From Squalus acanthias (Eukaryota): DNA of 64,000 nucleotides. A program made the position numbers and the translations under genes. Of this stretch, positions 1-64,000 are shown piece after piece. Numbering within the stretch: position 1 is the first letter of the stretch; every line of letters begins with the position of its first letter. The notes below the pieces were generated by a model. The model saw only the letters and a list, made by a program, of their open reading frames with translations, made no database searches and had not been told where the DNA came from. The DNA is taken from positions 189,038,001 to 189,102,000 of the forward strand of contig CM059427.1 of NCBI GenBank assembly GCA_030390025.1. The letters run 5' to 3'.

Positions 1-268
1 TGTTAAAAGAAGGCCTTGCGCCTCCTTTTTCAAAGTGTAACTTCTCCGTGCTTACCCTCATGGAGGAACCTGTAAAAAAACCCGAAGTGCGAGGCGAACG
101 CGCTGACCCTCCGGCGTGCGTGTTCGACCTCTGAACCCCTTCCTTCAGGGGAACGGAAGTGCCGGTTCCTCGCGCATGCGCAGCACATGCAAGAAACCGG
201 CACTTTTGTTCTGTCCACGGGAGAGTACACAGCGCGTACTCACCCGTGGCGAGCCTAATTTCTGCCCC
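1..268. mobile_element. Harbinger-type MITE (family M1), cut by window start
   Basis: Clear similarity to 42163-42429; ends in TIR-like aatttctgcccc. Confidence 0.75.
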
Positions 269-711
269 ATGGTTGTCCCGGATCACAGTGCTCTCCACAT
301 GCTGCAGTTGTGGCACACCATCTGCACTGCCATGCCTATATGACCTTGATTTATTTAATTACATTTTTTTAAATTTGTAATTAGGTAACTTAGTTTACAG
401 TGTAGTTTCCTGACTACTTACTTGATCTAGATTAAGTTAAGGGCACTGAAATTAAATATCTACCTGCAACAAAAAGCATCTAAGTAGTGTAGGAAAAAGC
501 AACAACTCCTTCCCTCCCTTCTCCGAATTCCCACTCTTTCCAAATTTCCAACCAAAGCATTCTGTTCAAGTCCACTCTATTTCATCCCGCTCTGTGCAGA
601 CCGCATGACTCTAAGCATGACGTGCTGATGGTTGACATGTATGACCACTTTATATGTAACAGTTTTATATTAATAACTCTTTAATATCTACTGTGAGGTA
701 ACTGCACTTAC

Positions 712-981
712 ATTGGTCCACAGAAAAATCTGCTTTTCCAGTGAGAATAATGGATCCAGCTTCCTGCACTTCACACGCGTACAACTCCTTATCCTCTACT
801 GCAACATGTTTGACTATCAGATAGACTGTGTTATTTAGTCGGATCTGATCAGTGTTGCTCCTGTTCTGCTGAGTTGACTCTCTCTTTTTCCATTGAAGAC
901 TGACTGTATCTGAGAGTTTGGAGATGGTACAGCTGAGTGTAACGTCACTGCCCACCAAAGGCTGCTGTGGACTTGACTCAA
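712..981 (-). CDS. IgSF C2-type domain exon of a CD4/LAG-3-like gene (proximal unit, second Ig domain)
   Basis: 270-nt phase 1-1 exon, ttttcacag|TTGAG ... CAAT|gtaagt; VESSPQQPLVGSDVTLSCTISKLSDTVSLQW...EDKELYACEV with B-strand Cys, C-strand Trp and F-strand YxC. Confidence 0.88.
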
Positions 982-1150
982 CTGTGAAAAACAGATCAAT
1001 AAGATTTTGTGTAAGTAGTGACATGTACAATCCAACAATTAGGTTCTAACTGACCATAGGATGTGCCCATCATCAGCACTTGTATCTTGCTTCATTAAAG
1101 AGTCAGGCCAGATTACACACAAGTGCATTTTAGCAGTAGAATAACACAGT

Positions 1151-1835
1151 GGGCCTGAAAATTCTAAGTCCTGCTCCACCAGCGTAAGTGAGGCAGAGCA
1201 GCACTGGTGACCTTTACCCCTGATCCTGTGGGGTCAGGTTAACGTTACAAGATTGGATGACATTTGGGGAAGCCGACACCACAATGGACAGGTGATGGAA
1301 TCTCACCAGAGGAGGGTGTGATGGAAATGTAGCGCCCATATTATCAGACATGGAGAAGGCTCCAGTCCCACTCTGTTCTCAATGTGCCTCGCACACTTCA
1401 GTAAGACCACCCAACACACGCACTGGGAGCCTGTGCACAAAATCCACGCCAAAAGTCATTACGTTATTGAAATGAGTGGGCTCCCAAAATGCTCCTGAGC
1501 AGGGCTCCAATCATTGAGCGTCCATGAGGAATGGCACTTCAGGAGAGGCTTGTTCTAAAAATGCCCCCCCTGACTTTCAGTCCCACTACAACATGACAAG
1601 TAAGAATCAAATCTTCAACAGGGACTTTAATTCCAATGTCAGGCCAAAATAATGGTGCCATCCATTAGCTGCTGGCGCCCAACACTCTGGTGCCCGACCC
1701 GTGTGACATTCCCCGTGTACCACGCACTATGTACCATGAGTGCCACTAACAAATGTAAATGAGTTGACTTTCTATTATGGTCATCTCATTCTGGTGCAGT
1801 TTGGGCCAACACCTCAGGAGCAATGGTCCAGGCCC
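1151..1835. mobile_element. Old Harbinger-like MITE
   Basis: gggcctg...caggccc termini; imperfect 3-bp flanks agt/aga. Confidence 0.45.
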
Positions 1836-2059
1836 AGATCATATTTTGTCCACTACGACATTTCAGGATTGGATTATAATTTGTATCAAGTACATTTGAC
1901 AGTAACCTCAGCCTCATTTAGATGTTACACACATCAACCAACCAGAAAGTGCAGCTGTTGAGCAGCATCCTTAGTTGGCAGAAACTAAAGATTTTGATTT
2001 ATTTATACTAAAGTTTTTTTAATGTTTTTGAGTAGATACAATGACCGGAATCTTAATTT

Positions 2060-2620
2060 TTTTTTAGTCGCTTATGGGATCTGGGCATGGCTGGCTAGGC
2101 CAGCATTTATTGCCCATCCCTAGTTGCCCTTGAGAAGGTGGTGGTGAGCTGCCTTCTTGAACCGCTACAGTCCATGTGGTGAAAGTACTCCCACAGTGCT
2201 GTTAGGGAGGGAGTTCAAGGAATTTGTCCGAGTAACGATGAAGGATCGGCGATATACTTCTAAATCAGGATTGTGTGTGACTTGGAGGGGATCTTGGAGG
2301 TGGTGGTGTTTCCATGTGCCTGCTGCCCTTGTCCTTCTAGGTGGAAGAGGTCACGGGTTTGGGAGGTGCTGCCGAAGAAGCCTTGGCGAGTTGCTGCAGT
2401 GTATCTTGTAGATGGTACACACTGCAGCCATGGTACGCTGGTGGTGCATCGAGTGAATGTTTAAGGTGGTGGATGGGGTGCCAATCAAGTGGGCTGCTTT
2501 GTCCTGGATGGTGTCGAGCTTCTTGAGTGTTGTTGGAGCTGCATTCATCCAGGCAAGTGGAGAGTATTTCATCACAGTCCTTACTTGTGCCTTGGAGATG
2601 TTGGAAAGGCTTTTGAGGCA
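2060..2620 (-). mobile_element. 3' fragment of a CR1/L2-group LINE
   Basis: RT C-terminal peptide VRTVMKYSPLAWMNAAPTTLKKLDTIQDKAA; 3' tail similar to 31660-31720 and 60190-60280. Confidence 0.7.
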
Positions 2621-2624
2621 GATA

Positions 2625-3384
2625 GGGAGTGGTGAGACCGAATTTAGCGACAGGGCCTGATCAACATTTAAAATCACTGTTTCCCGCCTGCAGCCAGCCT
2701 GAAGGAAAGGCTCGAATTTAAAGGCCAGGGACACCAGGCCACAGAGAGGAGGGAGTGAGGGAATGGTGGGGTTGTCGGAAGGCAGGCGTGGGGTATCGGA
2801 GGTCCGAGTTTGAGGTCGGAAGGCCGGAGGGGAGAGATCGGACAGCCAGAGTTCGGAAGTCGGAAGGCCAGAGGGAGTATTGGAGGAGGGCTGGAAAGCT
2901 GCAGGGGAGAATTCGGAAGGCCGAAGAGGGAATTGGAGATCAGAGAGAGGTCGGAAGGCCGGAGGGGAGGTCAGAAGGCTGGAGGGGTGATCAGAGATCG
3001 GAGGTCTCGTGGGGGGTTGTCGGAGGCCCTAGGGTAAGTTGGGGGGAGATAGGAAGGGTCGGGGTGGGGTGCCTGATAGCGGGCGGGTGGCGAGGCAGAA
3101 ACCCTGGATCCAGCAGTCCTCGTCACCCTTTAGCTGGCGGGTTCCCCGAGCCCACAGTTAAATTTAAAATGGTGGATCACTATGAGGCACCCAACCCCAT
3201 TAGAATATTTAAAGTGCAAACTCACCTCCTGGGAGCAGATTAGCTGCCCCCCCACCCTCGTCCCACCTCCGTTAAAACCAGAAGTGGGCGGGTTGGAGGC
3301 AAGTTGGGGCCAGGATTCAGATTTTTAACTCTAACATCTCACCCAACCTCAAGCGAACCATTTTTTGGGGTTAAAATTCCCCCA
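2625..3384. mobile_element. Harbinger-like MITE fragment
   Basis: GC-rich with short internal repeats; ends in TIR-like ggggttaaaattccccc; left boundary approximate. Confidence 0.4.
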
Positions 3385-3915
3385 GTGTATCTCTTTTCTC
3401 TGCCATGTTCTTCTTGCTTTCCTGAAGGTGTTAACTCCTTATCATAGTCCGAGTTCCAGGGACACTTGACATCCTCTGGGACTTCAACCAAGTGACACAT
3501 CTAACAGGTTCACTGGACAGCAATAAGGAGCAGTGATTCTGGCCAATCTTATTCCTGTCCCATCTTATTCCTGTCCCATCGCGCTGAGGCCTATTACTAC
3601 AAGGGATCTATTGGTTTGGTAACAGAATTCAGTACATCTGACAGAGAGTGTGCCACTGTACAGACCATAATACTCTCTGTGGGGTAGATTCCTCGGTATG
3701 ATATTTCTGGTGAAATTGTCGAAAAGTTTTTACTCATGTTGACCATTTCTGGAGAAACAATGAACAAAATCTTTCACCTGGTTGTTTTAATGAGAGATGC
3801 TCTCTGCACTGGGTGATATAAATCTCACATGATCCTGGCAATCTCTCATCATTACACATGAAATTATTTACGGAGAATCATTTTATTTTTCCTTTCTAGA
3901 CTTTATCCCACTCAC

Positions 3916-4257
3916 CTTTGATCCCAAATATTTCATATCGTTTCAGGATTTTATTACTCGGCTGTGTTTGAGTCAAGATGAACAATCCCGCAAGTTTAAA
4001 TGTGGGTTTTCCAATTCTCAGATTAATGGTACCACGATTCCATTTTATCTTCTCGGACAAGTCGCTATTTGTAAAGTCATTGTTCCATTGTGCACCCCAA
4101 CGATTCAAACTCCTTTTGTGAAAAGTAACCAGCCGCTGGATTTCTTGCCCTGAGTGTGGTTTCCATTCCCAGACAACAGGGCCATTCCCAGGATTGTCCG
4201 GTCCGTTTAATGGAATGTCATCTCCCTCATCCAAAAAATAAATATGATTTGGGTTTC
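3916..4257 (-). CDS. IgSF V-like domain exon lacking both canonical cysteines (proximal unit, first Ig domain)
   Basis: 342-nt phase 1-1 exon, ctaacag|GAAAC ... AAAG|gtgagt; open frame NPNHIYFLDEGDDIPLNGP..VVWEWKP..INLRIGKPTFKLAGLFILTQ..YEIFGIK; splices in frame to 712-981. Confidence 0.8.
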
Positions 4258-6378
4258 CTGTTAGAACGAGGAACAATGTAAGTATTTAAATATTTAAATT
4301 GCAACTCCTTAATCCCATAATTGTAATGATTAATATCGGAGTTCATCTATTTACTATCTATGGGAACCTGAGCATACATTCAGAAGGGAGAGAAGCAAAG
4401 CTGGAAACCGAAGGCAGAAAATTACTAAGCGAGTTTGGAAGGCAGTGGAAACAAAGGCTAGGAAAAAAGCAACAAAGGTTTTGGCAGTGCTTGCTGGTAA
4501 ATCCTTCAATGCAAGGAGTCCAGTGAATAAGGCAGATGAGCTGAGGCCACAGATAGACATAGATATCATAGATATTACTGAAACATGGCTTAAAGAAGGG
4601 CAGGAATGGTAACTCAACATTCTTGGTTATACAGTTTTCAGACAAATATTAACTGGGATAGAGTCAGTGTAAAAGGTATAGAGGGTGCAGAATTTTTAAA
4701 ATGCATTCAGAAGATCTTTTTTAGCCAGCACGTAGCTAGCCCAACAAGAGAGTTCTGGACTAAGTTTTAGGGAATGAAGCTGGGCAGGTGGAAGGGGATC
4801 AGTGGGGGAGAATTTTGTTGGTAGTGATCATAATTCAGTTAGATTTAACGTAGTTATGAAAAGGGACAAAGATAGACCAGGAGTAAAACTTCTCAATTGG
4901 AGAAAGGCCAATTTACTAAGCTGAGATGTGATTTAGCAAAAATGGAAACAGCTACTTGAAGGTAAATCAGTGTCAGAGTACTGGGAGGCATTCAAAGAGG
5001 AGATAGTCAGGATTCAGTGCAAATATGTTCCCACAAAGAAAAAGGGCGGGACTCCCAAATCTAAAGCTCCCTGGATGTCAAGGAGCATACAAGGTAGGAT
5101 AAGGAAAAAAAGGAAGCTTATGTCAGATACCAAGAGCTCAATACTGCAGAAAGCCCAGAGGAGGATAGAAAGTTCAGGGGTGAAATTAAAAAATAAATTA
5201 GGAAAGCAAAGAGAGGGCATGAAAAAGTATTGGCAAGTAAAATCAAGGAAAAACCCAAAGATGTTTTAGAGTAAGAGAATAACTAAGGAAAGAGTAGGGC
5301 CTAATAGAGACTAAAAATGGTAACCTATGTGTGGTGACGGAAGATGTGGGTATGGTTCTTAATAAACTTTGTGTCTGTCTTCACACAAGGGAGGGACGAT
5401 GCAGACATTGTAGTTAAGGAGGTGGAGTGTGAAATGTTAGATGGGATAAAATAGTGAGAGAGGAAATATTAAGGGGCTTAGCATCTTTGAAAATAGATAA
5501 ATCGCCACGCCCGGATGAAATGTATTCCAGGCTGTTAAGAGAAGAATGGGAGGAAATAGCGGAAGTTCTGACCATCATTTCCCGAACCTCTCTGGCTACA
5601 GTCATGGTGCTGGAGGACTGCTAACATTGTACCATTGTTTAAAAAGGGAGACAGGGATAGTCTGAGCAATTACAGACCAATCAGCCTAACCTCGGTGGGG
5701 GGAAATTATTAGAAAAAATGTATTTAGAAAGGCACAGATTAATCAAGGAGAGTCAGTGTGGATTTGTTGAGGGAAGGTCCTATCTGACTAATTTGATTAA
5801 ATGTTTTGAGGAGGTAACAAGGCGGATTAATGAGGGTAGCGTTTTGATGTAGTCAACATGGATTTAGCAAGACTTTTACAAGGTCGCACATGGCAGACTG
5901 GTCAGAAAAGTAAAATCCCATGGGATCCAAGGGAAAGTGGCAAGTTGGATCCAAATATGGCTCAGTGGCAGGAAACAAAGGGGAATGGGCGACAGTTGTT
6001 TTTCTGACTGGAAGGCTGTTTCCAGTGGGGTTCCACAGGGCTCAGTACCAGGTTTCTTGCTTTTTTGTGGTACATGTCAATATTTTGGACATCAGTGTCG
6101 GGGTCATGATTAAGAAATTTGCAGGTGATAAAAAATTGGCCGTGTAGTTGATAGTGAGGAAGAAAGCTGTAGACTGCAGGAAGATATCAATGGACTGGAC
6201 AGATGGGCAAAAAAGTGGCAAACGGAATTTAAACCGGAGAAGTGTGAGGTAATGCATTTGGGGAGGGCTAACAAGGCATGGGAATACACAATAAATGGTA
6301 GGACACTGAGAAGTGTAAAGGGACAGAGGGACCTTGGAGTGCATGTCTACAGATCCCTAAAGGTACCAGGACTGGTAG

Positions 6379-9300
6379 ATAGAAACATAGAAACATAGAA
6401 AATAGGTACAGGAGTAGACCATTCGGTCCTTCGAGCCTGCACCGCCATTCAATGCGTTCATGGCTGAACATGCTACCTCAGTACCCCATTCCTGCTTTCT
6501 CGCCATACCCCTTGATCCCCCTAGTTGTGAGTGTTATATCTAACTCCCTTTTGAATATATTTAGCGAACTGGCCTCAACAACCTTCTGTGGAAGAGAATT
6601 CCATAGATTCACCATCTCTGGGTGAAGAAGTTCCTCCTCAGCTCAGTCTTAAATGGCTTCCCCTTAATCCTTAGACTGTGACCCCTGGTTCTAGTTTTCC
6701 CTAACATTGGGAACATTCTGCCCACATCTAATTTGTCTAAACCAGTCAGGATTTTAAATGTCTCTATAAGATCCCCCCTCATTCTTCTGAACTCCAGAGG
6801 ATACAAGTTCAGTTGACCCAATCTTTCTTGATATGTCAGTCCGGCCATCCCAGGAATCAATCTAGTGAACCTTCGCTGCACTCCCTCAATAGCAAGAATG
6901 TCCTTCCTTAAGTTAGGAGACCAAAACTGCGCACAATACTCCAGGTGTGGCCTCACCAAGGCCCTGTACAACTGCAGCATCACCTCCCTACTCCTGTACT
7001 CAAATCCCCTTACTATGAAGGCCATCATTCCGTTTGCTTTCTTGACTGCCTGCTGCACTTGCCTTCCCACCTTCAGTGACTGATGTACCATGACGCCCAG
7101 GTCTCGTTGCACCTCCCCTTTCCCTAATCTGCCACCATTCAGGTAATAGTCCACCTCTCTATTTTTACCACCAAAGTGGATAACCTCACATTTATCCACA
7201 TTGTACTTCATCTGCCATACATTTGCCCATTCACCCAACCTGTCCAAGTCACTCTGTAGCCTCCTAGCATCCTCCTCATTGTTCACACTGCCTCCCAATT
7301 TAGTGTCATCCGCAAATTTGGAGATATTACATTTAATCCCTTCGTCCAAATCATTAATATATAATGTAAACAGCTGGGGCCCCAGCACCGAACCCTGCGG
7401 TACCCCGCTGGTCACTGCCTGCCATTCTGAAAAGTACCCATTTACTCCTACTCTTTGTTTCCTGTGTGCCAACCAGTTCTCAATCCACATCAACACATTA
7501 CCCCCAATCCCATGTGCTTTAACTTTGCTCACCAATCTCTTGTGTGGAACCTTGTTGAAGGCCTTCTGAAAGTCCAAATACACCACATCTACTGGTTCCC
7601 CCCTGTCCACCCTATTGGAAACATCCTCAAAAAATTCCAGAAGATTTGTCAAGCATGATTTCCCTTTCACAAATCCATGCTGACTTGGACCTATCATGTC
7701 GCCACTTTCCAAATGGTCTGTTATGACATCTTTAATAATTGCTTCCATCATTTTACCCACGACCGATGTCAGGCTGACCGGTCTATAATTCCCTGCTTTC
7801 TCCCTCCCTCCTTTTTTAAAAAGAGGGGTTACATTGGCCACCCTCCACTCCATCGGAACTGATCCAGAGTCTAAGGAATGTTGGAAAATGATCGTCAATG
7901 CATCCACTATTTCCAAGGCCACCTCCTTAAGTACTCTGGGATGCAGACCATCAGGCCCCGGGGATTTTTCAGCCTTCAGTCCCATCAATTTCCCCAATAC
8001 CTTTTCCCGACTAATAAGGATTTCCCTCAGCTCCTCCCTCTTATCAGATCCTCTGACCCCTTTTATTTCCGGCAGGTTGTGTGTGTCCTCCACAGTAAAC
8101 ACCGAACCAAAGTACTTGTTCAATTGAAAAGCCATTTCCTTGTTCCCCATTACGACTTCCCCTGTTTCCGACTGCAGGGGACCTACGTTTGTTTTTACTA
8201 ACCTCTTTCTTTTTACATATTTATAGAAGCTTTTGCAGTCCATTTTAATGTTATCTGCAAGCTTCCTTTCATATTTTATTTTCCCTGCCCTAATCAAACC
8301 CTTCGTCCTCCTCTGCTGAGTTTTGAAGTTCTCCCAGTCCCCGGGTTTGCTGCTACTTCTGGCCAATTTGTATGCAACTTCCTTGGTTTTAATACTATCC
8401 CTGATTTCCCTTGTTAGCCATGGTTGAGCCACCTTCCCTTTTTTATTTTTACGCCAGACCGGGAAGTACAATTGTTGTAGTTCATCCATGCGATCTCTAA
8501 ATGTCTGCCATTGCCCTTCCACTGATAGCCCCTTAAATATCGCTTGCCAATTTAACCTCGCCAATTCACGCCTCATACCCTCAAAGTTGCCCTTATTTAA
8601 GTTCTGGACCATGGTCTCTGACTTAACTGTTTCCTTCTCCATCCTAATGTAGAACTCCACCATACTATGGTCACTCTTCCCCAGGGGGCCTCGTACCACA
8701 AGATTGCTGATTAGTCCTTCCTCATTACACAACACCCAGTCCAGGATGGCCTCCCCTCGAGTTGGTTCCTCAACATATTGGTTTAGGAAACCATCCCTTA
8801 AACACTCCAGGAAATCCTCCTCCACCGTATTGCTTCCAGTTTGAGTAGCCCAATCTTTATGCATATTAAAGTCACCCATGATAACTGCCGTGCCTTTTTT
8901 GCACGCACCTCTGATTTCCTGTTTCATACCCTCCCCCACCTCACTACTGCTGTTTGGAGGTCTGTACACAACTCCCACTAACATTTTCTGCCCTTTGGTG
9001 TTCTGCAGCTCAACCCATATTGATTCCACATCCTCCAAGCTGATGTCCTTCCTAGCTATTGCATTAATCTCTTCTTTAACCAGCAATGCTACCCCACCCC
9101 CTTTTCCTTTTATTCTATCCTTTCTGAATGTTGAATACCCCTGGATGTTCAGTTCCCAGCCTTGATTGTTCTGGAGCCACGTCTCTGTAATCCCAATCAC
9201 ATCGTATCTGTTAACATCTATTTGCACAGTCAATTCATCCACCTTATTACGGATACTCCTTGCATTAAGACACAGAGCCTTTAGGCTTATTTTATTAACA

Positions 9301-9460
9301 TCCTTTGTCCTTTTAGACTTATGATTTAGTATGGCCCTTTGTGTTTCTTGCCTTTGTTTACTCGGCCTTCCCTATTGTTTCTCACCCTTCTAACATTTGT
9401 TTCTGAATGCATATTACTTCCCCCTGTTTTGCTACATAGGTTCCCCTTCCCCTGCCATAT
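6379..9460 (-). mobile_element. CR1 LINE, 5'-truncated, near-intact ORF2
   Basis: (TTTCTATG)n tail at 6379-6400; ORF2 6609-9242. Confidence 0.92.
6609..9242 (-). CDS. CR1 ORF2 (APE endonuclease + reverse transcriptase), frameshifted near the C-terminus
   Basis: ITETWL, GGGV, YRPP, GDFN, SDH endonuclease motifs; YRPVSLTS, GVPQGSVLGP, FADD RT motifs. Confidence 0.92.
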   Translation of the reverse strand: MDELTVQIDVNRYDVIGITETWLQNNQGWELNIQGYSTFRKDRIKGKGGGVALLVKEEINAIARKDISLEDVESIWVELQNTKGQKMLVGVVYRPPNSSSEVGEGMKQEIRGACKKGTAVIMGDFNMHKDWATQTGSNTVEEDFLECLRDGFLNQYVEEPTRGEAILDWVLCNEEGLISNLVVRGPLGKSDHSMVEFYIRMEKETVKSETMVQNLNKGNFEGMRRELARLNWQAIFKGLSVEGQWQTFRDRMDELQQLYFPVWRKNKKGKVAQPWLTREIRDSIKTKEVAYKLARSSSKPGDWENFKTQQRRTKGLIRAGKIKYERKLADNIKMDCKSFYKYVKRKRLVKTNVGPLQSETGEVVMGNKEMAFQLNKYFGSVFTVEDTHNLPEIKGVRGSDKREELREILISREKVLGKLMGLKAEKSPGPDGLHPRVLKEVALEIVDALTIIFQHSLDSGSVPMEWRVANVTPLFKKGGREKAGNYRPVSLTSVVGKMMEAIIKDVITDHLESGDMIGPSQHGFVKGKSCLTNLLEFFEDVSNRVDRGEPVDVVYLDFQKAFNKVPHKRLVSKVKAHGIGGNVLMWIENWLAHRKQRVGVNGYFSEWQAVTSGVPQGSVLGPQLFTLYINDLDEGIKCNISKFADDTKLGGSVNNEEDARRLQSDLDRLGEWANVWQMKYNVDKCEVIHFGGKNREVDYYLNGGRLGKGEVQRDLGVMVHQSLKVGRQVQQAVKKANGMMAFIVRGFEYRSREVMLQLYRALVRPHLEYCAQFWSPNLRKDILAIEGVQRRFTRLIPGMAGLTYQERLGQLNLYPLEFRRMRGDLIETFKILTGLDKLDVGRMFPMLGKTRTRGHSLRIKGKPFKTELRRNFFTQRW

Positions 9461-9991
9461 TAGATAAGGTGGTTAAGAAGGCATACGGGTTACTTTACTT
9501 TATTAGCCAAGGCATAGAATATAAGAGCAGGGAGGTTATGCTAGAACTGTATAAAACACTCGTTAGACCACAGCTAGAATACTGCATACATTTCTAGTCA
9601 CCACTTTACAGGAAAGATGTGATTGCACTACAGAGGGTACAGAGGTGATTTATGAGGATGTTGCCAGAACTGGAGAATTTTAGCTATGAGGAAAGATTGG
9701 ATAGGCTGGGGTTATTTTCTTTGGAACAGAGAAGGCTGAGGGGAGATTTTATTAATGTGTATCAAATTATGAGCAACCTAGATACAGTGGATAGGAAGGA
9801 CCTATTTCCCTTAGAAGAAAGGTCAATAACCAGGGGACAAAGATTTAAAGTAATTGGTAGAAGGATTAGAGGGGAGTTGAGGAGAACTCTTTTCACCCAG
9901 AGGGTGGTGGAGGTCTGGAATTCACTGCCTGAAAGTATGGTAGATGCAGAAACCCTCATCGCATTAAAAAATACTTGGATATGCACTTTAA

Positions 9992-10738
9992 GGGGCAAAT
10001 GAACTAGCGCCCGGGCGCGGCGCCGCCAACGCCTCCCGCGAAATTCTGCGGGAGGTTAGCGGCGGTGGTAACCATTAGCGTCCCGCGGTGCTGCACCACC
10101 GGCGATGATGTCATTGCCGTGCGCAGCGTCCCGCGGTGCTGCACCACCGGCGATGATGTCATTGCCGTGCGCAGCGCCCCGCTCCCGACCCAGCCGCGAT
10201 CTTCGTTAGCGCACCCTGACTTACCGCCGGACGCTATGTCTGACGGGGTCAGGGGGGCCTACCTGCGGCCGGGGCGGCGCTATTTAAAGCCGAGGTGCCG
10301 GGCGGCCATTTTTGTTGCTGGCCGCCTGCCAGCAGCTAGCTCCGCTGCCGTCCCCAGCCTCCTGACCCGCCCCCCCGTGGAGTGCCGGCTGCGCTCCATG
10401 TGCCCGGCACTTCTCTTGAGTGCCGGGCTCTTTTGCTGGCACTCCCGATCCTCGTAGGCCCAGCTGGGCTCCGGGTTGCGCTGCGCAAGGCTCCTCCCCT
10501 TTAAGAAGGGGAGGAGGACCTGCAATGCCGCGGCGCGACGTGCCGCAGCTCATGGCGTTGCTGCTCATGGCGCCGCAATGTTCCCTCGCAGCGCCCCAAG
10601 AGGGAGGTGAGGCGCTTCCAGTAGCGCTCCGTTTCCCTCTTGGGACTCTACCACTCAATTTTGGCCATGGGGGTGCTAGTTTTTCTGGGCCCTGGTGAAG
10701 TTAGCGGCCCAAAGGGAGCGCGACTAAATTTCTCCCCC
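9992..10738. mobile_element. GC-rich Harbinger-type MITE with TAA TSD
   Basis: taa|ggggcaaat...aatttctccccc|taa (9989-9991, 10739-10741); splits the CR1 3' end; internal 48-bp tandem duplication at ~10077-10176. Confidence 0.8.
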
Positions 10739-11519
10739 TAAGTGCCATAAACTGCAAGGCTACGGACCAAGAGCTGGAAAGTGGGATTCGGTCGGATCGC
10801 TCTTTTTCAGCCGGCACAGGTACGATGGGTCGAATGGCCTCCTTCTTTGCCATAAATTTCTATTATTCTCTGATTCTATGGTTTACAGTCATATTTTTAC
10901 ATTCAACTGATCATGTTGCCTTCACTTCAGGCACTATTACAGAGAAAAACAGAACAATTCCATTACATTCAGTTTATCTATTATAGAGTTATCAGAACAT
11001 TCATCATTGCTACAAAAAATAATCAAAATTAAGAGAGAGGACATGGATAATTCCAGGTTACAGTAAATAAAGGCTCCAAATCTCCTTGTGACTCCTGGTC
11101 TGCAGGGGGCATTATCAGGGTGGACAGGAGTTTAGGGAGAGAAATTGGGGCAGGATACGGTTATGTCAGGTTTCCACCCCGTTTGTCCTGTGACGGGGTT
11201 TCCCGAGGTGGGCGGGGATCAGCCAGTTCCTGAGTCCGCCCCCACCCCCTTGTCTGAAGAGACATGGGAAAGAGATAAACCAGCTCTTGGAAACTGACTT
11301 GCAGCCTCTTTCCACCAGGTGTTTTGCCTTATCTGTGAAAGGTGACAACTGTGGCTGTGACGGTGATGAATGCACTTTATGCGAATGCATTCCGATACTT
11401 CCAGGTGGCCTCTGGTGACATTGGGCCCATCATTCAGTCAATAGTTCATTGCTACCATTCACTGAACTGCATTTTCACGTACTTTCATTCCAAGGATATC
11501 AGTTAAGTAACAGTCATTG

Positions 11520-11780
11520 GATACTCAAGGATATTAGCGAGTTTCCCCTTGAATGCATCGATGCTAATCACCTCAACTACTCCCTGTGGTAGCAAGTCCC
11601 ACATTCCAACCACTCTCTGGGCAAAAAAGTTGCTCCTGAATTCCTTAATGGATTTATTCGTGACTATTTTATTTTTATGACCCCTAGTTTTTAACTCCCC
11701 CACAAGTGGAAACATCTTCTCTACGTCTACCCTGTCAAACCCCTTCATAATCTTAAAGAACTCTATTAGGTCACCCTTTG
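11520..11780 (-). mobile_element. CR1 3' fragment
   Basis: GDLIEFFKIMKGFDRVD...NFFAQRVVGMW. Confidence 0.8.
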
Positions 11781-12051
11781 CTATATGCAAGAGCAGATGG
11801 ATAGATGGATGGATAGAGTTATAGATGGATCGGGAAAGGGAGTTGAAGAGCAATGAGAAATATGTTAATATTTTTCATTTTATTAAGTTGCTCCATTGTT
11901 GCAATCTGAAAAGTGAAATCACACATCCTGTTTAAAGGAGCAGGGACATGAAATTAAAGACTTGCTTGCTGAATACTAGCTGGGTGAATTAATTAAACTC
12001 GATGATAAAGTAAAACACTATGAATGTGATTGGTGGAAATAAGGCACTTAC

Positions 12052-12139
12052 TTTGTGTGAAAACAGACGGAAGTCGAAACACAAAGAAACTGAACATCAA
12101 ACCAGCTGGCATTTTGCTGCAGAAAAATCGTAGCCTCAT
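12052..12139 (-). CDS. Signal-peptide (leader) exon of the proximal Ig gene; exon 12052-12161 including 5'UTR
   Basis: Acceptor tttcttacag| at 12161, ATG at 12139, MRLRFFCSKMPAGLMFSFFVFRLPSVFTQ, phase-1 donor A|gtaagt that joins in frame to 4257. Confidence 0.7.
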
Positions 12140-12257
12140 TTCACAGATTCCGTCTCTTTCCCTGTAAGAAATATCCATATAGATATAGATGTATATATAG
12201 CACCAGAAAACCACCAGAAGTAAAACCCAGGCACATTTCTTAAATATGTTTAACACT

Positions 12258-13926
12258 TGTAAGGGATACCGTGCTCGGTGCCAAAGGCTGCTCTGTGCTT
12301 AGCCGGGGTGCTAGTGCGAGGTTAGGCCTGGTTGCCTGTTCTGGTCTCCAGCCAGCCTGATGACACTAGACACCTGTGAGTGGTTCGAGCCACTCGCCCT
12401 TACGGTTCTGACACTGGACTTAGGTGCGAGAGCAATAATGCAGAGAAAACTCAGGTAGACCCGTTGAATAGTACGAAATGGAAAATCTTTATTGCATATT
12501 GTTCAAGATTACGAGATACATGTCATAAGCACAGATTAATGACAGTACAATCGTACACACAGTTATGAAACTAATTTTAGGGAAACGAGGAGCGCACGAC
12601 ACATCGAAAAAGGGGACACCCATTATAATTATCCTTAAAACCAACACCTCCCATATCAATGCCTGTCCTAATATAGATCTGTAGGATCGAGACTCATGCT
12701 CACCAATTGGGATAATTCGGAGAATTCTAAAACGCTGCTCGGATGTTTTCGCCACAGCACCTGACTATTCACGTGTTGATCAGGGGTCTCTGTACCCCAC
12801 TTGTTTACTCGCTCTGCTCCGGCTAGCAGGCTGGACCGTCTGCTGCCATGAAGATCTGTGTTGGTCTCGGAGTTCGGATACCACTCAAAAAAGAGTCTTC
12901 CTGTGCCCTACACCGGTTGTCTGTAGAACTCGAAGGAAAGTCTTCCAGGGCCAGTTGTGGAGTAGCCGATAGAATTCAAAGAAGTGGTTAATCGATTTTC
13001 GGGCGCGGTCGGGGCTTACTGACCGTGGCGATACGTGTTGTCGTCTTCTTCTCTTCTCATCTCATCTCATCTCATCTCCTCTCGGGCCTTCGGTTCCAAC
13101 ACCGTTTACCGACTTCTCGGGATGGTGCGCCCGCTTTCAGGCCTTCGCAGACCGGTTCACCACAGATCTTCGCGGCAAGCCACGAGGTTGACTCCCGGAA
13201 AAAGCCGATCAGAGAATGAGAGTCCAGAGCTCCAGTCGGCGGTAAAGAATAAGAGTCGTCAGGGATAAGAGCACGATGAACAGCCAGAGGATAAGAGAAA
13301 GATGGACGTTTGGACATACAGTTATAGTACTGTAATTCCTTATCTCCCGCCCAATCTAAATGTTCATCTTTGTCATGTATTGGCGCTCAAACTTCTTGTA
13401 TGGGGTGGTACTTGTCGTTAATGAGTTTCGGTGATACTTGTAACTGTCTGAGTACCCGTTAATATTTCTCCCATTGTGGAACCGGCTAGGAGTTTCCCAG
13501 GAGGGGTTTTGGGGCTTCCAAATGCTTGCTGTGAGTACCTGCGAACGGCTCTCTCATCGTAGAGCCGTGGGGAATTTGCATATCAATGTCTTTGGATGGG
13601 CCCTTGATTGCCCAGTACAATAGCCCTCGTTTGTACCTGGAAGACCGATTCCAGTATTTATGTTTAAAATGCAAACCCATCGCGTCTTGTCATTATCTCA
13701 ATGTGCTGAGTCCTGTCCGATCTTGCTGAAATGTTTATTGAAACGCCATCTTGTCTACCTACTGAAAGTCTAGAACCTTCTGCCACGAGGCGTGGCGGCC
13801 ATTTTACAGGCTGCTTGTGTCCTTTTTGAAACATGACAGCATTTTGCTGAAATAAAAGCTGTTTATACGAAACCTTATGTCTCCTTCTCATTATTATAAA
13901 ATCGCGATAATTTTGCGAATTCTACA
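12258..13926 (-). mobile_element. Solo LTR (1669 bp), family L1 copy a
   Basis: TGT...ACA termini; 4-bp TSD CACT (12254-57, 13927-30); homologous in reverse to 19031-20683; minus-strand AATAAA at ~12488-12493. Confidence 0.85.
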
Positions 13927-14806
13927 CACTTCAGACTGTGAACAAAAGAAATGAGGTAAAAGAGCTTTCCAAATTATTTCCCCATTCTAACTTGGAATTG
14001 TAAAATGAACAATAAACATCTTCAGTAAAATTCTCCACCACCTCCTGTGCAAATTGTAATAAAAGTTATTTCATAATATTTAAAAATTTGCAAATAATCT
14101 GTTCAAAATAATCTATGATGGATCATGTATGATCTACCTCTCATCCACAATCAACAGAAAATTTCCACCTGAAAATCATAGCTGGGATTTTCCTCACCAG
14201 AAGGGAGAGAAGCAAAGCTGAAATTAGAAAGCAGAAAAGTAGAAAGTGAATTTGAAAGACAGAGGAAGCAAGGGCTAGAAAATAGACAACAAGGGAGTTT
14301 GGCAATACTAAAGGGTATACACTTCAACGCAAGGAGTAGAGGGAATAAGGCAGATGAGCTGAGAGCACAGATAGACACTTGGGAGTATGATATTATAGCT
14401 ATTACTTAGAAATGGCTGAAAGAAGGGCAGGTATGGCAGCTCAACATTCCTGGTTACAGGGTTTTCAGACGGGATAGAGAAGGGGTTAAAAAGGAGGGTG
14501 GGTTGCAGTATTGATTAATAAACAATTACAGCTGTGAGGAGGGATGATATGTTAGAAGAATCATCAAATGAGGCCATATGGGTTGAATTGAAGAACAAAA
14601 AAGGGGCGATCACAGTGCTGGAAGTGTACTGTAGACCCCCAAACAGTCAGAGGGAGATAGAAGAGCAAATATGTAGGCAAATTTCTGAGAAGTGCAAAAA
14701 CTATAGGGCAGTAATAGTCGGGGATTTCAACTACCCCAATATAAACTGGGATAAAATTAGTGTGGAAGGGAAAGAGGGTGTGGAGTTCCTAAAATGCATT
14801 CAGGAG

Positions 14807-15238
14807 TAAACTAGGCCTGTATTCTCTTGAATTCAGAAGAATGAGAGGGGATCTCATCGAAGCATACAAAATTATTACAGGGCTTGATAGGATGGATACT
14901 GGGAGAATGTTTCCCTTGGGTGTGGAGTCTAGAACCAGGGGCCACTGCCTCAAGATAAAGGGTAGGCTATTCAGGACTGAGATGAGAAGAACTTTCTTCA
15001 TACAGAGGGTGGTGAATCTTTGGAATTCTCTACCCCAGAGGGTTGTGGAGGCTCAGTCATTGGGTATATTCAAAACAGAACTCAATAGATTTCTGACTAG
15101 TAAGGGCATTAAGGGATATGGCGATAGGGCCGGTGAATGGAGTTGAGGCAGAAGATCAGCCATGATTTCATTGACTGGCGGAGCAGGCTCGAAGGACCGA
15201 ATGGCCTACTCCTGCTCCTATTTCTTATGTTCTTATGT
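14807..15238 (+). mobile_element. Nested CR1 3' fragment
   Basis: RMRGDLIEAYKI...; (ttcttatg) tail; flanked by aggag repeats (14802-06, 15239-43). Confidence 0.85.
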
Positions 15239-17480
15239 AGGAGAACATTTTTAGCCAGTATGTAACAAGTCCAACAAGAGAGGGGGCGGTTCTGGACTTA
15301 GTTTTAGTGAATGAAGCTGGGCAGACGGAAGGGGTATCAGTGGGGTAGCATTTTGGTGCTAGTGATAATAATTCAGTTAGATTTAGGGTAGTTATGGAAA
15401 AGGACAAAGATAGACCAGGAATAAAAGTTCTCAATTGGGGAAAAGCCAATTTTGCTAAATTGAGATGGGATTTAGCCAAAATGGACTGGAAACAGCTACT
15501 TGAAGGTAAATCAGTATCAGAGCAGTGGGAGGCATTCAAGGAGGAGATCCTGAGGGTTCAGAGCAAGTATTTTCCCTTAAAGAAAAAGGGTGGGACTAAC
15601 AAATCTAGAGCCCCCTGGATGTCAAGGGACATACAGGGTAGGATAAAGAAAAAAATGGAAGCTTATGACAGATACCGAGGGCTCAATACTGCAGAAACTC
15701 TAGAGGAGTATAGAAAGTGCAGGGGTGAAATTAAAAAGGAAATTAGGAAAGCAAAGAGAGAGCATGACAAAATTTTGGCAAGTAAAATCAAGTAAAACCC
15801 AAAGATGTTTTATAAATACATTAAGAGCAAGAGGATAACTAAAGAAAGAATAGGGCCTATTCGAGAACTTAAAGGTAATCTGTGTGTGGAGGCGGAAGAC
15901 ATGGGTATTGTTCTTAATGAATACTTTGCATCTGTATTCACAAAAGAGAGGGGCGATGCAGACATTGCAATCAGGGAGGAGGAGTGTGAAATATTAGATT
16001 AAATAAACATAGTGAGAGAGGAAGTATTAAGGGGCACAGCAGCTTTGAAAGTGGATAAATCCCCAGACCCGGATGAAATGTATCCCAGGCTGTTAAGAGA
16101 AGCAAAAGAGGAAATAGCAGAGGCTCTGACCATCATTTTCCAATCCTCTCTGGCCACAGGTGTGGTGCCAGAGGATTGGAGGACTGCTAAAGTGGTACCC
16201 TTGTTTAAAAAGGGAGAAAGGAATAGACCGAGTAATTACAGGCCAGTCAGCCTAAGCTCGGTGGTGGGAAAATTATTGGAAAATGTTCTGAGGGGCAGGG
16301 TAAATCTTCATTTAGAAAGAAATGGATTAATCAAGGACAGTCAGCATGGATTTGTTAAGGGAAGATCGTATCTGACTAACTTGATTGAATTTTTTGAGGA
16401 GGTAACAAGGAGGGTAGTGCATTTGATGTAGTGTATATGGATTTTAGCAAGGCTTTTGAGAAGGTCCCATTGGCAGACTGGTCATGAAAGTGAAAGCCCA
16501 GGGGATCGAAGGCAAAGTGGCAAGTTAGATCCAAAATTGGCTCAGAGGCAAGAAGCAAAGGGTAATGGTTGATGGGTGTTTTTGTGTCTGCAAGTCTGTT
16601 TCCAGTGGGACCCCGCAGGGCTCAGCACTAGGTCCCTTGCTTTTTGTGGTATATATCAATAATTTAGACTTAAATATAGAGGGTATGATTAAAAAGTTTG
16701 CAGATGATACTAAAATCGGCTGCGTGGTTGATAATGAAGAAGAAAGCCGTAGACTGCAGGAAGATATCAATGAACTGGTCAGGTGGGCAGAACAGTGGCA
16801 AATGGAATTCAATCTGAGTGCGGTTTAAACAGAGTGTTGCGAGTTGGGTGTGTCAGGAAGTCTTAACTGCTAAAATCAAACATTTGTTTGTTTCATGTTT
16901 ACTGTTACTGTTTACTGTTTAAAATCTAACTTGCCCAGCTTTAAGCAGGGTTATAAAGGGATATTCAAGGCCTACAATTCAGAGTAGCTGAAGGCATTTA
17001 ATTCGGGAAACTAGATTGAACTGGTTCTCTTGTAGTAGGTCTCAGCAAGCTCCTTTGTTTCAGGGCCTATAAAAACACGCTTTGCAGTGTGATTTTGCAC
17101 TGAGTGCAGTTTAAAGAGAGTGCTGCGAGTTGGGTGAGTCAGGGAGTGAGGTGAGGAGTGGAAGGAGGAGCTCCCTTGCTTTGCCTTTGTTTTTCTAACT
17201 TTTCAACTTTTAGGAATTGGTTCTTACTTTACACGAAGGAAAGAGTCGAGAGCGGGAGCAGTCAAATAACAACAACTGCAAATAAACTAAAGTGACGTCA
17301 AAACCAGGGAAGGAGCTGATTGGTAAATAGGACCTGGTGAGTATTTCTACAGTCCAGTCGTTAAAGTAAAAGTAAGGTCTCTAGTTTAGAGTAAGTAGTG
17401 TTTAAAGGGAAGTAAGGTCCCTAGTGTATTTAATATTCTTTAATTTAAAGGAAGTAAAGGGAGTAAATTAAGTGTAGGAC

Positions 17481-18430
17481 ATGGCAGAGCAGCTCGGCAG
17501 CGTGGAGTGCTCCTCCTGTGCTATGTGGGAAGTCAGGGACACTTTCGGTGTCCAGGGCAAACACATGTGCAGGAAGTTTCTCCAGCTGCAGCTACTTGAA
17601 ATCCGCGTTTCAGAGCTGGAGCTGCGGCTGGAGTCACTGTGGAGCATCTGTGAAGCTGAGATCTTCGTGGATAGCACGTTTAATAAGGTGGTCACACCGC
17701 AGGTAAAGAGTGCACAGGCAGACAGGAAATGGGTGACCACCAGACAGAGTAAAAGAACTAGGAAGGTAATGCAGGAGTCCCCTGGGTCCATCTCCCTCTC
17801 CAACAGATTTTCTGTTTTGGATACTGCTGGGGGAGCTGGTTTCTTAGGGGAATGCAGCAAGAGCCAAGTCCGCGGCACTACGAGTGTCTCAAATGCACAG
17901 GAGGGGAGGAAAAAGTGTGGGAGAGCAATAGTGACAGGGGATTCTATCGTAAGGGGAACAGATAGACATTTCTGTGGCCACAGACGTGACATTAGGATAG
18001 TATGTTGCCTCCCTGGTGCCAGGTTAAAGGTTGTCACTGAACGGCTGCAGGACATTCTGAAGGGGGAGAGCGAACAGTCAGAGGTCGTGGTTCACATTGG
18101 TACCAACGACATGGGAAGAAAGAGGAATGAGGTCCTGCAACAAAAATTTAGGGAGCTAGGAAGCAGATTAAAAAGCAGGACCTCAAAGGTTGTAATCTCT
18201 GGATTACTCCCGGTGCCACGTGTTAGTGAGTGTAGGAATAGGAGGATAGAGCGGATGAATGCGCGGCTAAAGAGTTGGTGCAGGAGGGAGGGCTTTAGTT
18301 TCCTGGATCACTGGGTCTGCTTCTGGGGAAGGTGGGACCTGTACAAGTCGGACGGGTTGCACCTGAACCGGAATGGGACCAACATCCTTGCAGGGAGGTT
18401 TGCTCGTACTGTTGGGGCGTGGTGGGGGTT
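17481..18430 (+). CDS. CR1 ORF1p: Cys-rich finger, coiled coil and SGNH/GDSL esterase domain
   Basis: CSSC...CRK(C>F), LEIRVSELELRLE, IVTGDSIVRG, VVVHIGTND, DGLHLN; 3' end approximate because an indel removes the stop. Confidence 0.88.
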
Positions 18431-19030
18431 TCAACTAACTTGGCAGGGGGATGGGATACAGAGTGGAACTATAGTAGGGGGTGATGCACAGCCAAATATA
18501 GAGGAAAAAACAAGTCAGCCTGGAAGGCAGAGCAAATATGTAACGGCACAAGGGAGTATGGCAAGGCTGGATGTCATTTATTTTAATGCAAGGAGTCTTG
18601 CGAGTAAGGCAGATGAATTGAAGGTGTTGATGAACACATGGGAGTATGATATTGTTGCTATCACAGAGACATGGTTGAGGGAGGGGCAGGACTGGCAGCT
18701 CAATATTCCAGGGTATAGAATCTTCAGGCGAGACAGGGGGGGGGGGGGTGGGTAAAAGGGCAGGGGGTGTCGCAATATTAATCAAGGAGTCACTTACTGC
18801 TGTAAGGAGGGATGATATCATAGAAGGTTCCTCTAATGAGGCCCTATGGGTAGAACTTAAAATCAAAATTGGGGCAAGCACTTTGTTGGGAGTGTACTAT
18901 AGGCCCCCAAACAGTCAGGGGGAGATAGAGGAACTGAAATGTAGACAAATCTCAGAGACGTGTACAAATAATAGGGTAATAATAGTAGGGGATTTCAACT
19001 TCCCCAATATTAACTGGGATAGTCAGAGTG

Positions 19031-20683
19031 TGTAAAGTTTCGCAATTATCGCGATTCAAAATAACAAGAGAGAGGCAGATTCGTTTGATCAGTTTTATTA
19101 AACGAAATGCTGTCATGATAATAAAGGACACAGAAGCCCGTAAAATGGCCGCTGCGCATCGTGGCAGAAGCTTCCAGAAATACAGTGGGCAGACAAGATG
19201 GCGTCGAATATACATTTCAGTATAAGATTGGATCATACTCGGTAAACATTGATAAAGACAGGATGCAACCTGTTTGCATTTGAAACAATAGCAAAGATAT
19301 AAGTGCTGGAATCGTTTTCCATGCACAAGTAAGGATCATTGTACTGGGCAATCGAAGGCCCATCCAGACACATCAATACACAAATACCCCCACGGCTCTA
19401 CAATGAGAGAGTCATTTATGGGTGATTAAGTCTGTATTCGGGGAGGCCCCAAAACCAGTCAGGGAGACTCCTGGCTGGGTCAACAATGGGGAAAACATTA
19501 ACGGATAGTTGACCAGTTTCAGGTGCTACCGAAACCCGTTAAAGAGAAGAATCGCCCCATGCTGGGAGTTTTGTGCGCCAATATTACACAAAGGACAAAC
19601 ATTAAGATTTGAGCGGGAGATAAGGGGACACAGCACTATAACTATAGTGAACAAATGTCCATCGGTCTCTTATTCTCCCGGCCGATCTCTTATTCGCTTG
19701 ATTCGACTCTTATCTCTTGGCGGACCCTTGCTGAAGCTCTTCCTTAGAGCTGGACTTTGTGTTTTCTCTGGACTTTGGTGACTTTTAGCCGTACTGGTCG
19801 GTTATTCGAATGTTGGGTGGAGCTCAATCGGAACGAGCCGCCCCGACAAGGGCAAGTGACCGGGTGCACCATCCCGAGTGTCGGTAAACGGTGTCTGGAC
19901 CCGGAGGCCCGAAGAGACGAGACGAGACGACAAGAAAAGAAGAAGAATCCACATGCCGCCACGGTCAGTAAACCCCGACCGCGCCCGAAAATATAATAAA
20001 GAACTCTTCATTGAAATCTACCGACAACCGGTGTCGGGAACAGGAAGACTCTTCTTTGAATTCTACAAACGTGTCCGAGTTCTGTCGAGTTCTTCATGAC
20101 AACAGAGAGTCTGGCCTGCTTGTCGCAGCAGCGAAGATAAACAAGTGGGGTACAGAGACCCTTCCAAACACGTGACAGTCAGGCGCTGCAGCGAAACGAG
20201 CCGAGTGCCTCACTTTAAAATTCTCCGAAGTAACACGAGTGTTGAGCATGTTTCCCGATCCCACAAATCTAGATGTAGTGTAGGTATTGATAAGGGAGGG
20301 TGGTTTTATTAAGGATAAAGTATAATGTGTTCCCCTTTTTACGATGTGCCGTGCGTTCTTCATTTCCATAGACCAAGCTTTATGAATGTATGTATACTTG
20401 TACTCTCGTTAATTTGCGCCTATGACATGTACTTCATGATTTTGGACGCTATGCAATAAAGATTTCCATTTCGTACTATTCAACCGGGTCTATTTGAGTT
20501 TTCTCTGCATTACTGCTCCTGCACCTAAGTCCAGTATTAGAACCGTAAGGGTGAGTGGGTCGAACCACTCACAGGTGCTTATTGCAATAAGGCTGGCCGG
20601 AGACCAGAGCAAGCAATAGTATTAGGCAACGAAGGCCTAACCTCGCACCAGCACCGTCTGAGACACAGGCACGAACCCTTACA
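19031..20683 (+). mobile_element. Solo LTR (1653 bp), family L1 copy b
   Basis: TGT...ACA termini; TSD AGTG (19027-30, 20684-87); interrupts CR1 ORF2 at INWDSQSV|KGLEGAEF; AATAAA at ~20455. Confidence 0.88.
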
Positions 20684-23600
20684 AGTGTGAAAGGCTTAGA
20701 GGGTGCGGAATTCTTAAAGTGCATCCAGGAGAGCTTTTTGAGCCAGCATGCAGAAAGTCCTACAAGAGAGGGGGGTGGTACTGGACCTCATTCTAGGGAA
20801 TACAACCGGGCAAGTGGTAGAAGTGTATGTAGGAGAGCATTTTGGTGACATTAACCGTAATTCGGTAAGATTTAAAGTGGTCATGGAAAAGGACAAAGAT
20901 GGACCGGAAATAAAGGTTCTAAATTGGGGGAAGGCCGATTTTAATATGATAAGGCAGGATCTGGCCAAAGTGGACTGGGATCAGCTACTTGTAGGAAAAT
21001 CTACATCAGAGCAGTGGGAGTCTTTCAGAAAGGAAATAGAGAGAGTACAATGCCAACATGTTCCCGTAAAGGTCAAGGGTGGGACCAACAAGCCCAGGGA
21101 ACCCTAGATGTCAAGGGATATACAAGAATGGATTAGGAAAAAAAGGGAGGCTTTTGGCAGATACAAAGGACTAAAAACAGTGGAAGCCCTAGAGGAGTAT
21201 AGAAAGTGCAGGGGGTTAATTAAAAAAGAAATTAGGAGAGCGAAGAGGGGGCATGAAAAAACACTGGTGGGCAAAATAAAGGAAAATCCCAATGTGTTGT
21301 ATAAGTATATTAAGGGTAAAAGGATAACCAGGGAAAGAGTAGGGCCCATTAGGGACCAAAGTGGCAATCTGTGTGCAGAGCAGGAAGATGTGGATGAGGT
21401 TTTAAATTAATATTTTGCATCTGTGTTCACTATGGAGAAGGACGATGTCGGCATAGAAATCAGGCAGGGGGATTGTGATATACTTGAACAAATTAGTATT
21501 GAGAGGGAGGAGGTACTAACGGTTTTAGCGGGCTTAAAAGTGGATAAATCCCCAGGCCCAGACGAGATGTATCCCAGGCTGCTGTGTGAGGCAAGGGAGG
21601 AGATTGCAGGGGCTCCGACACAAATTTTCAGAACCTCTCTGGCCACAGGGGAGGTGCCAGAGGACTGAAGAACAGCTAACGTAGTACTATTATTCAAGAA
21701 GGTTAGTAGGGATAAACCAGGGAATTACAGGCCAGTGAGCCTAACATCAGTGGTAGGGAAATTATTGGATAAAATTCTGAGGGACAGAATTAGTCTCCAC
21801 TTGGAAAGGTAAGGATTAATCAAGGATAGTCAGCATGGCTTTGTCAGAGGGAGATCATGTCTAACCAATTTGATTCAATTTTTCAAGGGGGTGACTAGGT
21901 GTGTGGATGAGGGTAGTGCAGTTGATGTAGTCTACATGGAGTTCACCAAGGCTTTTGACAAAGTCCAACATGGGAGACTGGTCAATAAGGTAAGAGCCCA
22001 TGGGATCCAGGGCAATTTGCCACATTGGATCCAAAATTGACTTAGTGGCAGGAGGCAGAGGGTGATGGTCGAAGGTTGTTTTTGTCACTGGAAGCCTGTG
22101 TCCAGTGGTGTACTGCAGGGATCGGTGCTGGGTCCTTTGCTGTTTGTAGTGTACATTAATGATTTGGATATGAATGTAGGAGGTATGATCAGTAAGTTCG
22201 CAGATGACACAAAAATTGGTGGAGTGGTAAATAGCGAGGAGGGAAGCCTCAGGCTACAGGACGATATAGACGGGTTGGTTAGATGGGCAGAACAGTGGCA
22301 AATGGAATTTAACCCTGAAAAGTTTGAGGTGATGCATTTTGGGAGCACTAATAAGGCAAGGAATACACAATGAATGGTAGGACCCTAGGAAGGACAGATG
22401 ATCAGAGGGACCTTGGTGTGCATGTACATAGATCCCTGAAGGCAGCAGGACAGGTAAATAAGGTGGTTAAAAAGGCATATGGGATACTTGCCTTCATTAG
22501 CCGAGGCATAGAATATAAGAGCAGGGAGGTTACGATGGAGCTGCACAAAATGCTAGTTAGGCCACAGCTGAAATACTGTGTGCAATTTTGGTCGCCACAC
22601 TATAGGAAGGATGTGATTGCATTGGAGAGGGTGCAGAAGAGATTCACCAGGATGTTACCTGGGATGGAGCGCTTCAGCTATGAAGAGAGACTGGACAGGC
22701 TGGAGTTGTTTTCCTTAGAGCAGAGAAGGCGAAGGGGGGACCTGATTGAGGTGTACAAAATTATGAGGGGCATAGATAGGGTAGATAGAAAGGAACTTTT
22801 CCCCTTATTAGAGGGGTCAATAACCAGGGGGCATAGTTTCAAGGTAAGGGGCAGGAGGTTTAGAGGGGATTTGAGGAAAAACTTTTTCACCCAGAGGGTT
22901 GTTGGAATCTAGAACTCACTGCCTGAAAGGGTGGTAGAGGCAGGAACCCTCACAACATTCAAGAAGCATTTCGATGAAAACTTGAAACGTCATAGCATAC
23001 AAGGCTACGGTCCAAGTGCTGGAGAATGGAATTAGAATAGACAGGGCTTGATGGCTGGCGCTGACACGATGGGCTGAAGGGCCTCTTTCTGTGCTGTATA
23101 ACTCTATGACTCCATGACTAAGTGTGAATGCATTTGGGGAGGGCTAACAAGGCAAGGGAATACACATTAAATGGTAGGACACTGAGAAGTGCAGAGGGAC
23201 AAAGGGACCTTGGAGTAACTGTCCACAGTTCCCTGAATGTAGCAGGCCAAGTAGATAAGGTGGTTAAGAAGGCATTCAGAATACTTGCCTTTATTAGCCG
23301 ATGCATAGAAAACAAGAGCAGGGAGGTTATGCTTGAACTGTATAAAACACTAGTTAGGCCACAGCTAGAGTTCTGCGAGAATACTGCGTGCAGTTCTGGT
23401 CACCACATTACAGGAAAGATGTGATTGCACTAGAGAGGGTACTGAGGAGATTTATGAGGATGTTGCCTGGACTGGAGAATTTTAGCTACGCGGAAAGATT
23501 GGAACAGAGGAGGCTGACGGGAAACCTTATTGAGGTGTATAAAATTATGAGGGACCTAGATAGAGTGGATAGGAAGGACCTATTTCCCTTAGCAGAGGGT

Positions 23601-24203
23601 TCCACAACCAGGGGGCATAGATTTAAATTAATTGTTCAGAGGTTTAGAGGGGATTTGAGGGGAAATTTCTTCACCCAGAGGCTGGTAGGAGTCTGAAAAT
23701 CACTGCCTGAAAGAGTGGCAGATTCAGAGACCCTCACCACGTTTAAAACATGCTTGGATGTGCACTTGAAGTGCTGTAACCTACAGGGCTACAGACCAAG
23801 AGCTGGACAGTGGGATTAGGGTGGATAGCTCTTTTTTGGCCAGCGTGGACACGATGGGCTGAAATGGCCTCCTTCCGTGCTGTAAATTTCTATGATTCTA
23901 TGGTTACCTCAGCGGGTCCGAGGTGAGTGCTGTCGGTGGTGGGTCGCGGCCCTGCAGCTGGCTCCATCCTGTTGCCTAAACGGAACTTGCTTTGATAGGG
24001 CTTGTTAAGCCTGCCCAGCGCGTTCCCCAGCCCAATTAGAGGAAGTGGGTCTGCTGATGTCATTCATGACACGCCATCAGCCGGTTTCCTTAAAGGGACC
24101 ATGGCCAACTTTGTTTTGATGCGGTGATGCCGGTGTTGGACTGGGGTGGACAAAATTGAGAGGTCGCACAACACCAGGTTATAGTCCAACAGTTTTATTT
24201 GAA

Positions 24204-24247
24204 ATCACAAGCTTTCGGAGCTATCGATCGCCCCTTCCTCAGGTGAA
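24204..24247 (-). ncRNA. Minimal hammerhead ribozyme motif (mirror copy)
   Basis: Reverse complement of 30401-30444. Confidence 0.75.
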
Positions 24248-24579
24248 GTAGTAAAGAAATACAGACTCGACAAAGCATATATAGATAGAGAACAATGCAT
24301 GTGTACCTTACAATTGCAGACAACTAAATTAAATCATCCTGACTATCTGCCGAGGTGTGATAAAGTTAATCAGGTCAGCCAGGAAGGTACCACATCAAAG
24401 ACATAGCAAGATACAACTGAGACAATGAGGTGGAGTCGCAGGGGTCTAACGTGTCAAAAGCTGCCGTCTGTATGTAAAACGATAAGCTGTAAAAATGTTT
24501 TACTTTTTTACTGGGAAAATTTTTACTTTTTTACTGGGAATCACATCTGTGAACAAGCCAACGACGACTCGAGTCCGGA

Positions 24580-27258
24580 TCACGTCATGTATCGTGACAT
24601 AAACCCAAGATCCCGGTTGAGACCGTCTTCATGAGTGCGGAACTTGGCTATCAGTTTCTGCTCGATGATTTTGCGCTGTCGTGTGTTCCTAAGGTTGCCT
24701 TGGAGAACGCTTTCCCGCAGATCCGAGGCTGAATGTCCTTGACTGCTGAAGTGTTCCCCGACTGGGAGGTAACAATCCTGCCTGGTGATTGTTGCGCGGT
24801 GCTCGTTCATACGTTGTCTCAGTGTCTGCATGGTCTCGCCGATGTACCATGCCGCGGTGCATTCTTTCCTGCAACGTATGAGGTAGACAACGTTGGCCGA
24901 GTCACATGAGTATGTACCATGTACCTGGTGGGTAGTGTCCTCACGTGTGATGGTGGTATCTGTGTTGATGATCTGGCATGTCTTGCAGAGTTTGCCGTGG
25001 CAGGGTTGTGTGGTGTCGTGGTCGCTGTTATCCTGAAAGCTGGGTAATTTGCTGCGAACGATGGTACTTCTGAGGTTAGGCGGCTGTTTGAAGGCAAGTA
25101 GTGGAGGCGTGGGGATGGCCTTAGCGAGGTGTTTGTCGTCATCGATGACATGTTGAAGGCTGCGAAGAACATGGCGTAGTTTCTCCGCTCCGGGGAAGTA
25201 CTGGATGACGTAGGGTACCCTGTTGGTTGTGTCCCGTGTTTGCCTTCTGAGGAGGTCTATGCGATTTTTCGCTGTGGCCCGTCGGAACTGTCGATCGATG
25301 AGTCGAGCGTCATATCCCGTTCTTACGAGGGCGTTTTTCAGCGTCAGTAGGTGTCCATCGCGTTCCTCCTCGTCTGAGCAGATCCTGTGTATTCGCAGGG
25401 CTTGTCCATAGGGGATGGCTTCTGTAACGTGGTTAGGGTGGAAGCTGGAGAAGTGGAGCATCGTGAGGTTGTCCGTGGGCTTGCGGTAGAGTGAAGTGCT
25501 GAGGTGTCCGTCTTTGATGGAGATTCGTGTGTCCAGGAATGAAACCGATTCTGAGGAGTAGTCCATGGTGAGTTTGATGGTGGGATGGAACTTGTTTATG
25601 TTATTGTGTAGTCTTTTCAGTGATCCTTCACCATGGATCCAAAGGAAGAAAATGTTGTCGATGTATCTGGTGTACAGTGTTGGCTGGAGGTCCTGTGCAG
25701 CGAGGAAGTCTTGCTCGAACTTGTGCATGAAGATGTTGGCGTATTGGGGTGCGAATTTGGTCCCCATGGCTGTTCCGTGTGTTTGGGTAAAAAAATGGTT
25801 GTCGAAGGTGAAGACATTGTGGTCAAGGATGAAGCGGATGAGTTGTAGGATGGTGTCTGGAGATTGGCTGTTGTTGGTGTTGAGTACTGAGGCTGTCGCA
25901 GCGATGCCGTCATCGTGGGGGATACTTGTGTAGAGTGCCGATACGTCCATCGTGGCGAGGAGTGTTCCTGGTTCAACTGGTCCATGGGTGGTGAGTTTCT
26001 GTAAGAAGTCTGTAGTGTCGCGACAGAAGCTGGGGGTTCCCTGTACGATGGGTTTCAGAATGCCCTCGACCTATCCAGAGAGGTTCTCACACAGGGTTCC
26101 ATTGCCTGATACGATAGGACGTCCGGGTGTGTTGGCTTTGTGTATCTTTGGGAGGCAGTAGAAGTCTCCCACGCGGGGAGTATGTGGGATGAGAGCGCGT
26201 AGGATGTTTTGAAGGTCTGGATCGAAGGTCTTGATCAGTCTATTGAGTTGGCGGGTGTGTTCTTTGGTCGGATCTGCGGGTAGCTGTCTGTAGTGTTCCT
26301 GGTTGTCCAGTTGTCGGTATGCTTCTTTACAATAGTCCGTTCTGTTCTGTATGACGATGGCTCCTCCTTTGTCCGCTGGTTTGATGACGATGTTGCGGTT
26401 GGTCTTGAGAGCGTGGATGGCGTTGCGTTGTGCTCGGGTGACATTCTGGACTGTCTTGTGAGTGCGGCTGATGAATCTGGCGTTGATGCATCTCCTGACC
26501 GCTTGAGCATACATGTCAAGCTTGGGGCATCGACCCTCCGGAGGGGTCCAGTTTGACTCTTTTTTCTTCGGTTGCTGCACTGCGAGTCCCTCTGTCTGCT
26601 GTTCTGGATCATTGATTGTCTCATTGGGTTTGTTGCTGACATCTTGGGATTTGTGGAAGTATTCCCGGAGCCTCATTCTCCTGATGAATTCCTCCGTGTC
26701 TGCCGCAAGACCGATGGGGTCCATTTTGGTGGTTGGGCAGAACTTGAGCCCCAGGGCGAGAACTTCGATTTCGTCTGGTTGAAGGGTATGGTCGGACAAG
26801 TTGACGATGGACTTCCCTGTGGTTGCAGCCGTGGTACCGGGGGAGGCTTGGTTGCTGCTGGTGGTGATGCCGAGTTTCTCAAGCTTCCTGTTCTTGATGC
26901 GCATGTAGGCAGCGTAGTTCCGTTGCCTCGTCTGTTTGGCGGTGTCTCGTAACTGGTCTGCTGTGTCCTGAGCACAGGCTGAGAGCATGGACTCTATCTT
27001 GGTTTCGAGGTTGCGACGTCTGCTGTAGAGCTGGTGTACGAGATGGTTGAGGAGTGTGCGAGAGGTACGACGGCAAAGTCTCTCAGCGTAGTCTGTGTTG
27101 TATGTCGACTTGAGTGGGTTCGTGATCTGTAGTCCTTTCGGAATCTTGTCTGCTTTCTTGCATCTCTGTAGATACTTGATGTCGGTGTCGATATGCGCGA
27201 TCTTCTTGGCGATTCTCTCCACTTTGAGCCGGCAGTTTGTGGTGTCGATAGTGGTCAT
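24580..27258 (-). pseudogene. Penelope-like RT + GIY-YIG ORF with one premature stop
   Basis: Same length as the right-arm ORF (2679 nt); TAC>TAG at 26071-26073 splits it into the two listed ORFs. Confidence 0.92.
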
Positions 27259-27389
27259 GATGCGGAGATGCCGGTGTTGGACTGGGGTGGACAAAATTGA
27301 GAGGTCACACAACACCAGGTTATAGTCCAACAGTTTTATTTGAATTCTCAATTTTGTCCACCCCAGTCCAACACCGGTATCTCCGCATC

Positions 27390-30068
27390 ATGACCACTAT
27401 CGACACCACAAACTGCCGGCTCAAAGTGGAGAGAATCGCCAAGAAGATCGCGCATATCGACACCGACATCAAGTATCTACAGAGATGCAAGAAAGCAGAC
27501 AAGATTCCGAAAGGACTACAGATCACGAACCCACTCAAGTCGACATACAACACAGACTACGCTGAGAGACTCTGCCGTCGTACCTCTCGCACACTCCTCA
27601 ACCATCTCGTACACCAGCTCTACAGCAAACGCCACAACCTCGAAACCAAGATAGAGTCCATGCTCTCAGCCTGTGCTCAGGACACAGCAGACCAGTTACG
27701 AGACACCGCCAAACAGACGAGGCAACGGAACTACGCTGCCTACATGCGCATCAAGAACAGGAAGCTTGAGAAACTTGGCATCACCACCAGCAGCAACCAA
27801 GCCTCCCCCGGTACCACGGCTGCAACCACAGGGAAGTCCATCGTCAACTTGTCCGACCATACCCTTCAACCAGACGAAATCGAAGTTCTCGCCCTAGGGC
27901 TCAAGTTCTGCCCAACCACCAAAATGGACCCCATCGGTCTTGCGGCAGACACGGAGGAATTCATCAGGAGAATGAGGCTCCGGGAATACTTCCACAAATC
28001 CCAAGATGTCAGCAACAAACCCAATGAGACAATCAATGATCCAGAACAGCAGACAGAGGGACTCGCAGTGCAGCAACCGAAGAAAAAAGAGTCAAACTGG
28101 ACCCCTCCGGAGGGTCGATGCCCCAAGCTTGACATGTATGCTCAAGCGGTCAGGAGATGCATCAACGCCAGATTCATCAGCCGCACTCACAAGACAGTCC
28201 AGAATGTCACCCGAGCACAACGCAACGCCATCCACGCTCTCAAGACCAACCGCAACATCGTCATCAAACCAGCGGACAAAGGAGGAGCCATCGTCATACA
28301 GAACAGAACGGACTATTGTAAAGAAGCATACCGACAACTGGACAACCAGGAACACTACAGACAGCTACCCGCAGATCCGACCAAAGAACACACCCGCCAA
28401 CTCAATAGACTGATCAAGACCTTCGATCCAGACCTTCAAAACATCCTACGCGCTCTCATCCCACATACTCCCCGCGTGGGAGACTTCTACTGCCTCCCAA
28501 AGATACACAAAGCCAACACACCCGGACGTCCTATCGTATCAGGCAATGGAACCCTGTGTGAGAACCTCTCTGGATACGTCGAGGGCATTCTGAAATCCAT
28601 CGTACAGGGAACCCCCAGCTTCTGTCGCGACACTACAGACTTCTTACAGAAACTCACCACCCATGGACCAGTTGAACCAGGAACACTCCTCGCCACGATG
28701 GACGTATCGGCACTCTACACCAGTATCCCCCACGATGACGGCATCGCTGCGACAGCCTCAGTACTCAACATCAACAACAGCCAATCTCCAGACACCATCC
28801 TACAACTCATCCGCTTCATCCTTGACCACAATGTCTTCACCTTCGACAACCATTTTTTTACCCAAACACACGGAACAGCCATGGGGACCAAATTCGCACC
28901 CCAATACGCCAACATCTTCATGCACAAGTTCGAGCAAGACTTCCTCGCTGCACAGGACCTCCAGCCAACACTGTACACCAGATACATCGACAACATTTTC
29001 TTCCTTTGGACCCATGGCGAAGGATCACTGAAAAGACTACACGATAACATAAACAAGTTCCATCCCACCATCAAACTCACCATGGACTACTCCTCAGAAT
29101 TGGTTTCATTCCTGGACACACGAATCTCCATCAAAGACGGACACCTCAACACTTCACTCTACCGCAAGCCCACGGACAACCTCACGATGCTCCACTTCTC
29201 CAGATTCCACCCTAACCACGTTAAAGAAGCCATCCCCTATGGACAAGCCCTGCGCATACACAGGATCTGCTCACACGAGGAGGAACGCGATGGACACCTA
29301 CGGACGCTGAAAAACGCCCTCGTAAGAACGGGATATGACGCTCGACTCATCGATCGACAGTTCCGACGGGCCACAGCGAAAAATCGCATAGACCTCCTCA
29401 GAAGGCAAACACGGGACACAACCAACAGGGTAACCTACGTCGTCCAGTACTTCCCCGGAGCGGAGAAACTATGCCATGTTCTTCGCAGCCTTCAACATGT
29501 CATCGATGACGACAAACACCTCGCTAAGGCCATCCCCACGCCTCCACTACTTGCCTTCAAACAGCCGCCTAACCTCAGAAGTACCATCGTTCGCAGCAAA
29601 TTACCCAGCTTTCAGGATAACAGCGACCACGACACCACACTACCCTGCCACGGCAAACTCTGCAAGACATGCCAGATCATCAACACAGATACCACCATCA
29701 CACGTGAGGACACTACCCACCAGGTACATGGTACATACTCATGTGACTCGGCCAACGTTGTCTACCTCATACGTTGCAGGAAAGAATGCACCGCGGCATG
29801 GTACATCGGCGAGACCATGCAGACACTGAGACAACGTATGAACGAGCACCGTGCAACAATCACCAGGCAGGATTGTTACCTCCCAGTCGGGGAACACTTC
29901 AGCAGTCAAGGACATTCAGCCTCGGATCTGCGGGTAAGCGTTCTCCAAGGCAACCTTAGGAACACACGACAGCGCAAAATCGTCGAGCAGAAACTGATAG
30001 CCAAGTTCCGCACTCATGAAGACGGTCTCAACCGGGATCTTGGGTTTATGTCACGATACATGACGTGA
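27390..30068 (+). CDS. Penelope-like RT + GIY-YIG endonuclease, 892 aa, open but with YIDN in RT
   Basis: IKPADKGG, LPKIHK, MDVSALYTSIP, GTAMG, RYIDN, FLD, PCHGKLCKTC linker, NVVYLIRC..YIGET; ATG at 27390 follows the pLTR. Confidence 0.92.
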   Translation: MTTIDTTNCRLKVERIAKKIAHIDTDIKYLQRCKKADKIPKGLQITNPLKSTYNTDYAERLCRRTSRTLLNHLVHQLYSKRHNLETKIESMLSACAQDTADQLRDTAKQTRQRNYAAYMRIKNRKLEKLGITTSSNQASPGTTAATTGKSIVNLSDHTLQPDEIEVLALGLKFCPTTKMDPIGLAADTEEFIRRMRLREYFHKSQDVSNKPNETINDPEQQTEGLAVQQPKKKESNWTPPEGRCPKLDMYAQAVRRCINARFISRTHKTVQNVTRAQRNAIHALKTNRNIVIKPADKGGAIVIQNRTDYCKEAYRQLDNQEHYRQLPADPTKEHTRQLNRLIKTFDPDLQNILRALIPHTPRVGDFYCLPKIHKANTPGRPIVSGNGTLCENLSGYVEGILKSIVQGTPSFCRDTTDFLQKLTTHGPVEPGTLLATMDVSALYTSIPHDDGIAATASVLNINNSQSPDTILQLIRFILDHNVFTFDNHFFTQTHGTAMGTKFAPQYANIFMHKFEQDFLAAQDLQPTLYTRYIDNIFFLWTHGEGSLKRLHDNINKFHPTIKLTMDYSSELVSFLDTRISIKDGHLNTSLYRKPTDNLTMLHFSRFHPNHVKEAIPYGQALRIHRICSHEEERDGHLRTLKNALVRTGYDARLIDRQFRRATAKNRIDLLRRQTRDTTNRVTYVVQYFPGAEKLCHVLRSLQHVIDDDKHLAKAIPTPPLLAFKQPPNLRSTIVRSKLPSFQDNSDHDTTLPCHGKLCKTCQIINTDTTITREDTTHQVHGTYSCDSANVVYLIRCRKECTAAWYIGETMQTLRQRMNEHRATITRQDCYLPVGEHFSSQGHSASDLRVSVLQGNLRNTRQRKIVEQKLIAKFRTHEDGLNRDLGFMSRYMT

Positions 30069-30400
30069 TCCGAACTCGAGTCGTCGTTGGCTTGTTCACA
30101 GATGTGATTCCCAGTAAAAAAGTAAAAATTTTCCCAGTAAAAAAGTAAAACATTTTTACAGCTTATCGTTTTACATACAGACGGCAGCTTTTGACACGTT
30201 AGACCCCTGCGACTCCACCTCATTGTCTCAGTTGTATCTTGCTATGTCTTTGATGTGGTACCTTCCTGGCTGACCTGATTAACTTTATCACACCTCGGCA
30301 GATAGTCAGGATGATTTAATTTAGTTGTCTGCAATTGTAAGGTACACATGCATTGTTCTCTATTTATATATGCTTTGTCGAGTCTGTATTTCTTTACTAC

Positions 30401-30444
30401 TTCACCTGAGGAAGGGGCGATCGATAGCTCCGAAAGCTTGTGAT
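30401..30444 (+). ncRNA. Minimal type I hammerhead ribozyme motif in Penelope pLTR
   Basis: UCAC-CUGAGGA-A-GGGGC..GCUCC-GAAA-GC-UU-GUGA: core boxes, stem II, palindromic stem III, stem I UCAC/GUGA. Confidence 0.75.
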
Positions 30445-30819
30445 TTCAAATAAAACTGTTGGACTATAACCTGGTGTTGTGCGACCTCTCAATTTTGTCA
30501 ACTTTGTTTTGACATTGGTGGTGTCAGTGTTCCACAGTATCGAAGTGCTGCAAACACTGACAATCACTGCAAAGAGGTGCAGGGCTGCACACAGGTTCTC
30601 CCATGACTAGCTCCATATAAACACACAGGGACGTCCTCTTCCCTTCCCATAAGCGGAAGAGACCTCCCCAGGAGACCAACACAGCCTGGTTGCGCATTGC
30701 GGCGGAGGTCACACGCAGGGATGTCGTCAGCAGGACCAGGGTGCAGTGGCGCAAACCTTTCAATGATCTCATTAGATCACAAAACATTCGGTCAAAGCCA
30801 CACTCACTTTGCACAAAAG

Positions 30820-31722
30820 AAGATGCTTGTGGTGGTTGGAGGTCAATCATCACAGCCCCAGGACATCACTGTGGGAGTTCCTCAGGGCAGTATCCTAGGC
30901 CCAACCATCTTCAGCTGCTTCATCAATGACCTTCCCTCCATCATAAGGTCAGAAGTGGGGATGTTCGCTGATGATTGCACAGTGTTCAGTTCCATATTTT
31001 GGACTCCACAGGAAGCATCTGGTTGAGTTTAACATTTGATGCATTTTTTAATGTTTAATGCCTTTCTTACTACAGGGTTATAGCCTATGAAACCCAGGCA
31101 GAGAGGACCTGCGGGAAGGAGGGAGGAGGACAGTAGGAGTATTTTTGTGTGTGTGTGCTAGGCCGATGTAGCAGAGCCTGGTCTCCAATCGTCTTGGATC
31201 CCCTTGCCATTGGACCAAGACCTTGCTCTGTCAAGCCCGTGTGGTAGCTGCTGTGCAATGGCCACCCCATGTTAAAAGAATTCATGCACAGGCATCTTCC
31301 ACCCTTTAAAATGAAGTTCGGGACCTGGAACGTCAGGACCCTCATGGACAACCCCAACAGCAACAGAGACTGTAGGTCCCGCATTGGACTCATCAGTCAC
31401 CTGAGAACTCATTTTTAGTGTGGAACAAGTCATCCTCTGTTCCGAGGGACTGCCTAAGAGAAGAAGTCCAGTTCCATTCGCAACTCCTCAGATAATGAAG
31501 TATTCTGTGCCCGCATGCAGCAAGACCTGGACGACTTTCAGGCTTGGGCTGATAAGTGGCAGGTTAACATTCATGCCACACAAGTACCAGGCAATGACTA
31601 TCTCCAACAAGTAAGCATCTAACCACCGCCCCTTGACATTCAATGGCATTACTATCGCCGATGGGCAATAAAATGCTGGGCTTGCCAGCGACGCCCAGAT
31701 CCCATGAACGAATAAAAAAAAG
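30820..31722 (+). mobile_element. CR1/L2-group LINE 3' part, internally deleted, with nested RTE derivative
   Basis: GVPQGSILGPTIFSCFINDL..MFADD; A-tail at ~31712-31721. Confidence 0.7.
30996..31465 (+). mobile_element. Non-autonomous RTE-derived element (5' end fused to 3' end)
   Basis: MKFGTWNVRTLMDNPNSNR (RTE APE start, 31311) fused to IGLISHLRTH-type C-terminus and an (AAG)-like tail; TSD cagttccat at 30987-95 and 31469-77. Confidence 0.65.
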
Positions 31723-32869
31723 TTACTCAAATCACATTTAATCATTCTTTTAAAATCAAATATGATTGCAGTAAGATTGCCTACCTTGTGGGAAGAGACT
31801 AGTGAAGAAGTCCAGAGACTGAGCAGCAAAGCTCCCAGCACAGCGACACACAACACACTGAGATTCTCAGTCGTTGTTCCGCACAAAGTAATTGACGCTG
31901 TCTCTTGTGAAATCACAGGGCAGGCGAGCTTCCTCTTCCCCTTCAGCTCAGGGTTCAGGCATCATTGTTTGAGCTGAGAAAGAAAATTGGCTCACAATCG
32001 GAAACAGAGGGTAGCTCAAATGAGAACTTAACAAGCTCAAAAACATTTCGGGATGGGTAGCAAAGGGGTCAGTCCTGGGATCTGTTATTGTAAATGTTAC
32101 TGGAAGAAGTCAAATGGCAGAGCTCATGATAAATCAGAGAATCTGCTGTTTTATAATGAAAGGAGTGTTATAACATGAAGTGCCTAGGGTCGAAATTCTG
32201 GGGTTCCAGCTCCGCTACAGAATACGGACAGACCGGGACTCCCTGCCACCTCCAGCCATAAACTTTGACCCCGCCCCAATTCCCTGGGATGGGATCATTA
32301 GCACGTTTGGGCGATTGCGTCACACCTGTAAAGTTAATCTGTGATTCCCCCTCGATCCACTCCACGAGATAAGGATCGGGAGACGACCGCTCCAGGTAAC
32401 AGAAGATGAGAGAGGGCAAATGAGGAACAATATAACCCGATTCAGAAGGACTTAAATCTTATAGGCACAAATCTATAAGACACTGGATCGAACCTACACA
32501 GCTTTGGTCACCCAATTACAGGAAATATATTATTGCCTTTGGAAGATTGCTGAGATGTGCAAGAATGATAATTTATCAAGAAAGATTAAGGAATTCACAC
32601 TTTGAGGAAGTCCACTGGAAATTTTCAAGATTCTTAGAGAGCAAACACAATTGATCAATACATGTTGCTCCATATGATGAGGGGCGCAAAAATTAAGGAT
32701 TAGTATTGGAAGGGAGGGCAGGGAGAAATTTTTCAATGTAGGGATATTAGTCAGGGAATAAGATACCAGGGAAGACCATTGAATCAGATGGTAGACATGG
32801 GTTACATAAAAACATAAGGCCAGTTATTTGTTCAATGCTGATATATGTACCGGGGACCCACATGCTGAG

Positions 32870-34965
32870 ATAAGAACCTAAGAACTTAAGATATAGGAGC
32901 AGGAGGAGGCCATTTGGCTCTTCAGCCTGCTCCGCCATTCAATAAGATCATGGCTGATCTTCTACCGCATCTCCACTTTCCTGCAATATGCCGATATCAC
33001 TTGATTCCCTTAACATCCAAATATCTATTGATCTCTGTCTTGAATATACTCAATGACTGAACCTCCACAGCCCTCTGGTGTAGAGAATTCCAAAGATTCA
33101 CCACCCTCTCAGTGAAGAAATTTCTCCTCATCTCAGTCCTAAATGGCCGACCCCTTATTCTGAGACTGTGTACCCTGGGTCTAGACTCCCCAGCAATGGG
33201 GAAACATCCTCCCTGCATCTACCCTGTCAAGCCCTGTAACAATTTTGTATGTTTCAATGAGATCACCTCTCATTCTTCAAAACTCTAGAGAATATAGGCC
33301 TAGTTTGCTCAACCTCTCATCATAGGACAATCCCCCCATCCCAGGAATCAGTCAGGTGAACCTTCGTTGCACTCTCTCTATGGCAAGTATATCATCCTTA
33401 GGTAAGGAGATCAAAACTGTACACAATACTCCAGGTGTGATCTCACCAGGGCCCTATATAATTGCAGTAAGACACCTTTACTCTTATACTCAAATCCTCT
33501 TGTAATAAAGGCCAACATACCATTTGCTTTACTAATTGCTTACTGTACCTGCATGTTAACTTTAAGTGATTTGTGTACAAGGACACCCAGGTCGCTCTTA
33601 ACATCAACATTTCCCAATCTCTCACCATTTAAACATACACTGCTTTCTATTTTTCCTACCAAATTGGATAACTTCACATTTCTCCACATTATATTCCATT
33701 TGCCATGTTCTTGTCCACTCACTTAGCCTGTCTATATCTCCTTGAAGCCTACATAAGAATATAAGAACATAAGGAATAGGAGCAGGAATTGGACACTTGG
33801 CCCCTCGAGCCTGCTCCGCCATTCAATAAGATCATGGCTGATTTTGGGCTCAAAGCCACTTCCCCGCCTACTCCCCATAACCCTTCACTCCCTTATCTTG
33901 CAAAAATCTGTCTATCACCACCTTAAATGTATTTAATGACCCAGCCTCGACAGCTCTCTGGGGCAGAGAATTCGACAGATTTACGACCCTCTGAGAGAGG
34001 AAATTCCTCCTCATCTCAGTTCTAAAAGGGTGACCCTTTATTCTGAAACTGTGCCCCCGTGTTCTAGATTTCCCCACTAGGGGAAACATCCTCTCTGCAT
34101 CTATCTTCTCAAGCCCCCTCAGTATCTTATATGTTTCAATAAGATCACCTCTCATTCTTCTAAATTCCAATGAGCATAGGCCCAGCCTGCTCAACCTTTC
34201 CTCATAAGTCAACCCCCTCATCTCTGGAATTAACCTAGTGAATCGTCTCTGAACTGCCTCCAATGCAAGTATATCCTTCCTTAAATAAGGAGACCAAAAC
34301 TGTACGCAGTGCTCAAGGTGTAGTCTCACCAATACCCTGTACAGTTGTAGCAGGACTTCCCTGCTTTTATACTCCAACCCCTTTTAAATAAAGGCCAACA
34401 TTCCATTTGCCTTTTTGATTAATGCTGTACCTGCATGCTAACTTTTTGTGTTTCATGCACAAGGACCCCCAGGTCCCTCTGAACTGTAGCATTTTGTAAT
34501 CTCTCTCCATTTAAATAATAATTTGCTTTTTTATTTTTCCTGCCAAAGTGTATAACCTCACACTTTCCCACATTATACTCCACCTGCTGAATTTTTGCTC
34601 ACTCACTTAACCTATCTATATCCCTTTGCAGGTTCTTTGAGTCCTCTGCACAACTTGCTTTCCCACCCATCTTTATATCATCCGCAAACTTGGCTACATT
34701 ACACTCGGTCCCTTCATCCAAGTCATTAATGTAGATTGTAAATAGTTGAGGCCCCAGCAACGATCCCTGTGGCACCCCACGAGTTACTGTTTGCCAACGG
34801 GAAAATGACCCATTTATCCCGACTCTCTGCTTTCTGTTAGTTAGCCAATTCTCTATCCATGCTAATATATTACCCCCAATTCCGTGAGCTCTTATCTTAT
34901 GCAGTAACCTTTTTTGTGGCACCTTATCGAATGCCATCTGGAAATCCAAATACACCACATCCACT
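32870..34965 (-). mobile_element. Two adjacent or nested CR1 3' fragments
   Basis: Tails at ~32870 and ~33752; ORF2 C-terminal peptides at 32997-33750 and 33868-34965. Confidence 0.85.
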
Positions 34966-36470
34966 GGAAATAGTAGATGCATTGCTGGTCATCTTTCAAA
35001 ATTCTATAGACTCTGAAACAGTTCCCATGGATTGGAGGGTAGCTAATGTAACCCCACTATTTAAAAAAGGTGGTAGAGAAAAATCGGGGAATTATAGACC
35101 GGTAAGTCTGACATCGGTAGTGGGCAAAATGCTAGAGTCCATTATAAAAGATGTAATAGCAGAGCACTTGGAAAACCGTGACAGGATCGGACAAAGTCAA
35201 CATGGATTTACAAAAGGTAAATCATGCCGAACTAATCTACTGGAATTTTTTGAGGATGTAACTGGGAGAATAGATAAGGGAGAACCAGTGGATGTGGTGT
35301 ATTTGGACTTTCAGAAGGCTTTCGATAAGGTCCTGCATAAGAGATTAGCGTGCAAAGTTAAAGCACATGGGATTGGGGGTAAGATACTGATTTGGATAGA
35401 GAACTGGTTGGCAGACAGGAAGCAAAGAGTTGGAATAAACGGATCTTTTTCCGAGTGGCAGGCCGTGACTAGTGGGGTACCGCAGGGATCGGTGCTAGGA
35501 CCCCAGCTATTCACAATATATATTAATGATCTAGACGAGGGAACTAGATGTAATATCTCTAAGTTTGCAGACGACAAACAGCTGGGTGGGCGTGTGTGCT
35601 GTGAGCAGGATGCAGACAATCTCCAGTACGATTTGGACAGGTTGGGTGATTGGGCAGATGCATGGCAGATGCAGTATAATGTGGATAAATGCGAGGTAAT
35701 CCAATTTGGTATCAAAATCAGGAAGACAGATTATTATCTGAACGGCAATAGATTGGGAAAAGGGGAAGTGCAACGAGATCTGGAAATCCTTGTGCACCAG
35801 TCGCTGAAGGTAAGCATGCAGGTGCAGCAGGCGGTTAAGAAGGCAAATGGTATGTTTGCCTTCATAGCGAGAGGATTCAAGTACAGGAGCAAGGATGTCT
35901 TGCTGCAGTTGTACAAGGCCTTGGTGAGACCACACCTTGAGTATTGTGTGCAGTTTTGGTCGCCTTATCTGAGGAAGGATGTTCTTGCCATGGAGGGAGT
36001 GCAGCAAAGATTTACCAGGCTGATACCTGGGATGGCAGGAATGACGTATGAAGAGAGATTGGGTCGTTTAGGCTTATATTCGCTAGAGTTTAGAAGAATG
36101 AGAGGGGATCTCATTCAAACTTATAAAATTCTAACAGGACTAGACAGACTAGATGCAGGAAGGATGTTCCCGATGGCGGGGGAGTCCAGAATCAGAGTTC
36201 ACAGTGTAAGGATAAGGGGTAAGCCATTTAGGACTGAGATGAGGAGGAATTTCTTCACCCAGAGAGTGGTGAACCTGTCGAATTCTCAACCACAGAAGGC
36301 AGTTGAGGCCAATCCATTAAATATATTCAGCAAGGAGATAGATATATTTCTTAATGCTGAAGGGATCAAGGGATATGGGGAGAAAGCAGGCACAGGGTAC
36401 TGAATTTGGATGATCAGCCATGATCTCATTAAATGGCGGACCAGGTTCCTGTCCCTGTGTTCCTATGTAC
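34966..36470 (+). mobile_element. CR1 ORF2 RT half, 5'-truncated
   Basis: [11 protein letters not shown]...GVPQGSVLGP..FADD..KGYGEKAGTGY; close to the 46686-48868 copy. Confidence 0.9.
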
Positions 36471-36589
36471 CGCTCAGCCAAGGCTGTCACTTAACAGTCC
36501 TTGTTTGAAATATTTTAGCCCAGCTATCAAAGTTTTACTTGGTACGTATTAATTATAACTCAGAATACAAAAATCAATAGTCATTAACT

Positions 36590-37070
36590 CATGTTAGGAA
36601 CACAGGAACAGTAATAGTCCTTTCAGCCCCTCGACCCTGTTCCACCATTTGAGCATTGCCGATCTGTACATCAATTCCATTTACCCAAGTTTGCTCCATA
36701 TGCCTCGATACCTTTATCCAACAAAGATCTGTCATCCTCAGTGTTGATATTTTCAATTGACCTAGAATGAATAGCTTTTTGGGGAAGAGAGTTCCAGATT
36801 TCCAATATCTTTGGTGTGAAGAAATGTTTCCTGACTTCATCCCTAATTGGCCGAGCTCTAATTTTAATGTTATGCTCTCTTGATCTGGACTCCCCCACCT
36901 GAGGACATAGTTTCTCTCTCTCTAACCTATCAAATCCTTTAACCATCTTAAACACCTCAATTAGATTACCCCTTAATCCTCTATAATCAAATAAATACAA
37001 GTGTAGTCTATGCAACCTGTCCTCATAATTTAACATTTTTAGCCCAAGTATTATTCTAGTGAATTGGCAT
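36590..37070 (-). mobile_element. Old CR1 3' fragment
   Basis: LNYEDRL..LRGNLIEVFKMVKG..HFFTPKILEIWNSLP. Confidence 0.75.
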
Positions 37071-37428
37071 CTGAGGTGGTGATGGGCCGTCCCCCCTCCC
37101 AATGACCTCCCTCTCCCACACAGTTTGATATTTAGTCACTCATCTCCCACAGATTCTCCTCAGTCTGGAACAGACAATGGATGAGAAGGGACTCTCCGAA
37201 CTTGGATTAGGAGGCGACGACTCAGCAACCAGATCACACCTCACTTCAGTTGAGGGAATCTCTCTTGACCTCATTTTCATTCACTGTAATACTTCCGTTC
37301 ATTTTGATAAACTATTTGTGACCCAGAATCTGGGGAAGTGAGTCCAGGTTTATTATGAAAGCGAGGAGCAGATCAAAGACCTGAAAGTTTCACACAGAAC
37401 AATCTCAGGCTTTTGCTGAGCCGTCTTG

Positions 37429-37856
37429 TCATGTCCAGAACTGGAGCTGTGCTGGATTCGAAGGGGTTTATCATGTACAGAACTGGAGCTGTGCTGGTTT
37501 CGAAGGGGTTGATCATGTCCAGAACTGGAGCTGTGCTGGATTCGAAGGGCTTTATCAGGTACAGAACTGGAGCTGTGCTGGTTTCGAAGGGGTTAATCAT
37601 GTACAGAACTGGAGCTGTGCTGGATTCGAAGGGGTTTATCATGTACAGAACTGGAGCTGTGCTGGATTCGAAGGGGTTTATCATGTACAGAACTGGAGCT
37701 GTGCTGGATTCGAAGGGGTTTATCATGTACAGAACTGGAGCTGTGCTGGATTCGAAGGGGTTTATCATGTACAGAACTGGAGCTGTGCTGGATTCGAAGG
37801 GGTTTATCATGTCCAGAACTGGAGCTGTGCTGGATTCGAAGGGGTTTATCATGTAC
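37429..37856. repeat. 42-bp minisatellite, about 10 near-identical units
   Basis: Unit tcatgtacagaactggagctgtgctggattcgaaggggttta, head-to-tail, no spacers. Confidence 0.95.
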
Positions 37857-38031
37857 ACAGATCCATTACCTTGGATGCATTTCCATAAATGGTTAAAAGA
37901 ATGGAGTCAAAATGAAAGGAAATATACTCTCCCTATTATTACAACATGGCTAAAGAGGATTAAAAACAGAAAATGCTGGAAAGCACTCAGCAGGACAGGC
38001 AGCATGTGTGGAGAGAGAAAGAGAGTTAATC

Positions 38032-38777
38032 GGGCAAAAATTCGGGTCTCCACGGGTGAGTACGCGCTGTGTGCTCACCCGTAGGGCCACCGGAAGTGTT
38101 GGTTTCGTGCATGCACTGCGCATTCACGGGAAACCGGAACTTCCGGTCTCGTGAAAGAAGGTGATCGAGGGTCAACCGTGTGCGCCGGAGAGGCAGCGCG
38201 CACGCAGCGAATTTCCATTTTTTTTTCAAGTTTCTCCGTGAGGGTAAGTACGGAGAAGCTGCGCAGGAAAAAAGGAGGCGCAAGGCCTGCTTTTAACAAG
38301 GTAAGTGGTGAATTAAATACAATTTAAACATTTTTTCAACAGGTTTATCTTTTTTACATACTTTAAAGAAAGGTAAGTTTATTTTTAGCACCGTTAAAAA
38401 GTATAAATAATGTTTGCAAAAATTTAAATTTTTGTTTAAAGTAGTTAATTTATGTAATTTATCGTTATTTTAAAAATGTGATGATTTTTTAAAATTTATT
38501 TGAAGTTTTAGTTAGGTTTTGGGGGGTGATCTCTATTCATAGATTTGACAGGTCTTCCTGTCAAAATCTATGAATGGAGATTCCCTGCTCCGATTGGCTC
38601 TCCATGGCCCACGTGATCTGAGGGGACGCTTCGAACTAACTGCGCCCCTGGGATATGCAAGCACTGCGCGCCGGCAGCTGCAGGAGGCCCAGGAGCCGAA
38701 GTCCACGCGGGCCCAAAGCACAACGGCTGGCGCGGTAGGTAAGGACGCGGCGATCCTTGCACCCAATGTTTCAGCTC
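38032..38777. mobile_element. Harbinger-type MITE family M1
   Basis: Reverse-orientation homolog of 41666-42429; inserted within a short repeat remnant (~37960-38920). Confidence 0.8.
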
Positions 38778-40059
38778 GATGATCTTTCAACAGAACTGGC
38801 AGATGTTAGAGATTTAACAGTTTTTAATCATTTAGAGAGCCAGAGAAAAGAGGGGGAGGAAAGAACAAAGGGAAGGTCTGTGATAGGGTGGAAGGCAGGA
38901 GTGATTCAATGACAAAAGGAAACACTTTCCCATTCCATTCCAAACCAATCTCTTCATCACAATCTATCAGTACAATCAGCAAACAATTGATTATCAGGGC
39001 TTTTAAATGATTGTTAAGGATAAATTAGTAAAACATTCCCAAAGCTGCAATCATTCCCACTTTATTTTGCATATTTTCTGTACCACAACTTTTATTCATG
39101 CTGTTTCTTTTCTGTTAATCTTTTAGTTGCGCTCTGCTGCAAACAATTCCCTGGGTGGGAGCATGGAGACAACCTTCTCCGGAGATTCCGTGATCTCGTT
39201 GTGTGAACAGGTGCTGGGAGGTGCAGGGGAGACGCCCATATTTACTGAGCCGAGTTTCATTCCTTCTCATTTGGAGCAGCTCAGCTCCATTGAGCTCCTC
39301 TGCAGAGAGAGTCCAGCTGAGATCACTCACTGGGGACCCACAGTCACAAATCCACGTCCCAACACTTCAAGCTCCACACACGGCTGCAGCACTGGGTCAC
39401 CGTCAGTCCCTACAATTATAAAACTGTGTCCCCAGCCTGGAGCCTCACCGGCCACGAGTGGAGATCAGGAATTCAGCCCAACGTTTGCACGATGTTCCAC
39501 CCATTGCAATTTCATACCGTGACCTGGAAAGTTAGTACTTGTAAAGTAAAATAACAGATACTGAGACTGGGATCTGTAAGATCTTAATGATCTCTCAGAG
39601 TTCTTGGACAAGACACCAATAGGCAGGAGCCAGTATGCTTGAGCAATAGATCAAGATTTATTAAGCTTAAAGCGCAATCAATACTTAACAAAAGATGATA
39701 GTTTTAACGAGTAGATCACAGCCCTTGGTCTTGGGAACCTCTCGGACACAGATGACATCGTCTTAAATATATTCCTTTGTTCTTGCAGTAAGTTTGTGTA
39801 AAGTTGTTCTTTGAGTGTCAAGGATTTAATCCTTTTCTTATTAAAATTTAGTTTGGCCAGTGTCTATATATGGTCTTTAACAAAATCACCTTTTTTAATT
39901 GGTTCTAATGGTCAAAATACCATTGTCACTCAGACTAAGGTAACATCCCGCCTTGCAGTATTTTTCCATCAACCCTATCCTTCTGTCTTGTTATCTTGTT
40001 TATAGATTCTCCACTCCATTGGAATTTACCATATCTCGGAGTGCAGCTTGGAACAGAGT

Positions 40060-40975
40060 GTAAACGTGCGAGTTTGGTGAGTAAGGAAGTTCGGTGAGGA
40101 GGAGACAGAGCTGCTCCTTTCTTCGTTTTCTATCTTTGTCAGACTCCAGGAGAACAGGAGATAAAAATCTGCATGAGAGGGAACAGAGAAACAGTGGGAG
40201 TTCGGCTCTGTGAAACCCCCCAAACGCCTTCAGAGAAAAATAAAAGGTGACATCACAGGGAAAAGGCAGAGGCAGCGGACCTGAGCCGGAGCGAGAGCGG
40301 AGGCAGAGCAAATAAATAGCGTGGCAGAGGAAGGCCCAAGAGCGGAGGCAGCGGACCTGACAACAAAAACAAGGAATGACGTCACAGGAAAGCAGGGAAG
40401 TGATTGGTTGGTCAGTATTTCTCTCCTTTCTTGGGCATTGGTTTAAATTAAGAGCTGGGATTAAAAACTAAACGTTCAAAACTTAAACACTTAATTAATT
40501 AAATCCATTAGAGATGGCAGGGCAGGATATGTGTTACTTCTGCAACATGTGGGAGCTGGGGGAGACCATTGAGGTCCACAGCGACCACATTTGTAGTAAG
40601 TGTTGGCTGCTCGAGGAACTTCGGCTCCATGTTGATGAGCTGGAGTCCGAGCTTCAAACACTGCGACACATCACAGAGGGGGAGAGTTACATGGACGCTT
40701 TGTTCCAGGAGGCAATCACACCACTTAGATTAATTAATTCAAATTTGGTCCGCGGTCAGGGCCAGGTGGGTGTGACTACGAGCAAGGCAGGTATGGGGAC
40801 CCAGGAGGTAGTGGTGGAGGAGCCTCAGCCCTTGCTCTTGTCCAACAGTTACGTGGTTCTTACTCTCTGTGAGGGCGAGAGCAAGGATTGCAGTGAGGTT
40901 CTGCTGAGAGAGTATGAGCAGCTAGGGGCTAAATTAAAAAGCAGAACCACAAAGGTAATAATCTCTGGACTACTA
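40060..40975 (+). mobile_element. CR1 5'UTR plus internally deleted ORF1
   Basis: MAGQDMCYFCNMWE..HICSKCWLLEELRLHVDELE.. joined to LGAKLKSRTTKVIISGLL. Confidence 0.75.
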
Positions 40976-41574
40976 CTTAGCATCATAATATATTATTTAA
41001 CAATTTAACCTTCACTCGCAGACTGTGGCTGTTTGTTATCAAAAATAGTCAAAACTGCTTTTGACTGTCTTTGCAGCTGCATTTTGAACAAGTCTTAGCT
41101 TATTAGTTACCCAGGAGTAATTATAGGTAATATTATTTGGTCAATGACTACACTTGAATTTATACGTATATGATTCTCGTCTAATAAATATCTCTAAATA
41201 TCAGCCTTTCATGCAGAACTATTGAACTGTACACTTCGGAATATAAACTAATCTAGCTACATAAAAAATGACCACAAAATAAATCCAGAATAAAACCACA
41301 AATCTATTTCAAAAATTTCCCCAAGATGGATCGAACTAGTTTCCAGAGACAACAGTTCTCGATGGGCACAGGCACGATGGGCTGAATGGCATCCTTCTGT
41401 GCTGTATCAGTCATTCTATGATCTCAGATCAGTATCGGAGTTCAGGGTCTGTATTGCGACAGCTCCTTGTGAATCATCTGTTTCATTTCCTGTCGCATCG
41501 TGTGGATTCCCGCTGTTCGATATCTGACAAGGGGCAAGAAATGTGCTTTAAATAAAGAGCTTATTCTTCAATAA

Positions 41575-43735
41575 TAAACAACGACTACCTTTATTTATAT
41601 AGTGTCTTTAACGTAATAAAACATCCCAAGGCGCTTCAGAGGAGCGTTTTCAAAATAAAAACAATGGGCCAGAAATTCAGCTTTCCGGCTTCCTGCGGGT
41701 GCAAGCACCACGCACGTACTTGCCTACCGCGCCTGCAGTTGTGCTTTGGAACCACGAGGACTTCGGGTCCTGGGCCTCCTGCAGCTGCCGGCGCGCAGTG
41801 CTTGTGTATCCCAGGGGCGCAGTTAGTTCGAAGCGTCCCCTGGGATCACGTGGGCCATGGAGAGCCAATCCTAGCAGGGCATTTTCATTCATAGATTTGA
41901 CAGGAAGACCTGTCAAATCTATGAATAGATATCGGCCCCAAAACCACACTTAAACTTCAAATAAATTTTAAAAATACATCATGTTTTTAAAATAACTATA
42001 AGTTAAATAAATTAACTACTTTAAACAAAAATTTAAATTTTTGAAAAAATTCATTATACTTTTTAACGGTGCTAAAAATAAACTTACCTTTCTTTAAAGT
42101 ATCTAAAAAAGATAAACCTTTTTAAAAAATGTTTAAATTATAATTAATTAACCACTTACCTTGTTAAAAACAGGCCTTGCGCCTCCTTTTTAAAAGCGCA
42201 GCTTCTCCATACCTACCTTCCCGGAGAAACATGAAAAAAAACCTGAAGTTCGCTGCGTGCGCGCAGCCTCTCCCGCGCACGCGTTCAACTTCTGAACCCC
42301 TCCCTTCAGGGGAACGGAAGTTCCGGTTTCCTGTGCATGTGCAGTGCATGCAGGAAACCGGCACTTCAGATGGCCTTACGGGTGAGTACACAGCGCGTAC
42401 TCACCCGACAAGAGCCGAATTTCTGGCCCAATATTTGACACCGAGCCACATAGGAGATGTTAGGCCAAATGACCAAAAGCTTGGCCGAAGAGGTAGGTTT
42501 TAAGGAGAGTCTTAAAGGAGGAAAGAGACGTAGAGAGATGGAGAGACTTAGGGAGGGAATTCCAGAGCTTAGGACCTAGGCAGCTGAAGGCACGACCGCC
42601 AATAGTGGAGCATTTAAAATTGAGGATGTTCAGAAGTCCAGAAGAGGTAGAGCGCAGAGGTCTAGGGGGATTATAGGGCTGGAGGAGATTACAGAAATAA
42701 GGAGGGGTGAGGCTATGGAGGGATTTGAAAACAGGATGAGAATTTTAAATTCTAGGCATTGCTTAACTGGGAGCCAATGTAGGTCAGCATGCACAGGGGA
42801 GATGGGTGATCAGGACTAGAGGCGAGTTAGCACACAGGTGGCAGAGGTTTGGAGGACCTCAGGTTTATGGAGGGTAGAACTAGGGATGCCGGCCAAAAGT
42901 CAAGTCTAGAGGTGATAAAGGCATGGATTAGGGTTTAAGAAGCAGATAAGATGAGGTAAGGGCGGAGATATTACGAAGGTGGAAATGGGCAGTCTTAGCG
43001 ATAGAGCGGATATGAGGTAGGAAGCTCAATTCGTGATCAAATATGACTCCAAGGTTGCGAACAGACTTGGTCAGCCTTAGACAGTTGCTGGGGAGAGAGA
43101 TCGAATCAGTGGAAAGGGAATGGAGTTTGTGGCGTGAACAGAAGACAATGGCTTCGGTCTTCCCGATATTTAATTGGAGGAAATTTGTACTCATCCAGTG
43201 CTGGATGTCGGACAAGCAGTCTGATAGTATAGACATGGGGGAGGGTTCAAGAGAGGTGGAGGAGAGGTAGAGCTGGGTATCATCAGCATACATATAAAAA
43301 TTCACGTTGTGTTGGCGGATGATGTCACCGAGGGGCAGCATGTAGATGAGAATTAGGAGGGGGCCAAGGATAGATCCTTGGGGGACACCAGAGGTGACAG
43401 TGCAGGATCGGGAAGAGAAGCCATTGCAGGTGATTTTATGGTTACAGCTGGAAAGTTAGGAATTAAACCAGGCAAGTGTAGTCCCATCTAGCTTGATGAT
43501 GGTGGAGAGGCTTTGGAGCAGAATTGTGTGGTCAACCCTGACAAAGGCTGCGGACAGGTACAGAAGGACGAGAAGGGCTAGATTACCTTTGTCGCAGTCA
43601 ATGAGGATGTCATTTGTGACCTTGGTAAGAGCAGTTTCAGTACTGTGGCAGGGGCGGAAGCCCGATTAGAGAGATTCAAACAAGGAGTTCTGGGAAATAT
43701 GGGCACGGATTTGGGAAGCAACAACTCATTCAATA
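41575..43735 (-). mobile_element. L2 LINE 3' part, interrupted by a MITE
   Basis: MLPLGDIIRQHNVNFYMYADDTQLY..NIGKTE..VRNLGV; L2-type tail at ~41580-41640. Confidence 0.85.
41666..42429. mobile_element. Harbinger-type MITE family M1, complete (764 bp)
   Basis: Perfect 13-bp TIR gggccagaaattc/gaatttctggccc; 3-bp TSD AAT. Confidence 0.9.
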
Positions 43736-43988
43736 GTTTTGAATTAAAGTGTTGTCCTGACCAGAGTGGCAGAATACAGATTCACACCTGAGATTCCCCA
43801 GGTGGTGAGTTCCCAATCTCGGCTGTGCTGTCTGGGGAGACATTAACCATCAAGGTGTGAGACAGCCACAGATCTGTAACTGGTATCTAGTAAAAAAAAA
43901 CTATTTTGACAAGGTGCAATTTTGTTGAAACTATTAATGTTTAACAGTGTTACCATGCATGTTTTTGAAAGTTTTGTGTGTTGTTGTA

Positions 43989-44454
43989 GGGCTGGATTTT
44001 CATAGGGCCGTGGAGGCGGGTTTGGAGGCGTGTGGGGGGTTAAAATTGCGAAAAGTGGCGGGCCGACCTGATCCCGCCTCCATTCCGCCTCCACGCAATT
44101 TTGATAAAATCGTGTGCGGTGTTCCCGTCTCCGTCCCGCCTCCAAGAGGCGGGAGAGGCCATTAAAGCCCTTAACAAGCCCTAAATTGGCTTTGTAATGC
44201 CATTTTGAAACGTTTTAACTAGTTTAACCCTTTTCCGACGTGAAGCACGCCTGATGTGAAACACGCGAGTGAAACCTGGCGGGAGCACAAGTGGATAGCT
44301 GACTATCAGCTGCAGGTCCACTATTACAACGGAGATGTGATGAAGGTAGTAGTAGTATTAGGTCTGAAAGTCACCTCTGATGCTGCTGCATTGAATGTCT
44401 TCAGAGACTGCTTGGCCTTTGCTGTGAGAGGACCTGGATGCAAAAAAATTCTCA

Positions 44455-44491
<37 letters not shown>

Positions 44492-44756
44492 CTGCTGCTC
44501 ATTTTGCATCCAGGTCCAATCACAGCAAAGGCCAGGCAGTCTCTGAAGACCTTCAATGCAGCAGCAATGATGACATCATCAGAGGCGACTTTCAGACTGA
44601 AACCACTAATTGGTTCATGGGTTCCCACATGCTGGAACTCAATTGCCCAATTAAGTGAAAATTGCATCAATCTCCCACATCCAATTGCAGTCGGGTGGAT
44701 AACACGAAATGCGGATGACACGACCCCAACCCGCCCCAGTATCAAAATCCAATCCC
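43989..44756. mobile_element. Harbinger MITE related to the 53545-58081 element
   Basis: TIR gggctggatttt/aaaatccaatccc; TSD GTA; both subterminal regions match the ends of 53545-58081 in reverse. Confidence 0.82.
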
Positions 44757-46685
44757 GTAATGTTTATATATGGTACATTTAATTTAATATTTTATTTCAA
44801 AATCTTAATTAATATAATATTGTAACGCTTGATGAGGTGAACAATTTCATCAGTAGACAGACTCCTAGTATAATGATTCTCTACTGGGTCATCTCCTATG
44901 GCATTGATCATGGTCAAGGTTATCAAACCTAATTTTAAACTATTAAACAGAACATTGAATGTGATTTACCATGTTATCCCCTAATCATTTGTCTTTAGTT
45001 TACTCTCCATATCAATCGATTTCTGCCCAAGGCCTGCCGGCGTGATGCTAATGAGGCCTGTCTGTCAACATGGACCGGGCCTGCCGTCAGCACCATCGGG
45101 CGGCCGTCCATCGCCCTCCCGCTCCACCGGTCAGACACCCGATAGTTCACATCGACCCCAAGTTCCTCTGGCGGGGTTTCTAGTGTGGGAGCGAACGCAG
45201 GATCCACGCACTGTGCTGCTCGGTGTGAAACCTTGCCGTGTAATATTGCTGAGCCTATTATTAACACTCAGTGCGTGGACAGGTGCTGTTGAGGTGGTGA
45301 ATTGCTGTCTGGTGCCTATCACGGATACTCTGTCGGAATTCCCACTGCTCAGTGAATCACAAGACCTGTGTGAGAATCCGGCATAAATAATTACACATAA
45401 ATAAAGAAAAGGGATGAGGGAAGATAGTCGATCCCTCCAGTTAATCCTTCGATGTAATCTTACAGTCTCATCATCACAGCATCCAACTGCCTCTTATACG
45501 AGTCAAGAGATTTTGCTCCAGACCAATATTTTTTGTTCCATACATTATCTTATAAAGCTCTTTAAGGTCCCCTTTCATTCCTCTGCTTTTAAATCTGCAG
45601 GTTCCAAGTCCGAGAAATTTAACCTTCACCCAAAATGGGTGGTAAAATGGCGAAGTAATTGCTTTGAGCGCCGGTCCCTGCCGGTCTGGGGCCCTTATTT
45701 GTATTAAGCAGACGATCTGCAGATGGCAATCGGGCGCCCGATGCAGGTCACCAGTGGGGGTCTGATGAATTCCAGCCAGCTTCGATGCTGAACCAGCCCA
45801 CAGGTAGGTCCTTGGGGAGCCAAACCCGTGGGCTTGTGTGGGGATCGAACCCAGGCCGCAGTATTATTGTGGAGCCAGGAGAAGCACTCCATCTCCCCCT
45901 GGCTCCACAGAAATGTAACTGTTAAAAGGTTTTCCGGCAATTTCTTGAGCGGCCTCCAACGGTCCTGTTAAACACCAGTGGTTCATCCACTCAAAACCTG
46001 GTACAGTGAGCTGGAGCTGGCCCGGCATAAGCTCCGCCCATCTGTACACCAATTTCAATCGGGGTCCTCCAGTTGGCATTAGGACCCAGAATTGCATGTG
46101 CAAGACGCCTAAAGCCTGTTTCAGGAGGCCACCCAGAGCCTCGAGTTTCCTGCTCTTGTGTTCACAATGCACGAGCCCTCAGTTAGAATGAGAGTGATGA
46201 GGCTCCGATGTGTCCAGGATGAGTTGAGACAGGCAGAGAAGAAGAGTTTCTCTGAGCCTGAAGAGTGCAGACTTACAATTGCAATTTTTGCAGCTGTGAA
46301 TTGTTTTTTGCTGTGATTTATTTTTAACAATCTGCCTAAAGATTCGGATTGATTTGGGGTCTGAAAACCAATGGAAACGGCTTCTGGACCATTTTTGCTG
46401 TAAAAATAAATGCTTGCCGTGTCTCAATGCGTATCTGAGACATCCGGACCGGGAAGGTTCCAAACTCGATCCCAGGCTGTGCTGAGTTATCTGAGGGGAG
46501 ATTTTCTGAGGCTCTCCCCAGTGATAGAGCCTCACACACAGCCCGTGCTGATCAGAAAATCATGGGCGGCGAGACAGGAAACATACTCTTCCCTCTCCTT
46601 ACTCTCTGACCAGGCCACATGCCTTCAGCCTCCATATCTCAATCTGCACACTCCTTCCAACCTTCCCATAGAATTTTGACTTTGA

Positions 46686-48868
46686 AATAGAAACATAGAA
46701 ACATAGAAGATAGGAGCAGGAGTAGGCCATTCGGCCCCTCGAGCCTGTTCCGCCATTTAATGAGATCATGGCAGATCATCCAAATTCAGTACCCTGTCCC
46801 TGCTTTCTCCCCATATCCCTTGATCCCTTTAGCCTTAAGAAATATATCTAACTCCTTCTTGAATATATTTAATGAATTGGTCTCAACTGCCTTGTGTTGT
46901 GGAGAATTCCACAGGTTCACCACTCTCTGGGTGAAGAAATTCCTCCTCATCTCAGTCCTAAATTGCTTACCCCTTATCCTTAGACTGTGACCTCTGGTTC
47001 TGGACTCCCCCACCATCGGGAATATCCTTCCTGCATCTAGTCTGTCTAGTCCTGTTAGAATTTTATAAGTTTCAATAAGATCCCCTCTCATTCTTCTAAA
47101 CTCCAGTGAATATAAGCCTAATCGACCCAATCTCTCCTCATACATCATTCCTGCCATCCCAGGTATCAGTCTGGTGAATCTTCGCTGCACTTTCTCCATG
47201 GCAAGAACATCCTTCCTCAGATAAGGTGACCAAAATTGCACACAATACTCAAGGTGTGGTCTCACCAAGGCCTTGTACAACTGCAGCAAGACATCCTTGC
47301 TCCTGTACTCGAATCCTCTCGCCATGAAGGCCAACATACCATTTGCCTTCTTAACCGCCTGCTGCACTTGCATGCTTACCTTCAGCGACTGGTGCACAAG
47401 GACATCCAGGTCTCGTTGCACTTCCCCTTTTCCCAATCTATTGCCGTTCAGATAATAATATTTTTTCCTGTTTTTGCCACTGAAGTGGATAACCTCGCAT
47501 TTATCTACATTATACTGCATTTGCCATGCATCTGCCCAATCACCCAACCTGTCCAAATCATACTGGAGTTTCTCTGCATCCTCCTCACAGCACACATGCC
47601 CACCCAGCTTTGTGTCATCTGCAAACTTGGAGATATTACATCTAGTTCCCTCGTCTAGATTATTTATATATATTGTGAATAGCTGGGGTCCTAGCACCGA
47701 TCCCTGCGGTACCCCACTAGTCACTGCCTGCCACTCGGAAAAAGACCCGTTATTCCAACTCTTTGCTTCCTGTCTGCCAAAAAGTTCTCTTTCCAAGACA
47801 GTACCTTACCCCCAATCCCGTGTGCTTTAACTTTGCACGCTGATCTCTTATGCGGGACCTTATCGAAAGCCTTCTGAAAGTCTAAATACACCACATCCAC
47901 TGGTTCTCCCTTATCTATTCTACCAGTTACATACTCAAAAAATTCCAGTAGATTAGTCAAGCATGATTTACCTTTTGTAAATCCATGTTGACTTTCTCCG
48001 ATCCTGTCACTGTTTTCCAAGTGCTCTGCTATTACATCTTTTATAATGGACTCTAGCATTATCCCCACTACCGATGTCAGACTTACCGGTCTATAATTCC
48101 CCTTTTTCTCTCTGCCACCTTTTTTAAATAGTGGGGTTACATTAGCTATCCTCCAATCCATGGGAACTGTTCCAGAGTCTATAGAATTTTGGAAGATGAC
48201 CAGCAATGCATCTACTATTTCTAGGGCCACTTCCTTAAGTACCTTAGGATGTAGATTATCAGGCCCTGGGGATTTATCGGCCTTCAATCCCGTCAATTTC
48301 CCTAACACCATTTCCCTACAAATTCTGATTTCATTCAATTCCTCCCTCTCATTATACCCTATGTTCCCCGACATCTCTGGGAGGTTATTTTTATCCTCCT
48401 TTGTGAAGACAGAACCAAAGTATGTATTTAATTGGTCCGCCATTTCTTTGTTCCCCATTATAAATTTCCCTGATTCTGACTGCAAGGGACCTACAATTGA
48501 CTTCACCAATCTTTTTCTCTTCACATATCAATAAAAGCTTTTACAGTCAGTTTTTATGTTCCCTGAAAGCTTACTCTCATAATCTATTTTCCCCCTCTTA
48601 ATTAATCCCTTTGTCCTTCTTTGCTGAATCCTAAACTGCTCCCAATCCTCAGGTTTGCTGCTTTTTCTGGCCATATTATATGTCCTCTCCTTGGATCTTA
48701 TGCTATCCCTAATTTCCCTTTTTACCCACGTTTGAGTCACCTTTTTTGTTTTATTTTTATGCCAAACAGGGATTAACAAATTCTGTAGTTCATCCGTACG
48801 ATCTTTAAATGTTTGCCATTGCCTATCCACCATCAACCCTTTAAGTAATGTTCCCCAATCCATCCTAG
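46686..48868 (-). mobile_element. CR1 ORF2, 5'-truncated, frameshifted
   Basis: ORFs 48528-48863, 47721-48524 and 46786-47796; (tttctatg) tail. Confidence 0.9.
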
Positions 48869-49052
48869 GATGGAAATCAATGGAAATGAAAATTAGGAGA
48901 GATGTATAATGGGTGTCTGATCCGATACCGCTCGTTTATCTCTATCACACAAAGTCAATGTGGAGGCTGTTAGCAATAGTGGAGGGAAATAGGACACAAA
49001 GGATGAGGGGTCATCTCTGACAAAAAGAACAGTCAGTGACAATAATTTTCTA

Positions 49053-49683
49053 AAATGAGAAGTCGCACAACACCAGGTTATAGTCCAACAGATTTATTTA
49101 AAATTACAAGCTTTCGGAGCTGTCGCCAGTCCCAGTCCCAGTCGGGGAACACTTCAGCAGTCAAGGGCATTCAGCCTCGGATCTGCGGGTTCGCGTTCTC
49201 CAAGGCGGCCTTCGTGATACACGACAACGCAAAATCATCGAGCAGAAACTGATAGCCAAGTTCCGCACTCATGAGGATGGCCTCAATCGCGATATCGGGT
49301 TCATGTCACGCTATAGAACGTGACTTGACATCTTTGCCGGTCTTTCCAGTTTTAAAAAAAAACACAAGAAACAAACACAAAAAATGGAGAGGATATGCAG
49401 CCAGCAGGTGTTCTGACGCATTGGACCCCCTGGGACACATCTCATTGTCTTGGCTGTGCTCTTAGTGTGTCTTTGATGTAGGGAAAGATTTAATCTATGC
49501 ATTTTCTCCGTGTTTTTATATTCTGTGAATTCTGATAGATTCTCTCACAGTAACTTTGCCTGACGAAGGGGCGACAGCTCCGAAAGCTTGTAATTTTAAA
49601 TAAATCTGTTGGACTATAACCTGGTGTTGTGCGACTTCTCATTTTTGTCCACCCCAGTCCAACGCCGGCATCTCCGCATCATG
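49053..49683 (+). mobile_element. Short Penelope insertion: inverted pLTR piece plus GIY-YIG C-terminus and pLTR
   Basis: 12-bp TSD aataattttcta (49041-52, 49684-95); PVGEHFSSQGHSASDLR..EQKLIAKFRTHEDGLNRD. Confidence 0.88.
49556..49593 (+). ncRNA. Minimal hammerhead ribozyme motif, second Penelope subfamily
   Basis: UUGC-CUGACGA-A-GGGGC..GCUCC-GAAA-GC-UU-GUAA; stem I covaries relative to 30401-30444. Confidence 0.72.
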
Positions 49684-49719
49684 AATAATTTTCTATTGAG
49701 CACAAACCCTGAGTCACTT

Positions 49720-49941
49720 AGCACTGGGCTCCAGATAGTACAGGGGTAAAACCTGGGGCTGTTTTGATAAAACAAAACACATATCCAGCTCCCTCTCTGT
49801 CAGCTTTCTGAATAATCAGTCTCAATGATTTCCCTTCCCAATTCCATCCATCGAACGATTTCTCTTCCACAATGTTGCTTTAGTTTCTGATCCAAACAAA
49901 TTTCATTGATTCAGTGACATCAGAGACAGAGCAGGTCAGGG
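49720..49941 (-). pseudogene. Decayed, 5'-truncated paralog of the 52166-52435 C2 exon
   Basis: Translates LTCSVSDVTESMKFVWIRN*SNIVEEK..SLRLIIQKADR, then frameshifted GSWICVLFYQN..YYLEPS; in-frame TAA; donor degraded to ctaagt. Confidence 0.85.
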
Positions 49942-50085
49942 CATTTCTCTCCTTCCCCAGAATTGTACCTCGAATGATGTATTCCATCTATATCTGCCTG
50001 ACAATGCGTCTGACCCAACACCGCACTGTATCTCTTCTTCCATTGCTTTGAGCTGTATACTTTGTCTTTTGATGTTAAACTGTTT

Positions 50086-50840
50086 GGCCCAAAATTTCGG
50101 CTGAGAACGGGTGAGTACTCAGTGCGTACTCACCCGTATTTATTCCCGAAGTGCCGGTTTCCTGCATGCACTGCGCATGCATGAGAAACCGGCACTTCCG
50201 GTATGGCGAAGGGGGCGGTTCCTAGGTGAACCGCGTGCGCACTAGAGGCTGCGCGCACGCAGCACACTTAGGTTTTTTTTTAGGTTTCAACGCGAGGGTA
50301 AGTATGGAAGATTCGACAAAAGTAAAAAGGAGGCGTAAGACCCCTTTTGAACAAGGTAAGTAGTTAATTAAGTATAATTTTTAATTTTTTTCAACAGGTT
50401 TATCTTTTTTAGAGACTTTAAAGAAAGGTAAGTCTATTTTTATAACTTTTAAAAAAAAAATTTCAAAAATTTTTATTTTTGTTTAAAGTGGTTAATTTAT
50501 TTAACTATAGTTATTTTATTAACGTGATTTTTAAAAAAAAATTATTTGAGGTTTAGCTGTTGTTTTGAGGCCTCTTTCAATTCACAGATTTGACAGGTCT
50601 CCTGTCAAATCTATGAATGAAAGATGATCTGCTGCCATTGGCTCTCCATGGCCCACGTGATCCCAGGGGTCGCATCGCACTAACTGCGCCCCTGGGACAC
50701 GCACACACTGCGCGCCGGCACTAGGGAGAGGCCCAGGACCCGAAGTTCCTGTGGGGGCAAACAAGGACGGCAGACGCGGTATGTGATATCGCGCGCGATC
50801 CTTACCCCCACGGCAAGCCTCCGAGTCAAATATGAACACC
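50086..50840. mobile_element. Harbinger-type MITE family M1
   Basis: Homologous to 38032-38777 with the same internal hairpins; right end approximate. Confidence 0.78.
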
Positions 50841-50924
50841 TATGATTAAACTCTGAGTAATGTGGAGTGCAATAGAATATGAAAAGTGAAAGGTTATCAG
50901 AACAAAAGAACAGCAATAATTGAG

Positions 50925-52118
50925 AGTAGTGCGTTTGATGTGGTCTATATGGATTTTAGCAAGGCTTTTAATAAGGTCCCGCATGGCAGACTGGTCACGA
51001 AAGTAAAAGCCTATGGGGTCCAAGGCAAAGTGGCAAGCTGGATCCAAAATTGGGTCAGAGGCAAGAAACTAAGGGTAATGGTCGAAGGGTGTTTTTGTGC
51101 CTGGCAGGCTGTTTCCAGTGGGGTTCCGCAGGGCTCAGTACTCGGTCCTTTGCCTTTTGTGGTATATATCAATGATTTGGACTTGAATGTAGGAAGTATG
51201 ATTAAGAAGTTTGCAGATGATACAAAAACTGTCCGTGTGGTTGATAATGAAGAAGAAAGCTGCAGACTGCAGGAAGATATCAATGGACTGGTTAGGTGGG
51301 CAGAACAGTGGCAAATGGAATTCAATCTGGAGAAGTGTGAGGTAATGCACTTGGGGAGGGCTAACAAGGCAAGGGAATACACATTAAATGGTAGGACACT
51401 GAGACATGCAGAAGATCAGAGGGATCTTGGCGTGCATGTCCACAGATCCCTGAAGTTAGCAGGACAGGTAGATAAGGTGATTAAGAAGGCATATGGAATA
51501 CTTGCCTTTATTAGACGGGGCATAGAATATAAGAGCAGGGAGGTTATGCTTGAACTGTATAAAACACTAGTTAGTCCGCAGCTAGAATACTGTGTGCAGT
51601 TCTGGTCACCACATTACAGGAAGGATGTGATTGCACCAGAGTGGGTGCATAGGATATTTATGAGGCTGTTGCCTGGGCTGGGGAATTTTAGCTATGAGGA
51701 AAGATTGGATAGTCTGGGGTTGTTTTCTTTGGAACAGAGGAGGCTGAGCGGAGACCCAATTGAGGTGTATAAAATTATGAGGGGCCTAGATAGAGTGAAT
51801 AGGAAGGATCTATTTCCCTTAGCAGAGGGGTCAATCACCAGGGGGCATAGATTTAAAGTAATTGGTCGGAGGTTTAGAGGGGTTTTGAGGAGAAATGTTT
51901 TCACCCAGAGAGTGGTGAGGGTCTGGAACTCACTGCCTGACAGAGCGGTGGTAGAGAGCCTCATCACGTTTAAAAAGTACTTGGAATGCCATAACCTACA
52001 AGGCTACGGACCAAGTGCTGGAAAGTGGTATTAGGGTAGATAGCTCTTTGTCGGCCGGCATGGACAAGATGGGCCGTATGGCCTCCTTCTGTGCTGTAAA
52101 TTTCTATGATTCTATGAT
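50925..52118 (+). mobile_element. CR1 ORF2 3' fragment
   Basis: DVVYMDFSKAF..GVPQGSVLGP..FADD..QGYGPSAGKW; ttctatga tail. Confidence 0.9.
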
Positions 52119-52165
52119 GATGAACTTTCTATGGAGGTTACAAAGAGAAAACCTGAGACACTTAC

Positions 52166-52435
52166 TGTTAACCTTCAGATAATATGGAATTAAAACGCTG
52201 GGTGTGTTTTGATGAAACAAAATACATGTCCTGTTCCTTCTGCCTCTATCAGCTTTCTGAATAATCAGCCGTAACAAATCCTCTTCCTGCTTCTGGTCCA
52301 TGAAAATTTTCTCTTCAACAGTTTTGCCATCACTATTGCTCCAAACAAGTCTCATTGATTCAGTGACATCAGAGACAGAGCAGGTCAGGGTAACGGTGTC
52401 TCCCTCAGTCACTGCATCAGATGGTTCAGCTGTGA
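52166..52435 (-). CDS. IgSF C2-type domain exon (distal unit), 78-nt intron from the V exon
   Basis: 270-nt phase 1-1 exon, tttccacag|TCACA ... AACA|gtaagt; VTAEPSDAVTEGDTVTLTCSVSDVTESMRLVW...LRLIIQKADRGRRNRTC. Confidence 0.88.
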
Positions 52436-52513
52436 CTGTGGAAACAAGAAAATCATTTAGATTTTAAATAATAACTTGATCACTGAAAACAACGACAACA
52501 TTCTGTCTCCTAC

Positions 52514-52852
52514 CTTTAACTGTGATTAGTTTAATGGTCGCATAATTCAATAACCCCAGAGAACAAGTGTAAACTCCTGCATCTTCAAACAGTACGGGGA
52601 CAATCCTCACACTGAAGTTCTTGCCATTGAAATTTCCCGCTGTGGGCACCAGTCGACTCCCAAAGTAGGTCCTGTTTACTTCGATAGGCTTAGATCTGAA
52701 AGTAGAAGCTATTTCTTTCTCTTGATTCTGAAAATGACGTGACCTCCAAGTCCATTTAGTTTTAATGATCTCAGATTCAGCTTCACAAATCAGGGAGAGT
52801 TCACTGTGATCTGTGCCTGACTGATAAAGTGTGTAACTCTTATTGTGTAAAT
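52514..52852 (-). CDS. IgSF V-type domain exon (distal unit)
   Basis: 339-nt phase 1-1 exon, tttcag|ATTTA ... AAAG|gtagga; ELSLICE..KWTWRS..FGSRL..NFSVRIVPVLFEDAGVYTC..ITVK, canonical V-set DxGxYxC. Confidence 0.88.
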
Positions 52853-53825
52853 CTGAAATAGAGAGACAGGAAACAAGGTGTTAGATTTATATAGCTGCTG
52901 AGATACAGGTGTTCTGAAATCCCACAGGGCCATTCAGCGCCCTCCTGGCATAAGCCAGCTGGGAGTGCAGCACTGGGACAGGGAAATCGGCTGGGACCCG
53001 GATACACTGGCTGCCGGCCCAGGCTGCCCATTGTTTAAACGCCGGGTTGTGCTACAAAGTCCATCTGCCCCAATCATGGCCCCCGTCAAAGTGATGTTGT
53101 TTCCCCATGGAGTGTAGATAATCAATTTGTTAAACTGTCTCAGCAATCGATTGTCAATAAACGCCTCATACCCATTGTGTTGGGCACATCTGGTCCCCTC
53201 GGGTTTTTAACAGAAGGAGATAAAACAAAGAGAGAGACAGAAGCAAACAGGCAGGTCCATCAAGGGTGCATCGTCAGTCTGGCTTGATACAGAAAGTTGC
53301 AAGGGCAAGCCTGGGCCAGGCTCAGAAGTTCAGCATGTAGGAGGGTAGTTAGGAGTTAATGGGTGAAAAATTCTGGGCTTTACGCCACCCATTACCGGCA
53401 AAAAATGCCGAAAGAGCAGCGGCCACTGCTCTTTCACCAGCTGGTGGCGGGTCCTGCAGCGTCCTCCATTTTCGACGTTTGCTTTGCGTTGTCGGTAACT
53501 GGCAGCGCCCTGGAGAAAAAAATGCAACGCCGACTGAACATCATGGGCTGGATTTTGCCATTGGGGACGGGCAGGGGGCGTGTCAGGTGGTCGTCGTGTC
53601 AGGATCGCAACTCCGATGTGAAGTGGGACAAAAGTGCGATTTTGCCATAATTGGGCACTTGATTTCCAGCGTGTGGAAACCCCTGGCCCAGTGAGCCTTT
53701 TCATACAGAAAGTCGCCTCCGATGACGTCATCAATGCTGCTGGATTTAAGGCCTGCAAGCAGCCTTGCTTCTTTTTCAGCCTTTAAACTTTATGCCCATT
53801 GTTCTGAGCGCTTCCTTCACCAATT

Positions 53826-56800
53826 ATGTCTACCAGTAGATCAAAGTGTGCTCCAAGATTCGGTGAGGCCTCCCTCCAAGCTCTGGTGGATGGAGGGAGC
53901 AGAGCAAATAAGGAGGTGCTCTTCCCTTCCTCAGGGAGGAAAAAGCCTCCCCAGCAGACTAAAGCTGTGTGGCTGCAAGTGGCCCAAGAGGTAAACACAA
54001 TTTCTATGTGCAGCAGAACCTGGCTGCTGTGCAGGAAGAGGTTTCATGACGTTCTCCGCACAGGAAAAGTGAGTATGACTTTCCCATCAGCCTCAATCTG
54101 ATCCCCATCACCTCTCATCACCAGCACTCTGCTATGCCAACCTCTTCCTCCACATCCCACTTGACACTTACATCCCTGCACCCTTACCCATTCCCTCTCT
54201 CTCTATGGTCACATTCACTTAACTATTCGACCATGCAGCCCTCACACTCCCTGTCACTGTGATGCATTGACAACAACTTACAATACACAGGGAGGGCCCT
54301 TTGTCTCCTTCTAAGCATCTATGCTATGGATTCTTGACACTCACTCCTTCATTCTCACTCAAACTCCACTTGTGTCCCTCATTGCAGGAAAAGAGAGCCC
54401 ACAATAAGAGGGAAAGAGTGAGGACAGGAGGAGGGCCACCCTCAGTAGCCCAGTTCACCACTTCAGAGGAGGTGGCCCTGGAGATCGCCGGAGTGGAGGA
54501 CGATTCGCAAGTGGGGGACGGACAGACGCGCACATCACAGCAAGCCGGTGACAGAATAGTTTAGCATCTCTCTTATTGACATTGCATGAGTGACTGATAA
54601 TGATTCTGATGCTCTAACAGATTGACTTATGATCATCTGCACAATTCAATGTGCATGCAACCTTTACCTCACATCTCTAACTCTTTCATTTACTCCCCCA
54701 CAGGACTATCGAGTGCCCCCGTCCCCACTGTCCAGGAGGAACTGAAGGGATAATTACTAGTCCACCCCGGATCAGGCGTATTCCCCAGACTTTCACTTTC
54801 AACTAAAGTTTGAGGTAGCCGAATCCTAAAGACGCTGAATTGGGTCTAAAGATCCAGACTATTTCTCCCTAAAGGAAAGGAACAACCTGAAGAGGTTACC
54901 ATCCTCCAGAGAGCACTTTTAATAAGTTTAGCTAGACTGTAACATTCCGGATATTATGAGGGTCCGGAAACCTCCCCCAGAATTCTGCAACTGCTCACCA
55001 AAGAGTGTACAGAGATTGAGTTTGCGAGTTTGATACAGAAGTATTATGTGAGACAATTCTAAAAATATATAGATTTATTAAAGTACCGACATGTAATTTA
55101 CAATTGGTGATTCAATCGCAACATTAACAGTTCCAAATACAAAAAGCTTACAATTCTATTATCAGAGATCCTTATTCTCAAATCTTAACTTCGCTAGTTT
55201 TACAGTTTTTAGTTTATTCCAGGATATCCACCAAAATCAAATACAAACCTTGATCCCCGAGATACCAAAGAGTTGTAGACTTACAGAGCCTGCCTCTGAT
55301 GCCTGAGAATCGCTTTGGCCCTTCAAGCGAATCTATCTTCCCATTTGAAAGTTCAATTTTTATATCCTTTCTCAGTGGTATTTCATTTGAAGTTTTCTGC
55401 TGATGTAAGCTAATTATCTCTAACATTTTTCTGTTGACCCCTGCTATTTTTACAGTTAGATCAGATTGTAGCATTAAGAATTATGTCTCTACCCTTAGGT
55501 GTTCGAAGCTTATCATAAAAACAATGTGATGGCTGGTGCATCTATTTGATGTCATTCTTACCAAGGTCTTCTGTTTGTATCTTTTGCAAGTAGAACACCT
55601 CAACTGGGTGCACCATTGTCTTCTTAGTTACCTTAGCTGGTTGCAACACAGAATCGAGTCTCCCATGTTTCATTTGATGTCATTTTTACGAAGGCATATG
55701 TATCTTCTTCTTTTATGTGCCTGTTTACAAAGTGTACTTTAAAACACCTTAACAGGGTGTACCATTGTGTTTTTTCCAAAGCTTCAGACTTTCAGAAACC
55801 TCCAACCTCCTGTTTCAATAAGGCTATTGATTCAGTGTCAACAACTTACCTTATCTCAATAGCCTGAATGCTGTTCACAGCTTCTCCATTGTTAGATTTT
55901 TTAGATTTCCAAGCCCTAGTATGTCATGTTTTAATAAAGTCAGAATTCTTTTATAGAATGGTGTATTTTTCTGAATAGGTATATTGCTTATTCCTTCACA
56001 GAACAGCCTGAGCTTCAAGACTCCTCAGAGGAAGCTGCAACCTCTGAGGGTGCAGCGTCAGCAGAATTCAACGCACCCAGCACCAGCGCAGACACTCACA
56101 CCTTGGTGAGACCTTCGCGAGATAGAGTCGTGCTGTCACCTGGTGTATCACAGAACACAAGTGAGCATCAGCAGATAGTGGAGACAGGGACAGCAGTGGA
56201 GAGTTCTCGTCGGAGAGCGCAGGACTCTGCCAGCTCAGCTCAGCTGCATGTCGACACTGTGCCTCCGGGTCCATCCAGAAGGAGAGCGGTGCTGGAACTC
56301 CAGGAACAGGTGCAGGAGTCTCTGGCAGGTTTTGTCTCCAGGGTCACTACAAGTGTGGAGCGAATGGAGGAGACCTTCGCAAATATGAGCAGAGCCTTTG
56401 TGGAGGCATTGGCGCATGAACGCATCACCACGGAAAGGATGGCAACCTCCTTGGAAAGGATGGCTACCTCCATGGTAAGGCTGGCTACGGTAGAGGAGAG
56501 GATGGATACGGTAGAGGAGAGGGTGTCTATGGCCATGGAGGAGCTTAGTCGCCAGGGTATTGAAAACATGGTCATTGTTCAGAATAGACTGACATTTCTT
56601 GAGGAGCGATGGTCAGCTATTGAGCAGAGAAACCAGACCATCATGGAAGTCCTCTGGAGTAGGAATTCCAGTGCAGAAATGGGTCTTCATGGCCCCCCTG
56701 AAGTGCAGCAAGGTGCTGTCAAGCCACTTGCTAGCTCTGAAGTGGGGCTGACCAATGAGAGGGATGTTGGTGGCGGACAACAAGGAAGGGGGACTCCTCT

Positions 56801-57073
56801 CCAAGTGCTCACATGACCATGCCACTGCAAAGCCCTCGGTCAGAGCCCCACCAGAGTCCTCACCCAAATGAGATGGGCGTCTCAGCCCCTGCACAGCTGC
56901 AGGAGCAGCAGACTGTTGCCGAGCCCTCACAGGTTCGCAACCCCAGAGGACGGCCGCCAAAGGTGTCGAGACAGGAGCATCAAGAAAGTGAGCAAGGGGC
57001 CTCCACATCTGCTGAAGCCACAGGGGAAGCACCACGTAGGAGCACGCGTAAGAGGAAGATAAAGCACAGGTAG
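53826..57073 (+). CDS. Harbinger MYB/SANT-like DNA-binding protein; exons 53826-54068, 54388-54547, 54704-54742 + 56005-57073; LTR-interrupted, frameshift near 56813
   Basis: APRF..LF..KAVWLQVA..RTWLLCRKRFHD|EKRAHNKRERVRTGGG; GT-AG junctions in frame; heptad coiled coil; C-terminal RRSTRKRK. Confidence 0.8.
54743..56000 (-). mobile_element. Solo LTR-like insertion (1258 bp), second family
   Basis: tgaagg...ccttcaca termini; 4-bp TSD GAAC (54739-42, 56001-04); interrupts MYB exon 3; minus-strand AATAAA/TAATAAA at ~55075 and ~55213. Confidence 0.75.
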
Positions 57074-57325
57074 CCACAAGGGTAGTCACTTGGGTGTTCT
57101 GCTGTATTGATTTTTGACAAGCCATCCTTGAATTGTTATGATAAACAGATTTGATGGAAAACTGTTGAAATTGTGGCCTGTGTCATTTCGCAAATGGGAC
57201 ATTGAGGGCTTAGGGCGACTTGCAATTGTCAGTATGGTGGTCAGAGTGATAGGAATTCACAGGTTCTTGTCCATTGTCGATGCTCTGGTAAGAAGGTGCG
57301 AAGCAAAAGTGTTTGATTGTGCAGG

Positions 57326-57551
57326 CTAAGCAAATCTGGCCAACATGAGTGCGTCCCTTGCATCCCGGCAGCAATGTGGTCGCGCACTGATGCCTTCTGG
57401 CCTGTGCAGCTTCAGGTGGGTGAGCAGCAGCTTGGCGATCCTGTTGTTGCTGCTGCTGTTGGTGGTGCTGTTGTTCAGAGTTCTGCTGCTGCCGGTGCTG
57501 GTCTTCATCCGAATCTGATGTCCAGGAGGGAAGGAAATAAATGGTTCCCAT
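57326..57551 (-). pseudogene. Harbinger transposase remnant (N-terminus joined to C-terminus, DDE core deleted)
   Basis: MGTIYF..SDSDEDQ..Q-rich start directly followed by ..DARDALMLARFA*; convergent to the MYB gene as expected for Harbinger. Confidence 0.6.
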
Positions 57552-58810
57552 GCTTCTGGTATATTCCTCAGTTGAGGAAGCGCTCAGTCAAAGTGGGGAG
57601 AGAGGTTTCCCAGGAGGTCACACTGGAGATGGGTTTCAGTCTCCAAACTTCCACAACAATGAGCAGGCCTGCTTAAAGTTCCCCCAGACCTGAGACAACA
57701 AAGTTCTGCCACCTGCAAATGATCATTGGTGAAAACTCCTTTTTAATGTTGGAGCTGGAGCTGTTAGTAAGCAACCCACTTGTGAGGCCGCCAGGATTAA
57801 CTGGTGTGTTCCAGAGGAGCCGTGCAGGACGGGGGAAATGTGTTAAAATCAGAAAGGCCTCTCAAAACGGGATTATAGAGGCACTTTAGTGGTTGTTAAG
57901 GGCCTTACGGGCCAATCCTGCCTCTTGGAGACAGGATGGAAACGGGGTCTGCAACCACGAATGTGGGAAAATTGCTCAGAGGCGGGATGGAGGCGGGATC
58001 GGACCCACCCGCCATTTTTTGCGATTTTGACAACTCACACGCCTTCAAACCCGTCTATTCGGGCCTGGTATAATCGAGCCCCATCACTCTGAACTTCGAC
58101 CCTAGCGCTGAATTCAGTGCTGGGTCCTAAGCACGCCAGGGAAACCTGGCTTGCAAGCAGGCTGACAGTGGCAACGTCAGCACCTCTTAAAGGGACACAC
58201 ACATCATTCAGGTAAATTTGGATTTAAGCTTTTGGACTGTTTTATTTTGATTTTATTGAAGTAGTGGCTTTCTGCAGTAGATTGTTAAAAGTTTGTTAAG
58301 TGTGTAGGGAGTGCTGCTGGATACTTGCAAGCCCTCGAATGGTAAAGGAAGGACTCTGAAAAGACAGGAAAAGCTGCAAATAACAGCAGGTCAGGCAACC
58401 TCCGTGGAGAGAGAAACAGAGTTCACGTCTCAGGTCGAGATGCTGCCTGACCAGCTGAGTATTTCCTGCATTTCAGATTTGCAGCATCTGAAGGAAGGAT
58501 ACAGCCCAGACAGTCCCGTTCTGGCTGCGATATCCAGGATGGAATCATCCGCCTGCGGTACCAGTGACCACAATCCCAATTCCCGTTTATACACCTTTCC
58601 TTCCATCTGTTACTGAGTATCACAACGTCATCTTGACATCAAGAAATCAACTCATCACCCTTATGCATGCCTTTGCCTATCCTACTGATGGCATGCAGTG
58701 CTACCCAGTGGCTGCAGCATGGCTGGTGGAAAGCTGCTGACTTTCAGTGGGGGACACTGCAAATGGCCTTGCTGGTCGGCCTTAAGGAGCTGGTGACTGG
58801 GAGTGTCAAA

Positions 58811-58885
58811 TCATCATCATCATCATCAACATCATGATCATCTCCTCCTCCTCCTCCTCCTCCACCTCCTCCTCCTCCCTCCCTC
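58811..58885. repeat. (CAT)n(CCT)n microsatellite
   Basis: Direct reading. Confidence 0.9.
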
Positions 58886-59049
58886 TTCCTGGCCAACCGT
58901 TGGCTGGGCAGGCTGCATTTCTTGGGTGTGTGAAATGAGGAAGGGACAAGGGTGGAGTTGTGGTGATGGGAGGGCAGGAAAGCATGAGGTGCATGCCAGA
59001 AGGAGGATAACATGTGAGGATACCAGCATCTGGCATCCTTCGGCACTGG

Positions 59050-59236
59050 AGCCAGGTGGTGGGGGCGACACTGCTGGCAGTGTTGCCTCGGTGATGTAGT
59101 TTCTCATCCTTCTTTCTGGAGGGTCTCCTGGCCCCTGTGGGTGGAGGAGCTGTCTTGCAGTGTTAACCCTCTGCACAAAGCTGGAGTGCTGCGTGCGAGA
59201 CGCTGGGTGCTCCTTCCCTGGTTTGCTGAGCCATTT
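59050..59236 (-). pseudogene. Degenerate MYB/SANT exon of an older Harbinger that hosts 53545-58081
   Basis: MAQQTREGAPSVSHAALQL.. followed by LLHPQG, resembling the Harbinger MYB start; MITE-like sequence at 53360-53544 continues at 58085. Confidence 0.4.
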
Positions 59237-60489
59237 GTGTTAGTGCTGAAGCAGATTTCCTATTTTATGAGGTTCGGAAGGGAATTCAGCTTTAAGAGCT
59301 GAACAATCACATTTGGGACTTCTTTTTAATGTTATATATATTTTTTGACAGGCAGTAAGGGCTGAAAACTGCATTTTTTGACTGCATTTTAATTTCTATT
59401 AGTTCTGAGTGCATGGCCCCTTTAATTCATAGCCCTTTTAATGGCCCACAATTCCTCGCTCCCAGAGGCTGTGCAAAGCTCGAACGCCACTTCAGGACGG
59501 GAACTTCACCTCGGAGGTCTCCACTAACAATGGAGTAATTTTCCTGCTTCCGATAACCAGTATCGGCTGCAATCGGCCCCCCTCGGGCGAGCTACCTGTG
59601 GAGGTGCGAGAGGTGTCGACAGCTGCCCTGAATATTGAGATGAGACCCGAGGGACCAATTTCTTGCGATCCTCAGGCCAACGTCTTCGGGCACTGGGATT
59701 ATTCATCTGCGCCCATTTACCACAATATAAACGGCTTAACGAGTTTCTAGGCTGTGTTTTCACTACGGCTCTGTGGAAACCGTCAAATGAGTATCTTAGC
59801 TCCGTGTGGTTAACCACAAAACAAGCCAATATTGAGTCAGATCCTGTAGCTGACTCACATCGACAGATTTTGTGTTTTCAGCTGTCCAAAATCACACCAG
59901 TTTGTTTTCTCGTAAACCACTAAGTCTTGTTTCTGATGCAAATTTTATCTATGAAAACTATTAACATTATATATGAGTGTACTCAGAACAGTAACCACTA
60001 CATCTTCATGAAAAAATTCTCGTGGAATTTGACCATGGCTGAATGTAAAATCCTGAGGTTTCAATTGTTTTTCTGTTTAGTATTTGGGTTACAAAAACAT
60101 TATGGGTTGCATAATGCAGTCCATGGCTCTGTAGTGCTTTAGAAGTCCACGTGGTTAACTCTTAACTGCCCTGTGAAGTGGCCTAGCAAGTCACTCAGTT
60201 AAAGGCAACTAGGGATGGGCAATAAATGCCGGCCATGCCAGCGATGCCCACATTCTGAGAATGAATAATAATTAAAAAATGTCACCAGCACCAGGTATAA
60301 TTGGAGCTGGAGATCAGGCCCTACTGTGCACCTATTCCAATGGAAATGAGGACAGACAGAACTTAGCACACTAGAAGCCTGTGAACTGACTGTGTGCAAG
60401 GCTCTTTAAGATCTCACTTATTATTTAAATTAGGCCAAAGCCCTGGAGCAGTTCTCCATTAGAAACAGGGGAGGCCTAACATTAAAATT

Positions 60490-62420
60490 AAAATGTTGCC
60501 CTTGGGTGTCTCGATCCTTCTAATAGAGCCACCCTTTGTCTAGGTATCTCACTATGCAACATTATCTCTACATTTACACGGCGATCTATTCTTGGCCCCT
60601 TCCTGTTTCTCATCTATATGCTGCTGCTCGCCGACATTATCCGAAGACATGGGGCTGGATTTTGATACTGGGGACGTGATGGAGGCGGGACTCCCACTTT
60701 TTGGGTTGTAGTCCCGCCTCCATCGACTTGTGGCCAACCCACCGTATTTTCACTTGATTGACCTTGTTGAGCCCACCCAGCGAGCTCAGCAGGCCAATTA
60801 AGGGCCACCCGGCAACAGGTGACGTCACAGATTGACATTTCATCTGTCAAGAGCTTTTGACAGATGAAATATCAGCGTTTGACAGCTCTGTGAAGCTGTC
60901 AAACACTGACAATCTGTCTTCTAACTTGAGTCCTTCCTCTCAGGCTGAGTTAGAAATCATTCCAGCACAGAAACCAGAAGCTGCAGTTTTTGACAGCACC
61001 ACGGCCATTGTACTTTCTGTGCCGGTGAGATTTCTGACTCCCGAGACCTGAAGGGCTGACACCTCCAGGAGGAAGTTAAGGTAAGTAAAACTTTTTCCCA
61101 CACTTTACCCTTACCTTACACACTTACCTCTGCACACATGCACCCATCACTCACCTGCCCACCGGACATATCGACCCCCCCAACCCCTGCAGACCCACAG
61201 TCCGCCTCGCTAACTTGGCGTGGTTGGGACCTGTCGGGAAGCCCACATTTCAGCTTTTAAAATAGGGATTAGGCAAAAAACTGCCTGTTAACTACCTGTT
61301 AACAGGCAGTTAATTGTCACTAATCCCCTTCCCGCCTCAGGGAGGCGAGTCCCAGCACAGGTTGGGTACCCGCCACCAGCGAAACTGGCATGGAGGCGGG
61401 TTGGGGGCGGGATGGGTTCGGGAGCCCCGAATCTGCAACTTTAACCCCCCACACGCCTCCAAACCCGCCTCCACGGGTCAATGAAAATCCAGCCCTCTAT
61501 GTCAGATTGCACATGTATGCTGACGACACATGACGTAGCTCTATTCACCACCGTGTCTCTCAATCCCTCCACTGCCTCTGTGTTGTCAGACTGCTTGTCC
61601 GACATGCGGTCCTGGATGAGCCACAATTCTCTCCAATTAAACATTGGGAAGACCAAAGCCACTGCCTTTAGCTCCCACCACAAACTCCGTTCCCTCGCCA
61701 CCATTCCATCCACCTCCCCGAAACAGTATTAAGTTCAAGCAGTCGGTTCGCAAACTAAGCATCCTATTTGACCTTGGACTGAGCTTCGAACCGTCTATCC
61801 TCTCTGTAACAAAGACCGTCTTCCTCTGGAACATCACCCATCTCCGCTCCTGCCGCAGCCCATATGCTGCTGAAATACTCATCGATGCTTTTGTTACCTC
61901 AGGAGTTGACTATTCCAACACTCTTCTGACCCGTCTCTCATCTTCCATCCTATATAAATTTGAGGTCATCCAAAACTCCACTGCCCCTATCCTAACCTGT
62001 ACCAAGTCCGCTCACCCATCACTCCTGTGTTTGCTGACCTACATTGGTTCCTTGTTCACTAACGCCTTGCATTCAAATCCCTCCATTGCCTTGCTCCTCT
62101 CTATCTCTGTAACCTCCTCCAGCCCTGCAACCCTCTGAGAAATCTGCGCAGCTTCAATTCTGGCCTCTTGAGCATCCGCCACTCCCTTCACCCCACCATT
62201 GGCGGCTGTGCCTTCAGTCATCTGGGCCCTAAGCTCTGGAAGTCCCCCCCTAAACCTCTTCGCACCTCTCTCTCCTCCTTTAAGACCCTCCTTAAAACCT
62301 AACATTTTGACCAAGCTTTTAAGCACCCTGCTAATATCTCCTCCTTCAGCTGATTAAGCTCCTGTGAAGCACCTTGGGATGTTTTCCTACATTAACGGTG
62401 CTATATAAATGCAAGGCTTC
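60490..62420 (+). mobile_element. Degenerate L2 LINE, interrupted by a MITE
   Basis: HMYADDT, LSDCLSDMRSWMSHNSLQLNIGKTK, DYSN; tail ggtgctatataaatgcaag. Confidence 0.75.
60651..61495. mobile_element. Harbinger-type MITE
   Basis: TIR gggctggatttt/aaaatccagccc; no clean TSD. Confidence 0.7.
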
Positions 62421-64000
62421 TACCCTCTATCCAAAACTCTGCTGCCCATATCCTTTCCTACACCAAGTCCTGCTCACTTATCACCCCTGTCCTCATTGGC
62501 TCAACACCTCCAATTTAAAATTCTCACCCTGATGTTTAAATCTCTTCACAGTCTCTCCTTTCCTATCTCTGTAGCTTCCTCAAGTGCTCCAACCCCACCC
62601 CACCCCCGCCGAACTCTCCATTCCTCTGATCCAGCCTCTTGTGCACCAGCTTCCCTTCTTTCCCCCCACCATTGCCAGCTGGACCTTGAGCTGACTCGGC
62701 CCCATGCTCTGGAATTCCCTTCCTAAACCCACCCACCTCTTTCATCAAGATTATGGACAGCCCTCCAAATATCTCCTGCTTTAGTTCAGCGTATACTTGG
62801 ACCATTATTCCCCTGTGAAATGCCTTGTTTTTCTATATTGAAGGCGCTATAGAAATAGAAGTGGCCGTTGGTGCTGCGGGTGGGCATCTATCACTTGCTT
62901 CCGTCTTTGGCAACTTGAAAAAAGTTAATTCCTGCTTTCAAACTGCCAGTTCCTGTTAACCTAAAGGAGGAAGTGGGCAGTGAAGAAGTTTCCTCATTGT
63001 TATTGTAGTTATGTTGCAATGACCCGGCCAGCGTGTAGACCAACGACTATAAGGAATATTCAGCGTCAATTCCAGATTCTTGCTGCTCATTCTGAAGTTT
63101 AAAAAATAAATCTGAGGAATAGAAAATAGTGAAAGCTGCAATACAAGAATTGGTTGACGGCGACTAAACTGAGTTTTTAAAATGGTAAGAGCTTTGCGCT
63201 GCCACTCTAGTTCTGCGTTGCCTCATCAATCCTTGGAAGATTGTACAGCTCACAAAATATGAAGCCTTTCCACGTTACCAGTGCTCACCATTATAGGAGA
63301 AAGAAACACAGGGAGAGTAGTTTCAGTACAAAATACAAACTCTGATAGGTAACATTTAAAAACAGAAATCAAAAACACAAAATGAAGATTGATGAGGTAA
63401 TTTTAGTGAGTCATTGTCCTTCATCTAGGAGCTGCCATGTTAAGTTTGCACTCACGTCTGGAGTCACTTAGATAAAGCAGGTAAAGGGATGTCCGCTCAT
63501 ATCTTCGAATGGCTTCATTAACTTGTAGAAATGGCCCGAAGGTCAATCCAAAGGCACCTAATTTGAGAAAAGTTAACGTCAACTTGGTACCGCTCTGTGT
63601 TGGGCTAGTCCTAAAATGTTCAGGTGAAGACATTCAGGGATTGAAATCCAGCCCCATCCAAAGTGTTCACTTCTGACGAGATAAATGGAACTGCTCAAAA
63701 GTTATAACTGCAACCTGTGTATTCAAGGACAAGTTGTTTACCAAAATAGTGCACGTTTTGGCTGCCACTCCGGACCCAAAACCTATTTCCTTTTTCCCCT
63801 TTTTTTTGCCTTTTCTTATTATCCCTCATAGGCCCCTCTCTACTGTTGTCACACCTCCTTTCATTGCTCCCCTCTCGGGCACTCTGCCCCGAAAATCCGT
63901 ACCCTAAGCCTTCAGCACTCCTCGACCTTCCGACTCTCCTGCCACCGTCCCAGATTTGACTCCCTCTTAGATAAGCCTACAGCTCCCCTCTGTGCCTCTT

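Follow-up and report, generated by a model that had tools for sequence, protein, structure and literature searches.

The 64,000-nucleotide stretch of shark DNA analyzed here (the window) probably holds, on its minus strand, the 3′ end of one broken gene and, downstream of it, exons 1 to 3 of an intact gene, both lying in a 3.1-Mb tandem array of receptors shaped like CD4 and LAG-3. The array receptors are likely to be paired, with ITIM-bearing members predicted to be inhibitory and members carrying a lysine in the transmembrane (TM) segment predicted to be activating via an ITAM adaptor.

Read directly, the minus strand contains four open phase-1 Ig exons flanked by AG and GT and alternating between V and C2, one decayed C2 copy, and a leader exon between the two V-C2 pairs (Table 1), all as an earlier sequence-only reading had described. 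Each of the window's Ig exons has 56 to 68 related rows in the cluster, so they are not chance open frames. Pfam assigned Ig families to three of the four Ig exons and none to the cysteine-less V exon, for which an ESM Atlas search with the exon alone gave weak matches and no family; its V fold is assigned from a structure model and profile matches. The intact C2 domains had been credited with an F-strand WxC, which neither has: the motif is RTC in the orphan C2 exon and YAC in domain 2 of the downstream gene, and among the window's C2 copies only the decayed one has WIC. The terminal cytoplasmic exon between the pairs had been missed.

Table 1. Positions of features in the window
Feature	Position	Strand	Remarks
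Domain 2, C2 with YxC	712..981	-	Joined to domain 3, some 17.4 kb beyond the window's left end
Domain 1, cysteine-less V	3916..4257	-	Hypervariable from about residue 45 to 80 when paralogues are compared
Leader exon	12052..12161	-	ATG at 12139 or 12112
Terminal cytoplasmic exon, activating type, stop codon	41416..41523	-	Surviving last exon of the orphan gene
Junction of 2.08-kb deletion	43741..43746	.	TM-lysine exon removed
Decayed C2 copy (stop, frameshift)	49703..49941	-	Also present in at least 11 more units of the cluster
Orphan C2 exon, fourth-domain type D′	52166..52435	-	RTC in place of WTC in strand F; the sole R among 23 copies
Orphan V exon, both Cys, third-domain type C′	52514..52852	-	86-95% amino acid identity to 23 paralogous exons
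Approximate 5′ breakpoint	53355..53365	.	Paralogous-intron homology ends at 53360, three loci alike
3′ flank of separate complete ITIM-type gene	59879..64000	-	Exons 5.6-31 kb right of the window

Array architecture and signaling modules

The array comprises about 40 units of four or eight Ig domains each and is flanked by P4HA and ARAP genes. A unit consists of a leader, a cysteine-less V, a C2, a V and a WxC-bearing C2 domain, the series occurring once or twice, followed by one of two TM/tail modules. Some database models of the family have more than eight Ig domains, and a few of the nearly identical units may have been duplicated by the assembly. Of two models proposed from the sequence alone, the one of a tandem cluster with birth-and-death turnover is supported, the array being far larger than the window suggested. 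The receptors are not lineage specific, as had been proposed with it: relatives occur in rays, chimaera and ray-finned fish, including bichir, sturgeon, bowfin and teleosts, nearly all of them annotated as "uncharacterized."

The TM exons of the array include 14 with the TM lysine and at least 18 of inhibitory type. The lysine is present in 14 of the 17 close copies of the lysine-type exon and absent from the other 3 and from 6 of 6 divergent copies. In all six genes followed to their end, the other TM exon is followed by ITIM-type exons (IHYGSI, VIYAQI or near variants), and the same is true of three of three divergent genes. Among 108 homologues, 16 have a TM lysine, 51 have ITIM-like tails and 41 have neither. 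The GYLxVK TM of the lysine form recurs in bowfin and sturgeon relatives, and the shark genome has two genes of the zeta/FcR-gamma family. Related ectodomains are found with ITIM or charged-TM forms in one cluster, the arrangement by which paired receptors are recognized; inhibitory and activating forms are both present there, and a secreted form is known only as database model P0008. The split into ITIM and TM-lysine forms is not visible from the window alone.

In domain 1, dN is 0.10 (0.19 in the variable patch), against 0.04 for the B exon and 0.02 for D′. Positive selection on domain 1 was not detected, with a dN/dS of 0.95 (bootstrap, 0.68 to 1.27) and a dS that climbs with dN in the patch. 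Exons have been swapped between neighboring genes: the V exon is identical to that of one neighbor at 342 of 342 positions, and the C2 exon is identical to that of another neighbor at 270 of 270 positions and to that of the first at 260 of 270.

KIR, LILR, SIRP and NITR genes form tandem arrays with ITIM and charged-TM forms, a variable distal domain, conversion and pseudogenes. They are an analogue of how the shark array would work, although their ectodomain scaffold differs and no evidence of homology was found. By analogy with these receptors and with DICPs, the ITIM tails would recruit SHP-1/2 and thereby inhibit, and the TM lysine would pair with DAP12 or FcR-gamma and activate through the ITAM of the adaptor. 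The variable patch of domain 1 may bind a variable ligand (a self marker or a pathogen mimic), and unequal crossover and gene conversion may put domain 1 onto either tail. Shark immune cells are likely, on the same analogy, to weigh activating against inhibitory signals through the array receptors. The array has about 40 genes, signaling forms of both kinds, a distal domain that varies and relatives across jawed fish, which make it a candidate for innate self/non-self weighing in sharks. Our literature searches turned up no account of a comparable polymorphic cluster of activating and inhibitory Ig receptors from cartilaginous fish. The array belongs to an ancient family of likely paired receptors with a CD4/LAG-3-like scaffold, apparently one not described before. 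A much bolder version, which we regard as doubtful, would make the array the shark counterpart of KIR and LILR, that is, MHC-sensing paired receptors built from a CD4/LAG-3 scaffold, with an ITIM/TM-lysine split older than the parting of cartilaginous and bony fish. The family would then be a third, overlooked CD4/LAG-3 branch and might supply the NK or myeloid self-recognition receptors still missing in sharks.

It is unlikely that the family is instead a cartilaginous-fish branch of the DICP or G6F-like receptors. DICPs of ray-finned fish have V-C2 or V-C2-V-C2 ectodomains in inhibitory, activating and secreted forms (bioRxiv 2021.06.11.448072), resembling the shark receptors also in clustering and module doubling, and G6F-like clusters rank second and third among the ESM look-alikes. 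However, DICP domains keep C23/C104, usually with extra cysteines, and have DICP-specific cysteines in D1 and D2 (bioRxiv 2021.06.11.448072), whereas domain 1 of the shark family lacks the canonical pair. The profile match to a DICP-like set, so judged from its cysteines and named DICP by no source, is, at E 2e-17, much weaker than that to CD4/LAG-3 and no better than CD4/LAG-3's own. The shark family also forms a separate tree group, its activating forms have a TM lysine where bowfin DICPs have an arginine, and ray-finned fish possess members of the array's family of their own. G6F-like, a fish thrombocyte collagen receptor, shares the four Ig domains and is near by ESM features and structure, but it carries its own ITAM (PMC3528668), a pattern found in 0 of the 38 tails scanned; in the shark, signaling is split between ITIM and TM-lysine genes, the comparison being made by description, ESM features and structure.

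The orphan V-C2 pair

The right-hand V-C2 pair of the window is the orphan 3′ remnant of a broken gene. Its leader and first two domains are absent upstream of the breakpoint at 53360; C exons follow a B exon in 54 of 56 cases in the cluster, and the window's C copy is among the exceptions. Terminal exons follow a TM exon in 21 of 22 cases, the exception again being the window's copy. On either side of the deletion junction the sequence matches the next gene at 98.8% and 95.9% identity, and that gene has its TM exon within the stretch deleted here. Polyadenylation-like hexamers are found near the terminal exon at 39899 and 39830. The decayed C2 copy, being present in other units, therefore predates the orphaning of the pair. 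Assignment of the pair to the upstream gene was considered and dropped, since that gene is already complete with TM, ITIM and stop exons ahead of the orphan.

Those exons also weigh against the pair being in use, whether begun at a cryptic start or attached by splicing to the ITIM gene upstream, as a secreted decoy with no TM segment, which we consider decidedly unlikely. Both orphan exons keep an open frame and undamaged splice sites, D′ joined to the terminal exon would give a 13-residue tail and a stop, and the last 13 residues of P0008, a basking shark model, are almost identical to that tail. The conserved Trp is gone from the orphan D′, however, which is the sole exception to a WTC kept in 22 of 23 paralogous D′ exons. 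At 52339, 52540 and 52822, moreover, all of the listed depth in all covering runs shows the paralogue letter, in runs that come from other individuals and may lack the copy.

Relation to CD4 and LAG-3

The proposed CD4/LAG-3 likeness holds for the ectodomain and not for membership in that family. The V-C2-V-C2 ectodomain is colinear with CD4 and LAG-3 domain for domain, with WxC in domain 4, and the four-domain profile match has a probability of 99.9 (E 1.8e-36). LAG-3 and CD4 fill Foldseek ranks 1 to 7 for the ectodomain model, and the best named sequence matches are coelacanth LAG-3 (E 3e-15) and CD4 (E 6e-15). The C-D module scores 157 to 161 against CD4/LAG-3 modules and 90 against the DICP-like set. 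A PDB sequence search gave weak matches only, PD-L1 first and then LAG-3.

These likenesses would fit genuine paralogues of CD4 or LAG-3 that serve T cells as co-receptors for MHC class II, but we judge this highly improbable. Domain 1 lacks cysteines, domain 2 has Y/FxC in 24 of 24 copies, WxC being confined to domain 4, and there are about 40 copies with four or eight domains. The tails read have classical ITIMs, or are short and motif-less after a TM lysine, in place of Cx(C/H) or (F/Y)xxL(D/E). In a quick unrooted tree of 78 rows, both family modules form their own groups (SH-aLRT 98 and 99), and the C-D module lies beside CD4/LAG-3 D1-D2 at an SH-aLRT of only 84. Genes for TPI and MLF, neighbors of CD4 in human, are on contigs other than that of the P4HA/ARAP-flanked array. 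Shark CD4 and LAG-3 have already been identified as single neighboring genes (PMC10768021). A coelacanth CD4 query had no match in the genome in a strict first look, which is uninformative on the presence of CD4. The array suggests that paired receptors, too, were built on the V-C2-V-C2 scaffold of CD4 and LAG-3, a point of relevance to how the T-cell co-receptors arose.

The intact downstream gene

The gene that begins with the leader exon, the cysteine-less V and the C2 is an intact four-domain TM-lysine form with an open reading frame of 511 amino acids. Left of the window it continues with V, WxC-bearing C2, a lysine-bearing TM and a short tail, and the read data have a loose end at 712, where domain 2 splices onward. 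The lack of a TM exon after the distal C2 was correctly seen within the window, because the gene extends beyond it; the TM exon sits to the left. Joining three downstream units into one 16-domain gene was dropped because the leader, TM and last exon are present separately in each.

The second model proposed from the sequence alone, a single V(SS)-C2-V(no SS)-C2 gene in which the 52166 donor splices to the 4257 acceptor across 48 kb and 12052-12161 is an alternative internal start, is refuted: both sites are indeed phase 1 and in frame, and D-to-V splices are known in eight-domain genes (17 cases), but these reach second-type V exons only (of the cluster's 33 first-type V exons, 0 come after a D exon), the join is out of register with the unit order, a leader is lacking from the upstream pair, a terminal exon with a stop, polyadenylation-like signals and the leader of the separate intact gene intervene, the only joint listed at 4257 goes to that leader, and the loose end listed at 52166 continues into an inhibitory TM exon.

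The leader-to-V splice from 12052 to 4257 was found in four of four runs (23 raw reads with 12 starts in X16), the reads not being assignable to the window's copy because paralogues are 95 to 100% alike and the RNA status of three of the four runs is a guess; none of the runs holding the V exon is on record as RNA. In the leader itself, toward the end of the hydrophobic stretch, Arg stands where Leu is usual.

Exons in the window and the surrounding array

All of the exon positions proposed in the sequence-only reading hold (see table). Of the C2 copies, only the decayed one at ~49941-49703 has a WxC motif; both intact C2 exons lack it. The remainder of the window is mostly LINE-type and Penelope-type repeat. 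Two 3.17-kb Penelope-like copies lie head to head at 24146-30502 (99% complementary, 17-nt gap, one with a 935-aa open frame) and are either very recent or an assembly fold-back. A 42-bp unit is tandemly repeated at 37429-37857 (10 copies, 95% matches).

Intact immunoglobulin-domain exons in the window
Exon	Position	Strand	Frame and borders
Domain A, Cys-less V	4257-3916	minus	open, AG/GT, phase 1
Domain B, C2	981-712	minus	open, AG/GT, phase 1
Domain C, V with disulfide	52852-52514	minus	open, AG/GT, phase 1
Domain D, C2	52435-52166	minus	open, AG/GT, phase 1

Genome searches with the A, B, C and D exons returned 66, 60, 74 and 62 rows, respectively, and those with the leader, the two types of transmembrane (TM) exon and the last exon returned at least 40 (among 50 candidates), 23, 16 and 22. 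With rows on contigs C26, C1512 and C9 left out, split hits merged and two locally seen leader copies added, the map places 56 A, 57 B, 56 C and 68 D rows at 186.43-189.52 Mb of the chromosome on which the window occupies 189038001-189102000, in about 40 units occupying both strands. Each unit reads leader-A-B-C-D, in many cases with a second A'-B'-C'-D' after it, and then has either of two TM modules. Additional family copies lie on C26 and C1512.

In a scan of 148 of 788 candidate frames, the array was flanked on the left by a P4HA exon (186.24 Mb) and on the right by an ARAP gene (189.55-189.66 Mb; SAM closest to ARAP3). In the human genome, pairs of P4HA and ARAP genes are found at 5q31 or 11q13 and are not known from the CD4 locus. 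Pieces of an element bearing reverse transcriptase and RNase H, split over several frames, lie in the left flank at 186.39 Mb (L187:996-7236). A lone divergent four-domain ITIM member (L052-L055, 173.78-173.81 Mb), each of its exons about 60 to 80% identical to one sevengill shark protein, lies 12.6 Mb from the array.

Two separate genes, one wrecked and one intact

The sequence-only reading had offered a single gene in which the donor at 52166 is spliced to the acceptor at 4257 across 48 kb. This model fails, as a first-type A exon follows D in none of 33 cases: 27 follow a leader and 6 come after another gene's end, the leaders of these 6 probably not being among the matches listed. The window instead holds two separate genes, one wrecked and one intact, within a large array that is expressed and comprises both ITIM and TM-lysine forms.

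The downstream gene has its leader, A and B in the window and its C and D about 17 kb beyond the window's left edge, and ends in a TM exon that encodes GYLLVK, followed by a short tail; its 511-aa open reading frame is unbroken. The leader-to-A splice was found in all four runs, three of them only presumed to be RNA (23 raw reads and 12 starts in run X16), in reads that cannot be assigned to the window's copy because the paralogues are too alike. A loose read end at 712 runs into a C exon, with the same ambiguity of copy.

The upstream V-C2 pair has lost its 5' part. Its homology with three paralogous loci stops at 53360, and its C exon is one of the two exceptions among 56 in the array, the other 54 following B. 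The last exon follows a TM exon in 21 of 22 array cases; the window's is the exception because a 2.08-kb deletion at 43746/43741 took the TM exon. Its D' (primes denote second-unit copies) has RTC in place of WTC, alone among 23 copies. At 52339, 52540 and 52822, all listed RNA depth carries paralogue letters, and loose RNA ends connect C' with a B' exon and D' with a TM exon of inhibitory type. The pair is a doubly broken remnant. The next gene up, a complete divergent ITIM gene, ends about 5.6 kb to the right of the window.

About a dozen leader exons at 186.9-189.2 Mb have no V exon close behind; as orphan 5' ends, they mirror the remnant in the window.

Relatives and named families

Database homologues have the identical domain order in one to about four units, and shark homologues of the window exons are 68 to 74% identical. 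Among the 30 library matches looked up, members came from sharks, chimaera, bichir, sturgeon, bowfin, eels, tarpon, mormyrid, cyprinids, characins, pike and salmonids, all labeled uncharacterized or hypothetical save for one stray automatic label; no tetrapod was among them, a result that falls short of showing absence. Two library matches, P0097 and P0100, represent a further unnamed receptor type in which V-C2(WxC) is repeated and the tails are rich in tyrosine; its relation to the family is weak.

The best named matches were coelacanth LAG-3 (E 3e-15) and CD4 (E 6e-15). Against a thin control set without G6F-like, SLAM or B7 alignments, the family profile aligned with the CD4/LAG-3 profile across all four domains (E 1.8e-36; module scores, 157-161) and with a DICP-like set at E 2e-17 (module score, 90). 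For an AlphaFold model of one homologue (pLDDT 71), LAG-3 and CD4 took Foldseek ranks 1 to 7 with TM-scores of just 0.24-0.29, so this ranking is driven by domain order more than by overall shape. ESM look-alikes included CD4 and G6F-like clusters. A quick tree placed the family modules in two groups of their own (98 and 99) and left their link to CD4/LAG-3 unresolved. The family is shaped like CD4/LAG-3 and would work like a KIR/LILR/DICP cluster; it qualifies as a member of neither CD4/LAG-3 nor DICP.

No description of the family was found in the open literature, including passages of PMC10768021, PMC11372145, PMC3528668, PMC6795676 and bioRxiv 2021.06.11.448072, the last of which could list such sequences in its supplements.

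Paired forms and diversification of domain A

In one TM exon, a lysine is present in 14 of 17 close copies and lost from 3; it is also missing in 6 divergent copies. The second TM exon (15 rows on this chromosome) is followed by ITIM-type exons in all six genes traced to their end (the first motif is degenerate in one of them), and all three divergent genes read have comparable tails, the first motif of one being a variant. The TM lysine motif occurs in 16 of 108 homologues and ITIM-like tails in 51; the other 41 have neither or are incomplete. Bowfin and sturgeon relatives have GYLxVK as well, which suggests that the pairing of forms predates the shark/bony-fish split. The genome has two zeta/FcR-gamma-family genes. 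We infer paired signaling in leukocytes and ligand binding by domain 1. P0008, a basking shark gene model with eight domains, ends in the 13-residue tail expected from TM exon skipping and is possibly a secreted isoform.

Domain A is the most variable, with a dN of 0.10 (0.19 at residues 45-80), compared with 0.04 for B and 0.02 for D' (30 A, 24 B and 23 D' exons, including two A rows whose ends align poorly). Its dN/dS was 0.95 (0.68-1.27) and its dS was elevated too, so that block exchange accounts for the variability as well as selection does. Neighboring units are mosaics of one another: the window's A is identical to one neighbor (342/342) and its B to another (270/270, compared with 260/270 to the first), within a 14.5-kb block at 98.9%.

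Follow-up and report, generated by a model that had tools for sequence, protein, structure and literature searches.

A 6.4-kb palindrome in the Squalus acanthias genome is a single head-to-head insertion of a Penelope-like element

In a 64,000-nucleotide stretch of the Squalus acanthias genome, hereafter the window (assembly GCA_030390025.1, contig CM059427.1, positions 189,038,001 to 189,102,000), two whole copies of a Penelope-like element lie head to head in a palindrome that is a single insertion: an already known layout taken to its extreme, and not a pair of working genes. Taking the window together with the element's family in the same genome, we consider on balance that two copies, both likely to be RT-dead, were joined 5′-to-5′ by way of a 12-bp stagger whose two 3′ ends primed on one source RNA. 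A broader proposal, which we offer tentatively and hold with less confidence, is that in Penelope-like elements a dimer copies one RNA twice, from two fixed starts one tail apart, using both 3′ ends of a symmetric 12-bp cut, with the window insertion as the limiting case, in which a single RT-dead RNA, moved in trans, was copied twice over nearly its whole length; if this is true, 3 kb of cDNA would have to be displaced by the enzyme, or the template used a second time. The locus itself is likely a dead and ordinary product of the insertion process, and its value is as evidence on how Penelope-like elements insert. A single event can plant a 6.4-kb near-perfect palindrome, which can persist in a vertebrate genome long enough for ∼0.5% change per arm.

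Structure of the palindrome

When the window is compared with its own reverse complement, positions 24146-30502 match at 98.7% identity. The two arms, each ∼3.15 kb and 99% alike, are an entire Penelope-like unit with its 3′ tail on the minus strand (left arm, 24117-27344) and an entire unit without a tail on the plus strand (right arm, 27346-30499), the tail being a 32-nt segment found at the left outer end only (24117-24148, minus strand). Aligned to each other, the arms occupy 3157 columns, free of indels, and differ at 31 of them, one being the first base past the right end; an initial reading of this DNA made without database searches (the sequence-only reading) had described reverse-complement arms of ∼3.2 kb, which the alignment bears out. 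The ∼40-bp asymmetric centre that it also described measures 43 bp (27303-27345, unpaired) and consists of 42 bp by which the left arm reaches further 5′ plus one T that matches neither arm. The left arm would need 5 nt more at its 5′ end to reach the predicted hammerhead cut, and the junction contains no pairing suited to self-priming.

Each arm carries a 2679-nt RT-GIY-YIG frame facing away from the palindrome centre. The right frame (27390-30068, plus strand) is open over 892 aa and encodes a DKG motif at residue 296, an RT core with YIDNI at residues 532-536 (28983-28997), a CX4CxxC linker at residues 753-761 and then a VVY..C..C..YIG nuclease, while the left frame (24580-27258, minus strand) has the same YIDNI motif and is interrupted by a TAG at codon 396 (26071-26073). 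Of the suggestion that each arm holds a complete frame, the full length stands for both and the open state for the right frame alone, so that “two complete ORFs” is wrong for the window copy and better describes another site of the family (L035+L036).

Identity and coding state of the element

The element ORF gives an RVT_1 match (E=1.4e-7) and a GIY-YIG match (E=1.5e-4, at 22.4 bits against a cut-off of 22.6), and VVY/YIG, R..EH and DKG motifs are found in the protein, with RT and C-terminal GIY-YIG nuclease in a single ORF. The translation contains VVYLIRCRKECTAAWYIG, as expected of an EN+ Penelope-like element, the assignment of its histidines being putative. Also as in EN+ elements, there is an inverted 5′ copy, a tail at one end and a target duplication, and a pLTR is present (24117-24210 against 27258-27351, 95.7% identity). 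A linker, C753-HGKL-C758-KT-C761, precedes the nuclease; this is not the linker-less arrangement of strict Penelope/Poseidon elements. In the classification passages of PMC8557442 a CX2-5CxxC linker marks Neptune/Nematis and Penelope/Poseidon are without it, and by those definitions the linker places the predicted protein with the former and not the latter. Its nearest proteins are shark sequences of 79-92% identity, and a structure search returned no solved structure matching the RT-nuclease part.

Among copies of the family that retain the RT catalytic motif, 65 of 68 read YIDDI, whereas both window arms read YIDNI. Loss of this RT catalytic aspartate normally abolishes RT activity, and both arms are therefore likely to be RT-dead, the right frame included although it is open. 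The TATA-like box (unit position 2976) is missing from both central ends, so that neither frame appears to have the element's presumed promoter. With a stop at left codon 396, YIDNI in both arms and the TATA-like box gone centrally, the pair lacks what an autonomous copy requires. A hammerhead-like core (CTGAGGA...GAAA, which we take to be the hammerhead core pattern) lies in each outer pLTR, at 24213-24242 on the minus strand and at 30406-30435 on the plus strand. Stems I and II are present in the fold (z=-0.67), the pattern by itself occurs at chance level (6 of 100 window shuffles), and an Rfam search of 23500-31000 found no hammerhead family, returning two chance matches on the central hairpin, both under the family threshold.

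Target site and duplication

The motif CAACTTTGTTTTGA is present in the window only at 24106 and 30499, immediately around the palindrome. Both plus-strand copies have a 12-bp core (24106-24117 on the left and 30499-30510 on the right) with an apparent match that runs on to 24119 and 30512. The element struck a dispersed host repeat, now divided into a left part (23906-24119) and a right part (30499-30806), copies of which occur elsewhere in the genome. A Myb/SANT-like match lies in frame at 30621-30926, overlapping the right part of this repeat.

Used as query, the right flank matched older copies of the repeat as well as three close paralogues belonging to the same gene cluster. At the three paralogous empty sites (L131-L133, flanks about 91-98% identical) the motif occurs once between contiguous flanks, and the same is true of six older host-repeat copies. 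This amounts to nine of the 11 loci examined, the motif scan having given no row for L139 and L141. A motif that is single, within contiguous flanks, at empty sites indicates a true target duplication in the window. At these nine paralogous loci, the empty-site comparison that the sequence-only reading had named as a check on itself came out in its favour, with one copy of the motif and not two, and its view that the whole structure arose in one insertion event agrees with the single duplication and the empty paralogous sites.

That reading had put the duplication at 14 bp; one duplication does flank the whole unit, with a core that most likely measures 12 bp. The two further bases of the apparent 14-mer are shared with the element, as microhomology. 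Because 18 of the 30 exact duplications in the family are 12 bp long, and because the empty site reads TGGC-CAACTTTGTTTT-GACA and so fits the family motif TGNN-[12]-NNCA, the real staggered cut most likely spanned 12 bp (24106-24117). The target profile was drawn from 17 12-bp sites, leaving out L120, whose target is identical to that of L093; in the family, the duplication at L065, L109 and L116 was read by eye. The profile has T at −4 in 12, G at −3 in 15, C at +15 in 16 and A at +16 in 17 of these sites. The profile is mirror-symmetric, correlating with its own reverse complement at r=0.70, a value reached in none of 2000 column shuffles.

The flanks also bear on whether the palindrome could be an assembly or long-read fold-back artefact. 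Such an origin is the least credible of those considered: the two flanks are distinct and each matches the empty paralogous sites, the arms are separated by substitutions alone, 29 of them and biased toward transitions and CpG sites, and the unequal ends of the arms obey the rule seen across the family. What speaks for it is that the public contigs at the left junction, among the pieces listed, are too short to bridge it. No junction-spanning contig appeared among the pieces listed from four public runs at that junction, these pieces being short and far outnumbered by thousands of repeat copies. Two loose contig ends at the left junction match the empty host repeat and may derive from paralogues.

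Family census

The 3.7-Gb genome contains 357 exact ORF starts, of which 100, corresponding to 88 sites, were sampled, and all of their sequences were obtained. An inverted partner is present at 38 of the 88 sites, in keeping with the earlier statement that inverted pLTRs are frequent in Penelope-like elements. Two complete frames occur at three of the 88 sites, the window counted, and a further four have a shorter arm of at least 2.4 kb. Divergent ATG pairs within 200 bp number five in the genome, and only the window pair and L034 are full length on both sides. Shorter-arm lengths form a continuum from 28 to 3546 bp, and the window pair is the long, symmetric end of this routine length distribution. 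An apparent recurrence of 5′ ends at unit positions 3009 and 3037 arose from subfamily variation relative to the reference and was not used.

Tail position was scored in 42 inverted candidates, 35 of which had both ends resolved (31 from the 88 sites and four others). Seven were dropped for an unresolved or compound end (L032, L052, L064, L077, L118, L128 and L041+L042), and the tail state at six sites was read by eye. The tail, of ∼35 nt, is found at exactly one outer end in 33 of the 35 insertions, at neither end in two and at both in none, a polarity that an independent 50:50 choice would give with P=1.8e-8; among direct-only copies, 5 of 42 are tailed. The compound locus L041+L042, outside the census, has tails at both outermost ends, which counts against strict polarity. 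The arm that reaches further 5′ is the untailed one in 18 of the 33 one-tailed insertions and the tailed one in 15.

Arms of the same insertion are close kin. In 27 of 28 insertions (L063, with 79 columns, was left out) the partner arm falls among the nearest 10% of 73-77 copies. Between zero and two family-polymorphic differences separate the arms in 26 of 27 pairs, many of which overlap over a short stretch only, as against two or fewer in 5% of 861 random pairs. L035+L036, among the youngest pairs, has arms identical over 3083 columns, and at L031 and L114 both arms derive from ORF-less or deleted templates. The arms of L034 come from two subfamilies, with 21 family-polymorphic differences; this locus is on an unplaced contig, inside a hot-spot repeat and with an imperfect duplication, and could be either a two-RNA event or a hot-spot recombinant.

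Mechanism of insertion

The sequence-only reading had attributed the palindrome to template-switch or hairpin-primed copying. On such a fold-back route the first cDNA would serve as its own primer and template. Self-priming of this kind, including by way of antisense RNA, has been put forward for the inverted copies of rotifer elements (PMC3846280), the one published proposal that our literature search met. It predicts identical arms and could use the native micro-palindromes present at some centres (L032). It also needs the tailed arm to be the longer, as it is in the window, a point against two primers; the window copy alone thus does not decide against it. The family data weigh against it: the shorter arm is the tailed one in 18 of 33 insertions, and with no tail at the outer end of the longer arm a fold-back copy could not have supplied it. 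Arm lengths moreover often differ by kilobases, the window junction has no pairing and the fixed ∼35-nt offset is left unexplained. We consequently regard fold-back as improbable, and the family data favour two-ended priming as the likely course.

In the sequence of events that we propose, the element protein would make a staggered cut of 12 bp in the target, and both 3′ ends would prime on one source RNA. The start of one primer would be the tail site, near the ATG of the following unit, and that of the other a position ∼32-35 nt upstream of it. Both would copy toward the 5′ end of the RNA, the second cDNA probably displacing the first, and the cDNA ends would then be joined through end-joining repair, which in the window would have used no microhomology and left one extra base. 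An early stop of one or both copies would yield the usual short inverted pLTR, whereas in the window both would have run nearly to the end. What is observed for the window copy and its family is a single duplication, a common source of the arms, a one-sided tail and a symmetric target motif.

That both arms would be copied from one RNA is indicated by their near-nearest kinship in 27 of 28 insertions. Since the target is mirror-symmetric, the DNA does not dictate the asymmetry of the start sites, and a symmetric target combined with a fixed asymmetry is most easily accommodated, we infer, if that asymmetry sits on one RNA that contains both start sites. Two observations run counter to a single RNA: the mixed arms of L034, which one RNA unit cannot give, and the fact that kin arms would equally be expected from two RNAs if both came from one active locus. 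The cut ends might instead prime on two separate RNAs held by the dimer, usually from the same active locus, a reading that we think unlikely, if well ahead of fold-back. It would account for the two subfamilies at L034 within one apparent duplication, would make strand displacement unnecessary and, like any two-primer model, fits the tail polarity and the balance of arm lengths. With a symmetric target and equal RNAs, however, it leaves the strict one-tail polarity (33/35) unexplained, and it must bring rare, probably trans-moved templates (the YIDN source of the window, L031 and L114) to both arms.

History of the window copy

The window arms are sister tips in the tree (support 0.989), and the earlier claim that both were copied from one whole element is upheld as far as a single source is concerned. 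The arm differences number 29 (0.94%), of which 28 are private-like and split 15 versus 14 between the arms; within the frame 8 are synonymous and 19 non-synonymous (pN/pS 0.70). This pattern fits arms that would have been identical at birth and then decayed neutrally by ∼0.47% each.

For the alleles that the arms share, the closest relatives compared were two YIDN carriers and 20 of 22 further copies that have allele 1555. Of 13 shared alleles that were scored, seven characterise the subfamily; the other six (117, 1076, 1268, 1275, 1405 and 1603) are lacking in L151 and L160, the nearest copies, in the portions that these cover. As the RT-motif change and five other alleles are common to both arms and absent from the closest relatives, the source was probably an old copy, already RT-dead, that was moved in trans. 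Conversion of one arm by the other at a later time also fits the shared alleles, which are mildly clustered (P=0.018), and the arms have a difference-free gap of 681 bp (P=0.021), both of which keep gene conversion in play. An exact 31-mer covering shared alleles 1268 and 1275 occurs in the genome only in the two window arms; exact matches to further shared alleles number 24 and 95, and the YIDN-bearing 31-mer occurs in two other places, both without the other rare alleles. These exact-match searches of the genome identified no source copy.

The possible signs of conversion would also suit two separate events, in which a second copy inserted into the first, or arose beside it by duplication, and the arms were later homogenised. 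We consider this very improbable given the single duplication around the whole unit with none at the centre, the identical polarity at 33 sites and the youngest pairs, such as L035+L036, that are identical over 3083 columns.

Genomic context

On either side of the palindrome, on the minus strand and within a duplicated cluster, lie three Ig-superfamily exon-like frames of V and C2/I type (668-1045, 52107-52463 and 52467-52880). The surroundings had been taken for an Ig locus, a description that finds no support: the exons are of V-set and C2/I type only, no J or C1 motif was found in the window, which has one poor RSS-like match only, or in 104 kb. The neighbours appear to be Ig-superfamily exons with no sign of an antigen-receptor (Ig/TCR) locus. 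Exons for a leader, a first domain or a membrane segment were not located. A read-through RNA, were one made, would by complementarity fold into a duplex of ∼3.1 kb.

Comparison with known systems

The insertion unit of EN+ Penelope-like elements comprises a partial tandem, an adjacent inverted 5′-truncated copy and a 30-40 bp tail at one end (PMC8557442; Pen2a_Av, PMC3846280). The passages of both papers on insertion structure describe such an inverted 5′ copy, tailed on one side, as common, and PMC8557442 there terms the origin of tandem and inverted insertions undefined. The shark insertion shares the head-to-head inverted copy, the one duplication, the one-sided tail, the hammerhead-like pLTR core and the RT with C-terminal GIY-YIG, but its inverted copy is the whole element and not a short piece. 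Rotifer examples have duplications of 8-10 bp, as opposed to 12 bp in the shark family, where the target is the mirror-symmetric TGNN-[12]-NNCA. The layout is already in print and the two-ended mechanism is not found there: our literature search met no published account of full-length inverted pairs or of two-ended priming for Penelope-like elements, which older papers on Penelope structure may cover.

By its motifs, the shark element resembles Neptune/Nematis in its CX2-5CxxC linker before the GIY-YIG, its C-terminal nuclease and its DKG motif (PMC8557442), but shows no apparent microsatellite targeting at the sites examined. The Poseidon element PAc of Anolis carolinensis has been studied in vitro, where both strands are cut and extended and reverse transcription has two starts one tail apart (PMC11167929). 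Cutting and extension of both strands from two such starts agree with the two-primer model proposed here. The protein is predicted to be a dimer, no strand difference in start site was seen, and the sections of that paper on priming give no account of inverted insertions (PMC11167929). The strand-independent start site counts against the mechanism proposed here. The family census argues against simple fold-back and offers a concrete model that can be tested in the same in vitro system (PMC11167929). PAc and the shark element have in common the two RT starts one tail apart, the cutting and extension of both strands and an AT-rich cut region. They differ in that PAc starts ∼111-118 nt into the ORF whereas the 3′ ends of the shark element fall at the ATG and ∼35 nt before it, and in the CX4CxxC linker of the shark protein, which Penelope/Poseidon are without.

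A mechanistic parallel may be the twin priming of L1, in which a single RNA is reverse-transcribed from both nicks of the target and an inversion results inside one duplication, as we propose for the shark element. The second primer of L1 anneals deep within the RNA, so that the two pieces do not overlap; the shark element, in contrast, would start both copies near the 3′ end and so copy the same sequence twice.

Structure of other insertions of the family

A better example of a full-length head-to-head pair than the copy in the window is found at L035+L036 (G000:C1:223718383-223728800), where a head-to-head insertion lies within a 12-bp duplication, the terminal ORFs are open on both arms, the arm-to-arm alignment contains 0 differences in 3083 columns, and one arm has a tandem continuation. 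Another full-length head-to-head pair occupies positions 1879-8212 of L034, on unplaced contig C311; its arms belong to two subfamilies separated by 21 diagnostic differences. Either a single event drew on two templates, or the pair is recombinant. At L039+L040, ~3.8 units in tandem (11.9 kb) are enclosed by one 12-bp duplication.

The window itself holds an older, shorter Penelope-like copy at 49040-49696 (~88% identity, 12-bp duplication), in which the inverted arm is short and untailed and the main arm carries the tail, the ~32-35-nt extension of the outer end; this copy obeys the same rule of a tail on one arm only. At the outer ends of four further copies (L032, L065, L109 and L116), the tailed end holds just 20-27 nt of copied sequence before it resumes at ORF position ~43-92, which looks like early stalling or template switching of the tail primer, and the inverted stubs of L033, L084 and L127 are hardly more than tail.

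Insertion sites and genomic neighbourhood

Separate insertions share an identical position in another repeat in four sets (L093, L111 and L120; L101 and L114; L031 and L058; L044 and L116), and these independently hit positions are strong hot spots matching the TGNN-[12]-NNCA motif.

Within the window, LINE (endonuclease-RT) copies are numerous (6609-8984, minus strand; 15239-16812; 34859-36403; 46741-48830), one retaining a 791-aa open frame. A second inverted pair, its members far apart, is found at 34964-36448 and 46741-48224 (93.6%). Minisatellites occur at 37426-37857 and at L049-L050 (73.2-74.9 kb in window coordinates), with periods of 42 bp and 37 bp. Ig-superfamily exon-like frames on the minus strand (668-1045, 52107-52463 and 52467-52880) belong to a tandem cluster of genes with V then C2-type exons; paralogues lie ~17 kb beyond the left edge of the window and around 83.2 kb. 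Atlas look-alikes of these genes include the CD200R, CD4 and PD-1 families.

ORF-less derivatives

Five loci (L031, L038, L092, L100 and L102) carry short derivatives without the ORF, in which the ORF start is fused to the 3′ UTR. Their units measure ~135-400 bp, some in tandem, and they resemble the non-autonomous retrozymes described in bioRxiv 10.64898/2026.07.22.740005.
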